A stretch of DNA of 64,000 bases from the IMG/VR virus record IMGVR_UViG_3300028552_000008, one strand, 5' to 3'. Below, piece by piece: positions 1 to 64,000 of the stretch; within the stretch, counting starts at the first letter, position 1; the number at the start of each line of letters is the position of its first letter. The notes beneath the pieces are model-generated. The model was not told the DNA's origin, made no database searches, and worked only from the letters and a program-made list of their open reading frames with translations. The stretch comes from an uncultured virus (IMG/VR IMGVR_UViG_3300028552_000008). Its lineage: Duplodnaviria > Heunggongvirae > Uroviricota > Caudoviricetes. The translations under genes were made by a program, and so were the position numbers.

Positions 1-1194
1 GTAAGCATCTACTACATGATGAGTAGGAAACTTACTTATAATAGGATCAGTAGCTACAAGTTCTTGTAGTAATAATGCTCTATCCCTGTTCGCTTCAGGA
101 GTATTAGTACTGGCACTCAATTCTGGTTTACCTTGTTTATCCTTATAACCTGAAAAGCTTTTAGTTATATTCATGAGGTCAATTGCAGACTTAATTCTAC
201 TATCAAACTCCTCCTCTACCGCAGCTTTCTTTTCAGCAATACAAGTCATAACCGGATCTTCAGGGTCAGCCTTGGCAATCTTACTTCTTTCTGCCTTGAT
301 AGATGCATCGACCTGGGCTAACAAAGAATCAGTATCTGCTATCTTTTCTATATCTTGTTTAAACAATCCTTTAAAATAACTCTGTTCAAAATTAAGGTTA
401 TAGGCTGCATCTTCTGACTTTACGGTAGCTTCTTTAAGATATGTTACACTATTAATAAACTTATCATATAGTTCAGTTTCATTACATAGTGCAGCTAATT
501 TAATGTTGGAATCATGAACACCTCTTTCTTCTTTTAGATTAGAGGTTTTATATAACAAATCCAAATATCCATTACTAGCATTACCATACTTACTAAATAC
601 GCTAGTTTCAAATTCATGCCAGGCAGATCTACAATCATTACTCTCAGCGAATTTTCTAAGTATATTGCAGAAGTTTTTATTTACTTCAAATTCAGCATCT
701 AATCTATCTGCTTCAGCATCATAGGCTTGTTTTTGTAATTTACTAATATATTTTACACTCTTATCATAAGCACCAGATTTACTTAATTCATTTTTACCTA
801 CATCTTCAGTAAGTATTAGTTTAGCATAAGCTTCTTTATAAGGTCCTGGCTCCAAATATCTTGCAAATTTAGGAGCAGTTTCTTGGATTTGAAAAGAAGA
901 GAATAGTTCTGATTCCAATTCTGAGGCAGTCTTTTCTTTTCCGCTATATATATCTTCAGCAACTTTGGCTGCATCAACTATGGGAAAATCATCAGCTTTT
1001 GAGTCTGGATGCTTCTTAAAGTGATCATAGTGCAAAGCTACATTAATAGCTTCACAACTACGCTTAATAAAGTTATGATTAAGTTCCAGTGATTTAGCAA
1101 CCTTAGTAGCTGCTTCTTGAGGTGGAGTACCAGTATTTATCTCAGTAACTATCTCATGGACTGCAAATTTTACCAATTCTTCAGGTGTGCGCAT
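1..1194 (-). CDS. Hypothetical protein, partial (runs off the left edge), with K-x-A motifs
   Basis: Hand translation from ATG at 1194 gives MRTPEELVKFAVHEIVTEINTG...KEKTASELE...; absent from the ORF track, consistent with no stop inside the window. Confidence 0.75.
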   Translation of the reverse strand, partial: MRTPEELVKFAVHEIVTEINTGTPPQEAATKVAKSLELNHNFIKRSCEAINVALHYDHFKKHPDSKADDFPIVDAAKVAEDIYSGKEKTASELESELFSSFQIQETAPKFARYLEPGPYKEAYAKLILTEDVGKNELSKSGAYDKSVKYISKLQKQAYDAEADRLDAEFEVNKNFCNILRKFAESNDCRSAWHEFETSVFSKYGNASNGYLDLLYKTSNLKEERGVHDSNIKLAALCNETELYDKFINSVTYLKEATVKSEDAAYNLNFEQSYFKGLFKQDIEKIADTDSLLAQVDASIKAERSKIAKADPEDPVMTCIAEKKAAVEEEFDSRIKSAIDLMNITKSFSGYKDKQGKPELSASTNTPEANRDRALLLQELVATDPIISKFPTHHVVDAY

Positions 1195-1246
1195 AAAAGT
1201 GTTTGTTATATCTATATTAATATGTTATATAATTCTAGTCAATTCA

Positions 1247-2317
1247 TTAAGGCTTTACCTCCAACACATCTACATATGAAGGATATTTGCCTGGATTCTC
1301 TAATAACATCATTTCTCTTAAGTTTTCCATTAAAGTATTATCTTCTACGGTAAGACTTACAGTTTCATTGATACCCAACTCTTTTTCTATTCTTTTAGCA
1401 TTCAACCTCATTACTGCAGCCCTTTGTTCAAGTTCAAGTCTGTGTAGATTAGCATTAACATAACCTACTACAGAATTATTAAAGATAACTGATTCTTTAA
1501 GACTAGTTATGGCAAATCTCTGATCCATTAAGTTATCCACACCTGCTCCAGCTAAATAAGACTTAACCTCATCCCTTTCATCTTCAGTTAATACTTGATG
1601 TCCCAATATACTTCTTAAACCCAGTTCTCCTAAATCATAAATACGCTTAAATGCATGATAATCAGCATCATCTATCTCTTTATTATTGGCTAATTGTCTT
1701 AAGCAACTATATTGAACTAACTTATCTTTAGGCCAGCCAGAATAGTCAAAGAATATTAATCTTAAAGCTTCTATGAATTTAACTGGCTTATACCATTGTT
1801 TAGCTAGTTCTATATCTGTTTTATTACCATATATACTATAATTTAACCATTTACAATTAGTCTCATTAGTCTTGGTTTTATAGAACTTTATAGCTTCTGA
1901 AATATACTCATTAGCTTCATAGTTATAGCAATGAAAGATAAGTTTTTGAACATAATCGTCATTAATCTTTTTAACCTTATTAATGTTCCAGTTAATCATC
2001 CCTGCCCGGTTATTATTGAAAGTAACTTTTCTAACCCTATTATTAAAGTATCTTTTATCCCAAACTTTTATAAGTTGTTGATAAAGTAAGGCTGGAAGCT
2101 TGTTATATAATTGTTTAATATATATAGGTAGATCATAAGAATCTACAGGAACGATACCATTAGAAATTAAACGCTTTAAATTGCCTGAGTTAACACCGGG
2201 CTGGGAACAGAACTTTTCAAATCCAAATCGTTCAGGGTAAAAAGCTAATTGATATCTCCAGGAAGGGGATTGAAACTGAGTCCCCATCTTGCTGATTGGA
2301 ACTATAGGTAAAAGCAT
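1247..2317 (-). CDS. Hypothetical protein
   Basis: 356-aa ORF co-oriented with its neighbours; no recognised motif. Confidence 0.75.
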   Translation of the reverse strand: MLLPIVPISKMGTQFQSPSWRYQLAFYPERFGFEKFCSQPGVNSGNLKRLISNGIVPVDSYDLPIYIKQLYNKLPALLYQQLIKVWDKRYFNNRVRKVTFNNNRAGMINWNINKVKKINDDYVQKLIFHCYNYEANEYISEAIKFYKTKTNETNCKWLNYSIYGNKTDIELAKQWYKPVKFIEALRLIFFDYSGWPKDKLVQYSCLRQLANNKEIDDADYHAFKRIYDLGELGLRSILGHQVLTEDERDEVKSYLAGAGVDNLMDQRFAITSLKESVIFNNSVVGYVNANLHRLELEQRAAVMRLNAKRIEKELGINETVSLTVEDNTLMENLREMMLLENPGKYPSYVDVLEVKP

Positions 2318-2340
2318 GATTACTATCTGATTCCATCTAA

Positions 2341-2628
2341 TTAAATACTAAATGGTTTATTATTTAGATTTGGAACTACTCCCGGTACTTGAGATATTGG
2401 ATTTTGTTGTCTGAACTGGGAGAGTAATTGGTAGAAAGGGAGTTGTTGTGCTCCTGATTGATTTTGTGGTTGTGAAGGTTGAGCTGGTCTAGTAGCTTGA
2501 GGTCCTGGTTGATTCATTGCAGGGTTAGGTTGTGACATATTACTCATTGCACCTAAAGCCGGAATTTGACCACCTTCTCCTAACGCTGCTTTTATAAAAC
2601 CATTAATATATGCATCTTCTATTGTCAT
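2341..2628 (-). CDS. Small Q/P-rich protein with AYINGFIKAA leader
   Basis: Start at MTIEDAYINGFIKAA avoids overlap with the upstream gene; leader shared with other ORFs. Confidence 0.7.
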   Translation of the reverse strand: MTIEDAYINGFIKAALGEGGQIPALGAMSNMSQPNPAMNQPGPQATRPAQPSQPQNQSGAQQLPFYQLLSQFRQQNPISQVPGVVPNLNNKPFSI

Positions 2629-2629
2629 A

Positions 2630-4873
2630 TTATATATCATTTTTAGATTGGTCATTAGAATTGATATCCATATTTGGCATCTGTTTTTTTAGGAAGATTA
2701 CCAGATCTCCTAAATTATTAAATACATTTTTAACTAATTCAATTAGTTCTGGAAGTTGATCTTTGCCGAACAATTCATCAAATTCATCAGTATTCCAATA
2801 AGTTAAAAACAACATTTTACCAAGTTTATCTAGAGCCGATACAAAGTTAGGCACGTATTCCTGTATTTTATCTCCAGAATTAGTATATTTAGCCAATGCA
2901 CCAATAGTCTGGGTATCGAATATTTCTTTTTGTCCTTGTTGAGCTAATTGAACTGCATGATTGATTGTACCGTCTAATTGTGCTTCATCAGGCTTAACCC
3001 CCAAACCTTGCTGTGTAGGATCTTTGGTATACCCATCACTACAATCATGCTGGTCTACCCAAGGAATGCCATAATAAGTAGGTTGCCCAGCTTCATTACT
3101 TTCCGGAGTTTCATCTTGTAGAGTTAAAGTATGGTCACCTAACACAGATATTTTAACCATTCCTTCTCTTTTCTTATTAGGAATTAGGTCAGCCAAAACT
3201 GCCTCTGCATCCTTTTCTCTCAATCCAATATCAGTAACCATTGCAATTTTAGCTTCAAGTGGATTTGCATAAGTTACTTTTGCGCCAGCTACATTAAGGA
3301 AGAAGTCACTACCATTTGTGTGTAAAGTTAACGGGAAAGTATTGTTCTCTCTAAGGAAACTAGTTAGATAACATAGACCACCAGGTTTGCCAGACTTGAT
3401 TTCAGACTGCTGTTTCTGACCCTCCATTCTCTGTTTATCTTGTTGTGTCTTGGAAGCAGAATAATCTATGTCAGGACGATAATAAGAACTTAAATGTATT
3501 TTAAGCAATTTGAATCCTTTAGGAACATAGACAGCCTTATTACGATGTTCTAGTTTATCCCCTGGTTTTTTAGTAAGTACCAATATTGTTTCGCCATTGT
3601 CTTTCTTCCTAGGTTCACCACAGTTATAAGCTTTTTTAGCTTCATTATACCAGGTAGGTTCAATTTTAAGCCTTCTAATACCAGAACCATCTTTATAGTT
3701 CTCAATGATTCTAAAAGGTTCAGTAGCTTTAAGATTCTCATTCAATAATACATAGTCATCATAGCTAGGCAAGGCTTCAGCTAATTCCTCCAAATTCTTC
3801 ATAGCCTCACTTATATCTTTAACTACTATTTGGTCCTTAATAAATATATCCTTTACATTGCAATCATAGGCCTGTCCCGGTCTAGCTGCTTGTAAATCTA
3901 TAACCAAGGCTTTATCATGACCATAACCAGGTATTAATGATTCAACACTAGTTAATACTAACCCATATCTAATAGTACCTAACTCAGTTATATATGGATA
4001 AAAACCAGTTTGTACAGGGTTGCTAAACTGCTCAGTAAACTTAAAGATACCAACTTCAGATATCTCTTCCTTCATTCTATTATCTACAATAGAAATTCCT
4101 TTAGTAACCAGTTCTTTCTTAGTATGTTCAGACAAATCTTTAAAGTTAGTTTCGGTATCAAAGTCTATTACCTTTAATTTCTTAGGTTTAGCTTCTTTTA
4201 CAATAGCTGGAACAGTCAAAGCTTCAGCAATTGCATTATCAGAATAGAATGTCCTGACAGCATCAGTAAATTCAGCATTCTTATTCATAACGTCCCAAAA
4301 TGCTTCTTTAACTGAATTATCCGAGTTTTTTATATAATCTAATAAAGAAGGGATAGGGAGAAAATCTTTTTTATCTAACAAGCTCTCAGCAACCTTATCA
4401 AATACTTCTGAATTCTTTTCTTCCAAATCTTTAGCTTCAGCATAACTAATACGTCCAGTACGAGGAGGCCAGATCACATTACGCATACTAGGAGCAACAA
4501 TATCTTTTTGCACATCCTCTTTACGTTGATTGCTTACACTTCCCATCCCAGTTACATCATCTTTTAAGAATAGTTCTGCAAAATCTTCAGTAAGTGGGTA
4601 CATTTGTTGATTGTTCTTACTATATAGTATGTCCAAGTCTTTAATTTTTCCATCAACAAAGAAAGCAGGGACAAACATGATTTGTCCATTATTACTCTTA
4701 AATCCAAAAACACCCACAGCTTTGGTATCGTTATCACTCTTTTTAATTAGCTGGAAGCCTACTAAGAATGGTACTAGGTTACTTAGTTTGCCTTGTAACT
4801 TATCATATGCAAGAGTAAAGAACGCTTTCTCAAAATCATCCTCAGAACTCGCTAATTTAGTTGAACTATTCAT
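2630..4873 (-). CDS. Large hypothetical protein, probably virion-associated
   Basis: 747-aa ORF with N-terminal TKLAS; lies among leader-bearing genes. Confidence 0.7.
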   Translation of the reverse strand: MNSSTKLASSEDDFEKAFFTLAYDKLQGKLSNLVPFLVGFQLIKKSDNDTKAVGVFGFKSNNGQIMFVPAFFVDGKIKDLDILYSKNNQQMYPLTEDFAELFLKDDVTGMGSVSNQRKEDVQKDIVAPSMRNVIWPPRTGRISYAEAKDLEEKNSEVFDKVAESLLDKKDFLPIPSLLDYIKNSDNSVKEAFWDVMNKNAEFTDAVRTFYSDNAIAEALTVPAIVKEAKPKKLKVIDFDTETNFKDLSEHTKKELVTKGISIVDNRMKEEISEVGIFKFTEQFSNPVQTGFYPYITELGTIRYGLVLTSVESLIPGYGHDKALVIDLQAARPGQAYDCNVKDIFIKDQIVVKDISEAMKNLEELAEALPSYDDYVLLNENLKATEPFRIIENYKDGSGIRRLKIEPTWYNEAKKAYNCGEPRKKDNGETILVLTKKPGDKLEHRNKAVYVPKGFKLLKIHLSSYYRPDIDYSASKTQQDKQRMEGQKQQSEIKSGKPGGLCYLTSFLRENNTFPLTLHTNGSDFFLNVAGAKVTYANPLEAKIAMVTDIGLREKDAEAVLADLIPNKKREGMVKISVLGDHTLTLQDETPESNEAGQPTYYGIPWVDQHDCSDGYTKDPTQQGLGVKPDEAQLDGTINHAVQLAQQGQKEIFDTQTIGALAKYTNSGDKIQEYVPNFVSALDKLGKMLFLTYWNTDEFDELFGKDQLPELIELVKNVFNNLGDLVIFLKKQMPNMDINSNDQSKNDI

Positions 4874-4957
4874 AAATTGAAAGAAGAAGGCTTCTTATAT
4901 ATACTCATCTTCACTTATTATTATCATATTAGGAAAGTTATAGTTAAGCAATGTCTA

Positions 4958-6241
4958 TTATACATTAGCTAATTCACTCCTAACTTTATTTTGCATCATT
5001 TTATTCTCATTATTCAAGTTGTCTATGTCTTTATTATGATAATGATTATAAGCACCTATAGCAGCTGTAGGGGCTCCAATAATACCACCAGCTACTAGAT
5101 ATGGTTTTAAAGCTTCCCATCCCGTAGCAGGCTTAGAAGGTGCTACGGGTAAGCCAGGTTTAAAACTATCATTAATATTCTGTCCTATCTGCTTAATCTT
5201 TTGAACTGAGTTGGATTTGTCAAAGTTAATATTCTCAGCACCAGCACCTTCAATACCTTCAATAAGATTAGCTGGAGTCTTAAATACATTACTGCCTAAT
5301 CGTGTTAATGCTTTTGGAAGAGTATCAAAGTTACCACTATTATCATTTTGTCTTTCAGCTATAGTCTCTGCACTACCTAATATAGCTGAAGGAATCATTA
5401 AACTCTTGACTGGATTCCTAGTAATAAAATTGTTTAACAGAGTATTAGGATGATTTACATTCTTTTGTAATATGTTTAGAGGAACTGCATTATCTTTAGC
5501 ATTACTTATCAGTTCTTGTAATTTATCAACTCCAATATTAGATGGTCGGTTTATATATTTTTTAAACAGAGGGTTGTCTACTATTCTATCCAATACTGAT
5601 GCTTGTTTATGAGTAAGCATCTGTAATAAAGCATTTGTTCTTTCAGCTTCTTCTTTTCTATGCTTCCTAGTAATGGCATCATAAGCCATAACCGGGCCAG
5701 CAGAAAGAGCGGTAGCCCCTAATATGCTTTTAACTGGATGATTCGCCATATCTTGCATAGTACTAGAGAATATGCCTTTACCAAATTCCTTGCCTGCCTC
5801 ATTATAAAGAGGACCCATTTTCTCATTAGCCTTGTCTATTAATGCTTCAGCAAATTCATTTCTAGTAGTAGGATTAGTTATATTAGATAGTGAATCCAAT
5901 ACTTTCTGAGCATTAGGATTTTTATCTACACTATTTAATACACTATCAGAAGCAGAACCAAGAGCAGGACCAGCACCAGTAGCATTAAGTATTGCACTAG
6001 TTAGATGGCCTACTTGTCTACCAGTCCAAGGAGCACCACCCATTTCTAGATGACCGTGTAAAGCATTATTAATAGTCCTTCCACCTGATTCTAGAGTTGC
6101 TGAGGCTAACCCTGCTCCCAAACCTAGACCGGCAGCACCTTTCAAACCAGCTCTACTATAATCAAATATACGTCCTAATTGAGATAATACGTTAGCTTTC
6201 TTATCAATGAAATTAGTCAAAGCTTTAGTATTGGCATTCAT
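4958..6241 (-). CDS. Glycine-zipper membrane-type protein
   Basis: GLKGAAGLGLGAGLA and LVAGGIIGAPTAAIG segments; FIDKKA and THKQA motifs; start MNANTK abuts the upstream stop. Confidence 0.7.
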   Translation of the reverse strand: MNANTKALTNFIDKKANVLSQLGRIFDYSRAGLKGAAGLGLGAGLASATLESGGRTINNALHGHLEMGGAPWTGRQVGHLTSAILNATGAGPALGSASDSVLNSVDKNPNAQKVLDSLSNITNPTTRNEFAEALIDKANEKMGPLYNEAGKEFGKGIFSSTMQDMANHPVKSILGATALSAGPVMAYDAITRKHRKEEAERTNALLQMLTHKQASVLDRIVDNPLFKKYINRPSNIGVDKLQELISNAKDNAVPLNILQKNVNHPNTLLNNFITRNPVKSLMIPSAILGSAETIAERQNDNSGNFDTLPKALTRLGSNVFKTPANLIEGIEGAGAENINFDKSNSVQKIKQIGQNINDSFKPGLPVAPSKPATGWEALKPYLVAGGIIGAPTAAIGAYNHYHNKDIDNLNNENKMMQNKVRSELANV

Positions 6242-6242
6242 A

Positions 6243-8582
6243 TTACTCAAATGATAACTGCTCTTCCAGTTCTTCTGCAAATTTATGGGTCCCAAATCCT
6301 TTGGCATATGCAAGCCCTGGTATTGGAGATGGTCCCTCCAAACTACTAGAAGCTCCAGTATTGACAGCCTTTATTAATCTACGTTCCAGATTAGTACTAT
6401 ATAAGGTATGCATCCAGTCATGTTCATGTGCTGGGACATCTAATAATCTTTGCATTTCTGGTTCAAATTCAGGTTTTGTCTCATTTACCGTAACATAATC
6501 GATATTATGTTTCTTCAACTCATTAATTACAGTACTGGTGATTCTAGTTCCTATTGTATAGTGTAATTCAGGTATTTCCAAGTATAAACCTTGAGCCATA
6601 TCAGTTCTGACCTTCTTACTATTAGTTCTAGGAGAATAGGCTTTCTCCAGTGTATGATAATTTACTATACTGTCTGGCAAGTTATTCCCTAAGCCTTTAG
6701 GATTGGTTATTTTAACATGAGTAATTAAACCTTTACTTATAATATCAAAATTACGTTTATTTATTCCACCTAATTGACTAGTTTCAAATGTATCTTTAAT
6801 AGCTTTGGAGAAATACCTTCTACCTTCTCCAATACCTTTATGCTTTGTTATTTTAGCTGGATTAGGTATACCATCACTTAACACATCACCTTCTTCAACT
6901 AGCTGGCCTGATTTAACCAATACTTTCAAATCTGGGTGTACATAATATTCTTCAAGTTTTCCATTATCATGCTTAATAACTATATAATGACCTCCTTGTG
7001 GTGCTACTCTTACTTCTTCTATCTTACCATCAGAGTCAGCTATTGGGGCTTCATGGACAAATGAATCCGGGATATTAAATAATTGATTGATGTATTTAAA
7101 GCCACCAAATTGATTAGAACCAGTTGCACTACCTCCCTTGTGCTTACTATTATGTACTATTAAGCCATTCGCTAATACAAATAAAGCATCTTTACTATCT
7201 ACTTCAATATCCCAACATTGTATTAATCCTAGATACTCTGGTTTATTGTATAGTACTACCCAATAATCATTTGTAGTAACTACATCTATAGTTTCATCAA
7301 TATCTTTTAGAGGCATTTCTGTTAATACATTACTACATTCCAGGGTTTCACAAAGTATCTTATGATTCTCTGTAGCATATAGTTCAATTACTTTATCTTT
7401 ATTATCTATAAATATATATTTATTAACAGGTTGTAATCCTTGATTGAATAACCTTAGAACTTTGACTGGAGAGGTTTGACCAGCGTTATCAGAGCCAAGC
7501 ACCATATCTCCGACCTTTATATCTTGAATAGCTTTAATAGAATAATCTGCCATTCTTACTAGTGTTCCTTCAGCTAAACAGTTTAACGCCCCTTGTGCTA
7601 CTGGTTCTGCTGCTGAAGTACCGGCAACAACTCCAATAAAAGAATTAAGTTCAGACAAGCCTTTACCTCTGATACCCACACATAATTGACAAAGAGCACT
7701 AGAAGTTCCATCATGACTAGCTTCACAAGTTATAGGATTTCTAACTACAATCTCTTCTATGCCTTTGCTTTTTAGAATACCCAGCATACTAGAGGTAACT
7801 TCATTATTATAGTGATATTTGTCTATAGGATGAGCTAAGAACGAACCGATGTAATCATTATCATTTGTTTTTACAGGTATTCCATTATGAGTACCACAAT
7901 CATGTTCTTCTATCACCATTGTCATGTTTGCTCTAGCTAATTGCTTGCCTAAAAACCCACCTTCTGCCACTGATAATTTTGTGGCCGCGCTGGCTTGTCT
8001 CGCACCAAAAGTATGTGCCAAATATTGGGGCAAGGTTAATCCTTCAGCAAAAGATCTATCAATAATAAAATCAGTTAGAATACCGCCTTTATTATCGTTA
8101 ACGGCTACTGGGGAGAAAATAGTTTGACGATATTGTTCGGGACTCCCTCTCGCTCCGGCTTTAACTACCTTGGCTAGAGTCTTATTATCTTTAAGGCCTT
8201 CTTCTATTATTTCCTTATTTGCAGTGTCAGAAAACTTGTTGAGCAAATTTGTTAGTTCATCATCTTCTTTCTTTTTAGGTAACTTTTTATCCTTTATGCT
8301 CTTAATCTCTTTATTGAGTTCTTTAAATCTCTCATCTTTAAAGGAGGGTGGAAGCAAGTCACCTAGTCTGACAGTACTACCCAACCTAGTAGCTGATTCA
8401 AACCCAAGTCTAGTTAAATCTGATACTACTTTCTTATAACTATCTTCATTATGCTCTGCTAAATTAGAGAAGAAAGCACCTATATTCTTCTTATCCAAAT
8501 CTTTGCTTTCTATAAATGAATGAGAGTTAGCAGGAGAGTAATGCTTAAGCAGGATTTTGCCTACTGTTGTTACCTCAGACAT
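6243..8582 (-). CDS. rpoC: RNA polymerase beta' C-terminal fragment, intein-containing
   Basis: KAGARGS; SFAEGLT..Y...FGARQ; bridge-helix-like TKLSVAEGGFLGKQL; Zn ligands EHDCGT and C...LCQLC; trigger-loop region AEPVAQGALN|SKHKGG. Confidence 0.92.
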   Translation of the reverse strand: MSEVTTVGKILLKHYSPANSHSFIESKDLDKKNIGAFFSNLAEHNEDSYKKVVSDLTRLGFESATRLGSTVRLGDLLPPSFKDERFKELNKEIKSIKDKKLPKKKEDDELTNLLNKFSDTANKEIIEEGLKDNKTLAKVVKAGARGSPEQYRQTIFSPVAVNDNKGGILTDFIIDRSFAEGLTLPQYLAHTFGARQASAATKLSVAEGGFLGKQLARANMTMVIEEHDCGTHNGIPVKTNDNDYIGSFLAHPIDKYHYNNEVTSSMLGILKSKGIEEIVVRNPITCEASHDGTSSALCQLCVGIRGKGLSELNSFIGVVAGTSAAEPVAQGALNCLAEGTLVRMADYSIKAIQDIKVGDMVLGSDNAGQTSPVKVLRLFNQGLQPVNKYIFIDNKDKVIELYATENHKILCETLECSNVLTEMPLKDIDETIDVVTTNDYWVVLYNKPEYLGLIQCWDIEVDSKDALFVLANGLIVHNSKHKGGSATGSNQFGGFKYINQLFNIPDSFVHEAPIADSDGKIEEVRVAPQGGHYIVIKHDNGKLEEYYVHPDLKVLVKSGQLVEEGDVLSDGIPNPAKITKHKGIGEGRRYFSKAIKDTFETSQLGGINKRNFDIISKGLITHVKITNPKGLGNNLPDSIVNYHTLEKAYSPRTNSKKVRTDMAQGLYLEIPELHYTIGTRITSTVINELKKHNIDYVTVNETKPEFEPEMQRLLDVPAHEHDWMHTLYSTNLERRLIKAVNTGASSSLEGPSPIPGLAYAKGFGTHKFAEELEEQLSFE
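7149..7580 (-). mobile_element. Mini-intein (144 aa, no endonuclease) in beta' C fragment
   Basis: Starts CLAEGTLVRMAD; block B ATENHKI; ends WDIEVD...LANGLIVHN followed by Ser. Confidence 0.92.
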
Positions 8583-8584
8583 AA

Positions 8585-9256
8585 TTAGTGATTGCTATAT
8601 AGTTCAAATAGAGAAGATTTCTTTACTATTTGAAATCTAGCAGGTGTAAGATCTAATACTTTAAGACTGCAAGAAATACCTAATATATCCGCCATAGCTA
8701 AGTGATGATGTCCGTCAAGGATACTATCATTGAGTAACAATATATACTTATTATTATTCTTGGCTTGAAATTTATCGGCTAAAGCTTTCTTACCTAGTTT
8801 AGTCATTTCTTTCTTTATATGAGATTTAGCAGATTCGTAGTTATGTATATCTACTTTAGGTAATAGCTCACTAGTTGTCATACCATAAAGTACGAGTTTG
8901 GTATCTTTATCAGCTCCAGGAGCAAATTTTAATACATCTGCTTGAGTATCTTTGGGTAGGCTATTTACTGTAATATCAGCTACATAAGCAGAAGCAACCT
9001 TGCCAAATTCAGACTTATTCGGTTCAGGTTTAGCTATATCAGGCATCCATTTATCAATTTTTTGGTCAACCTCATCTTTAGTACGATTTGTTAGTGGCTG
9101 ATTCTGTTCCTGGGCATGTAAAGCTGGTTGTTCGATTTCTTCTGTTTCTTCAGCATTAACTAGCTGGTCTAGTAAGGATGAAGCAGCCTTCTTTACTTTT
9201 ACATCCTTGGACTCTGCTGACTTTTCAAGAAATGATTGGATAACATTAAAGTTCAT
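8585..9256 (-). CDS. Protein with C-terminal ParB/sulfiredoxin-like motif
   Basis: ILLLNDSILDGHHHL resembles the I-DGHHR motif; N-terminal SFLEKSA. Confidence 0.5.
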   Translation of the reverse strand: MNFNVIQSFLEKSAESKDVKVKKAASSLLDQLVNAEETEEIEQPALHAQEQNQPLTNRTKDEVDQKIDKWMPDIAKPEPNKSEFGKVASAYVADITVNSLPKDTQADVLKFAPGADKDTKLVLYGMTTSELLPKVDIHNYESAKSHIKKEMTKLGKKALADKFQAKNNNKYILLLNDSILDGHHHLAMADILGISCSLKVLDLTPARFQIVKKSSLFELYSNH

Positions 9257-9258
9257 TG

Positions 9259-9960
9259 TTAGATTTCTGGATTTCCGCCTGGTTCATCTTCACCATTATC
9301 ATATTCACTATCTTCTGATTTTCTATGCTTGCTATATAGATAAGCCCCTAAACCACCTAAACCTGCAGCGCCCAAACCTAATTCATAAGGAACTTTGTTG
9401 TTACTAATATGATTGGATAATACTTCAAATAAAGATTGGGGAGAAATATCATTCTTATGTAAAGCTTGTTCTGCTCCAGTTATAGCTCCATGTATACTAG
9501 GTTTAATAGTAGTATTAGCATTTACATTATTAAATACATTACCTAATCCTTGACCAGCATAATGAGCACCTATGCCTCCACCTACTCCAAGTCCGGCAGC
9601 AGTACCTAGTCCCATGTCACCAACTGATTTACTTTTGAATAGTTTACTCAATACGGATTTGGCATCAATATTAGCTGGTTCTGGTTTACTATTTAATTTA
9701 AGTTGATTTCCTCCAAAGCCATCTAATTTAATCTTATTACTTATAGAACCTAGATTAAGTTTACTAGATGGAAAGTCAGAACTAGAAGGAGCTTTAGGTA
9801 TAGCTAAATTAGAAACAGCTGCCTCTGGTATAGAAGCACCAGTAGCCTCAGTAGCACCAGTAACTTCAGGTTTAAGTACATTAGCCAATTCTTCAAATGA
9901 CTTAATAGGATTTGCAGAAGCTTTAATAAATCCGTTAATAAATGCGTTATTTAGATTCAT
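9259..9960 (-). CDS. Glycine-zipper protein with NAFINGFIKAS leader
   Basis: GLGTAAGLGVGGGIG and GLGAAGLGGLGAYL segments. Confidence 0.75.
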   Translation of the reverse strand: MNLNNAFINGFIKASANPIKSFEELANVLKPEVTGATEATGASIPEAAVSNLAIPKAPSSSDFPSSKLNLGSISNKIKLDGFGGNQLKLNSKPEPANIDAKSVLSKLFKSKSVGDMGLGTAAGLGVGGGIGAHYAGQGLGNVFNNVNANTTIKPSIHGAITGAEQALHKNDISPQSLFEVLSNHISNNKVPYELGLGAAGLGGLGAYLYSKHRKSEDSEYDNGEDEPGGNPEI

Positions 9961-10610
9961 ATACCTAGACCTTGTTGGGGTTGGGCTGATTGTGCTGGTT
10001 GGGTTGGTTGTGCAGGATTACTACCATCCATCGGCCCACTACCATAAATACCTCCACCCATCATACCTTGTTGTTGCTGTTGTTGCATCATTTGTTCTTG
10101 TTGTTGCTTCTGCTGTTCTTCTCTCTGCTTCTGTTGCTCTTCCCTATGCATCTTAGCACGTTCATATTGATGCTTTTCTTTTAATTGTTCAGTCTTCAAA
10201 TGACTCTGTGTTGCCTTCCCGCCACTATGTAAATCTAATAGATCAGCTACACTTAATGTAACTGTAGTATCTTTTAACCCTCTAGACTGTTGTTTTGGGG
10301 CTAAATCATCACTTTGTCCTGGTTGTGGCTGACCTCCCTGACTCAGATCTTGCTGAGGTTGACCCTGGCCTTCTTGTTGCATTCCTTGGCCTTGACCCAT
10401 TTGTTGAGCTAATTGAGCCATCTGTTGTGGGTCTGGTTGTTGACCTGATCCACCTTGACTTGGTTGTGGAGATTGTGAAGATTGTGGAGGTTGAGGTTGT
10501 TGCCCAGGTAAACCTCCTTGTTGTTGAGCAGCAGTACTATTAGGTGATGGTATAAATGCTTGTTTATGCATCATACTACCTATTTCTTCTAAGATTTGTC
10601 TGTAAGTCAT
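9957..10610 (-). CDS. Gln/Gly/Pro-rich low-complexity protein
   Basis: Poly-Q and QPQ tracts after MMHKQA; stop overlaps the next start. Confidence 0.75.
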   Translation of the reverse strand: MTYRQILEEIGSMMHKQAFIPSPNSTAAQQQGGLPGQQPQPPQSSQSPQPSQGGSGQQPDPQQMAQLAQQMGQGQGMQQEGQGQPQQDLSQGGQPQPGQSDDLAPKQQSRGLKDTTVTLSVADLLDLHSGGKATQSHLKTEQLKEKHQYERAKMHREEQQKQREEQQKQQQEQMMQQQQQQGMMGGGIYGSGPMDGSNPAQPTQPAQSAQPQQGLGI

Positions 10611-10673
10611 ATTAAAATTGGTATTATCTCTATTTCAAAGTTCTATCTATTATGGAGATTGATGGTAGTTATA

Positions 10674-10895
10674 TTAATGATACTTTTGTAATAGTTTCTC
10701 ACTTTCCCAGGCCACAGCTTCATCAATAATAAATTCTTCCAAGGATTTTTTAACATTAGCTAATCTACCTTGGTCTATTCTACCCTTTAATTTACTTTTA
10801 GGCAAATCAATATCTCTTAGTTGAGTTAGAGCTTCTATCAACTTATCTAATTTCTGTTGTTCGTTCAATACTAACCATACATCTCTAGTTATCAT
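10674..10895 (-). CDS. Small hypothetical protein
   Basis: 73-aa ORF filling the gap between co-oriented genes. Confidence 0.6.
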   Translation of the reverse strand: MITRDVWLVLNEQQKLDKLIEALTQLRDIDLPKSKLKGRIDQGRLANVKKSLEEFIIDEAVAWESEKLLQKYH

Positions 10896-10911
10896 ATAAG
10901 GTCTTCTTCTT

Positions 10912-12633
10912 TCATTTCTCTATTTCTATGTTGTCTCCTGGCTCTAAATCACCTCTGTTATATGCAGCAACTACTTCTTGTTCAGTTTTATATTTTTTAG
11001 GAGTGTTATGTTTGTTTTCTGTACTTAGTCCATAAAGGCCCAAAGCTGCTTCATTACTAGGGATTAATACAGGTTGAAAAGATTTAACAGATAATAAATT
11101 TTTGCTAGGCATCATTTTAGCTATAACTTCTTTACGTGCTTCTTCAGTGCCTGGAATATGGACATTAAGTTGGTCTCCGTCGGAATTTTTTGTATATCCT
11201 CCTATAGTTAAGAAACTTCCGTAGTTTGGTATTTCCAAATCGTAAGCAGTATTAGATTGTAACTTAGTTACTCTTTTAACTTTCTTCCATTTTAAACTAC
11301 CATTATACACCTTACCTAAATATGATATCCATTGTTCATTATTCTTTAACTCAACTAGAAGTATTTCAATTATTTCTTTTAAAGTGCTTTTACGAAATCT
11401 ATCTGTTTTAAATTCCTGGCTTAATCTATATTTTAAATTATAAAGTTCCTTATTCTTTTGTAATTTATATTTATTATTAATAGCTGTAATTATATTTTTT
11501 TTAACAGTTTCTGAAGGAAGTGGTACTAAGTCATTAAAGTTATCACCTATACCTGTTATATCTTTTAAGCTATTCTCTAATTTTTCCTTCTTCAACTCAT
11601 GACTTATTCTAAATTTTGTTCTTTCAACTAACTTTTTAAATGTCCCAGTATGAAATCTGAAGGAGAAATTATCTTTACTACTCAGCCTAGATGCCCCTTT
11701 ATATACTCCATAATTTAAATTTAACCGTTTACTCATATATCTTAAACCGTTAATTAAATGAATTGATGATGTGCAGATACTTATATTTATAACTGTTTTA
11801 TTAGAAGAACTGACACTTACTGTTCCATCAGTTGAGATTAACCCATCTAATATACCTAGTAGATGTTCTTCAGGACCGTTTAAACTAAAAGTAGGTATTT
11901 TCTTATTAAAAGCTCCACTCCCTATCTGCTCTTTTAACCACTTATTAAACCAGGCACAAGAAGCTCTAGTTTTACCTCTAGAAGTAAATTGCCCCATCAT
12001 ATTCTCACTAACTCTATCTATTTCTTTAACTCCATTTTCATAAGGAAGATATTCACTATTACATAAATCAGCAAATACTTTTCTATTCATTAATTTTTCT
12101 TTGGTAGAACCGGCTAAGAAAAGTTGATTAGCATTATCTACCCAACCATCACCTAAAACCATTCCTATAAAAAGTCCGGTTTTATAATTAAGTTGCAAGT
12201 TAAATGAATTTTTAACAAATCCTTTTCCTCGTATTCCTTTCATTCCTCTAGTACCCATCATACCTTCAGCTAATACACTTGATTGAATATTGGGTGCTAT
12301 AGTTGTAACATCACTAGGACAATACCTACCTACTGCCTCTTCGGTATCAACTTCTTCAATACCACTATCAGTATAAGCTAATAAACTATGATCTTTGGCT
12401 GCAAATATAAAATCCCCATCTATAAATTGTACCAAATATAAAGGTACATTAGGATGAATCGAGAATGTCTTTGGATTTACCCAATCTACTTCACCAGTTA
12501 TAAGGTTTAATGATTTTACTTCTACATTACTAGGTACATCATAAAGGATATTACCATTTATAGTAGTAGTGGCTGAATTTTCTATTCTAGGGAAATCTGA
12601 AATAGGTACTAGTGTATATTTATAATTAATCAT
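10912..12633 (-). CDS. Split-intein C part (483 aa, with LAGLIDADG endonuclease) fused to a 90-aa RNA polymerase beta' piece starting SDGDQ
   Basis: Block B AKDHSLL; LAGLIDADG-type motifs FIGMVLGDGW and ILDGLISTDGT; blocks F/G AYDLEIP...GYTKN; then SDGDQLNVHIP..EARKE....MMPSKNLLS. Confidence 0.9.
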   Translation of the reverse strand: MINYKYTLVPISDFPRIENSATTTINGNILYDVPSNVEVKSLNLITGEVDWVNPKTFSIHPNVPLYLVQFIDGDFIFAAKDHSLLAYTDSGIEEVDTEEAVGRYCPSDVTTIAPNIQSSVLAEGMMGTRGMKGIRGKGFVKNSFNLQLNYKTGLFIGMVLGDGWVDNANQLFLAGSTKEKLMNRKVFADLCNSEYLPYENGVKEIDRVSENMMGQFTSRGKTRASCAWFNKWLKEQIGSGAFNKKIPTFSLNGPEEHLLGILDGLISTDGTVSVSSSNKTVINISICTSSIHLINGLRYMSKRLNLNYGVYKGASRLSSKDNFSFRFHTGTFKKLVERTKFRISHELKKEKLENSLKDITGIGDNFNDLVPLPSETVKKNIITAINNKYKLQKNKELYNLKYRLSQEFKTDRFRKSTLKEIIEILLVELKNNEQWISYLGKVYNGSLKWKKVKRVTKLQSNTAYDLEIPNYGSFLTIGGYTKNSDGDQLNVHIPGTEEARKEVIAKMMPSKNLLSVKSFQPVLIPSNEAALGLYGLSTENKHNTPKKYKTEQEVVAAYNRGDLEPGDNIEIEK

Positions 12634-12639
12634 ATAGAC

Positions 12640-12668
12640 ACAATACGGTGACTAGTTGAACTTGTCAA
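12640..12668 (-). promoter_or_regulatory. Sigma70-like promoter at the intein split point
   Basis: TTGACA (12668-12663), 17-nt spacer, TATTGT (12645-12640), 6 nt, then ATG at 12633. Confidence 0.75.
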
Positions 12669-15418
12669 TTAATTTTCTCTCTATAAATAATATAATCTAC
12701 AATACTATCCGCACCATACCCCTTAAATACTAATGGATTCATTTTAATAGTTTTATCTTTAGAATTTGGATTAGCAATTAAATTAAACCCTAATAGATTA
12801 TATTTATGCCAGGCTGGATCTCGCGTTATAATACCAGGTCTTACTGCCATCTCTTCCTTTAATGCCATAACTGCTAATGGACTATGTTTTTTAACATAAT
12901 CAACCGCACTAATAGCTGGTACACCCTTCATAACCAACCTTCTAATAACAAAAGGTTTATATATCTGCCACAGCATATCTTGAGGTACACTAGCCTGGTC
13001 TACATCCAATCTAGTATCTGGAGTTAACACAGCTCTTCCCACCAAATCCAGACTCTTATTAACCACCTTACTCTGAAACATTGTACTTTTAGCCGTTCCA
13101 CCCTTTAATCCAAACATAGTAGCTAATATACCTTTAACATTCTTATCCTGGTGTTTCTTATTAATTGGATCACCCAAACCAAAGGCAGCTTTTACTCCAT
13201 CATATTCATTTTGTTTTAATTTCCTAACTACTTCGTCCGGCACATTCTCAGTATTTTTAAGTGCATTGTTATTTAGTATGAGGTCTTTATATAGATTATT
13301 AACATCACTAGTTAATACTACATCACCCATCTTACTAGCAGGTCTGTATTGGGCTGGTAGAATAGGTACTTTATGCAACATCAAATCTTTAGGATGTAAC
13401 TTATGTTCTTTTAGTGTAGTGAGAAATTCTAACAATTTAACGGCATCATCTCTTCTAGTCTTCTTCTCACTACCTATATACTTCTTCATTTCTTCTATCT
13501 TCTTATCCAGATCTATATTATTAAGGGCTTTTTCCATTTCCCCATCCACTACCATATCATTAAACTTAAACTTGGTAACTCCTAACAACTTTCTGAGATA
13601 ATCCTCACTAATAGGATTAGGTATGGGATGATTAAGATTTATGTGATTAAACTTGTCACCTAATATGCCTATTATATTAGGATCAAATAGTCCGCCAGGT
13701 TCATGTATTAGTTCTTCTTGATGTGGCTTGAATAATGAAGGTTTCTTAATTTCACCATTACTCAAAGCAGTAGTATCCTTATCTGTTAAAGGTAGGATAT
13801 TAAAGGTATTACCAACTCTATCTACATTAATACCGGCAGCTTTTAAACTATCTATGAACTTGTTAAAGATGAATGGAACTTTAGGGCTGGGTGGGGTTTG
13901 GCCCAATTTAATAGCACGCCAGAATTCATCATTCTGAGTACCTTTAACAGTACCTATATCCTCCAATACATGTCTGACATCATGACTTAGCAAAGCTGTA
14001 GTACCTAAATTTCCTATTCTCTTTGATGAACCACCTTCCACTGCTGACTTACTTGGTTGCCGGTCGAAACTGTATCCGGACCCCTGACTTCTAGTACTTA
14101 GTTTATCTTCACTAATATGAGTTAACCTACTATAGAATAATGGACCTACAACTGCTTCAATATTTCTACCAGTAATTGGATCATATAGTTGTTCAGTATC
14201 ATTTATATTATTCTTCTTTAATACATTAATTACATTCTTAATAGATGAATCCTTTCTAAACTGATCCATTTTAATAGTCTTACCAGTCTTCTCAGCTAAT
14301 TTACCAAGGCCTAGAGTTATGGCTAAGGCTGGTGCAACTCTTGACGTGATGGACATGGAGTTAAGCATGATATCAACTGGCTTCCCATTAGGTAGTAGTG
14401 GAGCTTGTGAGTCTGATACAATCTTCGTTACACCCTTAGCTCCAAAGTAATTAGAAATCTTATCACCAGGTAATAGACTTCTTACCGTCTTGATATGTAC
14501 TGTAATAAGTGGGCCATGTTTGGTTACATCCACTACTTCTCCATCATGTTCGTAGTCCCAGGCTTCTGAATTATCTTTGAATGCATGTTTTAATACTTTA
14601 CTCAGCTTACCTAATGCCAAATCTGTACTCTTTAATGCTCTGGGTGAGTAAGCCAGGATTACCGGGTCTCCAGCTTTCAATCTAGACCCTACTATAACCA
14701 CTCCATCTGAATCTATATTTTTAATTTGATTATTCGTATATTTATTAGGAAATAGTGCTACAAATTTATCCTTGCCTGCCTCTACTCCAAATTTCTCTTC
14801 AATACTAAAATTGATCATTTGTTCTGCTGCCAACTTTTTAGCACCACTTTCAGTCACTGCAAAAGCATCCTCAAAGTTGTCTGAGCGGTACGGGATTATA
14901 GCAGTAGTAAGGTTAGTTCCCATCGCCATATTACCTTCTTTATCATTATAATTACTGTAAGCTATTACTTCATTAGTTTTAACTTTATCACCAACCTTCA
15001 CTTTAGGGGTATGAGTAATAAAGCTTTTCCTGCCTAAATGAAAGTTATTATATAGTTGATAGGTAGACTTGGTTTTATCTGTATTATCTACTTTAATATG
15101 ATTTTCAGTAACTTCAGTAACAGTACCAGGTTTAGTTGCAGTTACAGATAAATAATGTTTACCATATAGTTCTTGAGTACTTTCTTTGTTAGTGTCATCT
15201 GAACTTTCTACTAACGGACGTTCAGGATTTACTAAAGGTATAGCTTGGAGAGAAGCCTTGGCTCCTAGTAACACACGCCCGCCGGAAACTGAATTTAGCC
15301 CAGTAATCATGTTAGTAGGTAAAGCAAATAAATCCCTACTCGAAGGCATGGATATATGATCTTCATTTAGTTTGTCCACCTTCTCAAAATTTCCCTTATT
15401 AAGTACAGTATAACTCAT
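12665..15418 (-). CDS. RNA polymerase beta C-terminal half fused to beta' N-terminal part, ending in a 13-aa IntN
   Basis: Beta motifs LQAIPL, DNFEDA, GDKISNYFGAKG, DIMLN..SITSR, QPSK...GGSSKRIG; beta' motifs GGLFDP, VPILPAQYRP, GRAVL, RDPAWH, NPLVFKGYGAD; start chosen at MSYTV after TATAAT. Confidence 0.92.
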   Translation of the reverse strand: MSYTVLNKGNFEKVDKLNEDHISMPSSRDLFALPTNMITGLNSVSGGRVLLGAKASLQAIPLVNPERPLVESSDDTNKESTQELYGKHYLSVTATKPGTVTEVTENHIKVDNTDKTKSTYQLYNNFHLGRKSFITHTPKVKVGDKVKTNEVIAYSNYNDKEGNMAMGTNLTTAIIPYRSDNFEDAFAVTESGAKKLAAEQMINFSIEEKFGVEAGKDKFVALFPNKYTNNQIKNIDSDGVVIVGSRLKAGDPVILAYSPRALKSTDLALGKLSKVLKHAFKDNSEAWDYEHDGEVVDVTKHGPLITVHIKTVRSLLPGDKISNYFGAKGVTKIVSDSQAPLLPNGKPVDIMLNSMSITSRVAPALAITLGLGKLAEKTGKTIKMDQFRKDSSIKNVINVLKKNNINDTEQLYDPITGRNIEAVVGPLFYSRLTHISEDKLSTRSQGSGYSFDRQPSKSAVEGGSSKRIGNLGTTALLSHDVRHVLEDIGTVKGTQNDEFWRAIKLGQTPPSPKVPFIFNKFIDSLKAAGINVDRVGNTFNILPLTDKDTTALSNGEIKKPSLFKPHQEELIHEPGGLFDPNIIGILGDKFNHINLNHPIPNPISEDYLRKLLGVTKFKFNDMVVDGEMEKALNNIDLDKKIEEMKKYIGSEKKTRRDDAVKLLEFLTTLKEHKLHPKDLMLHKVPILPAQYRPASKMGDVVLTSDVNNLYKDLILNNNALKNTENVPDEVVRKLKQNEYDGVKAAFGLGDPINKKHQDKNVKGILATMFGLKGGTAKSTMFQSKVVNKSLDLVGRAVLTPDTRLDVDQASVPQDMLWQIYKPFVIRRLVMKGVPAISAVDYVKKHSPLAVMALKEEMAVRPGIITRDPAWHKYNLLGFNLIANPNSKDKTIKMNPLVFKGYGADSIVDYIIYREKIN

Positions 15419-15509
15419 ATTTTGATTATATACTCTTATTATTGATTTCCACAACCTCAAACTTTAGTCTTTAATTAACCTGGAATATACATTAAACTAG
15501 GTTAGATTT

Positions 15510-15860
15510 ATGAAGAGTTGGATTATTATTGTATTTAGCTTGATTAGTATTAGTATTGAAGCACAACAATTAAATAAAGTCTATCTAAATCACTTATTAG
15601 ACGCTATTTATCTAGCTGAGGGTGGGGCTAATACTAAATATCCTTATGGAGTGATTGGAGATTTTAAAAAGAGTCCAAGAATTATAGCTGCCAATACTAT
15701 AAAACATAATTACAATAACTGGTTAAATAGTAGTTCTAAAACAGATTTCTTAAGATATCTACAACAACACTATTGTCCTATAAATGCTAAAAATGACCCT
15801 AATCATTTAAATGATAACTGGTATAAGAATGTATCTTTAATAATGAAACAGTATGAATAA
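15510..15860 (+). CDS. Secreted lysozyme/glucosaminidase-like small protein
   Basis: Signal-peptide-like N-terminus; AIYLAEGG with candidate catalytic Glu; YCP..A.NDP..LN.NW..NV. Confidence 0.55.
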   Translation: MKSWIIIVFSLISISIEAQQLNKVYLNHLLDAIYLAEGGANTKYPYGVIGDFKKSPRIIAANTIKHNYNNWLNSSSKTDFLRYLQQHYCPINAKNDPNHLNDNWYKNVSLIMKQYE

Positions 15861-16530
15861 GTTAGATGCATTTATTAATGGTTTTATCAAGGCTGCTGGC
15901 CCACTCCCTCCACCTCCTCCACCTCCTACACCTCCTACACCTCCAAAAATTCCGATGATTTCATTACCACACAATGCTTATACTGTTGGTGGTCTCCCTC
16001 CAAATATGCATAATTTTGTTAATAAAGGTGGTAATACCCTTAATATAAATGCTCACGGTGGTCCTGATAGTGCTATTAATGGAGAATATGCATTTCAAAG
16101 TGATTCTAATAATTCTAAAAACTTGCTTTATAACAATGAACCACTAACTTATACTCCTCAAACATTGGCTAAACTTATTGGTCCAGCTACTAACAATATC
16201 AATAATATTTATACTACTGCTTGTAATGGTGGGGATTGCTCCAATACTAATGTGAGTCCAAACGAAGTGCTTAAAGGGTTTGCTACTCCAGCTATGTACC
16301 GTAAATTATTCCCTAATCTTACTAACGTTGTTCAAATCCCTCCCAGGCATTATGGTCCATTAATTCCAAGTCAATTTAAGACTAATGAATACCCAGACGT
16401 AGTGAATATAATAAATAGAATTATTAAAGATAGGAATCCTAATGATCCAATAACTACAAGCTTGCCTCATCAATATAATCTACAAGGTGGTACTAATTGG
16501 GTGGATAAAGGGACTTACTATAATTACTGA
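15853..16530 (+). CDS. Protein with DAFINGFIKAA leader, poly-Pro linker and putative caspase-fold (clan CD) His-Cys domain
   Basis: LNINAHGG...TPQTLAKLI...INNIYTTACNGG pattern. Confidence 0.5.
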   Translation: MNKLDAFINGFIKAAGPLPPPPPPPTPPTPPKIPMISLPHNAYTVGGLPPNMHNFVNKGGNTLNINAHGGPDSAINGEYAFQSDSNNSKNLLYNNEPLTYTPQTLAKLIGPATNNINNIYTTACNGGDCSNTNVSPNEVLKGFATPAMYRKLFPNLTNVVQIPPRHYGPLIPSQFKTNEYPDVVNIINRIIKDRNPNDPITTSLPHQYNLQGGTNWVDKGTYYNY

Positions 16531-16531
16531 T

Positions 16532-19387
16532 ATGACAGACCGACACAATGTATATGTAGTTGAATTGGATAAGGAGGTCTTAGCTAAAAAAAAGTTTTTA
16601 AAGTTGAATCCTAACTACAATCCAGAACTACCTCCACTTTATGTAGGAGAGACTGGTTTGAGTCCTGAAGCTAGATTCGAGAAACATAAAACTGGACTAA
16701 AAGCCAATATCTGGGTAAAGAATCATGGGCTTAGACTTAGGCCTGAACATTATAAAGATTTAAATCCCATGCCATTTCATAAAGCTGAAAGAACCGAGGA
16801 ATGGTTGGCAAAGAAGTTAAGGGCTGAGGGTTATCCAGTAGTAGGTGGGAATCCTAGAACCGTACCTTTGAAGAAGGAGGCTGGTGAAGAAGCGTTACAA
16901 CCTCAACAAGCTAGAGTAATTAAGAAGATTCAAGATAAGAATACTTCAGGGTTAGTGCTTTATCATGGGATGGGTAGTGGAAAAGGATTGGTTATAGGCT
17001 CAAAGATATTAACACCTACAGGGTGGATAAATATAGAAGATATAAAACAAAACACAGAAGTGATTTCTGTTAATGGTGTGAAAGCTAATGTGACTGGAGT
17101 CTATCCTCAAGGGTATAAAGATGTGTATAAAATTACTTTTAGGGATGGTGCTACTATAGAATGTGATGATTCTCATTTATGGTTCACTCAATCTAGATGT
17201 GAACGTAAAAATTACGTTAAAAGCAAGGATCAATTTAAATATAGGTGGGTAGGTAAAGTCAGGAGTACAAGCGAAATTAAAGATACAGTATTATCTAATG
17301 ATAATAGTTTAAATTATACTATTCCTATTGTGAAACCTATTCATTTTAAATATAGAAAACTTCCACTAGACCCGTATTTTGTTGGTTTGATTTTAGGAGA
17401 TGGTAGTATTTGTGGAGGTGGCTGTGCGATAACAACAGCAGATGACGAAATTCTGCAATCAATTAAGTCTTTATTTCCAAATTTTACTCTTAAAAAATAT
17501 TCTAAATATACTTATGGATTAGGTAAACCAAAAGGATATAACAGTTACATTGTTCAAGCATTTAAAGAATTAAAATTACAAGGTATGAATTGTTTTACAA
17601 AATTTATACCTGATATTTATATGTTTAACACAGTGAAATCTCGCATAGCATTATTACAAGGGTTAATGGATACTGATGGTACTGTAAGTAAAGATGGTAT
17701 GGCTATAGTTTATGAGTCCGTCTCAAAACAGTTAGCAGATGGTGTGCAATTCCTTGTTGAATCACTAGGAGGTTTAGCAAAGATAACAACTAGAATTCCA
17801 ACATATTCATATAAAGGAGAAAAAAAGAAAGGAGCTTTATGTTATAGGGTTTGGTTAAGTTTACCACCAAATATCAATCCATTTAGATTACACAGAAAAG
17901 CAATTCAAGTAATTCCTAAGACTAAATATAAACCAACTAGATATATAAAAAGTATAGAATATGTTGGAAAAAAAGAGACAATCTGTATTGCAATCGATGA
18001 CCCTTCTCATCTATATATTACTGAACATTGTATAGTTACGCACAATACACGCGAAAGTATTGAATCCTGGAAAGCATTAGGATTACCTAAGACTGATATC
18101 ATTGTTCCAGCTTCATTAAAATCCAACTATCGTAAAGAGTTGCAGAGATGGTATGGCAATTCTAATCCTTCTAATATCAACTTAATTAGTCAACAAAGAT
18201 TTGCTAATTCTAAGTTAAATACTCCAATATACAATACTGGTTTGCAGATAGTAGATGAAGCTCAAAAAGCTAAAAATAGTAATAGTGAATTATATCAAGC
18301 ATTGGTTAAAACGAATCCAGCCAAGCGCCTTCTCCTTTCAGGAACTCCAATTCTAAATGATCCTACTGAATTAAGTAATCTTGTTAACTTAGTAGCAAAG
18401 AAACAAGTATTACCTAATAATTTATCTGAGTTTAAAAAACAATATTTTAAACAGGAAGAAGTTAAACCTGGATTTTTTGGTAGATTAATGGGAGTTTCTC
18501 CAGGCATTCAATATAAGCTACAGAATAAAGCTCAACTATCTAAGATTCTGGATAAGTATGTTGACTACTATAAACCTACTCAAGAAGGATATCCTACTGT
18601 GACGGAGCAAGAAGTTAATGTTCCTATGGGTGCTAAACAACAAGAGATATATGATACAATACTCGGAAAGACACCATTTTGGACACGTTATCGAATTAAA
18701 CATAATTTACCTCCTGGACGTGGTGAATTAGAAGGTATGCGAGCATTTTTAAGTGGACCTAGACAAGTAAGCAATTCAACTGCTGGATTTACTAAAAATT
18801 TAAGAGACGTGGAATCCCCTAAAATAGATGCAGCTTTTAAGTTTTTACAAATACAATTAAAACAAGATCCAAACTATAAAGCTCTAGTATATAGTAATTA
18901 TCTTAATAATGGTCTTAGACCTTATGAATCATTATTAAGAAAGAATAATATACCATTTGGAGAGTTTAGTGGAGCTGTAACACCTACTATAAGAGACCAG
19001 GCAGTTAAAGATTATAATGCTAATAAATTAAGAGCATTATTAGTATCAGGAGCTGGGGCTGAAGGATTGGATTTGAAGGCTACAAATTTGACACAACTTT
19101 TGGAACCTTTTTGGAACCTTCCTAAAGAGAGACAAGTTATCGGAAGATCAGTACGTTTCCATAGTCATGATAGTTTGCCTCCAGAAAAGAGAAAGGTTTT
19201 AGTGCAACGTTATTTTGCCACACCAAAACCTAGTTTATTGGATAAACTTACATTCAATCCCAAACCTACTGGTACAGATTCATATATTAGAAATTCAATC
19301 AGTAAACCAAAAGATAATCTTAATCAAGAAATAACTAATTTAATAGCCAAGAATCAAGAACCTAAATCTTGGCTTAACTACAATTAA
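16532..19387 (+). CDS. SNF2-like SF2 helicase with N-terminal GIY-YIG-like domain and an intein
   Basis: VYVVEL...LYVGETG...RFEKH; YHGMGSGK|T; IVDEAQ; LLSGTP; GAEGLDL; QVIGRSVR. Confidence 0.9.
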   Translation: MTDRHNVYVVELDKEVLAKKKFLKLNPNYNPELPPLYVGETGLSPEARFEKHKTGLKANIWVKNHGLRLRPEHYKDLNPMPFHKAERTEEWLAKKLRAEGYPVVGGNPRTVPLKKEAGEEALQPQQARVIKKIQDKNTSGLVLYHGMGSGKGLVIGSKILTPTGWINIEDIKQNTEVISVNGVKANVTGVYPQGYKDVYKITFRDGATIECDDSHLWFTQSRCERKNYVKSKDQFKYRWVGKVRSTSEIKDTVLSNDNSLNYTIPIVKPIHFKYRKLPLDPYFVGLILGDGSICGGGCAITTADDEILQSIKSLFPNFTLKKYSKYTYGLGKPKGYNSYIVQAFKELKLQGMNCFTKFIPDIYMFNTVKSRIALLQGLMDTDGTVSKDGMAIVYESVSKQLADGVQFLVESLGGLAKITTRIPTYSYKGEKKKGALCYRVWLSLPPNINPFRLHRKAIQVIPKTKYKPTRYIKSIEYVGKKETICIAIDDPSHLYITEHCIVTHNTRESIESWKALGLPKTDIIVPASLKSNYRKELQRWYGNSNPSNINLISQQRFANSKLNTPIYNTGLQIVDEAQKAKNSNSELYQALVKTNPAKRLLLSGTPILNDPTELSNLVNLVAKKQVLPNNLSEFKKQYFKQEEVKPGFFGRLMGVSPGIQYKLQNKAQLSKILDKYVDYYKPTQEGYPTVTEQEVNVPMGAKQQEIYDTILGKTPFWTRYRIKHNLPPGRGELEGMRAFLSGPRQVSNSTAGFTKNLRDVESPKIDAAFKFLQIQLKQDPNYKALVYSNYLNNGLRPYESLLRKNNIPFGEFSGAVTPTIRDQAVKDYNANKLRALLVSGAGAEGLDLKATNLTQLLEPFWNLPKERQVIGRSVRFHSHDSLPPEKRKVLVQRYFATPKPSLLDKLTFNPKPTGTDSYIRNSISKPKDNLNQEITNLIAKNQEPKSWLNYN
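16985..18046 (+). mobile_element. Class 3-type intein (354 aa) with LAGLIDADG endonuclease, in Walker A
   Basis: Inserted in GSGK|T; starts GLVIGSKILTPTGW; DSHLW; GLILGDGS; LLQGLMDTDG; TICIAID; ends IVTHN. Confidence 0.9.
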
Positions 19388-19638
19388 GCTTTCTCTTCCT
19401 TTTCCTGCTCCTTAGCTAATTGCAGTATTTTCCGCATCAAGTCTGGGGTGAATCTTAGCGGCTGATCTCCGAAATCAAATACATTGCATAGTTCATCCAT
19501 TACCGAACTAGCGATTGTATTTATAACTACCTCAGGTTTGCTAAAGTTATTCACATCTTTAAGTAATGCCTCAACTCCAGAAGTAACTCCACTAACCACT
19601 GAATTTTCTGTAACGATATAAGAATTAATATTTATCAT
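19384..19638 (-). CDS. Small hypothetical protein
   Basis: 84-aa ORF preceded by TTGACA-N16-TATATT. Confidence 0.65.
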   Translation of the reverse strand: MININSYIVTENSVVSGVTSGVEALLKDVNNFSKPEVVINTIASSVMDELCNVFDFGDQPLRFTPDLMRKILQLAKEQEKEEKA

Positions 19639-19715
19639 AACTGTAAATATAGCTTAATATTTTCTTATGTCAATTACTGATAGCTAAAAAAAGGGATTTG
19701 CAGTCTCCCCTCTCA

Positions 19716-20162
19716 TTACAACAAGTCTTTATAAGCCTGTACTGCCAAACTATCTGCTTCTTCATTTAGAGGATTTCCGGCATGGCCCTTAGTCCATTCC
19801 CAGGTAATCTTTAATTTATCCATAAAACAATCCATAGTTTCCCACAGTACTTTATTTTTTACTGGTTTTTTATCTTTTGTCCTCCAACCATTTCTCTTCC
19901 AATTAGTTATCCATAGACTAGCTCCCAATACTACATACTCACTATCAGCAATTACTTTAACTATAGTACCTAGTTCGGGATTGTCTAGTATGTATGATAA
20001 TCCTAAAATAGCACCATAAATTTCCATCTGGTTATTAGTAACATCAGGGTAAGCCGCAGTTAATCTTTTTATTACTATATCGTCATTACATATAATGGCG
20101 CTACACCCACCAACCTTATCTTTTGAACTTGCTCCACCATCTGTATAAATTATTAAAGCCAT
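19716..20162 (-). CDS. rnhA: Ribonuclease HI
   Basis: IYTDGG, TNNQME, DSEYV, WKRNGW...KPVKN..LW, KGHAG..LNEEADSLA. Confidence 0.95.
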   Translation of the reverse strand: MALIIYTDGGASSKDKVGGCSAIICNDDIVIKRLTAAYPDVTNNQMEIYGAILGLSYILDNPELGTIVKVIADSEYVVLGASLWITNWKRNGWRTKDKKPVKNKVLWETMDCFMDKLKITWEWTKGHAGNPLNEEADSLAVQAYKDLL

Positions 20163-20207
20163 ATTGTTGTTATTGTAAAAATTGTTATTGTTTGGTATTA
20201 TATCATT

Positions 20208-21002
20208 ATGCATTTAAATGAACACTTTATTAATGGTTTTATTAAGGCTGCTCTAACTAATCCAGGCAATATTAGTCAACCTAAGCCAGCTCCTAAACCC
20301 AGCTCTCCACCTATTCAATCAGCTCCTTCACCTAACCCAGCTCCACCTCCTCCTTTAGCCAACACTCCTCCACCTCAAGTTCTACCTACTCAACCACCTA
20401 CTAATCTAAATCATGGTATTATGCCACAATATGATGGTTGGAAATTGAGGGGATATGCTAAATCTAATAATGGTGGAACTTATGATTACCAAGATACTGC
20501 TGGTAAGTATCATTTAATGAATCATGAATTAGGTGAAGGTGCTCAAAGTTTGGAGGATTTTAACAACGATAATAGTATATCTAATGAAAAACCAATTGCT
20601 AGACAAGCTATTACTCCAGAAGTAGAGAACCAAGCTTTGCGTTCAGCTTATAGTAATTTAGGGAAACCAGATCTGGATTTGAATAGATCTGCTAACGATA
20701 TATTAGGTGATCCATATACTAGTGTTGGTCTTCCTAGAGTAGATAGCGTTACTAGAGGTGGTAGTCCTGAACCTGATCCTAATGAGTTATATCAAAGACT
20801 GCAACACAATATGACGAATAATAACGGTCTATTCGATCAATTACAAAGTGCTGCTAATGGTCTGCCTGGTAGATTGTGGAATAGTGATCCTGGAATTCAT
20901 GAACAAGGTATGGGTCAACTATTGCAGATGGTTAAACATCTAGCCACTACTAATCCACCTTTAGCTCAAGAATTGTATCAGAAGTACTTTGGGCAAAATT
21001 GA
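20208..21002 (+). CDS. Pro-rich protein with HFINGFIKAA leader
   Basis: 264-aa ORF; shared leader followed by a Pro-rich linker. Confidence 0.75.
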   Translation: MHLNEHFINGFIKAALTNPGNISQPKPAPKPSSPPIQSAPSPNPAPPPPLANTPPPQVLPTQPPTNLNHGIMPQYDGWKLRGYAKSNNGGTYDYQDTAGKYHLMNHELGEGAQSLEDFNNDNSISNEKPIARQAITPEVENQALRSAYSNLGKPDLDLNRSANDILGDPYTSVGLPRVDSVTRGGSPEPDPNELYQRLQHNMTNNNGLFDQLQSAANGLPGRLWNSDPGIHEQGMGQLLQMVKHLATTNPPLAQELYQKYFGQN

Positions 21003-21007
21003 TAGTT

Positions 21008-21047
21008 AAAAAAGAGGTTGAGTTTGCACTCTCAACCTGTTGTTTTA
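21008..21047. terminator. Probable bidirectional intrinsic terminator
   Basis: aggttgag/ctcaacct hairpin flanked by A and T runs between convergent genes. Confidence 0.65.
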
Positions 21048-21049
21048 AC

Positions 21050-21490
21050 TTATACTCCTAATACTTTAAAGGTACTAGTAAGGTCAGCTTGGAGACGCTT
21101 CTTTTCTGAGGCCCTACAGAACCAACCAACGCCTCTGCTTGTTGGTAAAAAGTTGTATTTAAACAACATTTTCTTATCTGCCGCTGCCTCATTAAATTCC
21201 TGCTCAGAACAAGGAACATAACCATCGCCGGTTTCATCAGGTTTTGAAAACACCCATATATCATAGGTTTCCTGTGTATCAGGATGATTAGTATTTGCAG
21301 CATCAGAAGCCCCAAAAGGAGCTTTGGTTATTTCAAATGGTCCTTTTGTTGGCAAGCCTGGTGCCAAAATCCATATCTCACCGGATCCATCGCTTGCCGG
21401 CAGTTGAGGCCAACAACGCTCACAAGAAGCCACTATTACGGTGCAGCCCCTTCCCTCAAATATTTCTTTTATTTCCTGCCTCGTTCTCAT
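21050..21490 (-). CDS. Hypothetical protein (early-type island)
   Basis: 146-aa ATG ORF co-oriented with the island. Confidence 0.65.
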   Translation of the reverse strand: MRTRQEIKEIFEGRGCTVIVASCERCWPQLPASDGSGEIWILAPGLPTKGPFEITKAPFGASDAANTNHPDTQETYDIWVFSKPDETGDGYVPCSEQEFNEAAADKKMLFKYNFLPTSRGVGWFCRASEKKRLQADLTSTFKVLGV

Positions 21491-21576
21491 ATTTTTTGTC
21501 TTTCATCCTTTTGCTTAGTTTGTTATGCTGGGATTGTATTGTTAAAAAAGAGGGATGATTAATCCCTCATGAAATA

Positions 21577-21978
21577 CTAAATCCGCCCTACAAACACCCA
21601 CTGCTTGTGTTCGAAAGTAGGTTTCCCACCTTCCACCGTCCGTTGCACATTCCATGCAGAGTAGCATGGAATTGCCGTCCCACCTCCAGTTACATATCTT
21701 GCAGTTTCATTAACCAAATGGGACTGCACCGGTGCTGCAAAGACACCAAACACCGCCGAGAATATATTCTCGGAGGGAGGACAGTCAGGAGGACAGTCAG
21801 GAAGCTCCGCGTACTGCAAGTACGCCACCACCCCCAATAAATCGTCATCAGTCTGGATTGACATGGAGGCATACTTTGTTGCCTCCTCCAATATCACCAG
21901 TTCGAACCCCATCCCCACCGCCTCAGCGGTTTGGACAGGGGTTGGGGTATGCCGTGAAAACCACAATGCTTTTTTCAT
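21577..21978 (-). CDS. Hypothetical phage protein
   Basis: Likely start MKKALWFSRH; internal 12-nt duplication giving PDCPPDCPP. Confidence 0.65.
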   Translation of the reverse strand: MKKALWFSRHTPTPVQTAEAVGMGFELVILEEATKYASMSIQTDDDLLGVVAYLQYAELPDCPPDCPPSENIFSAVFGVFAAPVQSHLVNETARYVTGGGTAIPCYSAWNVQRTVEGGKPTFEHKQWVFVGRI

Positions 21979-22025
21979 ATTTATTAATTGTTGATTGTTC
22001 TTATAACAAAGGCTAATATCCTTGT

Positions 22026-22073
22026 TCATTATGTTATACCACAATTACTTGAAATCATGGTAGAGGGGTGGGG
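22026..22073 (-). promoter_or_regulatory. Phage C-box promoter copy
   Basis: CCCCACCCCTC-N22-GGTATAACA-TAA-TGA. Confidence 0.7.
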
Positions 22074-22087
22074 TAGGTAAGTGAATT

Positions 22088-22520
22088 TCATTTCATCTTA
22101 ATGAGAAGCCCAGTCCTGGCGAATTCTGTCAACTCTTTGTCAGTAAATTGGGCTAACACTGATTGTCTTGGTTCAACAATCAAGTTACCAGTCATGTCCC
22201 AGATGTAACTGTCTCTTATTAATACTGAATCTATAGTTAGACATATACTAACCAAGGAATCATCTACCCATAACGTCCGTGAATACCCACCATGGTTAAC
22301 TCCATTAGTGAGTACGTTCGCGTTATACACTATACCGTCAACTAGCTGAAAAGCTAGGTCCTTAGGTTTAGTTCTGAATATTTTGACTCCGGCCTGCTCG
22401 ACCCCCGGCAAACCGTTGCAAGTCGAGCTCCTGTCCGCTCGTAATGATTACCAGCACGTCCTGAATAAGTTTTCGGTCCCCGAAACCAACATAATGTATA
22501 GCATGGATTGCTTTATTCAT
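22088..22520 (-). pseudogene. Frameshifted hypothetical gene
   Basis: MNKAIHAIHYVG...LDLQR (ATG 22520) joins the LPGVEQAG... frame if one T is removed at cggtttgccg. Confidence 0.5.
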
Positions 22521-22579
22521 ATCTTAATTCCTTTTTATTATAGTTAGTAGCATGCACTCTACTAACTTTTATTGATTAT

Positions 22580-22864
22580 TTAAAGCTCAGTGAAAACCCG
22601 GTATCCAGCATCTTTCAAAGGCTGGACTAATAGTTGACCTACTTTTTTATCACCAATGCCTGGCAACTTTTTCATCGCCTTGACATTAACCACTACCGAG
22701 ACAACCGCTTCTTCATTTTCAGGATTGTCCAAGTCATTATGCCACAGGACTTTGGTGAACTGCAAATTTTTCCCTGCAATCTTGTTAATTTCAAGAATGC
22801 AGGTTTGGACTAACTCAAAGTCTACTTCCATATTTTTCCTTTCTTGTTTAAGGTTGACTAGCAA
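22580..22864 (-). CDS. Hypothetical protein
   Basis: ORF in co-oriented run; start may be MEVDF. Confidence 0.6.
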   Translation of the reverse strand: MLVNLKQERKNMEVDFELVQTCILEINKIAGKNLQFTKVLWHNDLDNPENEEAVVSVVVNVKAMKKLPGIGDKKVGQLLVQPLKDAGYRVFTEL

Positions 22865-23222
22865 GATAATTATCTACAAACAGTTTTGCGCGTTCGATTG
22901 TAACTGGAACACTACAACCATTATCGGTAACCTCATATTTAAGTTCACCAGACTCCAGGGCTATCATAACTTCTATCAGAAATTTTGCCAGTTCTAATTT
23001 TTGGTCTTTGTAAAGACGGAGACGGAGAGGAAGAGGATCACCAGCTTTCCGTCTAGTAGTAGGCAATTCAATAACATACTCAGTAGTAATAGGCAACTCT
23101 TGGTTTATTGACAATTCCTTTTTTTGCCTTGCAAGTTCTTCCTGTGCCTCTTCAACAGAGAGGGTTATTACTGTTTTGTATTTCATAGTGGTTCTTGAAA
23201 TGAGCAGGAAATTACAAGACAC
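22848..23222 (-). CDS. Hypothetical protein
   Basis: ORF in co-oriented run; start may be MKYKT. Confidence 0.6.
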   Translation of the reverse strand: MSCNFLLISRTTMKYKTVITLSVEEAQEELARQKKELSINQELPITTEYVIELPTTRRKAGDPLPLRLRLYKDQKLELAKFLIEVMIALESGELKYEVTDNGCSVPVTIERAKLFVDNYLASQP

Positions 23223-23307
23223 CAGAGCAAGTACCTTTTGAATTTGGACTTGCCCCGGAAATCTTGGAGGGAAAATCCTGCTGCCCTCATAGTTTTAATT
23301 GTAGTGT

Positions 23308-23625
23308 TCATGATTGTAATAGCGTTGTTTCTCCAAGAGTCAATATTGTATCATCATTCATAAAGACTAGTTCTTCTGATGATTTAATGAAGCCTAATAC
23401 TATCAAGGCTTGGATTGCTTGGAACAAATTACCAGAGTGACTAATATCTTTTGAACGCACCCCGTTGTTGAGAGCAGAATTTATCAAGTCTCTCACTGTG
23501 ATTTGGGTAGGAGAGGTTTTAACAACTCCTACCAGCCAGTTAATTGTTTCTTGAGTAGTTTTCATATTATTCTTTTTCCAACCATAGAACTGTACCTCGT
23601 TCAAATAAAGGTACCATTCCTTCAA
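23308..23625 (-). CDS. Hypothetical protein
   Basis: ORF in co-oriented run; likely start MKTTQ. Confidence 0.55.
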   Translation of the reverse strand: MKEWYLYLNEVQFYGWKKNNMKTTQETINWLVGVVKTSPTQITVRDLINSALNNGVRSKDISHSGNLFQAIQALIVLGFIKSSEELVFMNDDTILTLGETTLLQS

Positions 23626-23836
23626 CTAGTTGAGGAGTAGAACCACCTCCTAAACAAGAAGTATGGACTGCCGGATCGAACTCGGCTTCCCATCCATCCT
23701 TCGATACATCAACAAAAACACTGTTAGCTGGATGGCGTTTCATTACATATTCTTGATTAGCCGGATTATCCAAGAATGCTCCATTAACTACGAATCGTTG
23801 GCATTCACAACAAACTGCATTTGCAAAATTTTTCAT
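23567..23836 (-). CDS. Hypothetical protein
   Basis: ATG lies within the repeated intergenic element. Confidence 0.65.
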   Translation of the reverse strand: MKNFANAVCCECQRFVVNGAFLDNPANQEYVMKRHPANSVFVDVSKDGWEAEFDPAVHTSCLGGGSTPQLVEGMVPLFERGTVLWLEKE

Positions 23837-23892
23837 ATTTTATCATTTTATTAAAGAGGGTGGACTCATTTAGAATCCACCCTCCTAGTTTA
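23829..23892. repeat. Intergenic direct repeat, copy 1 (hairpin plus translation start)
   Basis: tttttcatattttatcattttattaaagagggtggactcatttagaatccacc, matches 24531-24595. Confidence 0.9.
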
Positions 23893-23899
23893 ATTGTAG

Positions 23900-24538
23900 T
23901 TATTGATCTTGATAGACCAAGATCCCTTCTAGAGTATCAACCACTCCAGATTTAGAACTGCTACCACGACCAAACAGGTAGCCCACTATGCCTGGCCTAT
24001 AATGCCCATGGTGGCTGGTACATATATGTGCACCTACTAGCAGCACTTGATGGCGGTATGTACCACCGACATCCCATCGGATAAACTCTGTTTTCAGTTT
24101 GCGAACTTCTGTGAAGTCCTGATTATTAGCCCATAGATATAGGGCCACCTCTTTTGCTAGGCCTATCCAATGACCTAGCCTTGCTATTTCGAGGTAACAA
24201 AGGTGCTTGGCTGTTTCATCAGCCATATACTGCTTTAAAGCAGCAATATATCCGGCTCGGTACGATTCCGATGTGTCCCTGAATTCGGCATTAATGCCGG
24301 TAGATATGAACTTTCTACCATCCCACCGGCTGAATGGGGTGTAAACCAACTCGTCCGGATAGTTTTCCGGAATTTCTTTTATCCAATAAGATTGGCATTC
24401 CGCCGTCCCTGCCAGATACCCATGTTCCCAGTCTTGCTGGGATTTAGTCATGGATTCTGCCCATTTTTGGGCAACCTCTTTTATTCCATTTTCCTTTGCA
24501 GCCATCAAAGCTGCAATTAATCTTCTATGTTTTTTCAT
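23900..24538 (-). CDS. Hypothetical protein
   Basis: 212-aa ORF starting in repeat copy 2. Confidence 0.7.
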   Translation of the reverse strand: MKKHRRLIAALMAAKENGIKEVAQKWAESMTKSQQDWEHGYLAGTAECQSYWIKEIPENYPDELVYTPFSRWDGRKFISTGINAEFRDTSESYRAGYIAALKQYMADETAKHLCYLEIARLGHWIGLAKEVALYLWANNQDFTEVRKLKTEFIRWDVGGTYRHQVLLVGAHICTSHHGHYRPGIVGYLFGRGSSSKSGVVDTLEGILVYQDQ

Positions 24539-24595
24539 ATTTTATCATTTTATTAAAGAGGGTGGACTCATTTAGAATCCACCACTCCTAGTTTA
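24531..24595. repeat. Intergenic direct repeat, copy 2
   Basis: Near-identical to 23829-23892. Confidence 0.9.
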
Positions 24596-24922
24596 AATTT
24601 GAGACCAGTGAACGGGCTGAGACTCTACCGGAACATTAACATAAGCTGGTAGATCGCCAGCAGTTGCCGTCATATCATCAGAGTAGTGCTTCTCGATATG
24701 CACACCACCCTGGTAATGCCCTACTACGATCACAGTGAAGTGACCGTTGATCGTCTTGCCACAAAAAGTAATGCTTTCCAACTTCAGAATCTTGTGAGGA
24801 TTAGCACTACTATTCTGCTGCCCTAAGTTCACTGCAATATCAGTATGCAGTGGAATTTTCCCCGGATCTGTCCGCCTCTTAAAGAGACGGTTCGCCCTAT
24901 TATAGTTATCTAATGATGCCAT
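24593..24922 (-). CDS. Hypothetical protein
   Basis: 109-aa ORF, tightly packed. Confidence 0.65.
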   Translation of the reverse strand: MASLDNYNRANRLFKRRTDPGKIPLHTDIAVNLGQQNSSANPHKILKLESITFCGKTINGHFTVIVVGHYQGGVHIEKHYSDDMTATAGDLPAYVNVPVESQPVHWSQI

Positions 24923-24923
24923 A

Positions 24924-25310
24924 TCAATATTGTTTTTTGGTTATTACTAGATACGGAATGTACCCAGCTTTCGTTGGTTGGTCTAGTTTGAGAGCTTTGA
25001 CTAGCTCTATTTTAACTACATGACCGTGCTGCACTAATGCAACCGGTCTATTGAATCCTTGTAGTTGCTCCAAACTATCATCTAGCTGGAACAGGTGATA
25101 TGTGAATACAAAGCCTGGAAACCGAAGTCTCAAGGCTCCTAACGGGTTAAGTCCGAAGGCATAGCACATCGGAACGAATTCCTGAATTAACTCCTGGTAA
25201 TCAGGATGATGTAATAGTAGGGTATGATCTCCATGTACCCCTATATTTTCCAATTCAGTGAAGAGGGTTTTTAAAACCTCTCCTACTAGTCGGTTAGTTT
25301 TTGTTTTCAT
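24924..25310 (-). CDS. Hypothetical protein
   Basis: 128-aa ORF, tightly packed. Confidence 0.65.
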   Translation of the reverse strand: MKTKTNRLVGEVLKTLFTELENIGVHGDHTLLLHHPDYQELIQEFVPMCYAFGLNPLGALRLRFPGFVFTYHLFQLDDSLEQLQGFNRPVALVQHGHVVKIELVKALKLDQPTKAGYIPYLVITKKQY

Positions 25311-25380
25311 TTAGATTAACTACAGCTTCTTATGGGAGCTAGTCCAGGTTGTGTTATTATAGTCAACCAACTATATTATT

Positions 25381-26223
25381 TTACCCTTCCCGAACAAACC
25401 TGATCTTATCTGCACATGGCCCCTTCTTATTAGTGGAATATACGAAAGAGACGGTATCTCCTTCATATAGTTTCCCGCTATCGATGGGAAATGTTACATC
25501 TTCCCAGTTAGTGACGTGCCAGTATAGCCGTTGTGCCCCAGGGATATTGGGAAGAATAAATCCATACCCATTAGTGAAGATGGAGATGACAGTACCCTCC
25601 ACCCTTTCATTAGATGAGGTCAGTTCCTTCAACCCAATGTACCGAATCTGCCCACCAACTGAAGAAACGGTTTTCATCTCGAACTCAGGTAACATTTCAA
25701 TGATTTCGGAGAGCGATGTAACTCCGAACTCAGTGTAGTCTATCTCTGGGTTGAGCTTTTTCAAAGTCTCCCCTACAGATGCTAAGTTCGCACTCGGCCC
25801 ACCCAACTGCCTTATCGTAGCTAAATAGGCAGCCTTGATTTGCTGCTTCACTACATCTGATATTGGTGGGAATGCCTCCGGCTTGATCTCCTTCACTACC
25901 AAAGTAGCAATGGAGTTGGTTTCGCCACTAACCGGATCACGCTTTACCACATTAAGCTGAATTTTCCCAGCCTGCAGTTTCCGGAGCATGAATCCGGCAT
26001 ACTTCCCACCCGCCAATGTAATGTCAATAACCAGATCGATTACCTCCTGTTCGACCTTGACCGACTTCATCTCTGGTTGAATATTAGTGAGTTTAGTGAG
26101 TTTAACAACTTCCTCAACCTCAAGTTCTGTTAAGGAGCAGGAGGTTGAGTTGAGCCGAGGGACATACTTGAGAATCTCCTTACTAGAGATTCCCAACTTC
26201 TTAGCTAATTCGTGAACGCGCAT
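25381..26223 (-). CDS. Putative RNA-binding protein: IF2-N-like HTH, OST-HTH/LOTUS and cold-shock domains
   Basis: MRVHELAKKLGISSKEIL; LASVGETLKKLNPEIDYTEFGVTSLSEII; GTV....NGYGFI...LYWH...EGDTVSF....KGPCA. Confidence 0.75.
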   Translation of the reverse strand: MRVHELAKKLGISSKEILKYVPRLNSTSCSLTELEVEEVVKLTKLTNIQPEMKSVKVEQEVIDLVIDITLAGGKYAGFMLRKLQAGKIQLNVVKRDPVSGETNSIATLVVKEIKPEAFPPISDVVKQQIKAAYLATIRQLGGPSANLASVGETLKKLNPEIDYTEFGVTSLSEIIEMLPEFEMKTVSSVGGQIRYIGLKELTSSNERVEGTVISIFTNGYGFILPNIPGAQRLYWHVTNWEDVTFPIDSGKLYEGDTVSFVYSTNKKGPCADKIRFVREG

Positions 26224-26390
26224 ATGTTTTTAGTTTGAAGGAGGAACAAGGAATTTATCTTGTCCCTATTATTGATTGTGAGTTTTACAGGAGTTCTAAC
26301 AACCCCCTCCTGCCTTATCTTTATTGCTGGAACAAAAGCCAGCAATTGAATTTTTGCGATTTTGATTTTCATTAAGTTAACAAACTCTGT

Positions 26391-26523
26391 TCAATATATT
26401 ATACCTGATTATGGTAAATATAGATGGTGGGGGGAGGGGTCGTTATTCATATGTATCGTGTAATATAGTACCCGACCCCTCCCCTCCTAATTATTTTGCC
26501 TAAATAAAGGTATAATAGTCTGA
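26391..26523. promoter_or_regulatory. Divergent pair of C-box promoters
   Basis: Minus: CCCCTCCCCCC-N23-GGTATAATA-TAT-TGA; plus: CCCCTCCCCTC-N22-GGTATAATA-GTC-TGA. Confidence 0.75.
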
Positions 26524-26588
26524 TAGAGCGTCTTTAAATATTTAGAGATGTTCTCAGTAAACCGCAACAAACGTTACTACAAAACATT

Positions 26589-26702
26589 ATGAAGATCACT
26601 GTTATCTGTTTATCCGTGGCCTGTGTCGTTTTACTGGGCTGGGCCATTGTCAAGACCACCCCCTCTGGGAGCAGAGCCCCGGCCCCTACTGCCCAGAAGT
26701 AA
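26589..26702 (+). CDS. 37-aa membrane or secreted peptide
   Basis: MKITVICLSVACVVLLGWAIVKTTPSGSRAPAPTAQK; first ORF after the plus-strand promoter. Confidence 0.55.
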   Translation: MKITVICLSVACVVLLGWAIVKTTPSGSRAPAPTAQK

Positions 26703-26891
26703 GTACAAGTTTCAACCCTGGCGCGCCCAGCAGTAAGCCAACGGTTGCGGTAGGAGGGGGCTGGAGAAGAGTAGTCTTCAGCCCCTATCCTTCCAGTTAC
26801 ATTCAGTAGTAAGTAAACTACCTAGATACTCATAGGTAGTTTACTTACTATTTTGTCATCTAATTTTTTTTGCTAGCGAACAACAAACAAC

Positions 26892-27164
26892 ATGAACATT
26901 TCTTTACTACGAGCACAATATGATAACGCAGGGTCAAGGTCATGGTCAGGGACAAGGTCAGGGTCAAGGTCAGGGTCAGAGTCAGTGTCAAGGTCAAGGG
27001 CAGGGTCAGGGTCAAGGTCAGGGTCATGGTCAGTGTCAAGGTCAGGGTCAAGGTCATGGTCAAGGTCAGGGTCAAGGTCATGGTCAGAGTCAAGGTCAAG
27101 GTCAAGGTCAAGGTCAGGGTCAAGGTCAAGGTCAAGGTCAGGGTCAAGGTCAGGGACATGGTAA
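26892..27164 (+). CDS. Ser/Arg/Gly repeat protein, copy 1
   Basis: MNISLLRAQYDNAG followed by SR/SG/SW dipeptides from hexamer repeats; CAA-rich leader. Confidence 0.55.
   Translation: MNISLLRAQYDNAGSRSWSGTRSGSRSGSESVSRSRAGSGSRSGSWSVSRSGSRSWSRSGSRSWSESRSRSRSRSGSRSRSRSGSRSGTW
26929..27162 (+). repeat. GGTCA(A/G/T) hexamer tandem array 1
   Basis: Seen directly in the sequence. Confidence 0.95.
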
Positions 27165-27239
27165 AAATAATAAAGTTCTGATCAACTCTACCAACGAACA
27201 ACAAACAACAAACAACAAACAACAAACAACAACAAAAAT

Positions 27240-27602
27240 ATGATTAACATTAATGAACTAACTATTGGGGAAGTCAAGGAACTGGCAAAAATTGCTCAGT
27301 CGTTAAACCTCTGTTCCAAACCTGCTCCTGAAAATAACTCCCATCCGTACCAAGTCGGTGATAAATATTTCGTACGGACCGTTACCCATCACTATACCGG
27401 CCAGTTAGAGCAGGTATCGGAACATGAGTTGGTCCTCTCCCAGGCCGCATGGGTTGCAGATGATGGTAAGTTTTCAGCAGCGGTCAGTTCTGGTAATTTC
27501 AATGAAGTTGAGATGTACCCGGCTTGCCAGAAAGTGATTATTGGTAGGGCTGCGATTTTGGATGCAGTAATGATTCCGGTGTTACCTACCCAGACCAAGT
27601 AA
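27240..27602 (+). CDS. Conserved phage hypothetical protein (small beta-barrel-like)
   Basis: YFVRTVTHHYTGQL...LVLSQAAWVADDG.F pattern, a type I recall beside Gly/Ser-repeat ORFs in phages. Confidence 0.75.
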   Translation: MININELTIGEVKELAKIAQSLNLCSKPAPENNSHPYQVGDKYFVRTVTHHYTGQLEQVSEHELVLSQAAWVADDGKFSAAVSSGNFNEVEMYPACQKVIIGRAAILDAVMIPVLPTQTK

Positions 27603-27723
27603 GTGAAGTTAATAGGAGGGGTTGGAGAAGAATAGTCTTCAGCCTCTCCTAATTATATTTAGTAAGCAGTTTACTTACTATTTTGTCATCTAATTTTTTT
27701 GCCAGCTAACAATAACAAACAAC

Positions 27724-28062
27724 ATGAACATTTCTTTACTACGAGCACAATATGATAACGCAGGGTCAAGGTCATGGTCAGGGACAAGGTCAAGGTTAGG
27801 GTCAGGGTCAGGGTCAGGGTCAGGGTCAGGGTCAAGGTTAGGGTCAGGGTCAGGGTCAGGGTCAGGGTCAGGGTCAGGGTCAAGGTCATGGTCAAGGTCA
27901 GGGTCAGAGTCAGTGTCAAGGTCAAGGTCAGGGTCAAGGTCAAGGTCATGGTCAGGGTCAAGGTCATGGTCAGGGACAAGGTCATGGTCAGGGTCAGGGT
28001 CAGGGTCATCGTCATCGTCATGGTCAGGGTCAGGGTCAGGGTCAAGGGCAGGGTCATCGTAA
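27724..28062 (+). CDS. Ser/Gly/Arg repeat protein, copy 2
   Basis: Same N-terminus as the 26892 ORF. Confidence 0.55.
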   Translation: MNISLLRAQYDNAGSRSWSGTRSRLGSGSGSGSGSGSRLGSGSGSGSGSGSGSRSWSRSGSESVSRSRSGSRSRSWSGSRSWSGTRSWSGSGSGSSSSSWSGSGSGSRAGSS

Positions 28063-28083
28063 TGGTCAGGGTCAAGGGCAGGT
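27761..28083 (+). repeat. GGTCA(A/G/T) hexamer tandem array 2, with (TCAGGG)n runs
   Basis: Seen directly in the sequence. Confidence 0.95.
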
Positions 28084-28104
28084 GCTATTAAGTAAGCAAT
28101 TTGA

Positions 28105-28142
28105 ATTGGTAGAATAGTTCAACTCTGGCTATTCTACCAATT
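28105..28142. terminator. Long inverted repeat closing the early-type island
   Basis: aattggtagaatag...ctattctaccaatt. Confidence 0.6.
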
Positions 28143-28313
28143 CCTTAAAAATAAATAATTTAACTTATTTTTAACTATAAGTAACTGTTTTACCTTATAT
28201 ACCACATTTACCCTCCTATCCACCTCCCTCCACCCCTCTCTGCATCCCCTAACCCTCACCTTTACCCTATAAACATTACTCATTATATCAAACTGTAGTA
28301 TTATTTTATCTAT

Positions 28314-28661
28314 ATGAAACATACAACTCGAATTACAATAAACCACCACTCCCTACCTCCAGAATACAAACTAACCCTGATAAATAAACTAACCCTCCTA
28401 TACCCCCTCTCTTCAACTACTCACTATTATTTAATCGTTCTTATACATGCCTTAACTAGCGCTACCACTAATATTACCTATTATGAGATTGGTAGATTCT
28501 TTTATAAACTATTTAAATGTATTAAGAATAATAAAGTTGAAGATAGAGTATATATTAATGCTAACCAATACTTAACCGAAACTGACATGCAAATCCTCTC
28601 CAACCTGATTGAATTCCATGACCTTACTACCGAACAAAATCAAGCTAATATCCAAAACTGA
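28314..28661 (+). CDS. Hypothetical protein, putative paralogue 1
   Basis: KLTLINKL...LTETDMQILSNLI. Confidence 0.6.
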   Translation: MKHTTRITINHHSLPPEYKLTLINKLTLLYPLSSTTHYYLIVLIHALTSATTNITYYEIGRFFYKLFKCIKNNKVEDRVYINANQYLTETDMQILSNLIEFHDLTTEQNQANIQN

Positions 28662-28920
28662 TAGACTAGACCTTATTTATAGTTTAACTAATATATTCTT
28701 TGATACCATTCTAGTTAATACTGGTAGAAGTAATAAAGATAAAGTATCACTATTAACCGTAGTACATGCATTATCTTTTCCTAGCTCAGACTGGTATCCG
28801 ATAACAGGATATTATAAAAAGCTCCTAACTTACATTAAAGAAGATGAACTAGAGGCTGATCCTAATATCAATATATATTTTACTAAGAAACATATAAAAC
28901 TACTGAAATCAATTATATGA
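28609..28920 (+). CDS. Hypothetical protein, putative paralogue 2
   Basis: RLDLIYSL...FTKKHIKLLKSII. Confidence 0.6.
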   Translation: MNSMTLLPNKIKLISKTDRLDLIYSLTNIFFDTILVNTGRSNKDKVSLLTVVHALSFPSSDWYPITGYYKKLLTYIKEDELEADPNINIYFTKKHIKLLKSII

Positions 28921-29273
28921 ATAACAATCCTATCTTTAATGAACCATTTATCCTCAATTTAAGTAGTGAGGCCAAACTACTACTAATTAAAGCCTTATGT
29001 AAACTAGCTATAAGTAATTTCAGCCATACTATATTAATTGATTCTTTTATAGTTATTAATAGTATAGTAAATAACCTGGAACGGGATACTGTTAATCTAG
29101 GTGATTACTGGCGAACTCTACCTACTAGTAAAAGAACTAAGTGGGTAAGAATACTAGTATATATAAAGAATAGTCAGAACTTGGCCGAGACGCTTACATA
29201 TCAACGAGGAAGCAGAGTTATTAATCTGCTAACTGAACATGAATACGAACTACTTAAACAACTGATATTATGA
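28917..29273 (+). CDS. Hypothetical protein, putative paralogue 3
   Basis: KLLLIKAL...LTEHEYELLKQLI. Confidence 0.6.
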   Translation: MNNNPIFNEPFILNLSSEAKLLLIKALCKLAISNFSHTILIDSFIVINSIVNNLERDTVNLGDYWRTLPTSKRTKWVRILVYIKNSQNLAETLTYQRGSRVINLLTEHEYELLKQLIL

Positions 29274-29638
29274 AAGATAAGATTAAGAAAGTATTGATTG
29301 AACGCAGTATTATGGAGCTACCTCTTAGTTTAAGTGGTGGATATGCTAATGGTTATGTAGGTATGCCTCCTGAACATCCTTGGTTCGGTAAGTATTATAC
29401 TAATCTTGACGTTTCCATTCACGGTGGGCTTACTTATTCCAACCCGTATTTACCTAATAATATATATGATACAACATTGTGGTGGATAGGATTTGATACT
29501 AGTCACTACGGCGATACTATAATTACCTGTAATAGAACTTACTGTGAAAATGAATTGAAATCCTTATATAATCAAGTAGTGGCTGCAATTCCTGGCATAT
29601 ACTGTATTTACGTTGATACTATCTGTCCTAAATTATGA
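29270..29638 (+). CDS. Conserved phage hypothetical protein
   Basis: NGYVG.P..HPW...IHGGLTY...WWIGFD..H pattern. Confidence 0.75.
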   Translation: MKDKIKKVLIERSIMELPLSLSGGYANGYVGMPPEHPWFGKYYTNLDVSIHGGLTYSNPYLPNNIYDTTLWWIGFDTSHYGDTIITCNRTYCENELKSLYNQVVAAIPGIYCIYVDTICPKL

Positions 29639-29768
29639 GATTATTCATACCTTTAATCCTGGTAGTCTCCCTGCTCAGCTATTGGTTCTGGTCCACCTAT
29701 ATCAGAAGTGAAAGTAAAAGACGTAGGGATATTAATTCTGACATTGAAAATAAACGCTTTGATGACTT

Positions 29769-30146
29769 ATGAAACTAACAAAAAGAGCTGATAGATGGTA
29801 TGACGAAAACGATAATAGTTGGTCTACAGAAGAATCAGCTACTACATATTCACCTACCTTAACTAATTGTTATAATTGTAGAGATTGTAATGCTTGTAGT
29901 GGTTGTAGTGGTTGTAATGGTTGTAGAGATTGTTATAATTGTAGTAATTGTATTGATTGTAGAGATTGTATTGATTGTAGTTATTGTGATGAGTGTATTA
30001 ATTGTATTACTTGTAGTGAGTGTAGTAGTTGCAGTAATTGTACTAATTTAATAGATTGTGAACCATCGCCCAGACCTAAAATAATTCAAAATGATACTAG
30101 ACCAGAACTGAATATTAATGATAGAAGGCTAGAACTTGAACTATAA
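29769..30146 (+). CDS. Cys-rich CxxCxxC repeat protein
   Basis: Long run of Cys at every third residue. Confidence 0.7.
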   Translation: MKLTKRADRWYDENDNSWSTEESATTYSPTLTNCYNCRDCNACSGCSGCNGCRDCYNCSNCIDCRDCIDCSYCDECINCITCSECSSCSNCTNLIDCEPSPRPKIIQNDTRPELNINDRRLELEL

Positions 30147-30281
30147 AATATGACCTCTTATTTCTTCTAATAAGGCTCTCTTAGGTCATTCTTTTAGAAG
30201 GAAATATCTCATGTGTTTCCTTTTTTTAGCTAATAGTAATTGACAATAATCCGTATACCTCTAAACTCTTTATTTATCTAA

Positions 30282-31091
30282 ATGTATTCACGTAGTCAGA
30301 TCATCTCTAAATTAGTCTATAGTATTGACCAACTATCAGCTCAGAACTTGGTTGGAGATATACTGGTTACGGCTAAAAGGTCTGATCAGTATGACGGTGA
30401 ATTTCCTAACAAGTTAAATAAGCTGAATGCCTGCTTAAAGAAGTTGTTTAGTAAAGGAGTCTCTATCGTAACCAGGTCTGATTCTGGTAAACTACATGCT
30501 CATATAGGTGTGGAGATGCCTGGTCCTGTCACTAACTTTGACTGGGTAGCTTTTGAACAGAGTGAAAGATACTACAATCTATATAAGCATTTTAAAGATA
30601 AGGATAGCTTGAAATTCTACAACTATTATACCAAGAAGTATAGAAATAGCCTCCCTACTACCTGGCAAGTTATTAATAGTAAACTAATGAGTATAGGTAA
30701 AAAGCTGGGTTTAGGTCGAATATTCCTAACCCCTATTAGAAAGAATCTAACTGCATATAAATGGTATTTAGTATCTAATGTTCCTTATAAAAGAGAAAAG
30801 AGAGATAAATACATTAGATTCTTCTTTAGTTGGGGTATGGCGGTAGTAGATAAATGTCAGATATTAAATAAGTATACTAAAGCATACCGTAATAAGCTCA
30901 AGTCATTTGCTGAAGGCTTGCAATTAACTAGTGAATCCTATAATATGGTTTTAAGAGATGTACTAGGTAATTCCTGGCATTATCGTGTTAATGAATTGAT
31001 CAAACATATAGATTCTTTAGACTCTTTAGAATTAATCAAATATAATGAATTAAAGTCAACTGTAGCCCTGCATTTACTTCGTTCTCAATGA
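30282..31091 (+). CDS. Putative HUH-endonuclease (rolling-circle Rep-like) protein
   Basis: SGKLHAHIGV (HUH); GLGRIFLTPIRKNLTAYKWYL; TTGACA-type promoter upstream. Confidence 0.5.
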   Translation: MYSRSQIISKLVYSIDQLSAQNLVGDILVTAKRSDQYDGEFPNKLNKLNACLKKLFSKGVSIVTRSDSGKLHAHIGVEMPGPVTNFDWVAFEQSERYYNLYKHFKDKDSLKFYNYYTKKYRNSLPTTWQVINSKLMSIGKKLGLGRIFLTPIRKNLTAYKWYLVSNVPYKREKRDKYIRFFFSWGMAVVDKCQILNKYTKAYRNKLKSFAEGLQLTSESYNMVLRDVLGNSWHYRVNELIKHIDSLDSLELIKYNELKSTVALHLLRSQ

Positions 31092-32107
31092 ATAAAACAT
31101 CCTTCTATAAAGGTTTACTAGCTGAGTTAACCAAACTAACCAAACTATCTGAACTAGCTAAAGAACCATCTAAAAAACATTGGTATCAGAATCCTTATGT
31201 ATTAGGAGGATTAGGTATTGGTGCTGGCGCTCTAGGTACTTATGGATTGAATAGATATTTTGATAATCCTGCAACAAGCCCAACCCAATCAATTACTACC
31301 TCTACTCCTACCACTCCTACCACTCCTGCCCCTACCTCATTTAACTCTTTGAATAATGGAATAGCTACTGGAGTTGGAGCAGGTTTAGGTGGTTTGGCTG
31401 TAAAGAAATGGGGCCTTAATGGAGTATCTGGTGGAGTTGATGCTCTTAGTGGAATTAATAATATATATGATAGTGTTTCAAATCCTGATAACTTAAGTCC
31501 TGGTTTAAGAGCAGTTCAAGGTGTAGGTGGTGCATCTCAAGCAGTATTAGGTGGTTTAGGTTTGGCTGGTAAATCTGTTCCTATGGGTGGATTTGGTAGT
31601 CTAGGTAGATCAGTATCTATGAGACCAATAACCAACCTTGCCTCCAAACTACTACCATCAGCTCTTAGAAGTACTGCCCCAGCTATACAAAGCTTCTTAC
31701 CAGGTTTTGCTGCACCTCGAGCCATGACTGCTGCTGCTGGTAGTGTAGCTGCTGTACCGTTATCTGGTGGGGCTGCAGTTCAAGCTTTATTAAATGAAGG
31801 AGGAGATAAAGCTCAACAACATTCAGATTTGCTAGGTAGTGTAGCAGATAGTCTAGTAGGTACTAAGAATAACCCTGGTATAAGACAGGAACTAAGGTCT
31901 GGCGATCCGGCCTTAATCAATGATGCTAAACAAAGATTAAATAGTTTCTTTAGTTCTGGATCAAATAATCTAGTGACAAGTCCTGGTACATTAGCTAATA
32001 TAGGTTATAACCCTACTCCTTGGTCTAATAAAGGAAATACTGAGAATTTTCAGACTATTGCACATTTACTAGAACAAGTACGTAGAGAGGCAGAGTTAAC
32101 CAAATAA
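31088..32107 (+). CDS. Glycine-zipper membrane-type protein
   Basis: Several GxxxG hydrophobic segments; SFYKGLL leader. Confidence 0.75.
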   Translation: MNKTSFYKGLLAELTKLTKLSELAKEPSKKHWYQNPYVLGGLGIGAGALGTYGLNRYFDNPATSPTQSITTSTPTTPTTPAPTSFNSLNNGIATGVGAGLGGLAVKKWGLNGVSGGVDALSGINNIYDSVSNPDNLSPGLRAVQGVGGASQAVLGGLGLAGKSVPMGGFGSLGRSVSMRPITNLASKLLPSALRSTAPAIQSFLPGFAAPRAMTAAAGSVAAVPLSGGAAVQALLNEGGDKAQQHSDLLGSVADSLVGTKNNPGIRQELRSGDPALINDAKQRLNSFFSSGSNNLVTSPGTLANIGYNPTPWSNKGNTENFQTIAHLLEQVRREAELTK

Positions 32108-32109
32108 TT

Positions 32110-32871
32110 ATGAGTAACTTATATAATGAATTTGTAAGCGGTTTCTTAAAGCTGGCTGAAGAAGAGAAGTGTGACGTAGATTTCCTCAAAGGCTATATTA
32201 AGCAAGCTGATGAAATAGTAGATATTTGGACGCAAGCCTTTGACGTACTAGCTAAAGAATCTGGTGACCCTCAATACAAGGTTAAGCTAGCTAATGAGAT
32301 TATTAGATTTACTCAACTACTACCTCAAATACATAAACAAGCAGATTTACAAGATACTGAGAAAGGTTATGAAAACTTCCTAGGCGGACTTAATAATGGA
32401 GGATTAAGCCAGGGTCAAAATTGGCTGGAGCATCAATCCTGGATGCCTCAATTTATACAGCAAGCATTACATAACAATCCAAACCTATTATCTAGTCTAC
32501 TCTCTGGTAGTATGGGTGGTGGTTTAGGAGGACTATTAATTGGTGCATTGCTAGGTCATCCAATGTCTGGTCTGATGCTGGGTGGTTTAGGTGGTGCAGC
32601 TTCAGGAGCATTCTTAGGTAATCAAGGTATTAGAGATATGTTTAATTCTGGAGATGGAGTTCCCAAACCTACTCCTCCTCCTCAAGAACTTCCAGACAGG
32701 GCTCCTAGTAGTCTGAATCATGGTCCTGACGATCTACCTACTAGTGCTCCTAGTAATCAGAGTCATGGTGTTATAGAACCAACTCCTACCTCAGCTCCTA
32801 CTAATAGTATTCCTAATGTTAAACCTATTAGTCCTGTTAATAATGCAACAAATACAGTACCACATAAATAA
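32110..32871 (+). CDS. Glycine-zipper protein with EFVSGFLKLA leader
   Basis: GGGLGGLLIGALLG..MSGLMLGGLGGAASG; repeated KQA. Confidence 0.75.
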   Translation: MSNLYNEFVSGFLKLAEEEKCDVDFLKGYIKQADEIVDIWTQAFDVLAKESGDPQYKVKLANEIIRFTQLLPQIHKQADLQDTEKGYENFLGGLNNGGLSQGQNWLEHQSWMPQFIQQALHNNPNLLSSLLSGSMGGGLGGLLIGALLGHPMSGLMLGGLGGAASGAFLGNQGIRDMFNSGDGVPKPTPPPQELPDRAPSSLNHGPDDLPTSAPSNQSHGVIEPTPTSAPTNSIPNVKPISPVNNATNTVPHK

Positions 32872-32875
32872 TCAT

Positions 32876-33088
32876 ATGTTTCTATATCTTACACAAATCC
32901 TTAAAGAAGCTAATGAGTTTGGTTTCGCTAATCAACCAAATACAAGTTTTAGTAATACAAATCCAGCTCCACAATCAGCTTCATTACCTCCTCCTAATCC
33001 TGCCCCACGACCTAGTCCTGTTCCTAGTATTGGCGGTATGACACCTAATATACAGACAAACAGCCCAGGGTTTACCAGAACTATATGA
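32876..33088 (+). CDS. Small Pro-rich protein
   Basis: Likely start MFLYLTQILKEA. Confidence 0.55.
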   Translation: MFLYLTQILKEANEFGFANQPNTSFSNTNPAPQSASLPPPNPAPRPSPVPSIGGMTPNIQTNSPGFTRTI

Positions 33089-33996
33089 AACTAGATATTA
33101 ATGATTTTAGTGAAGGTGTTAAAGATATCCTGGCACTATATAAACAAGGTAACAATATCTTTGAAATGAAGAGTGGTGATTTATTCCCTCACAACACTTC
33201 TCAATCTACCTGGCAGTTCGCCAAGGATAATGGTAATATACATTTCTCTGATGGTACTCATACTTATAGTTTTAAAGGTGATCTAAGTGAGTATGATACA
33301 GAATTGGAGAAGATGCCAGAAGCACCACTACCTAATGTATTTTCCAATGCTAAGATTAAGGGTAGGGCTCAGGTACATAGATCAGATCCAGGTAGTATAT
33401 ATTTTACTTTGCAAGAAGGACGAAATAATCCAACCTATACTTTAAAACATCAGGGAGATAGTAAATGGAAAGCTATTCCTAAACCTAGAAAAGTCAAAGC
33501 CCAACTAAAAGAAACAGTTACTCCTCTTAATGTAAACTTGGAAAAAGTAAAAGAAGGTATGTTAAAAGAGTTGGAGGAATTCATTAAAGAAGGTGATGGA
33601 CCAAGTTTTTTTGATAATGCCAATCATGTAATAGGTAGAGGAGTGCAAGGATTGGCTAATGGAATTACTAAACTTCCTCTATTACCTGGTAGAATTGGTG
33701 GAGAAGTACCAGTACAACAATCAGATAACGGTCCAATATCTACTGAGGGTGCAGGAACTATAGCCGGTAATGCCTTGCTAGCTAGTGGGATAGGTGCTGG
33801 TAGTGGTTTATTATATCATTTAGCTAAACGTAATCTGTTAAATACGACTCAAGAAAATGCTGAAGAAGATGCAGAAGGTGGAAAACTTGGTAAAAGAGTG
33901 ATGTTACCAGCTCTAGGTATGGCTGGTTTAAATATAGCTGGTAGACAGATGCTACCTAACGCTATTAATGATCCTAAATTAAACATATTTCCTTAA
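33085..33996 (+). CDS. Hypothetical protein with C-terminal hydrophobic segments
   Basis: 303-aa ORF in tight operon. Confidence 0.7.
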   Translation: MKLDINDFSEGVKDILALYKQGNNIFEMKSGDLFPHNTSQSTWQFAKDNGNIHFSDGTHTYSFKGDLSEYDTELEKMPEAPLPNVFSNAKIKGRAQVHRSDPGSIYFTLQEGRNNPTYTLKHQGDSKWKAIPKPRKVKAQLKETVTPLNVNLEKVKEGMLKELEEFIKEGDGPSFFDNANHVIGRGVQGLANGITKLPLLPGRIGGEVPVQQSDNGPISTEGAGTIAGNALLASGIGAGSGLLYHLAKRNLLNTTQENAEEDAEGGKLGKRVMLPALGMAGLNIAGRQMLPNAINDPKLNIFP

Positions 33997-34000
33997 TTAA

Positions 34001-34303
34001 ATGGATATTGATACTATAATGAATCTGGTTAATAATGATAATAACCTGAGTAGTGAGCAGAAACAGGAATTGAATCAAGCAGAGAATAAACAGAAACTTG
34101 AAAAGTTATTATCTAGTGTAGCTGGTTCCGCTATAGGATTGGTAGTTGCTAAATTTAATGATTTAAGCAAGACTACCCAAGTATTGTTAACACTATTAGG
34201 TTTTGGTCTGGGTAGTGTGATTTATGATTATTATCATCGTAGTAAGTTTGCTAATTACGATGACAAGACTAGAACTTATAAGATTGATACTGATAAATAT
34301 TAA
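34001..34303 (+). CDS. Small two-TM membrane protein
   Basis: Two hydrophobic Gly-containing segments. Confidence 0.7.
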   Translation: MDIDTIMNLVNNDNNLSSEQKQELNQAENKQKLEKLLSSVAGSAIGLVVAKFNDLSKTTQVLLTLLGFGLGSVIYDYYHRSKFANYDDKTRTYKIDTDKY

Positions 34304-34306
34304 TAT

Positions 34307-34645
34307 ATGAATAAAGCTGAATTGATAAAAGAAGCAATCTCTGCTGAATTAGCTAAAGAAGGTAAGACATTGTTAGACTTGGAGAGAGCCTTGAGTAAAG
34401 AGGCTGGTGGAGGTGGCTTGTTCTTTTCACCAGAATCGTTCACTAATGTAGGTAAAGGTCTATTAAATCTTTACGGAGCCTCAGCATTAGCGGTAGGTGC
34501 ATTAGGAGGTACTGGTGCTTATATGGGGTTGCAGGCTAATGAGGATAGTACTAATCAACAATTAAAGAAAATCAGGGAAAAACAACAATACGAAGAAGCT
34601 ACCAGATCTTTAATAGAACATATTAAAAACCCTTCAACTCTATAA
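34307..34645 (+). CDS. Small glycine-zipper protein
   Basis: LSKEA; GASALAVGALGGTGAYMG. Confidence 0.7.
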   Translation: MNKAELIKEAISAELAKEGKTLLDLERALSKEAGGGGLFFSPESFTNVGKGLLNLYGASALAVGALGGTGAYMGLQANEDSTNQQLKKIREKQQYEEATRSLIEHIKNPSTL

Positions 34646-34647
34646 TT

Positions 34648-35052
34648 ATGCCTAAGAAAAATATTGAGATTAAGAATCGTGAAGACTTCATGCTGCAAGG
34701 AACATTGAGTGAGGTACCTTGGGAACCAAAGTCTGAAGAACAGATTCAGAAAGATTTATTTAAAAGTAGTGACCCGGATAAGATACTTGATGCTTTTGAA
34801 ACTCAACTAGGTATAAAATCAAATAATGTACCTATTCCTAATGAGATCTATAAGTGTATATTTTTAAAACCATGTAGTGATGATGAACATGCTCAATTAT
34901 TACAAGATTTATATAATAACTCTAGAAGATATAGAGTTTTGAATCGGTCTGATAATTGGACCCATAAAGGAGATTTGGTAATGTTTGTTGAATATGTTGA
35001 AAACCTGGATGTTAAAGCAGAGTTGGAGAAAGAGAAGGAAAACAATATATGA
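34648..35052 (+). CDS. Hypothetical protein
   Basis: 134-aa ORF in operon. Confidence 0.7.
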   Translation: MPKKNIEIKNREDFMLQGTLSEVPWEPKSEEQIQKDLFKSSDPDKILDAFETQLGIKSNNVPIPNEIYKCIFLKPCSDDEHAQLLQDLYNNSRRYRVLNRSDNWTHKGDLVMFVEYVENLDVKAELEKEKENNI

Positions 35053-36017
35053 ATGAAATTTTAAAGAAAGCTTCAGGCTATACTCCCCCAGAATTGATGT
35101 TGTTATCTGCTTTGGGTGGCGGAAGTGTATTTGCCGGACTAAGGTTGCTCACAGATATGGGGAGTAAATTAAATCCACCTAAAGTAGAGCAAAATAAAAT
35201 CAAGCTACAATTACCGGAAAATAATGGAATTGCTTCAGTAACTCCTGGGGAAGCTGGTCCATTACAAGGTTTCGGTAAATCAGCAGAACCAATGCAGCCT
35301 GATTGGTATGTTTCTCCTCTCTCAGCCTTAGTAGGTTTGCCTATAGGATTCTTAGGAACTAAAGCGCTTTATGACAAATATCAGGAGAATCAAGGAAATG
35401 CTCAGATAGCCGAAGCTAAAAAGAATTATACTAAGCAGTTAATGCTAGCTCAACAAATGAATAAAATGAGTGAAGAAACACCATTAGTAGATGCATTCTG
35501 TAAAGCTGCTGCAGAAGAATTGGATAAAGAAGCTGCTTCTTTACTTAGTTTGACAAAAGGTCTGATAAATAAAGTACCAGGTCTTAATGCTGTAAAAGGT
35601 TTCACTAATCAACATAAATGGGTTACCCCTATCGCAGGTTTAGGTGCATTAGGTGTGGCTGATAATTATGTAGAACCAACTACTAAATCTTTAACAGAAA
35701 ATGCACCAAATGCTATGGGATTTGCTCCCTCAGCAGTACCTGGTATTGATAGTAGTACTATTATGAAGAATCTCCCTACTGATGATGCTAGCTTGTTAAG
35801 TGCTGAAGATAGTTTATCTAATAAAGCTTCTAAAGGTGGTAATGCATTTGTAAACAAGCTTACTGGTAATTATTGGGGACAGACTAAAGATACTTGGAAG
35901 GCATTAGCTGGTTTAGGTACAGCTGGTACATTCGGTATACTATTAAATAATCATCTAAAGAAAAAAGAGAAGGAAGAAAAAGCTCAATATCCTGTAGGTG
36001 TTGAATATGCAAAATAA
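35049..36017 (+). CDS. Membrane-type protein with several K-x-A motifs
   Basis: ILKKAS, GFGKSA, ELDKEA, each followed by hydrophobic segments. Confidence 0.72.
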   Translation: MNEILKKASGYTPPELMLLSALGGGSVFAGLRLLTDMGSKLNPPKVEQNKIKLQLPENNGIASVTPGEAGPLQGFGKSAEPMQPDWYVSPLSALVGLPIGFLGTKALYDKYQENQGNAQIAEAKKNYTKQLMLAQQMNKMSEETPLVDAFCKAAAEELDKEAASLLSLTKGLINKVPGLNAVKGFTNQHKWVTPIAGLGALGVADNYVEPTTKSLTENAPNAMGFAPSAVPGIDSSTIMKNLPTDDASLLSAEDSLSNKASKGGNAFVNKLTGNYWGQTKDTWKALAGLGTAGTFGILLNNHLKKKEKEEKAQYPVGVEYAK

Positions 36018-36807
36018 TGCTTTTTATAGAGGAGTACTTAGTGAGATAAATAAGTTTGCTCAAGTAACTCCTCCTACACCTCAAATAACACCTTCAGCTC
36101 CTAGTCCAGTTATCTCAGGTATTAAGGCACCTCTTCTCTCTCAAACTCAGCATACAATAAATGATTTTGAAAGTGTTTATCCTAAAGTAGAATCAGCTTT
36201 GCCTAATATAGAGAAATCTATTAGTAGTATACCAGATAATCAATTAGCTTCCACTACTCCTGAGCAATTTAAAAATACAGTCACTCCTTCATTTTCACAG
36301 ATACTAGCACATCCTATAAATAGTGCTTCATTAGCTGATAATCAAGGTAAACTTAATGATGTATTTACTAGTTTTCAAAATTTACCTCCTGAACAGCAAG
36401 CAGTAGCAATAAATACTATAGGTACTTATCATCCAGATTTAGCCAAATTCTTAAGTAGTCAGATAGAGAGAGGAGCTAAATCCAGTTTTAGTAATGCTTC
36501 CTGGTCTGATTTAGGTAGTGCTGCTAAACAAGGCCTAACTGGAGATCATAAAACATTATCTAGTGTGATGATGCAAGATCCTAAAATAAAGTCTCTAGTC
36601 ACTAATTCTATGTTAGGGAGGGCTGGAGAACTTAGTGGTCAGTGGTTAAAGAATAATTGGCAGACTCTGGCTAGTGTGATAGGTGGAACAGCTTTGATAG
36701 GTTTGGTGTATAGTATTATGAAAAATACCGCAGCCACAGCCCAAGCTACCCAACAAACTCAACAAAATAGTTTACAACCTAGGCTGAATGCTCCACAATC
36801 ATTATAA
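36007..36807 (+). CDS. Hypothetical protein with C-terminal TM
   Basis: Leader NAFYRGVLSEINKFA; TM LASVIGGTALIGLVYSIM. Confidence 0.7.
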   Translation: MQNNAFYRGVLSEINKFAQVTPPTPQITPSAPSPVISGIKAPLLSQTQHTINDFESVYPKVESALPNIEKSISSIPDNQLASTTPEQFKNTVTPSFSQILAHPINSASLADNQGKLNDVFTSFQNLPPEQQAVAINTIGTYHPDLAKFLSSQIERGAKSSFSNASWSDLGSAAKQGLTGDHKTLSSVMMQDPKIKSLVTNSMLGRAGELSGQWLKNNWQTLASVIGGTALIGLVYSIMKNTAATAQATQQTQQNSLQPRLNAPQSL

Positions 36808-36809
36808 TT

Positions 36810-37508
36810 GTGAACAATCATATAGATCCATTATATAGTTTGCCTATTCCAAAGAATGTGCGTGGTTTTTTCGATCCAGAGAAGACTAGGGAATGGTTAC
36901 ATACTAAAGCCTTGGATTCTTTTCAGAAGAAGCTTAATACAATTGAAAGTCCAGCCTACAAACTAAAAGTAACAGACTTATCTTATAATGCTCCTGAACA
37001 TTCTCCAACTTATAAAGAACAAAATAAGGCTATAATGGAGAAAAGAGATTTGTCCACTCCATTACGAGGTACTTTTCAGATGATAGATAAGAAAACTGGT
37101 AATGTATTAGATACCAAAACTACAACTATCGCTCATATCCCCTGGCTTACTGAAAGGAATACAGTAATCTTACATGGTGCGGAATACTCAGTTGCACATC
37201 AACAACGTTTACTACCAGGTGTCTATACTCGTACTAAGGAATCTGGAGAAGCTGAAGCCCACATCAATGTCTTACCTGGAACTGGAGTAGGTGGCAAAGT
37301 AATTTTTTACCCTGACCGTGCATTATTCGTTTATCAAGTTGGAACTACTCAAATTAAGCTATATGGATTACTTAAAGAAATGGGCGTATCTGATAGTGAG
37401 ATGGAGAAAGTTTGGGGTTCTGAAATATTCAATAAAAATAAATCTCAATATACTGGACTAGAATTTGATAAATTGTATAATAAAGTCATAGGTAATGAAG
37501 AAGAATAA
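36810..37508 (+). CDS. rpoB: RNA polymerase beta N-terminal fragment
   Basis: DLSTPLRGTFQMIDKKTG and AHIPWLTERNTVILHGAEYSVAHQQRLLPGVY match the beta regions 'Y..PLR' and 'IP.MT..GTFIING.ERV.V.Q..RSPGVY'. Confidence 0.85.
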   Translation: MNNHIDPLYSLPIPKNVRGFFDPEKTREWLHTKALDSFQKKLNTIESPAYKLKVTDLSYNAPEHSPTYKEQNKAIMEKRDLSTPLRGTFQMIDKKTGNVLDTKTTTIAHIPWLTERNTVILHGAEYSVAHQQRLLPGVYTRTKESGEAEAHINVLPGTGVGGKVIFYPDRALFVYQVGTTQIKLYGLLKEMGVSDSEMEKVWGSEIFNKNKSQYTGLEFDKLYNKVIGNEEE

Positions 37509-37520
37509 CTACTCAAATAT

Positions 37521-37805
37521 ATGTCGAACGAAACACAATTAGAACAGCAATTGAATGCTGAATGGAGAAAAACTATTAAAGATAATCTTGAAGAACTCAG
37601 GACTGGTCAAAAACAATTAGCTAAGGATATTACTGATATTAAGCTAAGTTGTGCTCAAGCAGATGAAGTAAAAAGTCTGAGAGAAAAGGTCGAAAAACTT
37701 GAATTATCTAAAGCTAAAACTACTGGAGTATTGGTAGCCGTAAATGTGATATTAATTTTTGCGGGCTGGTGTATTCAGACTTTACTGCTTGTACATCATA
37801 GTTAA
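37521..37805 (+). CDS. Coiled-coil protein with C-terminal TM (possibly holin/XhlA-like)
   Basis: Heptad-rich N-terminal part and hydrophobic C-terminus. Confidence 0.55.
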   Translation: MSNETQLEQQLNAEWRKTIKDNLEELRTGQKQLAKDITDIKLSCAQADEVKSLREKVEKLELSKAKTTGVLVAVNVILIFAGWCIQTLLLVHHS

Positions 37806-38452
37806 GCAGGCCTTCTTCTTTCATTTCTTGGTAAGTTGAATTGTAGATATTTCTCATACTTTCTAGTCAGTCCAATTCTGTCTTCTAGAAAGCCTTGATA
37901 AATATAGTTACCGAATTTATAACCACCACAAATGCTAGGTATAACTATTCTAGAACCCTTATGTCCAGTTTTTTTATTAATCTCCCTCCCTATTCTATAA
38001 TGAATCTCCATAGGTAATACTAATTTCTCAAAAGCAGACCAATCTTGAGTGTAGGGACCACAAATACTATAAGAACAATGACCATCTCTGGATATACAAA
38101 AACAACCATCCCCATCACTGTAACCCCTCCACCAGTAATGAGTTAGGTTTTCAGGTATAATGCTTAATATTGTAGGAGCTTGATCTTTACTTCTATAATT
38201 GTAACTAATTAATTTAGTTGCTAATTCTACACTACCTTTTTGAAAACTCATTTGTAATTGCCCTGGTGGATTTGTTTTTTGTATATTTCTACGTATATTC
38301 CAATTCCAGGCTTTCATAAGTGTTGGTTCAATAATTACTGCATCAACTTGTTTTATAGCTATTTTAATTTTATTTTCTTTAGATATAGACCCGTCGGCCC
38401 AGATAAATCCTAACGTATATGCTGTCTCTGCTGTTATATTAGTTAAATCCAT
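37802..38452 (-). mobile_element. Free-standing LAGLIDADG homing endonuclease
   Basis: AYTLGFIWADGSI and WWRGYSDGDGCF; antisense to neighbours; TTGACA-N17-TACTGT-N6-ATG. Confidence 0.85.
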
Positions 38453-38586
38453 ATAATGACAGTACACATTAGCTACCACGCTGTCAATATTATAGCGCAT
38501 ATATCTGTTGACTAAACTTATAATAATAGTTAATATAGAAATATACGAATAAACAATTATGTTTATTTTAACTAATTATACAATCT

Positions 38587-39720
38587 ATGTCAGACGCCTC
38601 TAGTATTAGAAGGACATCAGCAGTTTTAGCTCCAACTTCTGGTAATGCTAACCCTAAGCCTGGTACATTGCCTGGAGTTTTGACTCCTGGTTCACAACAA
38701 AATAACCCTGGTGGTACTGGCTTTGCTGGTGCTCAAGCCACAGCAGCTGGATTTTTTGCTGGTGGTATCAGATTTTGTTTAAATCCATCTGGGTATTATT
38801 TCACTTATACTGATACAAGTGGTATTAGTAGACTCCGTGAAACTGGTCAGGCTTACATTAATACAGGCACGCAGTGGACTCCAGTTGGTAACAATCCACT
38901 AGATATCAATGTCCCCCTCGCCGCTAATGCTATTGATCAATATGTTTATGTAGCTGACCGTCCTTATAACGTATTGAGTGGTTCATTTGTATATACTACT
39001 CCTGGTGGCTCTTCTTGTGCACTTCAGTTAGGTGTATGTCCTTTCTCTCAAGGTATATTAGCTGGTGCTGGTACTATTACTACTACTAACTCTTCTGCTA
39101 CTGTTAATGGTGTTAGTACTACATTTACTTCTGCACTAATTGGTTCCGCAATTTTCAGTCCTTCAGGTACTTATATTGGTACAGTCTCAGCTGTAGGTAG
39201 CACAACCTCTCTTACATTGGCTGTGGCTGCTTCTAATGCATGGGGTGGTGGTACTCAGGTATTGACTGGTTCTGCCTGGAATTACGGCCCTTATCTTACT
39301 GGTACTGGTAACCTTACTGCGTCTACTGCAACTTCTGCTGTGACTGTTACTGCTGCTGGTTTTGCTAGTTCTGTTACAGTTGGTAGTAACTTGTATGATC
39401 AATATGGTAGAACTCTTGGTGTGATTGCTTCCGTTAATAGTACTACATCTCTTACTCTAACCGCCAATGCTGCTTTTAATGCAGCTGCTACAACTTGGTC
39501 ATATAGCACCTTGTTTATTGGTGTGCCAGCTTATGGTACTAATGTGTTTACTGCTACCATCCCACTCACTGCAAGTCCGGGTATTGTACAAATTGGTACT
39601 TTGAATGCCACTATTGCTAATACTCAAATAACTACTGGACAGGCTTTGGCCCTTAGATTTACTGGTACTGTCACAGGTTTGGCTGGGTTGACTGGTACTG
39701 TTATCTTGCAACCTCAGTAA
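38587..39720 (+). CDS. Thr/Gly-rich virion structural (fibre or decoration-like) protein
   Basis: Two internal repeats GT(I/L)T...V.....F......G....GT(V/I).SV.STTSLTL; followed by a terminator. Confidence 0.65.
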   Translation: MSDASSIRRTSAVLAPTSGNANPKPGTLPGVLTPGSQQNNPGGTGFAGAQATAAGFFAGGIRFCLNPSGYYFTYTDTSGISRLRETGQAYINTGTQWTPVGNNPLDINVPLAANAIDQYVYVADRPYNVLSGSFVYTTPGGSSCALQLGVCPFSQGILAGAGTITTTNSSATVNGVSTTFTSALIGSAIFSPSGTYIGTVSAVGSTTSLTLAVAASNAWGGGTQVLTGSAWNYGPYLTGTGNLTASTATSAVTVTAAGFASSVTVGSNLYDQYGRTLGVIASVNSTTSLTLTANAAFNAAATTWSYSTLFIGVPAYGTNVFTATIPLTASPGIVQIGTLNATIANTQITTGQALALRFTGTVTGLAGLTGTVILQPQ

Positions 39721-39740
39721 GCTATTTAATCTTATCACAA

Positions 39741-39768
39741 AGCAACCTATTTACTTAGGTTGCTTTTT
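39741..39768 (+). terminator. Intrinsic terminator
   Basis: agcaaccta/taggttgct hairpin plus T run. Confidence 0.8.
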
Positions 39769-39787
39769 TATTTGACAACTTTCCTCT

Positions 39788-40062
39788 ATTTTGAAATGAT
39801 ACTAAACATGAATGAACAAGCTACGTTAGACACACCAGTGATACCTAATTTTAAGATGTCGACTGAGCAGATAGTTAAGTTATTGCAGGGTTATTTGGCA
39901 CAAGCAGATACTAGTTTAACTAGTTTACAATCTAATATAGATGATGCTACAAATAAATTGAATGAATGGAAGAGAATGCAGTTGATTATAGTAGGACAGA
40001 AACAATTGATACAAGATATACTAAGTAAGACGGTAGACACACCTAAAGAAGAGACTAAATAA
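39788..40062 (+). CDS. Small coiled-coil protein
   Basis: Likely start MNEQAT after a TTGACA element; start position approximate. Confidence 0.6.
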
Positions 40063-40065
40063 ATT

Positions 40066-40260
40066 ATGGCTATAACGCTAAATGACACCAAGACTAGAAT
40101 ATACAACCTTTATATAGAACAGTTGGAAGCAGAGGAAGAAAAGAAAGCTACTAGTAAGATGCATTCAGAAAATATTAAACGGATTAAATCTGAAATTAAG
40201 GATATTCTGAATGAAGAAGCAGAAGTTGTAAAGAATGCTCAAAAGAGTATTGACGATTAA
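40066..40260 (+). CDS. Small coiled-coil protein
   Basis: 64-aa ORF, tightly packed. Confidence 0.6.
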   Translation: MAITLNDTKTRIYNLYIEQLEAEEEKKATSKMHSENIKRIKSEIKDILNEEAEVVKNAQKSIDD

Positions 40261-40276
40261 ATAGATTGAAGTAATA

Positions 40277-40313
40277 TGAGGCTAGGCTATTTAATGTAGT
40301 TTAGCCTCATTTT
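40277..40313 (+). terminator. Intrinsic terminator
   Basis: atgaggct...agcctcat hairpin plus T run. Confidence 0.7.
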
Positions 40314-40319
40314 ATTTAT

Positions 40320-40700
40320 ATGATTGATATTTTAATTTCATACCTATTATTAAGTGCAAGTATAGCCATGTTTTTAGTTATATGGTTTAATAATACTTTT
40401 GTTGAATATATGAATTTACTAAGATTGACTAAGTTCTTTTATATAGAAGAATACAATAATATTACTGTAGATGACCCTAGTTTGTCTTATCTAGAATATT
40501 TAGCTGCTAATCGGTCTAACTTCCTTGTAAAAATTATTAGTTGTCCCAAATGTATAGTAGTCTGGTTATCTATACTATTACATATTCCTATTATCGTATT
40601 TATAGATTTTCCTTTAATATTTATTCCTGTAAGTATATTTATAGCAGCTTACTTTAGTTTGCTAATGTACTATATTTTGGTTAAACTAATGAATAAATGA
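40320..40700 (+). CDS. Membrane protein with C-x-x-C-x-x-x-W motif
   Basis: Three hydrophobic segments; SCPKCIVVW. Confidence 0.65.
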   Translation: MIDILISYLLLSASIAMFLVIWFNNTFVEYMNLLRLTKFFYIEEYNNITVDDPSLSYLEYLAANRSNFLVKIISCPKCIVVWLSILLHIPIIVFIDFPLIFIPVSIFIAAYFSLLMYYILVKLMNK

Positions 40701-42517
40701 GTAATAGTTTCATAGATAGCTTGATTGAGGTAACTAATTCTACTAATCATCAAGCACAGTATATACCACAACCGTCTAGTAGTATTCCTAGTTCTGGATG
40801 TACTTTACCAGCATTGCTCACACCTCCTACTATCGGAGCAGTCACACCACCATCTAATGTAAAAGCTTGTGTACCTTTATTCGTACAATTTCCATTAGTA
40901 CCAGAACCCTTTCCATTACCTGAGAATTGCCCTTCAGGTATTTCATTTACTCCTAATACTCAAGCTATAGGGATATTAAATACTTCTGGAATGATTCCTT
41001 ATACTTCTATTACTGTAGGTATAACTCCAGGAGTTGATGTTTGTCATTTTAATTTAGACATCCCACCTACACTAATTATACCTTGCTATCCTACTGGTCC
41101 TTTATTTAGTGGAGTTTTACAGTTTAAGATGGTTGGTGATGGTTCTCCAATTGCAGATGATTTTTCATTAAGCACTACTAGAATTAGTGGAGATATAACC
41201 CAGCCTTGTACCTGGAATATTGATACTATAATAAATCTACCAACCCCTAATTGCGCAGCTGGTATTTCATTTCAGAGCAATGTAACGGTAAATCTAAATA
41301 ATAGTACAGCTCTACCACCAGTAATAACATATTTATATTCAAGGGTTTATTCTATAGGACAGAGCATAATTGATACTAATGGAAATCTACAAACAGTCAC
41401 TGCTATTACTGGTGATGGTACATCCGGTGTAACTGCTCCTACCTGGGCTATATCTGGTACTACTGTAGATCATAATGTTACCTGGACCATGTCTCAAGCA
41501 TCAATAAGTAACTATGCTTATGTTGATGTTTTAAGTCAGTATGATTATTATAGATTAATACATGGAATTCCCCCTACTACCAAAGATTGCGGTTCAGTAT
41601 TGTTAGGTAATCTTGAATTAGGTATTGTTTGTCCATCAGGTTTAAGTGTAGGAGGTAGTGGGACAGCTACCTTTTTATTCCCTGGTGATATAGGTTATAG
41701 TGCTCCAGTAGGTGATCCAACTATTGCGTTATCTATTAGTTCTTGTAATTTAAATTTTGGTATTACTAATATAAGTTTCCCGGCTTTAAAATGTGCTTCA
41801 GGTTATACAGCAAACGCAGTTTCAGTAACTAGTGTAAAGGATGTATTAGGAAATACAGTTAGTCAGACTGGTGGAGGAAATACACCTTTTCAAATAACCC
41901 CCTCAGCTTGTTTAGGATTATCAAATCTAGGTAATCTAATAGTTCCTGGTTGTGCTCCTGGTAATTTTGTTAATTGGTATTTAAATTCTTCTACTTCAGG
42001 TGGAACTACTACATTATCTATTTCTAGTGGTTCTCCTACTACTAGCAGCTATTTAACTGTAACTCCTACTACTTGTGGTATAACTCCTTCTGGTTCATTT
42101 TCATTTAGCAGTGCTTCAAGTTTAGGAATAACTGATGGTACTACAAGTTTAAGTAATGTATCTAATATTACTTTTAATGGAATGACAGTTGGAGGTACTA
42201 GTGGGGCAGCTACCGTAACTGGAACTAAGTTAACTGATGGCACTACTACATTAAATGGGGCACAGATGCTTACTTTTGTAGGTGGTACTTTAAGTGGTAC
42301 TACTTCCAGTGCTACAATTACAATAAGTCCAGCTGGTTCCGGGCTTAATTATCGAGGAGTTTGGAGTGCATTATCTACTTATAATCTTAATGATGTTGCA
42401 GTATTAGGGGCAGGTACTTCGTCTGGTATGTATATATGTTTAATAAATTCTAATACTAATAGTCCTGATACTGGTACTGGCTGGTTTCAAGCCTGTTCTT
42501 ATGCTACCTGGTTATAA
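40697..42517 (+). CDS. Tail/baseplate fibre-like protein
   Basis: Thr/Ser/Gly/Cys-rich; IIDTNGNLQ module; C-terminal YRGVWS..STYNLND module. Confidence 0.65.
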   Translation: MSNSFIDSLIEVTNSTNHQAQYIPQPSSSIPSSGCTLPALLTPPTIGAVTPPSNVKACVPLFVQFPLVPEPFPLPENCPSGISFTPNTQAIGILNTSGMIPYTSITVGITPGVDVCHFNLDIPPTLIIPCYPTGPLFSGVLQFKMVGDGSPIADDFSLSTTRISGDITQPCTWNIDTIINLPTPNCAAGISFQSNVTVNLNNSTALPPVITYLYSRVYSIGQSIIDTNGNLQTVTAITGDGTSGVTAPTWAISGTTVDHNVTWTMSQASISNYAYVDVLSQYDYYRLIHGIPPTTKDCGSVLLGNLELGIVCPSGLSVGGSGTATFLFPGDIGYSAPVGDPTIALSISSCNLNFGITNISFPALKCASGYTANAVSVTSVKDVLGNTVSQTGGGNTPFQITPSACLGLSNLGNLIVPGCAPGNFVNWYLNSSTSGGTTTLSISSGSPTTSSYLTVTPTTCGITPSGSFSFSSASSLGITDGTTSLSNVSNITFNGMTVGGTSGAATVTGTKLTDGTTTLNGAQMLTFVGGTLSGTTSSATITISPAGSGLNYRGVWSALSTYNLNDVAVLGAGTSSGMYICLINSNTNSPDTGTGWFQACSYATWL

Positions 42518-42520
42518 ATT

Positions 42521-45415
42521 ATGTCTGTAGCTCCTGGTAATAACTTTAAATTAACTGATTTACAAGCATTAGCAACTCAAGCTAATGCAGTCTCATCTAC
42601 TAGTTTTGACTTGAGTACATTTTATTATGTGTATCCAATGTTTTATGACTTAAGTAGTAATCCATATGGTTATCGTATTTGTGGTGCTTTTGCTTTAACT
42701 GCTAGAGGAAGTGGTTATGCTGTTGGAGATATAGTAGTTTCCCCAGGCTATACTACATATTTTGAAGTTGGTTCAGTAGATATTACTGGAGCTATTATAG
42801 GATTGGTAACTTATACTAATTCTGCCTTTTCTCCTTCCGGTGATCTGACTACCACACCTCCATTCCCTTCATATACAGACCCTACTCCTGGCGCACTTAA
42901 TACAGTAACTGGTTCTGGTACTGGAGCTACTATTACTTTTACTGTTAGTCAAGTAGGCCCTTCTCAAAATTATTCATTTCCAGACTATAATCCTGGTAAT
43001 GGTTATTTTACCGATTTTTATCTTTGTTTTGGAGGTACTGGTTATACTGCTGGCGATAATTTAACTTTGCCTGGAGCTAAGATAGTTGGTGGCAGTCCAG
43101 TTCCAGTACATGTTGTAAGTGTTGATGGTAGTGGCAAGATATTAACATTCACATTACCTAATACTACTTATATAGGATTTCTTCAATACTTATCTAATAC
43201 TCCACAATATTTAGCTGCTAGTGGTGGAACCGGTAGTGGGGCAACTTTTGGTGGTTTGTTTATAGTTCCTCAAAGACCTACTTGGCTAGCTGAACTAAAT
43301 AGACTTCGTAGTGCTATTTGGGGGTTGAAGGATTTGGATGATTCTTTTACATTTATGAATGTTACTTCACCTTCATTATTGTGTGTTTCTGGACCCTGGC
43401 CTGTAGGTGGACCAAATGATAATTATGCAAGTACCTGGTTTTATTTTGAAGATACTGGTGGTGGAGCAACAGTTACAATTAGTAGTAATTTCCCTGGTAG
43501 TGGTGCACCTTTTTCTGCAGGTTTAAGAACTAATGCCGTTTGCAGTATGCTTTTGTCAACGTTTCCACCATCACCATACTATTATCCAGTAACAACAAAG
43601 CAACGACAAGCCTTTGTGGTTGGTGGTGTTGATTCTCTCTTTGTTAGTGGGACCTTCCATATAACTGCGGAGTATGTGCGTGGAGGGACTGCTGTGATAA
43701 CATACCCTGGACCAACCACAACCATTACACCCGATACAGTTGACCCTAATACGCTTTGGTCTGTAAATCTATCTCCTAGTGGTGGTTATAATGCATTTCC
43801 TGGTTCAGTTTCTTATTCTACATTGGTGGCTGATACAGGATTTTGTAGTATTGGGATTGTCGAAATTTCAATAGCGGTGAGCGCGACTCTAGCACCGGGG
43901 CGGTATGAACTTGAGGTGGACATACCACAATTACCGGATGACACATCAGTTCCTATAACCGGTACACAGACCACATATACACGCCTTTTCCCAAATGGCA
44001 CTAACCCACTAGATGATGGCAGCGGCGGCAATGGAAAATTATTTGGCCCTGTCACAGCCAGTATTAGTTATAGTACAGCAGTTACAGCTTATGGAATTGA
44101 TAATGCATGGCCAATTAAAAAGATAAACTTACCTGGTGATGGACTTTCTCACGGCCCAGGATTATTATTTGTGCAGGATATACCTAATAATAATTGGAAT
44201 TCTGGAGCTGGCCCTACATTTCCTGCTATTACATATGATCCGGAAAAAATATTTGGTAATGGTTGGAGTATTGGTACTAGTAAGGCTGGATTTTGGTCTT
44301 CAATGTCACCTGCTATTAGTAGTTTAGCTATTCCTAGTTTAACTTCAATGCCTTGGAATTTAACTAGAACTAAATATGCAGTAGCCGGTAATGCTACAGT
44401 AAATCCAATGCTACAAGGTGATTTGGCTCCTAACGGTTCAGGTATGTTTGGTGCTTATGCTCAAGTATCTAACTCATATAATCAACTCAGTCCAGTAGAA
44501 AGTCAATCCGAGCCTCCTAGTTGGGCTGCTTCTATATATTTTACGTCTGGATTTACAATTATAGATTCTAACGGTAATTATCAAACAGTATTTACAGGTG
44601 GTATATCTGGCGGTTCACATCCAGTTTGGTCTGGGGCATTTGGTGGATCTACTACTGATAATGGAGTGGTATGGCATTGTTCTAAAGTATTTACTGCACC
44701 GGCTACTACTTGGATAGCTAGTACAGTATTTCAATCAGGACAAACTATAATAGATTCTAACGGTAATATTGAAACTGCTCAAAATACCGGTACTAGTAAT
44801 TCATCAGCACCTGCCTGGCCTGGAACTTTAGGAGGTACAGTAACTGATAATACTATAACCTGGAAATTTACTTCTCGTTATCAAGCTTTCCAACCAGGCC
44901 AACATAGAATCCCACCACTTCCTAGATACCCTGTTTATTGGTATAGTGAGACAATTCCTAGAATGATGCCCCCTACACTTACTAGCGGTAATACTATTTG
45001 GGGAGCTTATGATCAGTGGCAATATAATACTTATAATTCTCCTAGCTTTGATCAAGGTTGGCATCAAGTAGGTCCTACTGATACACCAGCTAAAGGAAAA
45101 GCTTATGGTTGGTGGATATATAGTGTATCTATTAATAGAATAGCTAGTACTGCTGGAACCGTAGCTGTAACTTTAGGATGTATTAGAAGTAGTGTATTTA
45201 GTCCATTTGCAACTTATAATACTGGTACAACTAATCAAGTTCTTTGGCCCATATTTACAAGTGATGCCTTAGTATATCAATGTAGTGAAAGAGTTGATGT
45301 TCAAGCATTAGCTATTGCTTCTACTAATAGTGTATCTCAAGGTCAAGTAGTACAATCTCCTATATGTGCAGCATTTGTTACCGATACTTCAGCTTTAATA
45401 TCGCTAATAACTTAA
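42521..45415 (+). CDS. Tail fibre/adhesin-like protein
   Basis: GSGY..GD and GTG.GAT repeats; two W.AS..F.SG.TIIDSNGN..T modules. Confidence 0.7.
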   Translation: MSVAPGNNFKLTDLQALATQANAVSSTSFDLSTFYYVYPMFYDLSSNPYGYRICGAFALTARGSGYAVGDIVVSPGYTTYFEVGSVDITGAIIGLVTYTNSAFSPSGDLTTTPPFPSYTDPTPGALNTVTGSGTGATITFTVSQVGPSQNYSFPDYNPGNGYFTDFYLCFGGTGYTAGDNLTLPGAKIVGGSPVPVHVVSVDGSGKILTFTLPNTTYIGFLQYLSNTPQYLAASGGTGSGATFGGLFIVPQRPTWLAELNRLRSAIWGLKDLDDSFTFMNVTSPSLLCVSGPWPVGGPNDNYASTWFYFEDTGGGATVTISSNFPGSGAPFSAGLRTNAVCSMLLSTFPPSPYYYPVTTKQRQAFVVGGVDSLFVSGTFHITAEYVRGGTAVITYPGPTTTITPDTVDPNTLWSVNLSPSGGYNAFPGSVSYSTLVADTGFCSIGIVEISIAVSATLAPGRYELEVDIPQLPDDTSVPITGTQTTYTRLFPNGTNPLDDGSGGNGKLFGPVTASISYSTAVTAYGIDNAWPIKKINLPGDGLSHGPGLLFVQDIPNNNWNSGAGPTFPAITYDPEKIFGNGWSIGTSKAGFWSSMSPAISSLAIPSLTSMPWNLTRTKYAVAGNATVNPMLQGDLAPNGSGMFGAYAQVSNSYNQLSPVESQSEPPSWAASIYFTSGFTIIDSNGNYQTVFTGGISGGSHPVWSGAFGGSTTDNGVVWHCSKVFTAPATTWIASTVFQSGQTIIDSNGNIETAQNTGTSNSSAPAWPGTLGGTVTDNTITWKFTSRYQAFQPGQHRIPPLPRYPVYWYSETIPRMMPPTLTSGNTIWGAYDQWQYNTYNSPSFDQGWHQVGPTDTPAKGKAYGWWIYSVSINRIASTAGTVAVTLGCIRSSVFSPFATYNTGTTNQVLWPIFTSDALVYQCSERVDVQALAIASTNSVSQGQVVQSPICAAFVTDTSALISLIT

Positions 45416-45457
45416 TTGAATTGACTGGTATATCAAGTTTGTGTTAGAGTTGGAATT

Positions 45458-46051
45458 ATGGAAACATCTAATGCGATTGATTATAATTCTTGTACTGTTT
45501 TAAGAGGAGCCCAACACACTGAAACTTGTGAAGCTCATGGTGTTTATACTGCTAGATGTATAGACTCTAATAATAATTTAATTTGGGAAGATACTATAGA
45601 TAATGTAGTTAATACTGAAGGTAAAAACCTGGCTTTTAATACATTTTTAAACGGCTCTGCTTATACTGTTACTGGGCCTTATATGGGTTTAATTAGTTCA
45701 GTATCTTATTCTACCGTAGCTGCTGGTGATACAGCTGCTCAAATTAATGGTACTAATGGTTGGAAGGAAGCAGGTTCCAGCACTAATTATCCATTATACA
45801 CTACTCCTAGAAAAACTTGTGCCTGGTCTGCTGCTTCTGCTGGTTCGATTTCACTTTCCGCAGCTCTAAGTTTTCCTATTATCACTACTGGTGGTACAGT
45901 TAAAGGATGTTTTATTATCTTTGGCTCTGGTGCTTCGTCCACTATTGCTAATACTTCAGGTACTCTTTGGTCTGCTGGTCTATTCTCAGGTGGTGATAAG
46001 ATTGTTAACCCTGGTGATACAATTCAAGTATCATATAGTACTAGCATGTAA
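45458..46051 (+). CDS. Phage tail-associated structural protein
   Basis: WED...NVVN.EG.N and GDT.QVSY pattern; lies among fibre genes. Confidence 0.65.
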   Translation: METSNAIDYNSCTVLRGAQHTETCEAHGVYTARCIDSNNNLIWEDTIDNVVNTEGKNLAFNTFLNGSAYTVTGPYMGLISSVSYSTVAAGDTAAQINGTNGWKEAGSSTNYPLYTTPRKTCAWSAASAGSISLSAALSFPIITTGGTVKGCFIIFGSGASSTIANTSGTLWSAGLFSGGDKIVNPGDTIQVSYSTSM

Positions 46052-46054
46052 TAT

Positions 46055-49000
46055 ATGGCTTTTGATGCCCATTCAAATCTAGCAATATCACAAGTAGCCA
46101 CTGCTCCATCACCACCTACTTCTGGTACTTCACTAACTGTAACTACTGGTCAGGGTGCATTATTTCCTACTCCCCCATTTAATTGCACTGTCTGGCCTTC
46201 AGGTGTTATACCTACTACAGTTAATGCTGAGATTATTAGGGTTACTGCAGTTGCCACTGATACATTTACTATAACTAGAGCACAAGAAGGAACATCTGCT
46301 GTATCTATTGCTGTAGGATACCAAATAGCCAATACTGTTACTAAAAAGGTAGTTACAGATATTGAAAATGCAATTCCTACTACGTTACCTCCTAATGGTT
46401 CTGCTAGCGGTGATTTATCAGGTAGTTATCCAGGTCCTACAGTAGCAAAGATTAACGGCACTTCTTTAGCAGGATTAGCTACAGGGTTATTAAAGAATAC
46501 TACTGGTACTGGTGTTCCTAGTATTGCAGCGTCTGGTGATTTGCCTGGTGGGCCATATTTAGGTGCTACTGCCTCTGCTTCTGGTGATTTATCAGGTAGT
46601 TATCCAGGTCCTACAGTAGCAAAGATTAACGGTACTTCATTAGCAGGTCTTGCTACCGGTATACTTAAAAACACTACTGGTACTGGTGTTCCTAGTATTG
46701 CAGCGTCTGGTGATTTGCCTGGTGGACCTTATCAAACGACAGCATCTTATGGTGTGTTAGGGTTTTCTTCAGTAGCTACAGCTGGAAGTACAACTACATT
46801 AAGTGGATCAGCTACTAATTATATAATTTTTACTGGTACATTAACTCAGATTTGTGTACTACCTAATGCCACTACACTTTCTAATGGGGCGTCATTCTTT
46901 ATTGATAATAGTTCAACTGGAGCTGTTACTGTAAATATGAATGGTGGAACTACTTTATGGATTGTAGGAGCTGGAGCATTTTTAGAGTTAGTATTAACTA
47001 GTAATGGAACTTCAGCTGGTACCTGGAATACTCAATATTTTGGTAGTACGGTATCAACAGGAAAAGTCATTAACTTAGCTGATAATTTAACATCAGTAGC
47101 CAATACTCCAGGGGTATTTCAGAATGATGGAAGTGGTAATATATCTTACGGTCCACCACCACCTACTATAACCCAACTTGATCTTTGGGGACATTCCTGG
47201 CTTGATGATATAGTTTATATTACTGGCGCAAATCAAATTACTGATCCTGCTGAAATATTAAATAACGTACTTACAAATGCTTTGGGAATTTCTCAAGATA
47301 GAGTAAGAAATCATGCTAGGAGTGGTGCAAACCTTACGTCTCAAGGATGTTTAATGGGCGGTTATATGAGGTTTTTAACTGAAATAACTCGTACCAAAAA
47401 ATATTCTCCATTTTATCGACAAGGTGGTTTATCTGTAATTGTATATGGTATTAATGATTTAGGTAATAATACATCAGCTAATCAATCATTAATGCGCTCA
47501 GTATTTTCGCAAGCCTTAACCATGGCTATTAGTAGAATAAGAGCTTCAGCTATTTTTCCTTGTGGCACTGGGTTAGCTCAATGGGCTTTTGGTACTAATT
47601 ATGCAGCCGGTCCAGTAGCTAACCTTGAGTGGATGTCTACTGTTGGAATGCAAGCAACAGTAGTAGATTCTGGTGGTACTTCTACAGCAACTTTCACCAT
47701 TCCATTTGGCTATAAAGGAGAACCAATAGGATTTCTATTAGTTGGTACTTCCGGAGCAACTTCAGGTATTGTTACTTGGGGTGGAAATATTACTGGAACT
47801 AGTGGTATTATTGGAACTACTACCACTTTAAACTCTACTTCCATAGATGCTCATGGACCTGTATTCGTTAGATGGACTTCTGGTACTAATGGATTATCAG
47901 CTGCTAATGCTGGTCAGACTATTACTATCAAGGTAACTACTGCGAGTGGGACAGTACAATTAGATTCAGCCTGGATTGAATCTCTTAAACCAAATCCTGT
48001 AGTTGTAGCCAATGTATATCAATGTGATTGTAGAACTATTACTTACGCTTTAGGGGATGGGGTAACTTCTGGTGTTACTACTTCTTTTACTTCTGGTTCA
48101 GCCAATTTTAATTCAAGTACTGATGCTGGAAATTCAATAACTGAGACTGATGCTCAAGGTGCTTTTACTTCTGGTAAGACTATTTCATCTGTAACTAATG
48201 CAACCACCATAGTATTATCAGGAAATGCTACTGGTGCTTTTACATCCATTAAATATACTTTTGGGCGTATTTTAAACGGTTACGCTAATTATGCTACTAA
48301 TACAGATTTTAGTGGGGCAACTCCAGCTAGTCATAGTGCAGCAGACACAGATTTACAAAATTTAAATAGCACAATTACTACAGTAGTTAATTCATTCGAT
48401 TCAATGGTTCAATTAGCTGACGTAAATACAGCTATGGGGATTGGTGGAACTGGAACTCTGCCTACTAACGTCTATACAACATCTGCTGATGGTTATCATC
48501 CTAATGCGGTTGGAGCAGCTTTGGCAACTAATGCTATATTTGCTGCTATTAAGAAGCTAGTACCTGTTGCTGATGGTTTAGGGACTCTAGGTGTATTAGA
48601 GACACAGACTCCACAAGGTTATCCAGTCGCTCCTAAACGAAATATTATTCGTCCTGGTAGTAATGTTTATTTACCTGAATTTGGTGTTTGGGGTGCTACA
48701 TATACTGCAGTTGCTGGTGATACGTTTGCTATTCCTTTCTGGGTATCAGAAGGTGGGGCTAATATTACTGCATTCCAAGTACAACAAACCAATGCTCCTG
48801 CTACAGCTGGATCTAACGTAAGATTTGGTATTTATGATGATACTATGTTTACAGGTTATCCTTGTAACCTTAGATATGAAGTTACATCAGGCGGTGCATT
48901 TGCGATGGGAACTACTGCAGCTATAAAGACTATTGGAACTAATACTTTTGGATGGCTACGATCAGGACTTTATTGGCAAGTATTTAAGATAGATTCCCTC

Positions 49001-49207
49001 GGTACAACTGCTAGTATAGTTAATACAATTGGAGGTCCTAGTCCGTATATGCCACAGTGGTTGGCCGCTGGTGGTACTGCTTCACCTATTGCTTGGAAAG
49101 TAACTAGTGTAGCTGCTGGTGCTTTACCTAATGAATTTAGTGCATTAGCTGCTGGTACTGCAGTTACTACAGCTCCAGCTGTAGGAATGACAATAACTGT
49201 AACATAA
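46055..49207 (+). CDS. Tail fibre/spike with SGNH (GDSL-like) hydrolase domain
   Basis: LWGHSW, RSGA, YGINDL, DGYHPN; N-terminal EII.VTA...DT.TI.RAQEGT module. Confidence 0.75.
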   Translation: MAFDAHSNLAISQVATAPSPPTSGTSLTVTTGQGALFPTPPFNCTVWPSGVIPTTVNAEIIRVTAVATDTFTITRAQEGTSAVSIAVGYQIANTVTKKVVTDIENAIPTTLPPNGSASGDLSGSYPGPTVAKINGTSLAGLATGLLKNTTGTGVPSIAASGDLPGGPYLGATASASGDLSGSYPGPTVAKINGTSLAGLATGILKNTTGTGVPSIAASGDLPGGPYQTTASYGVLGFSSVATAGSTTTLSGSATNYIIFTGTLTQICVLPNATTLSNGASFFIDNSSTGAVTVNMNGGTTLWIVGAGAFLELVLTSNGTSAGTWNTQYFGSTVSTGKVINLADNLTSVANTPGVFQNDGSGNISYGPPPPTITQLDLWGHSWLDDIVYITGANQITDPAEILNNVLTNALGISQDRVRNHARSGANLTSQGCLMGGYMRFLTEITRTKKYSPFYRQGGLSVIVYGINDLGNNTSANQSLMRSVFSQALTMAISRIRASAIFPCGTGLAQWAFGTNYAAGPVANLEWMSTVGMQATVVDSGGTSTATFTIPFGYKGEPIGFLLVGTSGATSGIVTWGGNITGTSGIIGTTTTLNSTSIDAHGPVFVRWTSGTNGLSAANAGQTITIKVTTASGTVQLDSAWIESLKPNPVVVANVYQCDCRTITYALGDGVTSGVTTSFTSGSANFNSSTDAGNSITETDAQGAFTSGKTISSVTNATTIVLSGNATGAFTSIKYTFGRILNGYANYATNTDFSGATPASHSAADTDLQNLNSTITTVVNSFDSMVQLADVNTAMGIGGTGTLPTNVYTTSADGYHPNAVGAALATNAIFAAIKKLVPVADGLGTLGVLETQTPQGYPVAPKRNIIRPGSNVYLPEFGVWGATYTAVAGDTFAIPFWVSEGGANITAFQVQQTNAPATAGSNVRFGIYDDTMFTGYPCNLRYEVTSGGAFAMGTTAAIKTIGTNTFGWLRSGLYWQVFKIDSLGTTASIVNTIGGPSPYMPQWLAAGGTASPIAWKVTSVAAGALPNEFSALAAGTAVTTAPAVGMTITVT
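46400..46730 (+). repeat. Tandem duplication within the fibre gene (two units of about 57 aa)
   Basis: SASGDLSGSYPGPTVAKINGTSLAGLATG.LKNTTGTGVPSIAASGDLPGGPY twice. Confidence 0.9.
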
Positions 49208-49211
49208 TGAA

Positions 49212-50975
49212 ATGTTTGGCTCTTCATACTTTGGAGAAGGTTATTTTGGTGGCGATCCTCCATTACCAGATAGGGTAATTGAGGCAGCTAGTGCAGTTGA
49301 TTCAGTTAGTGGTATAGCAGTATATAATGTTTCCGTAACAGAAACAGCTTCAGCTTCAGATTCAGTTGATTTAGCAGGTACAGTTTCAGTAACTTTCGGT
49401 GGTTTTTATCTCGCTCAGAATCAATTTGCTGGTGGTACAGCAATTCCTACTTCTCAAACTTATCTAGTTAGTGTAAGTGAATCAGCTTCAGCTCTAGATA
49501 GCCCTTCTAGTATAGCTGTATATGGAGCAAGTGATAGTGAATCTGCATCTGCTACTGATACTCCTAGTTCTACTGCTATATATCCAGGTTCTACTACAGA
49601 ATCAGGTAGTGCAGTAGATAGTCCTTCTGTTAATGCTATATTTGCTGCAAGTACTTCAGAAAGTGGTACAGCAACTGACAATCCTTCAGCTAATTCTACT
49701 CTTCAAGCTAGTACTAGTGAATCTAATAGTGCAGTAGATAGTCCTAGTTCAACAGCTACATTTGCAGGGTCCATAACTGAGTCTGCTTCAGCTCTAGATA
49801 GTCCAGCTGGCGGTTATTTAGTAACTATATCTGAATCTGCTTCAGCTACAGAGTCACCCTCAGCTAATGATTTATTAGCAGCAACAGTATCAGAAAGTGG
49901 TTCAGCTTCAGATAATCCTAGTGCTAATGCTTTATTTGCAGGAAGTGTAACTGAATCTGCTAGTGCTTCTGATAACCCTTCTGCTAATGCTATATTTGCA
50001 GGTTCAGTAAGTGAAGCTGCTAGTGCTTCTGATAGTCCTTCATCTACTGCTAAATACAGTGTAAGTATTAGTGAATCTGGTAGTGCAACAGATTCTCCTT
50101 CAGCTAATTCTACCCTACAAGCTAGTGTAACAGAATCAGCTTCAGCTCTAGATAGTATAGTTGGTGGTTATTTAGTAACTATAACAGAATCAGGAACAGC
50201 AACGGATAATCCTAGTTCTACTGCTATATATGCATGTTCTACTACAGAATCAGGTAGTGCAGTAGATAACCCTTCAGCCAATGATTTATTAGCAGCTTCT
50301 ATCACAGAATCAGTTACCACAATTGATACTCCTAGTTCTACTGCTAATTATAGTGTAACTATATCAGAGTCAGTCTCAGCTAATGACAATCCTTCAGCCA
50401 ATGATTTATTAGCAGCTTCTATTACGGAGTCAGGCAGTGCTTCTGATAGTCCTAGCTCAACTGCTACTTATCAAGTTAGTATAAATGAGTCAGGAACAGC
50501 CCTAGACAGCCCTACAGCTAATTCTACACTATTAGCTAGTATATCAGAGTCAGTCTCAGCTAATGATACTCCTACAGCTAATGATTTATTAACAAGTTCT
50601 ATTACAGAGTCAGGTAGTGCAAGTGATTCTAGTTCAGCTTCAGTACTATTCAATACTTCTATTACTGAAACAGCTTCAGCCTTGGATAGTTTATCAGCTA
50701 TTATAAGTTCTATAAATAGTGAGTCTGAAAGTGCCTCAGCTATAGATAATACTGATGCCACACTATTAACTCTAGCTAGTGTATTAGAATCTATTACCGC
50801 AATTGATACAGCTTCAACTAATGCCCCACCTATTATTTATAGTGTAAATGTATTAGAAGCAGCCTTGGCTTTAGACAGTAATATCAACAATAACCCATTT
50901 GTTGAAGGTGTGATTAATAAGAAATTTATAAGTAGATTTCCGGTTCGAAAATCTAAATTATTGGCGAATGTTTAA
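49212..50975 (+). CDS. Ser/Ala/Thr-rich acidic repeat protein (about 21-aa period), probably structural
   Basis: Repeated ES.SA.D.PS......S(V/I)(T/S). Confidence 0.75.
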   Translation: MFGSSYFGEGYFGGDPPLPDRVIEAASAVDSVSGIAVYNVSVTETASASDSVDLAGTVSVTFGGFYLAQNQFAGGTAIPTSQTYLVSVSESASALDSPSSIAVYGASDSESASATDTPSSTAIYPGSTTESGSAVDSPSVNAIFAASTSESGTATDNPSANSTLQASTSESNSAVDSPSSTATFAGSITESASALDSPAGGYLVTISESASATESPSANDLLAATVSESGSASDNPSANALFAGSVTESASASDNPSANAIFAGSVSEAASASDSPSSTAKYSVSISESGSATDSPSANSTLQASVTESASALDSIVGGYLVTITESGTATDNPSSTAIYACSTTESGSAVDNPSANDLLAASITESVTTIDTPSSTANYSVTISESVSANDNPSANDLLAASITESGSASDSPSSTATYQVSINESGTALDSPTANSTLLASISESVSANDTPTANDLLTSSITESGSASDSSSASVLFNTSITETASALDSLSAIISSINSESESASAIDNTDATLLTLASVLESITAIDTASTNAPPIIYSVNVLEAALALDSNINNNPFVEGVINKKFISRFPVRKSKLLANV

Positions 50976-50993
50976 GAAGCCCTCTTCTTTCAT

Positions 50994-51680
50994 TTAGTAT
51001 TCAGGGATTAATACTTGTTTATCTAGAATTTCTTTGTGACTCATCCATTTAAGTTTTCCGTGCTTATCCTTCATAATCCTATATAAATTACAATCTGCTC
51101 CTTTAGCTACATTTTGATTTATATAATTAGTAACACCTATCTTCGTGTTTTCTGCAATATGAACGGGATCATAAAAGCCAAAACTAGAAGGACTTACATT
51201 TCTAGATTCATCTGGTATTGCTGACTCTGATACAATTCCTCCCTGCCCCATCTTAGTTACTTTATGACTATTATCAAAGTGTTCTAATGGATTAATACCT
51301 TCAACGTTATTAGCTAAAGGATTTCCTACAATAACCGACCTGACTTGCTGAGAGAAGAAACCAGGAGTAAGCCAGTTAAGATTCTTTTTCATTTGCATTT
51401 TATAAGCTGCTTTTTGTTGTATTTTACCTGCATCCTTATTTATATGGTCGGCTATAAAATCCTCTAGTCCCATAAATTTGGAGAATTTAAGGTTATCTCG
51501 ATCATCACCTTCAACCTCACCTTTATTAATCTTAATTAATTTTGCTGAACTAGCTAATAAGACTTGGGGACTTATTTTATCCTCATCTACTCCAATATTA
51601 TTCTTAACAATATCTTTATCTAGGGAGGTATGATTTAACCATTCCTTAAATTTAGTTAGTTTCTCGGTTCTAGTTAACAT
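50994..51680 (-). CDS. rpoB: RNA polymerase beta middle fragment (Rif-pocket/fork region)
   Basis: DDRDNL; INPLEHFDNSHKVTKMGQGGI; RNVSPSSFGFYDPVHIAENTKIG, compared with NPL.E..HKRR....GPGG and RDVH.SHYGR.CP.ETPEG.NIG. Confidence 0.88.
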   Translation of the reverse strand: MLTRTEKLTKFKEWLNHTSLDKDIVKNNIGVDEDKISPQVLLASSAKLIKINKGEVEGDDRDNLKFSKFMGLEDFIADHINKDAGKIQQKAAYKMQMKKNLNWLTPGFFSQQVRSVIVGNPLANNVEGINPLEHFDNSHKVTKMGQGGIVSESAIPDESRNVSPSSFGFYDPVHIAENTKIGVTNYINQNVAKGADCNLYRIMKDKHGKLKWMSHKEILDKQVLIPEY

Positions 51681-51681
51681 A

Positions 51682-52422
51682 TTAATTCTGTACTTGTATA
51701 AGGTCAGCTACTAATTGATCCATATTAAACCCGGAAGGAGATAAACCAGTATTATTAATCCAATCCTGACTAATCAATGCATAAGCTTCCTCAGTCCTAT
51801 TAGTCACCCAATCATAAGTAGCGGATTGTACAGCACCCCAAGTAATATATTCAAAAGTATTCTCTGAAAATGAAAATGATGGTATGGCATGTCCTCCAAT
51901 TATATTCCCAGTAGTATATTGCCAGGTAGTTATGCCACTTTCCACAGCATTCATATCATCCTCAGTCAAATCAACCCCAGTATAAACCCCTCCAAATAAC
52001 CAGATAGCTATTTTTAGATGAAGTATATTCTTAGGATTAACACTTACGAATGCCCCTATCTTATGATTAGCAATACCTGTAGTTTGCCAGTACTTCAATA
52101 CCTCAAGTTCAACTGCTCCATTATCAGTAGCAGGATTATTAGGAGTATAGCCAGTAATTGCTTCATAGGCTCTTAATACATCATCATTAGTAGGTGTGAT
52201 GAGTGTAGAACTATTTGCAGTCCAGTTCATAATATAGTGAGCGGCAGCAGCACAAGTACAAATTCCTAGACTATCATTGAGAAACATCTGATAAGGGTTA
52301 TTACCTATTTTAGCCCACCAATTAATAGAAGTTGGTGGTATTAGTGTAGGAGCTAAATACTTTTCTAGTTTAAGCGCCCTCTTATCAAATACAGCCTTAT
52401 TACGTCCTAATTTATAGTTCAT
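51682..52422 (-). CDS. Papain-like cysteine peptidase
   Basis: NDSLGICTCAA (Cys), GGHAI (His), ITWG. Confidence 0.7.
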   Translation of the reverse strand: MNYKLGRNKAVFDKRALKLEKYLAPTLIPPTSINWWAKIGNNPYQMFLNDSLGICTCAAAAHYIMNWTANSSTLITPTNDDVLRAYEAITGYTPNNPATDNGAVELEVLKYWQTTGIANHKIGAFVSVNPKNILHLKIAIWLFGGVYTGVDLTEDDMNAVESGITTWQYTTGNIIGGHAIPSFSFSENTFEYITWGAVQSATYDWVTNRTEEAYALISQDWINNTGLSPSGFNMDQLVADLIQVQN

Positions 52423-52467
52423 AGTATTATTCTACTTTCTTGGAACTACTTAAACAATAAAATAAAG

Positions 52468-52496
52468 TTGACAACATTACCGTACATTTCTAAAGT
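52468..52496 (+). promoter_or_regulatory. Sigma70-like promoter, leaderless spacing
   Basis: TTGACA-N17-TAAAGT-N6-ATG(52503). Confidence 0.7.
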
Positions 52497-52502
52497 AGTG
52501 TT

Positions 52503-52706
52503 ATGCAATTAGAGATAAATTACGAACCAGAAGATGAGGAAGTCACTATTATAGTTGATAATGCTGACGTTCTTAAAGCTACATTAGGGGAAAAGAATTT
52601 ACTAGTGCTTAATAAGAAGTTTAAAGATATAAAAGATGATAACGAGAAACTTTATACTGCACTTAGAAGTATTACCCTGTCTTTAATGGAGCTTACTGAG
52701 GTTTAA
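52503..52706 (+). CDS. Small hypothetical protein
   Basis: 67-aa ORF with a promoter. Confidence 0.65.
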   Translation: MQLEINYEPEDEEVTIIVDNADVLKATLGEKNLLVLNKKFKDIKDDNEKLYTALRSITLSLMELTEV

Positions 52707-52824
52707 TTAGATATAACAAATTTAACGGTAGGCAAGTAAAAAATTTGCCTAAATCTTCCTTGTCCCTATTCCTAAGGGGCATTTTTTATGATAACTTGAT
52801 TATTCAATCAACAATAATAACTAT

Positions 52825-53151
52825 ATGACAAATGACGAATACTTACAGTTTACAAGAACAACTGCAATCTATCCTAAAGATAGAGAATTAGAATACCTGG
52901 GTTTGGGCTTAGCATCAGAAGCAGGCGAGGTGTGTGGAAAATTAAAGAAAGTGATTAGAGATGATAATGGAGTTTTAAGTGATGTAGTAAAGTTAAGGTT
53001 GACAGATGAATTAAGTGATGCAGCCTGGTATTTAACTAGACTGGCCGATACTTTAGGTCTTACATTAACTGAATTGTTAGAACATAACTATATGAAACTA
53101 TCTTCTAGGAAAGAAAGAGGAACTATAGGTGGCTCTGGGGATTTGCGTTGA
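52825..53151 (+). CDS. MazG-like nucleotide pyrophosphohydrolase
   Basis: LGLASEAGEV..K.KK, DELSD..WYL, KL.SR..RG.I.GSGD.R. Confidence 0.9.
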   Translation: MTNDEYLQFTRTTAIYPKDRELEYLGLGLASEAGEVCGKLKKVIRDDNGVLSDVVKLRLTDELSDAAWYLTRLADTLGLTLTELLEHNYMKLSSRKERGTIGGSGDLR

Positions 53152-53645
53152 TTATGAACTGGGATGAATATTTTATGAGGCGTGCATATTTAGCAGCCGA
53201 GATGAGCAAGGACCCGAGAACTAAAATAGGGGCAGTATTGGTTAGAGATGGTAAGTGGGATATTTCATCAGGTTTTAATGGATTCCCTGCTAAAGTTCAA
53301 GATTCACCAGAAAGATATAGTGATAGAAATACTAAGCTAAAAATGATAGTACATGCCGAGGCTAATTCTGTACTCCAATGTGCTAAACTAGGTTATTCTA
53401 GTTTAGGAACTACCTTATATACTCTTGGGATGCCTTGTAATGAGTGTATGAAAACAATAATTCAAGGAGGGATTACAAGTATAGTACTTCATAAACAATG
53501 GCCAGAGATGACTTATTCTGGAGATTGGGTTGAAGCTTTTAGAATATCTACAATTATGGCTAGAGAAGCAGAAATAAATATTAGTTACTTAGATAAAGTA
53601 CTAGGGATTAAGGGGTTTTGTGATGGTAAAGAAATGAATGTATAA
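53148..53645 (+). CDS. dCMP deaminase
   Basis: SKDPRTKIGAV, HAEAN, PCNEC. Confidence 0.93.
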   Translation: MIMNWDEYFMRRAYLAAEMSKDPRTKIGAVLVRDGKWDISSGFNGFPAKVQDSPERYSDRNTKLKMIVHAEANSVLQCAKLGYSSLGTTLYTLGMPCNECMKTIIQGGITSIVLHKQWPEMTYSGDWVEAFRISTIMAREAEINISYLDKVLGIKGFCDGKEMNV

Positions 53646-53648
53646 ATT

Positions 53649-55760
53649 ATGGATAATAAAGATAATATTAACTTTTTAGAAGAAATTGCTAACTTTACTT
53701 TCATGAGTAAATATGCAAGGTATAACTCAATAGCTGAAAGAAGAGAAACTTGGGATGAGTGTGTAGATAGAGTAGAAAGTATGCATCTTCAAAAGTTTAG
53801 GAAATTACCTAAAGAAGATTTGAATGAAATTAAACAAGCATTCAATTTAGTGAAAGAAAAAGGCCTCACACCATCAATGCGTTCTATGCAATTTGGTGGA
53901 AAAGCTATTCTTGCTCATAATAGTAGAATGTTTAATTGTGCTGTAAGACATATAGATAGTATTCGTTCATTTTCTGAATCTTTTTATTTACTATTGTGTG
54001 GTTGTGGTGTCGGGTTTGGTATCTCAGATTATTTTCTTAACAGGTTACCCAAATTAGTAAATGAAAAAGATAAGAACGGTATTGTAATAACTTATGTAAT
54101 CGAAGACACAATAGAAGGATGGGCAGACTCTATTGAAGCATTATTGAACTGTTATTTTAAGAACACTGCTTATACTGGTAGGAAGATTGTGTTTGACTAT
54201 AGTAGGATTAGACCTGAAGGTACTCCATTAAAGACCGGCGGCGGCAAAGCTCCTGGTTATAAAGGATTAAAGCAAGCTCACATAAAAGTTAAGAAACTAC
54301 TAGATAAAATTATTGAAGAAAATAAGCAAATCAGTCTTAAAACTATTAATGCTTATGATATTTTAATGCATTGTGCTGATGCTGTATTAAGTGGAGGTAT
54401 TAGAAGGTCAGCTTGTGCCATTATATTTGATAAAAACGACCAAGATTTGATTAATGCTAAAACATTATTTAAAGTAACTAGGTATAATAAATTTGATTTT
54501 GACAAGGATACTAATAAATATGAAGGAAAAGTTACTGTAGATGGAGAGAAGTATGAAGTTGTTATTGATAAGTTTGAATATGATTTCTTAGTTAAGGATA
54601 ATACAATTAGCTGGATACATATCGAACCTCAAAGAGCTAGAAGTAATAATAGTGTATTATTACTTAGAGCTAGTACTACGTTAGAAGAGTTTACAGATAT
54701 AATTGAAAAGACTAAACAGTTTGGAGAGCCGGGGTTTGTTTGGGCGGACCACCCCCATCAATTATTTAACCCTTGTTTTGAGATAGGGTTTATTCCGGTT
54801 ACTGAAGATGGTAGATGTGGTGTTCAGTTTTGTAACTTAAGTTCAATTAATGGAGCTAAGGTTAAGAATAAACAAGACTTCTTAAATGCTGCTAAAGCTG
54901 CATCGATATTAGGTACTTTACAAGCTTCGTACACAGAAGATATGGTTTATTTATCTAGAGTAACTAAAGAACTTACAGAGAAAGAAGCTTTGTTAGGAGT
55001 GTCGATTACCGGGTTTATGGATTCACCAGATATTCTATTAACTGCTGAAATGTTACAAGAAGGCTCTAAATTAGTTGTTAAGACTAATGAATTATGGGCT
55101 AAGAAGTTAGGTATTAATCCGGCTGCTAGATGTACTTGTGTTAAGCCAGAAGGAACTAACAGTATTGTATTAATGAGTGCTTCTGGTGCACATCCACATC
55201 ATAGTAGAAAGTACTTTAGAAGGATTCAATGTAATAAACACGAACCAATCTATAAGTATTTTAAGAGTATAAACCCTCATATGTGTGAGCCTAGCGTATG
55301 GAGTGCTAACAAGACAGATGATGTAGTTATGTTTCCTTTAAGTGTAGACGAAAATGCTATAGTTAAAGAAGATCTAACAGCATTAAAGCATCTTGAATAT
55401 ATAAAGTTAATTCAGGAAAATTGGGTATTGCCAGGTAGTACCATACATAATGAGAAGAATATTACTCATAATGTATCTTGTACTATTCAAGTAGCTGATG
55501 ATGAATGGGAAGAAGTTACTAAATATATTTATAATAATAAGAAAAATTTTGCAGCGGTTTCCTTTCTAGCTAAGATTGGAGACAAGTTATATAAACAAGC
55601 TCCTATGGAAAGTGTTTCTACTAAAGAAGATAAAGATAAATGGGATGATATAGTTAGTAATTTTAAGAAAGTAGATTATAAGAAACTTAAAGAAGAGGAA
55701 GATACTACTGCTTTAATGGCAGTTGCAGCATGTAGTGGTGGAAAATGTGATCTTTTATAA
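53649..55760 (+). CDS. nrdJ: Class II (B12-dependent) ribonucleotide reductase
   Basis: FNCA, GGIRRSA, GEPG, NPCFEI, FCNL, TCVKPEGT, C-terminal ACSGGKCDL; no R2 gene adjacent. Confidence 0.9.
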   Translation: MDNKDNINFLEEIANFTFMSKYARYNSIAERRETWDECVDRVESMHLQKFRKLPKEDLNEIKQAFNLVKEKGLTPSMRSMQFGGKAILAHNSRMFNCAVRHIDSIRSFSESFYLLLCGCGVGFGISDYFLNRLPKLVNEKDKNGIVITYVIEDTIEGWADSIEALLNCYFKNTAYTGRKIVFDYSRIRPEGTPLKTGGGKAPGYKGLKQAHIKVKKLLDKIIEENKQISLKTINAYDILMHCADAVLSGGIRRSACAIIFDKNDQDLINAKTLFKVTRYNKFDFDKDTNKYEGKVTVDGEKYEVVIDKFEYDFLVKDNTISWIHIEPQRARSNNSVLLLRASTTLEEFTDIIEKTKQFGEPGFVWADHPHQLFNPCFEIGFIPVTEDGRCGVQFCNLSSINGAKVKNKQDFLNAAKAASILGTLQASYTEDMVYLSRVTKELTEKEALLGVSITGFMDSPDILLTAEMLQEGSKLVVKTNELWAKKLGINPAARCTCVKPEGTNSIVLMSASGAHPHHSRKYFRRIQCNKHEPIYKYFKSINPHMCEPSVWSANKTDDVVMFPLSVDENAIVKEDLTALKHLEYIKLIQENWVLPGSTIHNEKNITHNVSCTIQVADDEWEEVTKYIYNNKKNFAAVSFLAKIGDKLYKQAPMESVSTKEDKDKWDDIVSNFKKVDYKKLKEEEDTTALMAVAACSGGKCDLL

Positions 55761-55814
55761 TTAAAAACCATATATAACACTTAGCATTGACATATTTTAT
55801 GTTCTGTGATATAT

Positions 55815-56528
55815 ATGAGTTATATGACTAAACCTAATTTGATAGGTAAAATATTTGGTAAATTGACAGTTATTTCAAAAGCTGATGAACATAAATTTCA
55901 TCAACAATATTGGAATTGTTTATGTAGTTGCGGTGTTACTACAATAACAACTTCAGCAAAGTTACTTAGTGGGCATACAAAATCTTGTGGTTGTTTACAC
56001 AGAAAAGATTTACTAGGTAAAAAATTTGGTAACTTAGAAGTAATTCGTTTTGATAAAGTAGTTATAGGAAATGCTTATTGGTTATGTAAATGTAATTGTG
56101 GACGTGAAGCTTCTATTAGAGGTAGTAGTTTAATTTCTAAACATACTACAACATGTGGTTGTACACATTTAGCAGGTCATACCAATTGTTTATGGGGTGG
56201 TGTAGGGAATATTTCTGGAACGTATTGGTGTACAATGTGTGGAGGAGCTAAGCGCCGTGGTATCCCTGTTGAAATTACAAAACAATATTTGTGGGATGTA
56301 TTAGTTAAACAAAATTTTATATGTGCTCTATCTGGTGTTTTGTTGATACTAAATTCAAAAAATGGTTGTTATGATGGAAATGCTTCTATTGATAGAATTG
56401 ATTCTTCCAAGGCTTATATTGAAGGAAATATACAATGGGTGCACAAATATGTAAATTTAATGAAATTAGATAAATCCTCAGAAGAATTTATAAGATGGTG
56501 TAAACTCGTAGCAGATAACAACAAATAA
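55815..56528 (+). mobile_element. HNH-type homing endonuclease
   Basis: Two L.GK.FG.L.V...W.C.C.CG...SCGC repeats; CALSG, SIDRIDSSKAY..GNIQWV...VN.MK; own TTGACA promoter. Confidence 0.8.
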
Positions 56529-56577
56529 TTATGAATTATGAATACATGTCAATTAGAACTTAAGAAGAAATAAATAT

Positions 56578-57018
56578 ATGACCAAATATGTACTAGGGTT
56601 TTTGTTTTCTACTGATCTATCTAAGGTAGTACTCATTAGAAAACAGCAACCAGAATGGATGAGGGGATTATTGAATGGAGTAGGCGGTAAGGTCGAATCA
56701 AGAGAATTTCCTACCGATACTATGGTAAGAGAGTTTGAAGAGGAGGCTGGGGTTAAGATAATTGACTGGAAATATTACAGTATTATGCTTGGTACCGATA
56801 CTGATAATACTCCTTTTACAGTTTATTGTTATTATACAGTAACTGACCCAATTAACGTAAAAACTATGGAAGAAGAGGAAGTTGGAATCTTTGAAGTTAG
56901 TGAGGTAATAGCAGGGAAATTACCGATAATGAAGAATTTGCCTTGGTTGATCACAGCAGCTTTGGATTTTATCACTAATCCAAGGCCGCCAAGTTTTATA
57001 ACTGCTAATTATGAATAG
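56578..57018 (+). CDS. Nudix hydrolase
   Basis: GGKVE......TMVREFEEEAG Nudix box. Confidence 0.92.
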   Translation: MTKYVLGFLFSTDLSKVVLIRKQQPEWMRGLLNGVGGKVESREFPTDTMVREFEEEAGVKIIDWKYYSIMLGTDTDNTPFTVYCYYTVTDPINVKTMEEEEVGIFEVSEVIAGKLPIMKNLPWLITAALDFITNPRPPSFITANYE

Positions 57019-57280
57019 CTTAGAACAAAGTAAATTAGACAAAATTAAACTAGAAATACATCAGGGTTTACTACCATTTATAGGAGAATTTAATACTGAA
57101 TCATTGAGAGAATCAATAGAAGGATTTTTACGAGTATTACAGGAAGAATTTAATAAATGTAATGCTAATAATGATACTATAATCACTATTGTTCCAGATA
57201 CTAGTGATTCAAATATAATTAATATAAGTATGTCTTTAACCTATCATAGACCAATAAATAATATAACAATTTACAACTAA
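57011..57280 (+). CDS. Small hypothetical protein
   Basis: 89-aa ORF in operon. Confidence 0.6.
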   Translation: MNSLEQSKLDKIKLEIHQGLLPFIGEFNTESLRESIEGFLRVLQEEFNKCNANNDTIITIVPDTSDSNIINISMSLTYHRPINNITIYN

Positions 57281-57981
57281 TGAATAACATACCGATTATT
57301 GGTGAGAAGAGAGGTTTCCTTATTATAGCAGAAGGCGCAGATGCTTCGGGTAAGGATATGCATGTAGACCTGCTTAGACAGGCTTTAAACAAGACTGGAT
57401 TTAGTGTGAAGACGTTTAGATCACCGGGTAGTACAGAATTAGGTGAGAAAATTAGAGAGATATTTAAATCTAGCAATACACCAATCTGTCCTGAAGCAGA
57501 ATTGTTACTTATGACTGCTTCTTTCGCACAACTAGTTAAAGATGCTATAAAACCTGCACTACAAGAAGGTAATATAGTTATCTGTAATAGGTTTTATTGG
57601 TCCACGATTATTTATCAAGGATTCGGAAAGTTTGTAGATAAAGATATTATATCCGCTAATCTACATTTTGTGCTTAATGGTTTGGTTCCAGATTTAACCT
57701 TAGTCTTGCATACTACTGATGAAGAGACGGCTAGAAGAATATCAGAAAGAAAGACTACTGATAGATTTGAGTCTGAAAGTAAAGAATATCATGCCAGAAT
57801 AAAGCAAGGTTTTGAATGGTTAATGAGTTTACAAGAAGCTAGTAAGGGAGCTATCATACCAATTGATAGCTCTGGTAGTATAGAAGACACACATAATGAG
57901 ATATTTAGATGTGTAGCATTTAAAATAGGACAGTTAAAAGAAGGTACAATAGAAGTGGATTTAGCTAAAAAGATTATTTAA
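57280..57981 (+). CDS. tmk: Thymidylate kinase
   Basis: EGADASGK, PG.T.LGEKIR, RF..ST..YQG, PDLT, DRFE. Confidence 0.92.
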   Translation: MNNIPIIGEKRGFLIIAEGADASGKDMHVDLLRQALNKTGFSVKTFRSPGSTELGEKIREIFKSSNTPICPEAELLLMTASFAQLVKDAIKPALQEGNIVICNRFYWSTIIYQGFGKFVDKDIISANLHFVLNGLVPDLTLVLHTTDEETARRISERKTTDRFESESKEYHARIKQGFEWLMSLQEASKGAIIPIDSSGSIEDTHNEIFRCVAFKIGQLKEGTIEVDLAKKII

Positions 57982-57985
57982 ATTT

Positions 57986-58195
57986 ATGGGAAAACAACAC
58001 TTAGACAATATAAAGATAGTAAAATCAAAAGAAGCAGAACTAAAAAGAGACAAGTTTATTAAAGAAACTGAAGGTAATCATGCTAGAGTGGAAGATGGAA
58101 GAAAAACTGAAGTTACCAAAGCTAGATTATCTGATAAAGAAGTTAGTGAGCAGAATAAAGTTACTGAGAACTGGGTTAACCAATACATTAAATGA
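57986..58195 (+). CDS. Small hypothetical protein
   Basis: 69-aa ORF in operon. Confidence 0.6.
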   Translation: MGKQHLDNIKIVKSKEAELKRDKFIKETEGNHARVEDGRKTEVTKARLSDKEVSEQNKVTENWVNQYIK

Positions 58196-58965
58196 ATAAA
58201 GGAGAGACAATTAACGTTTTAGATCACGGATTTGTAAGATTAATTGATTGGATGGGTAATGATGAACGTATTTGTGAAGCTGCTAGAATAAGCTATAAAG
58301 CACCTAGTAAAGGAATAGAAGGTGACCGTAAACTGATTCAATATCTTTATAAAAATAGGCATACTAGTCCGTTTGAGATGGTAAAGATTACATTAAATAT
58401 CAAGTTACCTCTATTTGTTATGCGTCAATATGTTCGTCATAGGATGCAGAATTTAAATGAAGTTAGTGCTAGATATACAGAATTACCTAATGAGTTTTAT
58501 ATTCCTTCTAGTTGGAGAGTGCAAGATACTAAAAATAAACAAGGAAGTTTAGTTACTGGAGGTATGGATAACCAAGGTAATCTTATTGATGATAAATGGA
58601 ATCCAATTGTAGAACACTATAATCATATTCCAACTATAGAAGAAAATTATAGTAGAATAGATGTAACAGCTACAGAAGCATTAATAAAACATTGTCACTA
58701 TTCTTATGAGTTATATCAATCAATGTTGGCGCAAGGTATAGCTAGAGAGATGGCTAGGATGGTATTGCCTGTTAATATTTATACAGAAATATATGCTTGC
58801 TGGGATTTAAAGAATCTACTTCACTTTATTACGTTAAGAGAAGATAGTCACGCTCAAGCAGAAATTCAGGAGTATGGTAAAGCTATTAAATTAATATGTC
58901 AGGATAAGTTTCCTTTAGTAATGGAAGCTTATGAAAAATATAAGTGGGTAGTTTTTGAGTCATAG
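58192..58965 (+). CDS. thyX: Flavin-dependent thymidylate synthase
   Basis: AARISY, HTSPFE, RHRMQNLNEVSARY, REMARMVLP, HAQAEI. Confidence 0.96.
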   Translation: MNKGETINVLDHGFVRLIDWMGNDERICEAARISYKAPSKGIEGDRKLIQYLYKNRHTSPFEMVKITLNIKLPLFVMRQYVRHRMQNLNEVSARYTELPNEFYIPSSWRVQDTKNKQGSLVTGGMDNQGNLIDDKWNPIVEHYNHIPTIEENYSRIDVTATEALIKHCHYSYELYQSMLAQGIAREMARMVLPVNIYTEIYACWDLKNLLHFITLREDSHAQAEIQEYGKAIKLICQDKFPLVMEAYEKYKWVVFES

Positions 58966-58994
58966 CTAAAGAAAAGGGTGCTGAGGTTAGGTAT

Positions 58995-59120
58995 TTAACC
59001 CAACCTCAGCATCTTGTTATTCGTATAACCCGATCGGGTAGGGAGTAGCAGGTCAGAGAAGGTGATAACGGTAAATACGAAAGCCAACGCCAGTACCATC
59101 ATAATAAGTTCGTGTATCAT
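58995..59120 (-). CDS. 41-aa hydrophobic peptide
   Basis: MIHELIMMVLALAFVFTVITFSDLLLPTRSGYTNNKMLRLG, downstream of GGTATAATA-AAA-TGA; hairpin at its 3' end. Confidence 0.45.
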   Translation of the reverse strand: MIHELIMMVLALAFVFTVITFSDLLLPTRSGYTNNKMLRLG

Positions 59121-59211
59121 AAGTTTAATTTTTAATGTTGCGGTTGTGGTTAAGAACTACTAATCATTTTATTATACCTTAAAATATGATAAATATGATG
59201 TAGGGTCCCCC

Positions 59212-59350
59212 TCCCTCCCCTCTACCTAACTTAAACTTAAATAGGGTATAATAATTTGAATAACATAAACATTATTCGGAAATTTTTACTTATCTATCAT
59301 ACCCCCTCCCCTCCACCAGAATTTTGATTAATTATGGTATGATAACTTGA
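59212..59350 (+). promoter_or_regulatory. Two tandem C-box promoters
   Basis: CCCTCCCCTC-N22-GGTATAATA-ATT-TGA and CCCCTCCCCTC-N22-GGTATGATA-ACT-TGA. Confidence 0.75.
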
Positions 59351-59701
59351 TTAGGAGTTTTATAGCTTTTAGTCAAATTTGAATTTCCCACTATAATCCT
59401 GGCTACAGTCGGTGCAAATCCGAGGCTTGGACAAAGTGGATATGGCCAAAAGCCCGTTGTTCGTCCGCAAAGTAGCTTAGGAGGTGACATCTCTTGAGCC
59501 AGGGTGACGAATAATGTATCTCTATAGGGAGGGGATTGCGGAAATCTGGCAGAGCGTCAATCTCTGTTACCCAGAATGTATTGTAGGGTTGATCACCTTA
59601 TTTACTGATTTCACCACCTCCCTGTTTAATTTCAGTTGCCTTGTTGTGTTGATTGGTCAGAGAAGAGGTGGCTTGAATCTTAATTGATTTGGGCCACCTC
59701 T
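59350..59701 (+). ncRNA. Candidate structured non-coding RNA
   Basis: No ORF of 60 aa or more; GC-richer than flanks; several complementary segments; promoters upstream and a hairpin at the end. Confidence 0.5.
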
Positions 59702-59739
59702 ACTTAAATTCTAAACATACTTAAACTCAATTTTTAGCT

Positions 59740-60303
59740 ATGAACATTAACTGTGAAATAAAAGACGATATAATCTTAATAGGTACCAAGGTATACATTC
59801 CCAGACCTGTTTTTGGAACTGTAGATGAAGATGAAGTTATTGGTTACTATGGTGTATTAACTAAAGAAGGGGAGCAATATGTATTAACCCCTACTGACTA
59901 TGTTTTAAACACTATAAACTTGGACAAGGAAGGTCTAAATTCTGGATGGAAAGCTAGTCAGTTTTTTCTTAGCTATGATGAGGCTAAAGCTCAGGCAGTG
60001 GAATATTTAGTTGATGCTAGTCAAACTGAATGGTTTAAAGCTATAGGATTAAACCAAGATTCTGATAGGTTATACTATGATGAAAATTGTGAGTTAGCTC
60101 CTTGTTGTAACACTATAAGTAATATCAGGAATATTCTTTTTGATGTTTGTAAAGAAGGATGTATTACTGGAGTTGCTAGACTAGAGTTAATTGAATTACT
60201 GGAATCTCATGAATGCTGTGAACCTAAACCTATATTAGACAGTCTTTTGAGACAACTGAAGATAAAATGGAATGACAAAGCTCCATTTGTAGAATTGCTA
60301 TAA
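59740..60303 (+). CDS. Hypothetical protein
   Basis: 187-aa ORF. Confidence 0.7.
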   Translation: MNINCEIKDDIILIGTKVYIPRPVFGTVDEDEVIGYYGVLTKEGEQYVLTPTDYVLNTINLDKEGLNSGWKASQFFLSYDEAKAQAVEYLVDASQTEWFKAIGLNQDSDRLYYDENCELAPCCNTISNIRNILFDVCKEGCITGVARLELIELLESHECCEPKPILDSLLRQLKIKWNDKAPFVELL

Positions 60304-60310
60304 ATTAAAA

Positions 60311-60339
60311 TCCCTGCCAAAGTTATTATTTGGCAGGGA
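60311..60339. terminator. Hairpin between convergent genes
   Basis: tccctgccaaa/tttggcaggga. Confidence 0.7.
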
Positions 60340-60381
60340 CTATACATATAATTAAAAAGGTGGTCCTTGCCGAATAATAAT

Positions 60382-61686
60382 TTATTTCTCCACCCTATTT
60401 ATCGGATTAAACGCATAAATCACGTTTATTAGGTAGTTTCTATAATTAGGCGATACGTTAGGAGGTGTCATACCACTATCCAGCATAATATCAGATAGTT
60501 CTTTTAACAAAGTATGATGATTCAGAAAAGCCTTCCTCTTTATCTTGAAAGCTGCGGTTTCTCCTTCCTTAATAACTAGTCCAAATTGATAATAAACATC
60601 ATTTTCTTTCTTTATCTTGGTTAAATCTAGAGCGAAGTTACTATATTCAATCAGATTCTTACCTGACTGATAATAGTAACGGTCATTGTTTCTAGTAAAT
60701 CTGGTTCCGCTAATACTGACTTCACTAGTCTTTGATGACAACCAATATTTCTTTAGATCGGTCTTGGTTACTTGTTCCAGTTCACCTAATTGAGTTATGG
60801 TCAAATTCCCTAAACAACCTTTTAATTGTTCAGCCAGATTTTGTGATTTAATCAAGGTTAGAGGATTTACATTGGTAGCTAAATTACTTTGATTACTCCA
60901 AATCTCGATACATTGCGTTGGTTGTAGTGAATGATGTAGTGTAAGCTTCTTATCTCCAACCCAATTAACTATCTTATTAGACCAGGTACATCCCTCATTA
61001 GTTAACAAGTCCCTGATACTACCTACTATATTAGTACCTAGTTTACCATACCAACCAGGCCCATCAGTTTGGAAAATCATCTCATTTATAGACATATCAC
61101 ATATCTCAAATATCTCCAAAGTTGCAATCTTGTAGTTAGGTGCGAAATAGGTCGGTACTAACAATTTATTAGCATGTCTATTATGCAGTTTAAGACTGGC
61201 AAAGTCTCTACTATTTATCATCTTATAAGTTAACAATCCTACTCCAGTATTGATAAATTGAGTCATCCCTAACTCATTTAACAGTTCATTTAATTTATAG
61301 TTTCTTCCTTTATAAGTTATCAAGTTCTCTAATGCACACATTCTACTATACTTCCACAATTTCTCATTAGTTCTTAATTGTGTATAATCATTAACAATAC
61401 CGGCTTCTATATATTCTGCATACTTGGCTGGTACTTCCAACAAGTCTGGATGCTCCTTGATATAATAACGATAGCATCTACTCATCAATAACAAGTCATC
61501 ATTCCTAATCTCTTTAGGTTGATTATAAGCGAATAAATCAATGGCATTAAATGTCATTTGCTCATCTTTTGAAAGGGCATACCATCCTAGATTTGGTAGT
61601 TTTCTATACATTTTAGGAACCTCCCAGCCGAAATGAGCCACAGCTGAAGGTAAATGTACTTTACTACATAAAGATTTGACATCCAT
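60382..61686 (-). CDS. Hypothetical protein
   Basis: 434-aa ORF preceded by TTGACC-N17-TATACT. Confidence 0.75.
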   Translation of the reverse strand: MDVKSLCSKVHLPSAVAHFGWEVPKMYRKLPNLGWYALSKDEQMTFNAIDLFAYNQPKEIRNDDLLLMSRCYRYYIKEHPDLLEVPAKYAEYIEAGIVNDYTQLRTNEKLWKYSRMCALENLITYKGRNYKLNELLNELGMTQFINTGVGLLTYKMINSRDFASLKLHNRHANKLLVPTYFAPNYKIATLEIFEICDMSINEMIFQTDGPGWYGKLGTNIVGSIRDLLTNEGCTWSNKIVNWVGDKKLTLHHSLQPTQCIEIWSNQSNLATNVNPLTLIKSQNLAEQLKGCLGNLTITQLGELEQVTKTDLKKYWLSSKTSEVSISGTRFTRNNDRYYYQSGKNLIEYSNFALDLTKIKKENDVYYQFGLVIKEGETAAFKIKRKAFLNHHTLLKELSDIMLDSGMTPPNVSPNYRNYLINVIYAFNPINRVEK

Positions 61687-61781
61687 ATTAACAAGTAAGT
61701 ATAGTCTTGTACTTGTATCAGGTCAACCATATTACTATTAATTTGACTTGTTGATATAATAGATATTGCTATAATAGAAAT

Positions 61782-62822
61782 ATGAAGAAATTTGACATTA
61801 CTGATGACAACTCTTATAGCGAATTGTATAGATTTGTTGATTTAAATACATTGCCAGCCTATGTTAAAGAAGCGGAAGTATTGACTAAAACTGCTACAGA
61901 AAGTTTGCCAGATACTGCTTTTGCTGATCAGATGCATAGAGCTTTTCCCATTAATACTGCTGAAGATACTTATTTGAGTAATGCTTTCTTTATTAATAAA
62001 AGGGCTGAACTTACCAAACTTTGTGGTGAAAAGTATATTAATGAGGTAGGTGTCAGAATTGTTAAAGCTGCTCAGATATTTGATATCTATGATGACATTG
62101 CTAATTATAATGGTGGTCTGGATGTTAAACAAGCTGCTGATTATACTGAACAGTCCATAGTATCTATTGAGATTGGTGGAAATGAATATGATTTGTTTCC
62201 TTATAAGACTGCTGAAGATCTTAAATTTCAAGCATCAGAATTTGTTAAGAATCTAAACAATTACCCATTTAATTGGCGTACTAAAATAGCTTCAGCTTTC
62301 GTTGAGAAGGCTGTGGAACAGAATATCGAGGATTTACCTGATTTGATTTGTAAGTATGCCGGTCTATTCTATCCAGATACCAGGGAATTTTCTGATACCC
62401 TAGCTGGAAGAATGCATAGGTTGAGTGAAGAGTATCAAACTAAGTATCAACCTATTATAGAGAAGGCAGCTAATATCTCTTCCAAGACTGAGGCCTTTGA
62501 ACTTTGTAGTGAAGCTTATAATATAGAAAAATTAGCTGGAGTATATGAAAAACCACTATTATATAGGGAGATGGGAGACTTAGTTGATCGAACCATGACA
62601 CTAGATTTGACCAAAATTGCTGATATGCTGAATGTAGTCAAAATTGGTGGTAGTTGTTATCATATAAATGATTTGCAGAAAGTATCCAAAGATATATATG
62701 ACAAGGCTTTTGATTGTGGATTAGACCCAAAGAATGCCAATGAATTAATGGATGTCTTGCCTACTGTCCCTCGTTCAGATTTTGAGCTGTTTAAAGAACT
62801 ATCCGGCATAACCGCACTTTAA
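61782..62822 (+). CDS. Hypothetical protein rich in K-x-A motifs
   Basis: VKEA, TKTA, VKAA, VKQA, TKIA, EKLA. Confidence 0.75.
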   Translation: MKKFDITDDNSYSELYRFVDLNTLPAYVKEAEVLTKTATESLPDTAFADQMHRAFPINTAEDTYLSNAFFINKRAELTKLCGEKYINEVGVRIVKAAQIFDIYDDIANYNGGLDVKQAADYTEQSIVSIEIGGNEYDLFPYKTAEDLKFQASEFVKNLNNYPFNWRTKIASAFVEKAVEQNIEDLPDLICKYAGLFYPDTREFSDTLAGRMHRLSEEYQTKYQPIIEKAANISSKTEAFELCSEAYNIEKLAGVYEKPLLYREMGDLVDRTMTLDLTKIADMLNVVKIGGSCYHINDLQKVSKDIYDKAFDCGLDPKNANELMDVLPTVPRSDFELFKELSGITAL

Positions 62823-62823
62823 A

Positions 62824-63399
62824 ATGTTTGACGCTTCTATCTTAGTCTTAAAAGATAGTTCTAGTCCTGCTTCAGTACTATTAGCTGCAATATTCGATCA
62901 TTACGGTACTGAATGCTTTGATTGGAACCCTGATATTCTAGTTACTGAGATTAGAGATGATTTTAATATTACTCTATCTCCTATTCAATCAGATAAGTTA
63001 CAGGCAGCTATTATAGTGATGTCAACCAATCAATTTGAAAATGATTGGCATGTTTTTAATAGTTGTGTTCATGGGTTAAACGGTGAACCTTTTGACTATG
63101 ATGTTTTCTCTCCTATTGATCCTGAGCAGATTATAGCAGCTTTGCCTGAGATTCAAACTATCAGAACTGGATTTATGGGAGATGAAGTTATTTTCTCAGA
63201 TGAAGTAAATGCTTATGCTGGTATTATTTTTTCTGAATATGGTTTAATTTCAGCTCCTAACGAATTTCCTTCCGCAATAATGCCTGATATAACTACTGAG
63301 CATTATTTAGACAGCCAGTCAGAAAAACAAGCTGCATTGGCTGAAATCTATACTAACAAAAAACAAAAAATCGAAGAATACTTATCTAAGTTCAAATAA
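62824..63399 (+). CDS. Hypothetical protein
   Basis: 191-aa ORF, tightly coupled to the previous gene. Confidence 0.72.
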   Translation: MFDASILVLKDSSSPASVLLAAIFDHYGTECFDWNPDILVTEIRDDFNITLSPIQSDKLQAAIIVMSTNQFENDWHVFNSCVHGLNGEPFDYDVFSPIDPEQIIAALPEIQTIRTGFMGDEVIFSDEVNAYAGIIFSEYGLISAPNEFPSAIMPDITTEHYLDSQSEKQAALAEIYTNKKQKIEEYLSKFK

Positions 63400-63408
63400 C
63401 ATTCTAAT

Positions 63409-63484
63409 GTGCTTGTGGCAGATTGGAATGCACAAACCAGTTTAAATACTGTTTTGGACAAAGATTCGAATTCTTTCAAGCACA
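63409..63484 (+). tRNA. tRNA-like element with atypical anticodon arm
   Basis: Acceptor GTGCTTG/CAAGCAC; D arm GCA-GATTGGAA-TGC; T arm AAAGA-TTCGAAT-TCTTT; no encoded CCA. Confidence 0.55.
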
Positions 63485-63490
63485 ACAAAT

Positions 63491-63709
63491 ATGAGTAATC
63501 ATCTACCTGAAAAACTTAATTTATGGGACAGACTCTTCAATCGTTATAAGAAAACTATTCATGCTAGGGGTAGTGAGCAGTGGTTTAAAAGTTGTGGCTA
63601 TACAGGACTCAGAATTCCCGGTTCAGAGTTTCAACGTAACTATGTTGAGTATTTAATTATTGATAGACTTACTGGGTCTGAAAAAATTGAGAAGATATAT
63701 CTAAAATAA
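63491..63709 (+). CDS. Small hypothetical protein
   Basis: 72-aa ORF. Confidence 0.6.
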   Translation: MSNHLPEKLNLWDRLFNRYKKTIHARGSEQWFKSCGYTGLRIPGSEFQRNYVEYLIIDRLTGSEKIEKIYLK

Positions 63710-63713
63710 GAAT

Positions 63714-63917
63714 ATGAAAACAAAGAAACCAAAGAAGATTAATTCTGATACTGAAAAGGTTGTACTAGATGAACATTGGAAGAAGTATGCTAAAGATAAA
63801 GATCCTTGTAACATCATCCCTGCTCAATTATTTACAGATGCTTATTATATTGGATTTATGAGAGGTAGAGAGGTTGAAAAAGGTTTAACTGATGGAATTA
63901 TGATTGAAGGAGGCTAA
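63714..63917 (+). CDS. Small hypothetical protein
   Basis: 67-aa ORF. Confidence 0.6.
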   Translation: MKTKKPKKINSDTEKVVLDEHWKKYAKDKDPCNIIPAQLFTDAYYIGFMRGREVEKGLTDGIMIEGG

Positions 63918-64000
63918 ATATGAATGTTTTAATTAATCATTGCTGGTGTTTTGATTCTATTTGGGGAGGTGTATATGACTGTCAAGTGATTGTTAGTATG

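Follow-up and report, generated by a model that had tools for sequence, protein, structure and literature searches.

The genome of a large peat phage (record G001, at least 218 kb) carries a multisubunit RNA polymerase (RNAP) in segments dispersed over the 64,000-nucleotide stretch of its DNA analysed here, referred to throughout as the window. The locus raises the question of whether these segments belong to one enzyme or to two, and of how a complete catalytic chain could be formed from them.

Identity of the RNAP gene segments

RNAP segments were located at all five positions proposed in the initial annotation of the window, by tblastn with the Gp206 and Gp216 proteins of phage Arash, by profile and Pfam searches, and by comparison with PDB chains (Table 1). 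One of the five, a 90-residue beta' piece that had been taken for a gene in its own right, is in fact the C-terminal end of a 573-aa ORF.

Table 1. Coordinates in the window of RNAP gene segments, exteins and inteins
Feature	Position	Strand	Description
beta-N gene (P0004)	36810..37508	+	232 aa; N-terminal protrusion and start of lobe
beta-middle gene (P0005)	50994..51680	-	228 aa; fork/rifampicin-pocket region
Fusion ORF, beta-C and beta'-N (P0001)	12665-15418	-	Rpb2_6, Rpb1_1 and Rpb1_2 in one ORF (Pfam)
N-extein	12707..15418	-	beta-C joined directly to beta'-N; ends ...GYGAD with first Asp of DxDGD metal loop
Intein N-fragment	12668..12706	-	13 residues, SIVDYIIYREKIN; stop codon TGA at 12665-12667
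Spacer between intein halves	12634..12664	-	31 nt; frame shifts by one
Second ORF (P0002)	10912-12633	-	573 aa; first 483 residues intein, then 90-aa C-extein
Intein C-fragment	11185..12633	-	483 aa; two-motif LAGLIDADG homing endonuclease; last residue Asn483
C-extein	10915..11184	-	90 aa, SDGDQLNVHIP...; remainder of metal loop and next beta' segment
beta'-C gene (P0003)	6243..8582	-	779 aa; bridge helix, trigger loop, C-terminal modules
Mini-intein in beta'-C	7149..7580	-	144 aa, Cys335 to Asn478, then Ser+1; Hint and Hom_end_hint matches (Pfam)

In tblastn searches of the window, Arash Gp206 residues 12-227 aligned to beta-N (36867-37505, +), 240-469 to beta-middle (51650-51000, -), 484-1434 to the fusion chain (15394-12707, -) and 1402-1524 to 11268-10921 (-), and Gp216 residues 1-397 and 342-599 aligned to beta'-C at 8585-7386 and 7100-6291 (-). 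The motifs are, as initially described, recognisably bacterial, and the fusion chain matches PDB chains of bacterial beta and beta' with E values of 5.8e-43 and 3.3e-23, respectively. Its N-extein covers residues 620-1156 of beta and 254-540 of beta', its Rpb2_6 match scores 154.7 bits (cut-off 23.4), and the GDK...GAKGV motif of the beta catalytic barrel is visible. Matches to the remaining pieces comprise bacterial beta chains for P0004 (best E 2e-07), Rpb2_3 for P0005 (26 bits, cut-off 21), which corresponds to E. coli beta 426-576, beta' 453-542 for the C-extein (E 3e-09), and Rpb1_5 for P0003 (53 bits, cut-off 28.5), where the bridge helix/trigger loop module is present.

The alignment to RpoB and RpoC that the initial annotation had proposed as a check places the pieces in ascending order along the curated bacterial profiles and without real overlap. 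Beta-N, beta-middle and beta-C occupy positions 40-215, 312-470 and 534-1093 of the rpoB model PRK00405, and the fusion, C-extein and beta'-C occupy 157-442, 439-534 and 549-1068 of the rpoC model TIGR02386 (the last with an E value of 8.6e-55). Since the pieces are ordered and non-overlapping on both the rpoB/rpoC models and Arash, and since a single copy of Rpb2_6 was found in each of the five records searched, they represent one enzyme as opposed to two. The beta-beta' fusion that had been noted is also genuine, the beta and beta' domains falling within one ORF, and the direct joining of beta-C to beta'-N places both catalytic barrels on one polypeptide. The stretch that links beta to the clamp (P0001 residues 547-640) contains no cysteine, and about 85 residues there stand in place of about 157 profile positions; a beta' N-terminal zinc ribbon is accordingly lacking.

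In agreement with the initial annotation, neither an alpha nor a sigma gene was detected in the window by Pfam searches of 31 ORFs or PHROGs searches of 64 ORFs. Profiles PF01193 and PF01000 matched none of three records examined for alpha, two of them 100% complete, and matched all 14 control genomes. A sigma-like ORF of 213 aa is present elsewhere in G001, beyond the window (G001 positions 16052-16693); its Sigma70_r3 match scores 28.8 bits against a cut-off of 25.3, with regions 2 and 4 matching weakly at only 12-13 bits.

Distribution of the gene layout

Four genes, encoding beta-N, beta-middle, the beta-C::beta'-N fusion and beta'-C, were found in identical order and orientation in all five related phage records searched (134-204 kb), where beta-N and beta-middle are stand-alone open frames of 219-252 and 237-270 aa, respectively. 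The four-gene layout is therefore a family-wide trait that is not unique to the phage in the window; the dispersal over both strands remarked upon initially is real but is not peculiar to it. The fusion chain has 1134 homologues at E<=1e-10; among the 120 listed, 112 have lengths of 983-1008 aa, and the DxDG(D/H) metal loop is unbroken in 117. When the chain was compared by tblastn with 50,697 phage records, 38 matched, and no phiKZ-like or AR9-like phage appeared among the 30 listed matches or in the organism tally (E<=1e-5), which bears out the earlier suggestion of a lineage apart from both.

An intein split within the catalytic metal loop

Two inteins escaped the initial annotation, and the one that is split within the catalytic loop is the most unusual feature of the locus. 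This LAGLIDADG intein is inserted inside the DxDGD loop (GAD|SDGD), such that the loop is present as GAD at the end of the N-extein and SDGD at the start of the C-extein, and would be contiguous only after splicing. The C-fragment matches LAGLIDADG_3 at 32.8 bits (cut-off 22.5) and Intein_splicing at 27.7 bits, which is under the cut-off of 35.8. In the downstream frame, a TAG codon lies 21 nt before the ATG. Across the 11 loci checked, taken from five public records, the 201-nt junction does not differ by a single letter.

Only three of the 120 listed homologues break off after GAD, and all three have a tail of 13-14 aa conforming to S-x-[VI]-D-[YH]-I-[IV]-YREK. P0012 (STIDYIVYREKLTS) and P0013 (SVIDHIIYREKLTS) retain the tail, with exteins that are 75% and 72% identical, respectively; separate ORFs were called for both halves in these two relatives. 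Compared with the second ORF, the partners P0128 and P0129 show identities of 57% and 55% and begin at the same residue with M-x-x-YKYT; for P0013 and for P0129, the source contig is given as 9,834 bp long. The class 1 nucleophiles, namely Ser919 of P0001 followed by Asn483 and Ser484 (Ser+1) of P0002, are conserved in all three sequences, as are His82 of block B, Asp465 of block F and both LAGLIDADG motifs. Conversely, the penultimate histidine of block G is absent from all three, being replaced by K, K and C, although some active inteins have no histidine at this position. The critical histidine of Ser1 inteins (motif NX) always follows Arg or Lys (Pasch et al. 2023, PMC10189870), whereas in the present intein the invariant His60 is preceded by Ile or Val and so may not be the equivalent residue.

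A search with Rfam revealed no intron. Contigs from three RNA libraries match parts of both ORFs at identities of at least 99%, with DNA carry-over being possible, and one RNA-library contig crosses the spacer collinearly and unchanged, with no joints seen, which, like the Rfam result, speaks against repair at the RNA level. Judged on sequence, the split of the intein is real and apparently maintained by selection, and since it cuts the metal loop, the enzyme probably needs to be stitched together post-translationally.

The second intein, a mini-intein, resides in the trigger loop of beta'-C (...EPVAQGALN|C...VHN|SKHKGG) and matches the intein_Cterm model TIGR01443 at 18.7 bits (cut-off 15.6). 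It is absent from all five relatives, since the residues that flank it (P0003 2-334 and 478/479-779) are directly adjacent there, in frames of 617-645 aa.

Structural models of the split intein

The AlphaFold model of the C-fragment (pLDDT 79.3) was most similar in Foldseek searches to the TliVMA intein (7qss, E 6.5e-18), followed by PI-PfuI, PI-SceI and others. A complex model of the short tail (the intein N-fragment) with the C-fragment scored 0.80, as opposed to 0.00 for the best of three controls, and so reaches a mark that 116 of 157 solved complexes also attained, as against 2 of 215 mismatched pairs; at least 34% of contacts agreed between runs, from alignments of only three rows each. 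The tail, for whose own fold model confidence is low (pLDDT 46-48), contacts C-fragment residues 2-12, 36-40 and 458-478 via residues 902-916, and is modelled as a strand paired to positions 5-11 and 36-40 in the second ORF. Since solved split inteins exist, the docking result may reflect likeness to them.

Alternative explanations for the interrupted gene

The intein halves could conceivably associate without splicing, giving a non-covalent polymerase in which some 500 residues of intein are kept in the metal loop or are removed by C-terminal cleavage only. Both the missing penultimate histidine and the sub-threshold Pfam score for the splicing domain are in keeping with this, and the docking model speaks to association as opposed to chemistry. 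However, Ser1, Asn483, Ser+1 and the block B histidine are invariant in all three sequences even though the inteins share only 55-57% identity, the loop is unbroken in 117 of the 120 listed relatives and, to judge from bacterial RNAP structures, an intein fold that separates the first catalytic Asp from the second would be hard to square with metal binding. Association without splicing is therefore regarded as unlikely.

Joining of the ORFs during translation, by frameshifting or by ribosome hopping of the T4 gene 60 kind over the stop codon and spacer, would also yield a contiguous intein, and the sequence ATTAAT is found just 5' of the TGA and again just 3' of the ATG, with a small 4-bp hairpin possible, by eye, over the stop codon. 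Nevertheless, a simple frameshift cannot work, because the TGA of the upstream frame is followed by TAG in the downstream frame, and matching take-off and landing residues are lacking, given that the tails of the relatives end in ...KLTS and their partner ORFs begin with MNNYKYT or MNTYKYT. All three partner ORFs, moreover, start with Met at an equal position. The absence of a Shine-Dalgarno motif at the second ORF is not evidence against independent initiation, since 58 of the 62 gene starts in the window are without one, and translational joining is the least probable of the explanations considered. A decaying pseudogene, in a phage that uses the host polymerase, might be suspected from a stop codon within an essential motif and from the failure of PF01193 and PF01000 to detect alpha in any of three records. 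This explanation is very improbable, since none of the five ORFs is disrupted, the junction does not vary among the 11 loci of five public records, and the split is kept, with both halves intact, in two lineages with 72-75% identical exteins; the RNA-library contigs on both ORFs point the same way, subject to DNA carry-over.

The reading that we consider likely is that the window encodes a bacterial-type, alpha-less RNAP of the Arash type, the catalytic chain of which is cut by a naturally split intein and probably restored by trans-splicing, and which contains a second, mini-intein.

Proposed mechanism

According to this trans-splicing scheme, the first gene would give rise to beta-C::beta'-N bearing the 13-residue N-fragment, and the second to the 483-residue C-fragment, with its homing endonuclease, followed by the 90-residue C-extein. 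The short tail would dock as the first strand that is otherwise missing from the intein fold, and splicing would proceed in trans and free of cysteine via Ser1, the terminal Asn and Ser+1. The product would be a chain of about 994 aa with the junction GYGADSDGDQLN, the same sequence that runs uninterrupted in relatives without the intein; the predicted junction would reproduce KGYGADSDGDQLNV, which is contiguous in P0052, P0063 and P0071. The trigger-loop mini-intein would splice in cis, and the mature enzyme would probably pair with the phage sigma-like factor and, by analogy with Arash, probably be carried in the virion to serve early transcription.

On balance, we lean towards a more specific proposal, in which the split intein is active, natural and cysteine-free, with an N-fragment below the 15-residue record and a working endonuclease, and in which a virion RNAP acquires its metal loop only after trans-splicing. 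If so, polymerase activity would depend upon the meeting of two gene products, the intein, with a working homing endonuclease in its C-fragment, would be an intermediate between mobile maxi-inteins and their streamlined, split counterparts, and a new peptide-sized ligation tag would be to hand.

Comparison with known systems

The closest described enzyme is that of Arash, which comprises Gp206 (1525 aa) and Gp216 (606 aa) (PMC10585845) and is about 30% identical to the fusion chain over 96% of its length. The breakpoints, initially proposed as unusual, are thus in part those of a described phage RNAP: Arash has the same seamless fusion of beta-C to beta'-N and a beta' break that is also about 90 residues past the metal loop, with the C-extein ending at residue 1524 of the 1525 of Gp206 and P0003 beginning at Gp216 residue 1. 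Vibrio phages D69, D148 and D181 have unannotated equivalents with the same fusion and beta' break. In Arash, however, the whole of beta is in one piece with beta'-N, whereas in the window phage and all five uncultured relatives beta is divided among three genes on both strands. The Arash genes align by tblastn only to the extein parts, and hence appear to be without these inteins. In both the Arash type and the window phage, a SNF2-type helicase adjoins (the Gp217 homologue in the window has an E value of 7e-74 by tblastn) and sigma-like factors are encoded; alpha was not found here. The main text of the Arash paper, in which the letters 'fus' are absent, calls Gp206 'subunit beta' (PMC10585845). 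The same paper reports that mass spectrometry of virions detected Gp206 (3516 spectra), Gp216, the sigma factor Gp10 and the helicase Gp217, with both RNAP chains abundant, and cautions that abundant enzymes might be contaminants of virion preparations. Judged solely by homology to Arash, at about 30% identity, the RNAP of the window phage is probably packaged in its virion.

The phiKZ and AR9 enzymes are likewise phage-encoded, alpha-less and split in both beta and beta', and include a form packaged in the virion, but these phages have two enzyme sets, no sigma factor and very divergent sequences. The window phage differs in having one set, a sigma-like ORF, bacterial-like motifs, other break points and a beta::beta' fusion; two paralogous sets were not found, with one Rpb2_6 match in each of the five records. 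The fusion chain also matches the NCBIfam 'subunit beta/beta'' models PRK09603 and PRK14844, which represent the fused rpoBC of Helicobacter and Wolbachia. Cellular rpoBC fusions, however, unite a complete beta with a complete beta'. The break in beta' shares its inter-region zone with the rpoC1/rpoC2 (gamma/beta') split of cyanobacteria but lies about 65 profile positions short of the end of the gamma model, with P0002 ending near position 551-560 of 626.

With respect to the intein, the nearest counterpart is PolB16 OarG (Pasch et al. 2023, PMC10189870), which also sits in a polymerase gene, that of a virus-like sequence of uncultured origin, and is likewise naturally split near its N-terminus, with Ser1 and Ser+1, and hence with the cysteine-independent chemistry predicted here. 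PolB16 OarG has been proven to splice, whereas the intein described here is known from sequence and a model. The host gene is PolB in the one case and RNAP beta' in the other, and the PolB16 OarG fragments are of 15 and 168 aa, with no endonuclease, as opposed here to 13 aa (or 14 aa in the relatives) and 483 aa, the latter with a LAGLIDADG endonuclease that looks intact. A 2026 paper still gives 15 aa as the record and describes PolB16 as the sole natural example of an atypically split intein without cysteine. A more general likeness is to the phage MIJ3 PolB (PMC6892783), an example of a fractured gene, in which a phage polymerase gene is also broken at an intein with the involvement of a homing endonuclease. 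Fractured genes have a separate endonuclease ORF and a canonical split site, whereas here the endonuclease lies within the C-fragment and the split is in the first intein hairpin. Fractured genes of this kind, in which split intein halves flank a free-standing endonuclease gene, were reportedly described by Dassa and colleagues in 2009.

A split intein in the catalytic loop

A 90-aa segment of beta' had been listed in the initial annotation as one piece of a dispersed RNA polymerase. The segment is RNA polymerase sequence and lies where it had been placed, but it does not stand alone, forming instead the end of a 573-aa ORF (P0002) that starts with 483 intein residues. These residues contain two LAGLIDADG motifs (Pfam LAGLIDADG_3, 32.8 bits versus a cut-off of 22.5) and align to an intein-containing archaeal polymerase-subunit model. 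The AlphaFold model of this region (mean pLDDT 79.3) has a fold like that of endonuclease-bearing inteins, and a Foldseek search with it returned TliVMA (7qss, E 6.5e-18), then PI-PfuI, PI-TkoII and PI-SceI. The C-terminal end of the intein reads ...KN and is followed by SDGDQLNVHIP, while the upstream gene (P0001, encoding the end of beta fused to the start of beta') ends ...KGYGAD, then SIVDYIIYREKIN and a stop codon. Since 117 of the 120 homologues listed have an uninterrupted loop (for example KGYGADSDGDQLNV in the intein-less P0052), the intein is placed after the first catalytic aspartate and before the second, with the upstream gene encoding its initial 13 residues.

The two genes are separated by a TGA, 31 nt and an ATG. 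The two genes are in different frames, and beyond the TGA the downstream frame has a TAG of its own, so the stop-codon positions rule out a simple frameshift joining both ORFs. We also rejected an error of sequencing or assembly as the cause of the junction, given that a 201-nt stretch spanning it is identical at each of the 11 loci compared, which belong to five public records, and that split ORFs are called in two divergent relatives. Ribosome hopping, an idea raised by an ATTAAT repeat, is unsupported in the relatives, and a search for an RNA-level splice or intron gave no Rfam match in the window at the gathering threshold. One metatranscriptome contig runs collinearly across the spacer, the shorter of its two flanks being 35 nt, and no joints were reported; RNA-library cover is absent for parts of the stretch, which proves nothing, and DNA carry-over is possible in such libraries. 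A Shine-Dalgarno-like motif is found at only 4 of the 62 gene starts of the window, which suggests that the host is not reliant on this motif; its absence before the second ORF is uninformative, since 58 starts have none.

The best evidence that the split intein may be functional is comparative. P0012 (75% identical to P0001) and P0013 (72%) are the only other listed homologues ending after GAD, and both have similar tails (STIDYIVYREKLTS and SVIDHIIYREKLTS, respectively). A search with the 573-aa protein revealed exactly two near-length relatives, P0128 (57% identical) and P0129 (55%). All three proteins begin at the same residue (MINYKYT in P0002, MNNYKYT and MNTYKYT in the relatives), and P0128 and P0129 retain His82, Asp465, Asn483, Ser+1 and both endonuclease motifs. 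The contig given as the source of P0013 is 9,834 bp long, as is the one given for P0129. Divergence is greater in the inteins than in the exteins, and yet the site of the cut is kept, as are the tail and the catalytic residues. A scan of viral contigs with the intein alignment detected only this phage (3/3 loci), and the same scan of metagenome contigs detected this phage and mostly C-extein-only matches (38 loci).

In a model of the complex, tail residues 909-914 form a strand that lies alongside P0002 residues 5-11 and 36-40, near the C-terminal splicing blocks. The model scored 0.80, compared with 0.00 for the best of three controls. Among solved complexes, 116 of 157 reached the mark for this score, as did 2 of 215 mismatched pairs; because solved split inteins exist, resemblance to these may explain the pass. 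At least 34% of contacts are shared between runs, with a partner pLDDT of at least 46. The model supports a predicted association of the intein halves as opposed to their chemistry. Three points speak against splicing activity: the intein lacks the penultimate His, it scores below the Pfam cut-off for the splicing domain, and its invariant His60 is not preceded by Lys or Arg, the context described for the extra histidine (motif NX) of Ser1 inteins. The novel element is an endonuclease-bearing split intein with a 13-residue N-fragment, set in the catalytic loop, whose activity we infer.

The dispersed genes encode a single polymerase

RNA polymerase domains were detected with Pfam in four window ORFs, and tblastn of both polymerase proteins of Salmonella phage Arash (Gp206 and Gp216) located every piece that the initial annotation had named (table). 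PDB chain matches place the pieces likewise. On the NCBI curated profiles the pieces ascend, at 40-215, 312-470 and 534-1093 of rpoB (PRK00405) and at 157-442, 439-534 and 549-1068 of rpoC (TIGR02386), with no real overlap. Rpb2_6 gave a single match per record in each of the five records searched. The original description is confirmed: together, the mapping and the single Rpb2_6 copy rule out two overlapping enzymes, the outcome that would have undone it.

Polymerase, intein and endonuclease features of the window, with tblastn matches of the Arash proteins and counterparts in five related virus records (G002-G006)
Feature	Coordinates	Strand	Match or composition	Counterparts in G002-G006
beta-N	36810-37508	+	Gp206 12-227 at 36867-37505	219-252 aa frame, 5/5
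beta-middle	50994-51680	-	Gp206 240-469 at 51650-51000	237-270 aa frame, 5/5
Fusion gene (P0001)	12665-15418	-	Gp206 484-1434 at 15394-12707	5/5
573-aa ORF (P0002)	10912-12633	-	Gp206 1402-1524 at 11268-10921	
beta'-C	6243-8582	-	Gp216 at 8585-7386 and 7100-6291	617-645 aa, 5/5
Standard mini-intein in beta'-C			144 aa; Cys335...His-Asn478, then Ser	
SNF2-type helicase	16487-19387	+	Arash Gp217 homologue, E 7e-74	
Homing-endonuclease-like gene, LAGLIDADG-type, free-standing	37802-38500	-	phrog_4645, E 1.5e-20	
Homing-endonuclease-like gene, HNH-type, free-standing	55806-56528	+	Beside ribonucleotide reductase gene	

Homologues of the fusion chain number 1134 at E<=1e-10, and the contigs that carry them reach 293 kb; among the 120 listed, 112 are 983-1008 aa long and comprise beta-C and beta'-N through the metal loop plus ~90 residues. 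The layout was compared across the five long related records, which are 134-204 kb in length and include four with a completeness of 93% or more. All five share the relative order and orientation of the four polymerase genes with the window, and spacing alone differs: beta-N and the fusion gene are 21 kb apart in the window, 18 kb in G002 and ~7-9 kb in the other four records. The four-gene layout is a family trait. By contrast, in the cultured relatives, Arash and Vibrio phages D69, D148 and D181 (~30% identity), all of beta is joined to beta'-N in one gene of ~1525 aa, with a beta'-C gene of ~606 aa, whereas Yersinia phage YerA41 shows another arrangement, with beta'-N, beta'-C and beta in separate genes. 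Bacterial RNA polymerase chains match at 5.8e-43 and 3.3e-23. No phiKZ- or AR9-type phage was found among the 30 records listed or in the organism tally (tblastn, 50,697 phage records, E<=1e-5); phiKZ-type and YonO-type are the only phage polymerases described in the available portion of a comparative jumbo-phage review. The polymerase belongs to the Arash-type family. Of the earlier proposal of a separate lineage with unusual breakpoints, the distinct lineage stands, but the breakpoints are family-wide and partly present in the described phage Arash. The window comes from a very large, almost unstudied phage family.

By analogy with Arash, the polymerase is probably virion-borne. Mass spectrometry of Arash virions identified Gp206 as the most detected protein, with Gp216, a sigma factor and Gp217 also present, and the authors caution that abundant enzymes may co-purify with virions (PMC10585845, as far as its available text goes). 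The same paper is the sole publication on the Arash-type family, and the fusion is not mentioned in that part of it (PMC10585845).

Enzyme features

The phage enzyme has the beta barrel motif GDK...GAKGV, the bridge helix, the trigger loop and the DxDGD loop. No alpha homologue was found in any of 3 records, while the controls matched in 14/14 genomes, and P0001 residues 547-640 contain no cysteine for a beta' zinc ribbon. The beta lobe is reduced by ~40 positions at the first break (PRK00405 mapping). With both catalytic barrels on one chain, a single polymerase re-partitions beta and beta', and an enzyme with bacterial-like motifs but without alpha and zinc ribbon provides a natural experiment on minimal core needs and tolerated cuts.

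A sigma factor is probably encoded by the phage. A 213-aa sigma-like ORF outside the window (16052-16693 of G001, the virus record containing the window) is above the Pfam cut-off for sigma-70 region 3, with regions 2 and 4 weak; it sits among structural-looking genes. The rifampicin-pocket region of beta-middle reads ...NSHKVTKMGQGG in the phage and ...THKRRISALGPGG in E. coli beta. The phage polymerase is probably insensitive to rifampicin, because several positions that we take to be drug contacts differ.

Other inteins and homing endonucleases

The mini-intein of beta'-C lies two residues before the trigger-loop histidine and is missing in all five relatives. In the neighbouring SNF2-type helicase, the P-loop (GMGSGK / T) is interrupted by a 354-aa LAGLIDADG intein (about 16985-18046). 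Its first residue is Gly as opposed to Cys or Ser, a Trp lies two positions past the block B His, block F contains a Cys, and the end reads T-H-N, a pattern that fits a 'class 3' intein. Building the transcription machinery would take one trans-splicing and two cis-splicing steps (polymerase and helicase).

Inteins of ~345 aa occur in relatives P0011, P0039 and P0062 at two further conserved beta sites, RSQGTGY/C and GDK(V/L)/C.../SNAWGAKGV, and a representative search showed that many long polymerase chains carry homologous inteins in the catalytic metal loop, at positions next to the one used in the window. The polymerase of this phage family is an intein hot spot. Between the free-standing LAGLIDADG-type gene and beta-N there are 300 nt.

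The representative search also listed many distant stand-alone ORFs 440-740 aa long (P0216, P0277, P0224 and others) whose start lies a few residues ahead of the conserved 'DFP' strand of homologous inteins; the insertion point of these inteins, DFDGD^T, is three residues further downstream than that in the window. These ORFs may represent repeated short-N-fragment splits or gene-call artefacts; DNA scans with P0216 and P0277 gave no match.

Source DNA

The window is AT-rich phage DNA, with a G+C content of 33-44% across 4-kb segments. It is 99.97% identical to positions 44574-108591 of the 151-kb record G001, and also matches a 218,290-bp metagenome contig at 100%. Over the 64 kb, the sole differences from G001 are an 18-bp in-frame insertion/deletion at 29993 and one substitution at 1396. 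Searches of the window revealed no tRNA genes and no Rfam families at the gathering threshold. Direct repeats of ~90% identity occur at 26838-27162 and 27668-27994, within a stretch of 40-44% G+C (20-28 kb, versus ~34% elsewhere) that has ORFs on both strands and no family matches, and again at 46400-46558 and 46574-46732, within a tail-fibre-like gene. The intein gene and beta'-C are separated by three ORFs of 217-233 aa (8585-10610, -), which share their strand and have no Pfam or PHROG match.

Comparison with known split inteins

No account of a split intein in a phage RNA polymerase came up in a full-text literature search, the one jumbo-phage match being on PolB of phage MIJ3 (PMC6892783), and no description of a split intein that keeps its endonuclease within one half was found in the literature examined. 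Should it prove active, the 13-residue Ser1/Ser+1 fragment would lend itself directly to semisynthetic labelling. According to the available text of a 2026 paper, natural N-fragments range from 15 to 37 aa, and PolB16 is the only natural cysteine-less atypically split intein. Among atypically split inteins, PolB16 OarG is the closest to that of the window, and the accessible sections of its description give it Ser1/Ser+1 and a 15-aa N-fragment, "the shortest characterized to date" (PMC10189870). Its C-fragment, as reported there, is 168 aa long and without an endonuclease, whereas that of the window comprises 483 aa with LAGLIDADG motifs.

Follow-up and report, generated by a model that had tools for sequence, protein, structure and literature searches.

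A candidate atypically split intein with a 13-residue N-terminal part in the catalytic loop of a phage RNA polymerase

Background

How does a phage RNA polymerase (RNAP) acquire its active site when the DxDGD motif of the Mg-binding loop is divided between two genes? The question was raised by a locus of an uncultured peat phage (IMG/VR record IMGVR_UViG_3300028552_000008), of which a stretch of 64,000 nucleotides, the window, was analysed. An initial annotation had proposed that the loop comes into being only when protein trans-splicing has taken place through an N-terminal intein fragment (IntN) of 13 residues. This proposal is supported by the computational tests on sequences and models presented here, because the DNA is reproducible, relatives display the same ORF ends, contiguous homologues exist, splicing residues are invariant, the modelled fold is that of an intein, the 13-mer docks in a co-fold, and no second DxDGD gene was found in the 151 kb searched. 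A catalytic loop carried on two genes and joined after translation by a split intein is the most likely reading; the identity of the element as a natural intein of the Ser1/Ser+1 type, atypically split and rebuilding the DxDGD loop through trans-splicing, is considered probable.

Layout of the locus

The features are as follows.

12665..15418, minus strand: ORF-N (fused RNAP beta/beta'), ending in GYGAD, 13 intein residues and TGA.
12707..15418, minus strand: N-extein, fused RNAP beta C-part and beta' N-part, terminating ...GYGAD with the first Asp of the DxDGD triad.
12668..12706, minus strand: putative IntN, 13 codons (SIVDYIIYREKIN), with the Ser1 nucleophile and the first beta strand.
12665..12667, minus strand: TGA stop of ORF-N, the same in three other assemblies.
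12640..12668, minus strand: sigma-70-like site TTGACA-17-TATTGT, a lead only; it overlaps the TGA and predicts a start close to the A of ATG 12633.
12634..12664, minus strand: non-coding gap of 31 nt between the ORFs, with stops in all three frames.
10912..12633, minus strand: ORF-C, the LAGLIDADG-bearing intein remainder followed by SDGDQLNVHIP and about 80 residues.
11185..12633, minus strand: putative IntC, 483 residues (MINYKYT... to ...GGYTKN), the remaining HINT fold and nested nuclease.
11299..12201 (limits approximate), minus strand: putative nested LAGLIDADG homing-endonuclease domain, from Pfam, conserved motifs and fold matches.
10915..11184, minus strand: C-extein SDGDQLNVHIP..., with Ser+1 and the last two Asp of the triad; 90 residues to the subunit end.
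10912..10914, minus strand: TGA stop of ORF-C.

Both gene ends are seen in the DNA as first described: ORF-N terminates in ...NPLVFKGYGAD-SIVDYIIYREKIN with TGA at 12667-12665, and ORF-C opens in the +1 frame with ATG 12633-12631 and extends to 10912, the predicted splice junction being ...GGYTKN/SDGDQLNVHIP. With its own stop, a 31-nt gap and its own ATG, the arrangement is that of separate ORFs expected from a naturally split intein. ATG 15418 was preferred as the start of ORF-N over the TTG at 15460 given as alternative in the ORF listing, because relatives start at the matching residue. Three-frame translation located a TAG at 12654-12652 in the ORF-C frame, downstream of the ORF-N stop, so that a single frameshift cannot fuse the two ORFs, in agreement with the initial annotation. 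Stop-codon reassignment does not join them: with TGA as sense, frame 0 meets two TAA codons 12 and 14 codons further on, and with TAG as sense no fusion arises either, this codon belonging to the ORF-C frame and not to that of ORF-N.

The sigma-70-like site matched the consensus at 10 of 12 positions; such sites were not enriched in the region (18 observed, 29.3 expected from shuffles). No AGGAG-like Shine-Dalgarno sequence was evident by eye at 42 gene starts of the phage, and its absence before ATG 12633 is therefore normal here.

Reality of the junction

The 241 bases around the junction were 100% identical in three out of three other IMG/VR contigs. Stop, gap and start were spanned with no difference by a contig from a DNA run (X1) and by an RNA-library contig (X17 record 18, 12599-12938), and RNA-library contigs covered both ORF-N and ORF-C. 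An assembly slip is rejected because the junction is identical in three contigs and crossed by contigs of both the DNA run and the RNA library. The contigs over the junction displayed neither a continuous ORF nor, in X17 record 18, removal of the gap, two outcomes that would have spoken against the proposal; none of the four sequencing runs compared contained a joint across the gap. Sampled words were all present in 14 DNA runs, which are not independent because all 14 were flagged as possible sources.

Exteins and RNA polymerase identity

The N-extein displayed Pfam domains RNA_pol_Rpb2_6 (E 4.8e-45), Rpb1_1 and Rpb1_2, and was 79% identical to the intein-less relative P0010, of which residues 889-984 were 69% identical to the C-extein. 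The exteins aligned to one continuous protein, gp206 of Salmonella phage Arash (..GYAADYDGDALSMYLP..), whose end lies about 90 residues further on, as well as to intein-less relatives of about 990 aa and to bacterial beta' NADFDGDQMAVHVP. The C-extein was aligned to the FDGDQMAVHVP of beta' in solved RNAPs (E about 3e-9). The joined exteins would correspond to the Mg-binding loop, as first described. The substitution described as Ser replacing Phe stands relative to bacteria, but not relative to intein-less members of the phage family, where the +1 position is occupied by N, C, A or S.

Within a 151-kb record (G001) of the approximately 218-kb genome, both PF00623 and P0010 matched at the split locus only, which indicates that the split gene is needed by the phage. 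The intact DxDGD subunit elsewhere in the genome that would have contradicted the proposal was not found in these 151 kb; the other 67 kb or so are counted against the preferred reading.

Splicing residues, fold and nuclease

In the window and in two split relatives, Ser1, His82 (block B), Asp465 (block F), Asn483 and Ser+1 were invariant, Asp465 being so in all 26 rows of a wider alignment. The nucleophilic Ser claimed for intein position 1 and for +1 was thus recovered in all three, as in class 1 inteins, and seven of the 13 IntN positions were invariant across the three sequences. The AF2 model of ORF-C (mean pLDDT 81.6) had nuclease-bearing inteins as best Foldseek matches (7qss, E 4.4e-18; 2cw7; 1dq3; PI-SceI), which points to a HINT fold. 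With phmmer, IntC matched no intein at E <= 10 among all PDB chains, so sequence kinship with solved inteins is undetectable.

Several features were counted against the preferred reading. The Thr position of the block B motif TxxH was occupied by Ala or Gly (AKDH/GKNH), with His82 retained in all three; the terminal Asn, likewise present in all three, was preceded by Lys or Cys and not by His; and Pfam Intein_splicing matched ORF-C (E 2.7e-6) at 27.7 bits, below its cut-off of 35.8. In the NX motif of Ser1-specific inteins, a conserved His near Ser1 follows Arg or Lys, according to PMC10189870. The candidate here, His60, was invariant in all three sequences and nearly so in 26 rows, and lay at the co-fold interface, but it was preceded by Ile or Val.

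That IntC retains a LAGLIDADG nuclease, as first stated, was borne out by Pfam LAGLIDADG_3 in ORF-C residues 258-316 (E 8.4e-8, 32.8 bits, above the cut-off of 22.5), by fold matches (Foldseek: I-SceI, I-DmoI and PI-SceI) and by the motifs LFIGMVLGDGW (Asp162) and LLGILDGLISTDG (Asp269, ..ISTDG). Both aspartates were invariant in the three sequences and nearly invariant across the 26-row alignment. Two motifs with an acidic residue, together with the modelled fold, suggest membership of the LAGLIDADG homing endonucleases.

The initial annotation had called for co-folding of the two halves. IntC and its partner scored 0.82, the best of three controls 0.00, and the 13-mer was placed in the intein fold of the model. 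Of 157 solved complexes, 116 attained this mark, as did two of 215 mismatched pairs, counts that hold only roughly because 3-row alignments of our own making were used. At least 39% of contacts were common to the runs, and the partner had a pLDDT of at least 41. From the partner chain, only residues 904-916, i.e. IntN, contributed to the interface, facing IntC residues 2-12, 36-40, 60, 76-83, 461-465 and 474-481. Since solved split inteins exist, the score may reflect likeness to them and not binding of this pair; the co-fold supports association of the halves, yet does not demonstrate it.

Relatives and origin of the split

Contiguous and intein-less relatives, the search for which had been suggested, were both found (P0128 and P0249; P0010 and others). 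In addition, split N-fragments P0013 and P0014 were 75% and 72% identical to the N-extein and ended 14 residues past ..GFGAD with a 14-aa IntN, S[TV]ID[YH]I[IV]YREKLTS. Split C-fragments P0005 and P0006 were 57% and 56% identical to IntC and shared the start position of ORF-C, reading M-N-[NT]-YKYT with Met three residues before YKYT. All four sets of ORF ends are gene calls in the protein collection; the longest contig given is 9834 for P0014 and for P0006 alike. A tree built from 38 extein rows grouped the three split rows in a single clade (SH-like 98) embedded in intein-less rows. The end branches of the clade measured 0.17-0.25 changes per site and both ORFs were open and conserved, which suggests at the sequence level a split maintained in diverged relatives and not a recent lesion.

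At the same AD/S.../SDGD point, P0128 (1436 aa) and P0249 (2056 aa) carried inteins with homologous HINT and LAGLIDADG parts, P0128 matching the intein profile with E 3.5e-112 and 41-42% identity. Unlike the phage intein, which ends in Asn, they were uninterrupted and ended in Gln or Asp, and their exteins belonged to other family branches than the split clade.

Alternative explanations

The halves might associate without ligation, either by holding RNAP fragments together non-covalently or by IntC merely cleaving off the C-extein, which would then assemble with the N-fragment. The block B without Thr and the missing penultimate His would fit this reading, as would the wider intein family at the loop: 26 of 67 inserts after D.DGD start with a non-nucleophilic residue, so non-splicing derivatives may exist. 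It is nevertheless considered improbable. Ser1, Asn483 and Ser+1, needed for the chemistry only, were invariant in all three sequences, and the break lies inside a five-residue metal-binding motif, where, judging from aligned solved RNAPs, catalysis would be hard to reconcile with an insert of 496 residues or a free tail of 13.

Translational recoding appears more improbable still. Ribosomes would bypass from the AAT before the TGA to an AAT 40 nt downstream, yielding a contiguous, cis-splicing intein (...YREKIN-YKYTLVP...). In bypass of the T4 gene 60 type, the take-off and landing codons match, a stop follows take-off, a take-off stem-loop is present and the features are conserved. The last sense codon of ORF-N, AAT, does recur as codon 3 of ORF-C, the match that a bypass would need, within a 7-nt ATTAATT repeat present on both sides of the gap and counted against the preferred reading; the stop directly follows the take-off codon, and the hairpin thus produced would reach the DFP-motif Pro after 25 residues, between P0128 (23) and P0249 (27). 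However, a 7-nt AT-only repeat is weak evidence in DNA of 36% GC, the RNA fold energy is ordinary (-10.0 versus -8.2 +/- 2.5 for shuffles), an Rfam search with the 31-nt gap gave no match, and the two-chain co-fold was confident. The relatives' N-fragments terminate in ..KLTS* and their C-fragments open with MNN or MNT, with Met at the same position in all three, and thus cannot supply matched codons at the amino-acid level. The locus hence departs from the T4 gene 60 type in its ordinary fold and in the lack of matched codons in relatives.

A pseudogene in decay, or an artefact of assembly or sequencing, which a stop and frame change within a domain resemble and to which the approximately 67 kb beyond the paralogue search lend some room, is very unlikely and already largely refuted by identical DNA in three other assemblies, by the words in the 14 non-independent DNA runs, by ORFs kept open across the diverged clade, by a C-extein still 69% identical to an intein-less relative, by the sole PF00623 locus in 151 kb and by RNA-library contigs over both ORFs.

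Comparison with known inteins

Closest to the ORF-C model were TliVMA (7qss), PI-TkoII (2cw7), PI-PfuI (1dq3) and PI-SceI (1vde) (E 4.4e-18 to 5e-11), in each of which a LAGLIDADG domain is likewise nested in a HINT fold. They are, in contrast, cis-splicing single chains with Cys1, and 8-16% identical to ORF-C in sequence. VidaL, AceL-TerL and GOS-TerL (TerL, terminase large subunit) are phage-derived and are not known to carry a nuclease domain. The phage intein differs from known natural split inteins in keeping one.

Natural atypically split inteins have an IntN of 15-37 aa according to the section of PMC13014065 giving this range, and the shortest characterised is the 15-aa IntN of PolB16 OarG as presented in Pasch et al. 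2023 (PMC10189870). The 13 residues of the phage IntN (14 in relatives), initially described as extremely short, are below this published natural record and far from the canonical length of about 100 aa, in keeping with an atypical split. As far as described in PMC10189870, PolB16 OarG is similarly natural, metagenomic and split near the N-terminus, with Ser1/Ser+1, class-1 motifs and a very short IntN. It differs in its host protein (PolB DNA polymerase versus RNAP beta'), in its IntC (168 aa without nuclease versus 483 aa with LAGLIDADG) and in the NX-motif His, which follows Arg or Lys there and Ile or Val here.

The IntN of VidaL, AceL-TerL (originating in a saline lake of Antarctica) and GOS-TerL measure 16, 25 and 37 aa; by the accounts in PMC13014065 and PMC11766414, these too are natural split inteins from environmental sequence data, their IntN short and their IntC long, split after the first HINT-fold strands, but they are cysteine-dependent (GOS-TerL: Ser1/Cys+1), whereas the phage intein is Ser1/Ser+1. 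In the 'fractured genes' of Dassa et al. 2009 (PMC2677866), as cited in the literature, the host gene also consists of two ORFs parted at an intein with an associated homing nuclease; a free-standing homing-endonuclease gene lies between the halves, while the phage locus has just 31 nt there, its nuclease still sitting within IntC where such domains are usually inserted, and its break near the N-terminus and not at the nuclease site.

Proposed mechanism and significance

In the trans-splicing reading, the fused beta/beta' of a phage multisubunit RNAP would carry a class-1-like intein in its Mg-binding loop. One polypeptide would comprise the N-extein and the 13-residue IntN, the other the 483-residue IntC with its LAGLIDADG domain and the 90-residue C-extein. 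Docked against IntC residues 5-11 and 36-40, the 13-mer would supply the first strand that the HINT fold otherwise lacks. Excision of the intein would then proceed by an N-O acyl shift at Ser1, transesterification to Ser+1 and Asn483 cyclisation, with ligation of ...GYGAD to SDGDQ... to complete the D-x-D-G-D triad. The split may have a single origin in a contiguous nuclease-bearing intein at this site, with inheritance through the clade of related phages. With the nuclease inside IntC and a gap of just 31 nt, the two-ORF cassette could still home as a single DNA unit. The suggestion that splicing acts as a post-translational switch for the polymerase is pure speculation.

A mobile split intein, in which an active nuclease homes the stop-gap-start cassette into intein-less RNAP alleles and the break is kept for timing or quality control of the assembly of a virion-packaged polymerase, is a bolder and rather doubtful extension. 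If it is true, the 13-residue Ser1 IntN, with its cysteine-free catalytic residues, would rank as the shortest trans-splicing tag of natural origin.

Organization of the junction

The polymerase genes flanking the junction were arranged as follows:

12665..15418, minus strand: ORF-N (ATG 15418 to TGA 12667-12665), 917 codons; beta C-terminal part fused to beta' N-terminal part
start at ATG 12633, minus strand: ORF-C, 573 codons, +1 frame, 31 nt past the ORF-N stop

ORF-N, for which the ORF listing offered TTG at 15460 as an alternative start, matched Pfam domains Rpb2_6 (E 4.8e-45), Rpb1_1 and Rpb1_2 and closed with ...NPLVFKGYGAD and then SIVDYIIYREKIN up to the stop. Residues 1-483 of ORF-C matched LAGLIDADG_3 (E 8.4e-8), with Intein_splicing below the cut-off, and ended in ...GGYTKN. 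The last 90 residues started with SDGDQLNVHIP and could be aligned with FDGDQMAVHVP of solved bacterial beta' subunits. Three-frame translation revealed a TAG at 12654-12652 in the ORF-C frame, downstream of the ORF-N TGA; therefore no single frameshift fuses the two ORFs, as the initial annotation had stated. An alternative genetic code was rejected, since reading TGA or TAG as sense left the frames unjoined in the same translation.

Extein continuity and intein-less relatives

Gp206 of Salmonella phage Arash (30 % identical) was uninterrupted at this point (...GYAADYDGDALSMYLP...) and ended ~90 residues further on. A search with ORF-N residues 600-931 yielded 170 proteins; among the 120 matches listed, most were ~990 aa long and uninterrupted, with loops such as GADNDGDQ, GGDCDGDQ, NADADGDQ and GADSDGDQ. 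Judging from these alignments, both exteins evidently belong to one protein. The replacement of Phe by Ser pointed out initially holds with respect to bacteria, but this position is variable in the phage family, since its intein-less members display N, C, A or S.

The locus gave no megablast match in cultured phages, and tblastn of IntC against them returned only three weak nuclease-domain matches, in unrelated genes. Profile PF00623 and the intein-less relative P0010 matched only the ORF-N/ORF-C locus within G001, the record holding the window. A second intact DxDGD subunit was thus absent from the 151 kb searched (CheckV estimate 69 % complete), out of a contig of 218 kb. The polymerase was homologous to Arash Gp206 and Gp216, listed among the most abundant proteins detected in virions in the portion of PMC10585845 available; by homology, it may likewise be packaged in the virion.

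Conservation and age of the split

Other metagenomes supplied two N-fragments. Over their full length, P0013 was 75 % and P0014 72 % identical, and they terminated in ...GFGAD-STIDYIVYREKLTS and ...GFGAD-SVIDHIIYREKLTS, respectively. C-fragments P0005 and P0006 (57 % and 56 % identical) spanned the whole of ORF-C, and their N-termini MNNYKYT and MNTYKYT were in register with MINYKYT of the window; the ends of these ORFs are those of predicted protein sequences. P0014 and P0006 shared the same listed longest-contig value (9834), which suggests that their genes adjoin each other. DNA of the split relatives was found neither among the IMG/VR matches, which comprised the same phage only, nor in the JGI metagenome scan, which returned the same phage (L012) and intein-less relatives or fragments.

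An extein tree of 38 rows was built with FastTree from those members of P0008-P0045 that reached 850 aa, together with P0114 and P0128; P0032 and P0039, being too short, were left out. The three split rows grouped as a single clade (SH-like 98) inside a set of intein-less rows, and their terminal branches measured 0.17-0.25 changes per column. This topology and these branches point to a single origin of the split, which would have persisted with both ORFs open and conserved; the split thus appears to be old and kept. About 12 proteins of 520-600 aa starting just before the DFP motif were considered as further splits and not counted: five of the 10 examined were on contigs of 1.6-3.4 kb, and two shared a 90 % cluster with ~2000-aa proteins uninterrupted at the same point.

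Contiguous homologues and position of the break

Relatives with a contiguous intein and relatives with none were both found, the latter being the ~990-aa read-through proteins. Contiguous inteins occupied exactly the same point in P0128 (...AGAD|SILGVVKVYEQGEGKFVNIADVP...ILYQ|SDGDQ) and P0249 (...FNLD|SMLGEIFIINVEERGLVTKVIDISEFPRIEN...ALYD|SDGDT). Ser1 was separated from the Pro of the DFP motif by 23 residues in P0128, 27 in P0249 and, counting IntN together with the beginning of IntC, 28 in the window; the break would thus lie in the first hairpin's turn.

Proteins P0129-P0279 revealed an intein family in the Mg loop of RNA polymerase, inserted at two points four residues apart. The first (AD|S...|SDGD) was that of the split clade, P0128 and P0249; the second (DFDGD|x...[N/D]|[T/S]MNxHVP) accounted for most matches, many in fusion proteins of 1900-3500 aa. 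Among 67 inserts following D.DGD, the first residue was S, C or T in 41, whereas the remaining 26 started differently (Q in eight, A in five, among others); degenerate or non-splicing forms may be included.

Splicing residues and predicted fold

Ser1, His82 (block B), Asp465 (block F), Asn483 and Ser+1 were invariant across the three split versions. Two positions were atypical: the block-B Thr was replaced by Ala or Gly and the penultimate His by Lys or Cys. The AlphaFold2 model of ORF-C, derived from a 26-row alignment, had a mean pLDDT of 81.6, with residues 1-10 as coil. Its best Foldseek matches were nuclease-bearing inteins, TliVMA (7qss, E 4.4e-18) being followed by PI-TkoII, PI-PfuI and PI-SceI; at E <= 10, IntC displayed no sequence kinship with solved inteins.

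ORF-C was co-folded with the C-terminal 50 residues of ORF-N, as proposed for IntN and IntC, and the pair reached 0.82 (best of three controls, 0.00). In 116 of 157 solved complexes and two of 215 mismatched pairs the score attained this mark; both counts are only approximate here, custom alignments having been used. Contact agreement between runs was at least 39 % and partner pLDDT at least 41. From the partner, only residues 904-916 contributed to the predicted interface, pairing with IntC residues 5-11 and 36-40 and lying close to H60, 76-83, 461-465 and 474-481. As structures of split inteins exist, this result would express likeness to them rather than binding of this particular pair.

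The halves might instead assemble non-covalently, or undergo cleavage only, without ligation. Invariant Ser1, Asn and Ser+1 serve splicing chemistry alone, and this alternative was considered unlikely compared with trans-splicing of a split intein.

Junction DNA and gap signals

The 241 bases around the junction were identical in three other IMG/VR contigs. Every sampled word of the locus was contained in 14 peat-metagenome DNA runs, all flagged as possible sources and hence not independent. Mapping onto 10900-13400 drew on contigs from one DNA run and three RNA libraries, and in none of these four runs were joints or indels reported. Stop, gap and start were spanned with 0 differences by the DNA contig and by X17 record 18 (12599-12938), an RNA-library contig; neither contained a continuous ORF. 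RNA-level removal of the gap thus becomes less likely; an RNA library may, however, contain DNA, and rare variants are lost from contigs. Parts of the locus lacked RNA-contig cover in single runs, which was uninformative. Within the gap, X15 record 7 ended at 12648 and X16 record 13, from a different RNA run, began at 12649, while the X17 contig and the DNA run continued across; the two ends hint, weakly, that an RNA is processed or ends here.

Translational bypass, as in T4 gene 60, would yield one chain. It could draw on AAT-TGA before the gap, on the AAT that forms codon 3 beyond it and on a 7-nt ATTAATT repeat, but the relatives' termini could not supply matched codons, Met was in register in all three split versions, and the gap displayed neither an unusual RNA fold nor an Rfam match, for an intron or any other RNA element; bypass is therefore very improbable. 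A decaying pseudogene or an assembly or sequencing artefact is equally implausible given the conservation and repeated assemblies, which are strong counter-evidence.

No evident AGGAG-like Shine-Dalgarno sequence preceded the 42 gene starts printed for the window (inspected by eye), so that its absence upstream of ATG 12633 is normal here. The host may therefore initiate translation independently of SD sequences; the source runs were peat metagenomes. GC content was 35.8 % in the window. A TTGACA-17-TATTGT site overlapped the TGA, with a predicted transcript start near the ATG; it was rejected as a gap promoter, such sites being present but rarer than chance in the region.

Other inteins nearby and in relatives

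Two contiguous inteins were encountered in neighbouring genes:

6243-8582, minus strand: beta' C-part gene (Pfam Rpb1_5) with a mini-intein; Hint-module matches at residues 329-420
16487-19387, plus strand: SNF2-type helicase gene with a LAGLIDADG intein adjoining the GSGK motif

The mini-intein (...AQGALN|CLAEGTLV...LIVHN|SKHKGG) was the second intein of the same polymerase. The helicase intein ended in ...CIVTHN|TRES and probably started with SKILTPTGW; together with the split one, three inteins were located within 13 kb. In P0009, P0030, P0044 and P0114, the beta part of the same subunit was interrupted by different contiguous inteins (..GYC|FDNETEV...SHN|SFD and ..GDK[LV]|CLT...TGN|SNAWGAKG). 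The subunit gene is thus a repeated intein target.

Comparison with known split inteins

In the cited papers, natural atypically split inteins have IntN pieces of 15-37 aa (PolB16 15, VidaL 16, AceL-TerL 25, GOS-TerL 37), an engineered case has 11 aa, and PolB16 is named the sole natural cysteine-less one (PMC13014065), with Ser1/Ser+1 and an IntC of 168 aa (PMC10189870). Natural split inteins are described there without nuclease domains (PMC8966425), 15 aa is the natural IntN record, and a fast cysteine-independent intein with a short IntN is presented as lacking so far (PMC13014065, PMC10189870). The 13-residue IntN was rightly regarded as unusually short against this published range (PMC13014065). 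The putative intein described here is of the same kind but differs by its shorter IntN (13 versus 15-37), nested LAGLIDADG nuclease and new host site. The literature covered, which fell short of all journals, yielded no report of an intein at this phage polymerase loop, nor of any natural split intein in which a nuclease is embedded.

A short IntN is sought by protein chemists because such a piece is accessible by peptide synthesis. A natural Ser1/Ser+1 pair whose IntN counts 13 or 14 residues, and which exists in three diverged versions, thus offers itself directly as a candidate for such a tool. If the putative split intein splices as proposed, a nested homing nuclease can be retained after a split, and an essential active-site motif can be spread over two genes. 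The Mg loop of RNA polymerase is a site at which inteins have repeatedly inserted in large phages.
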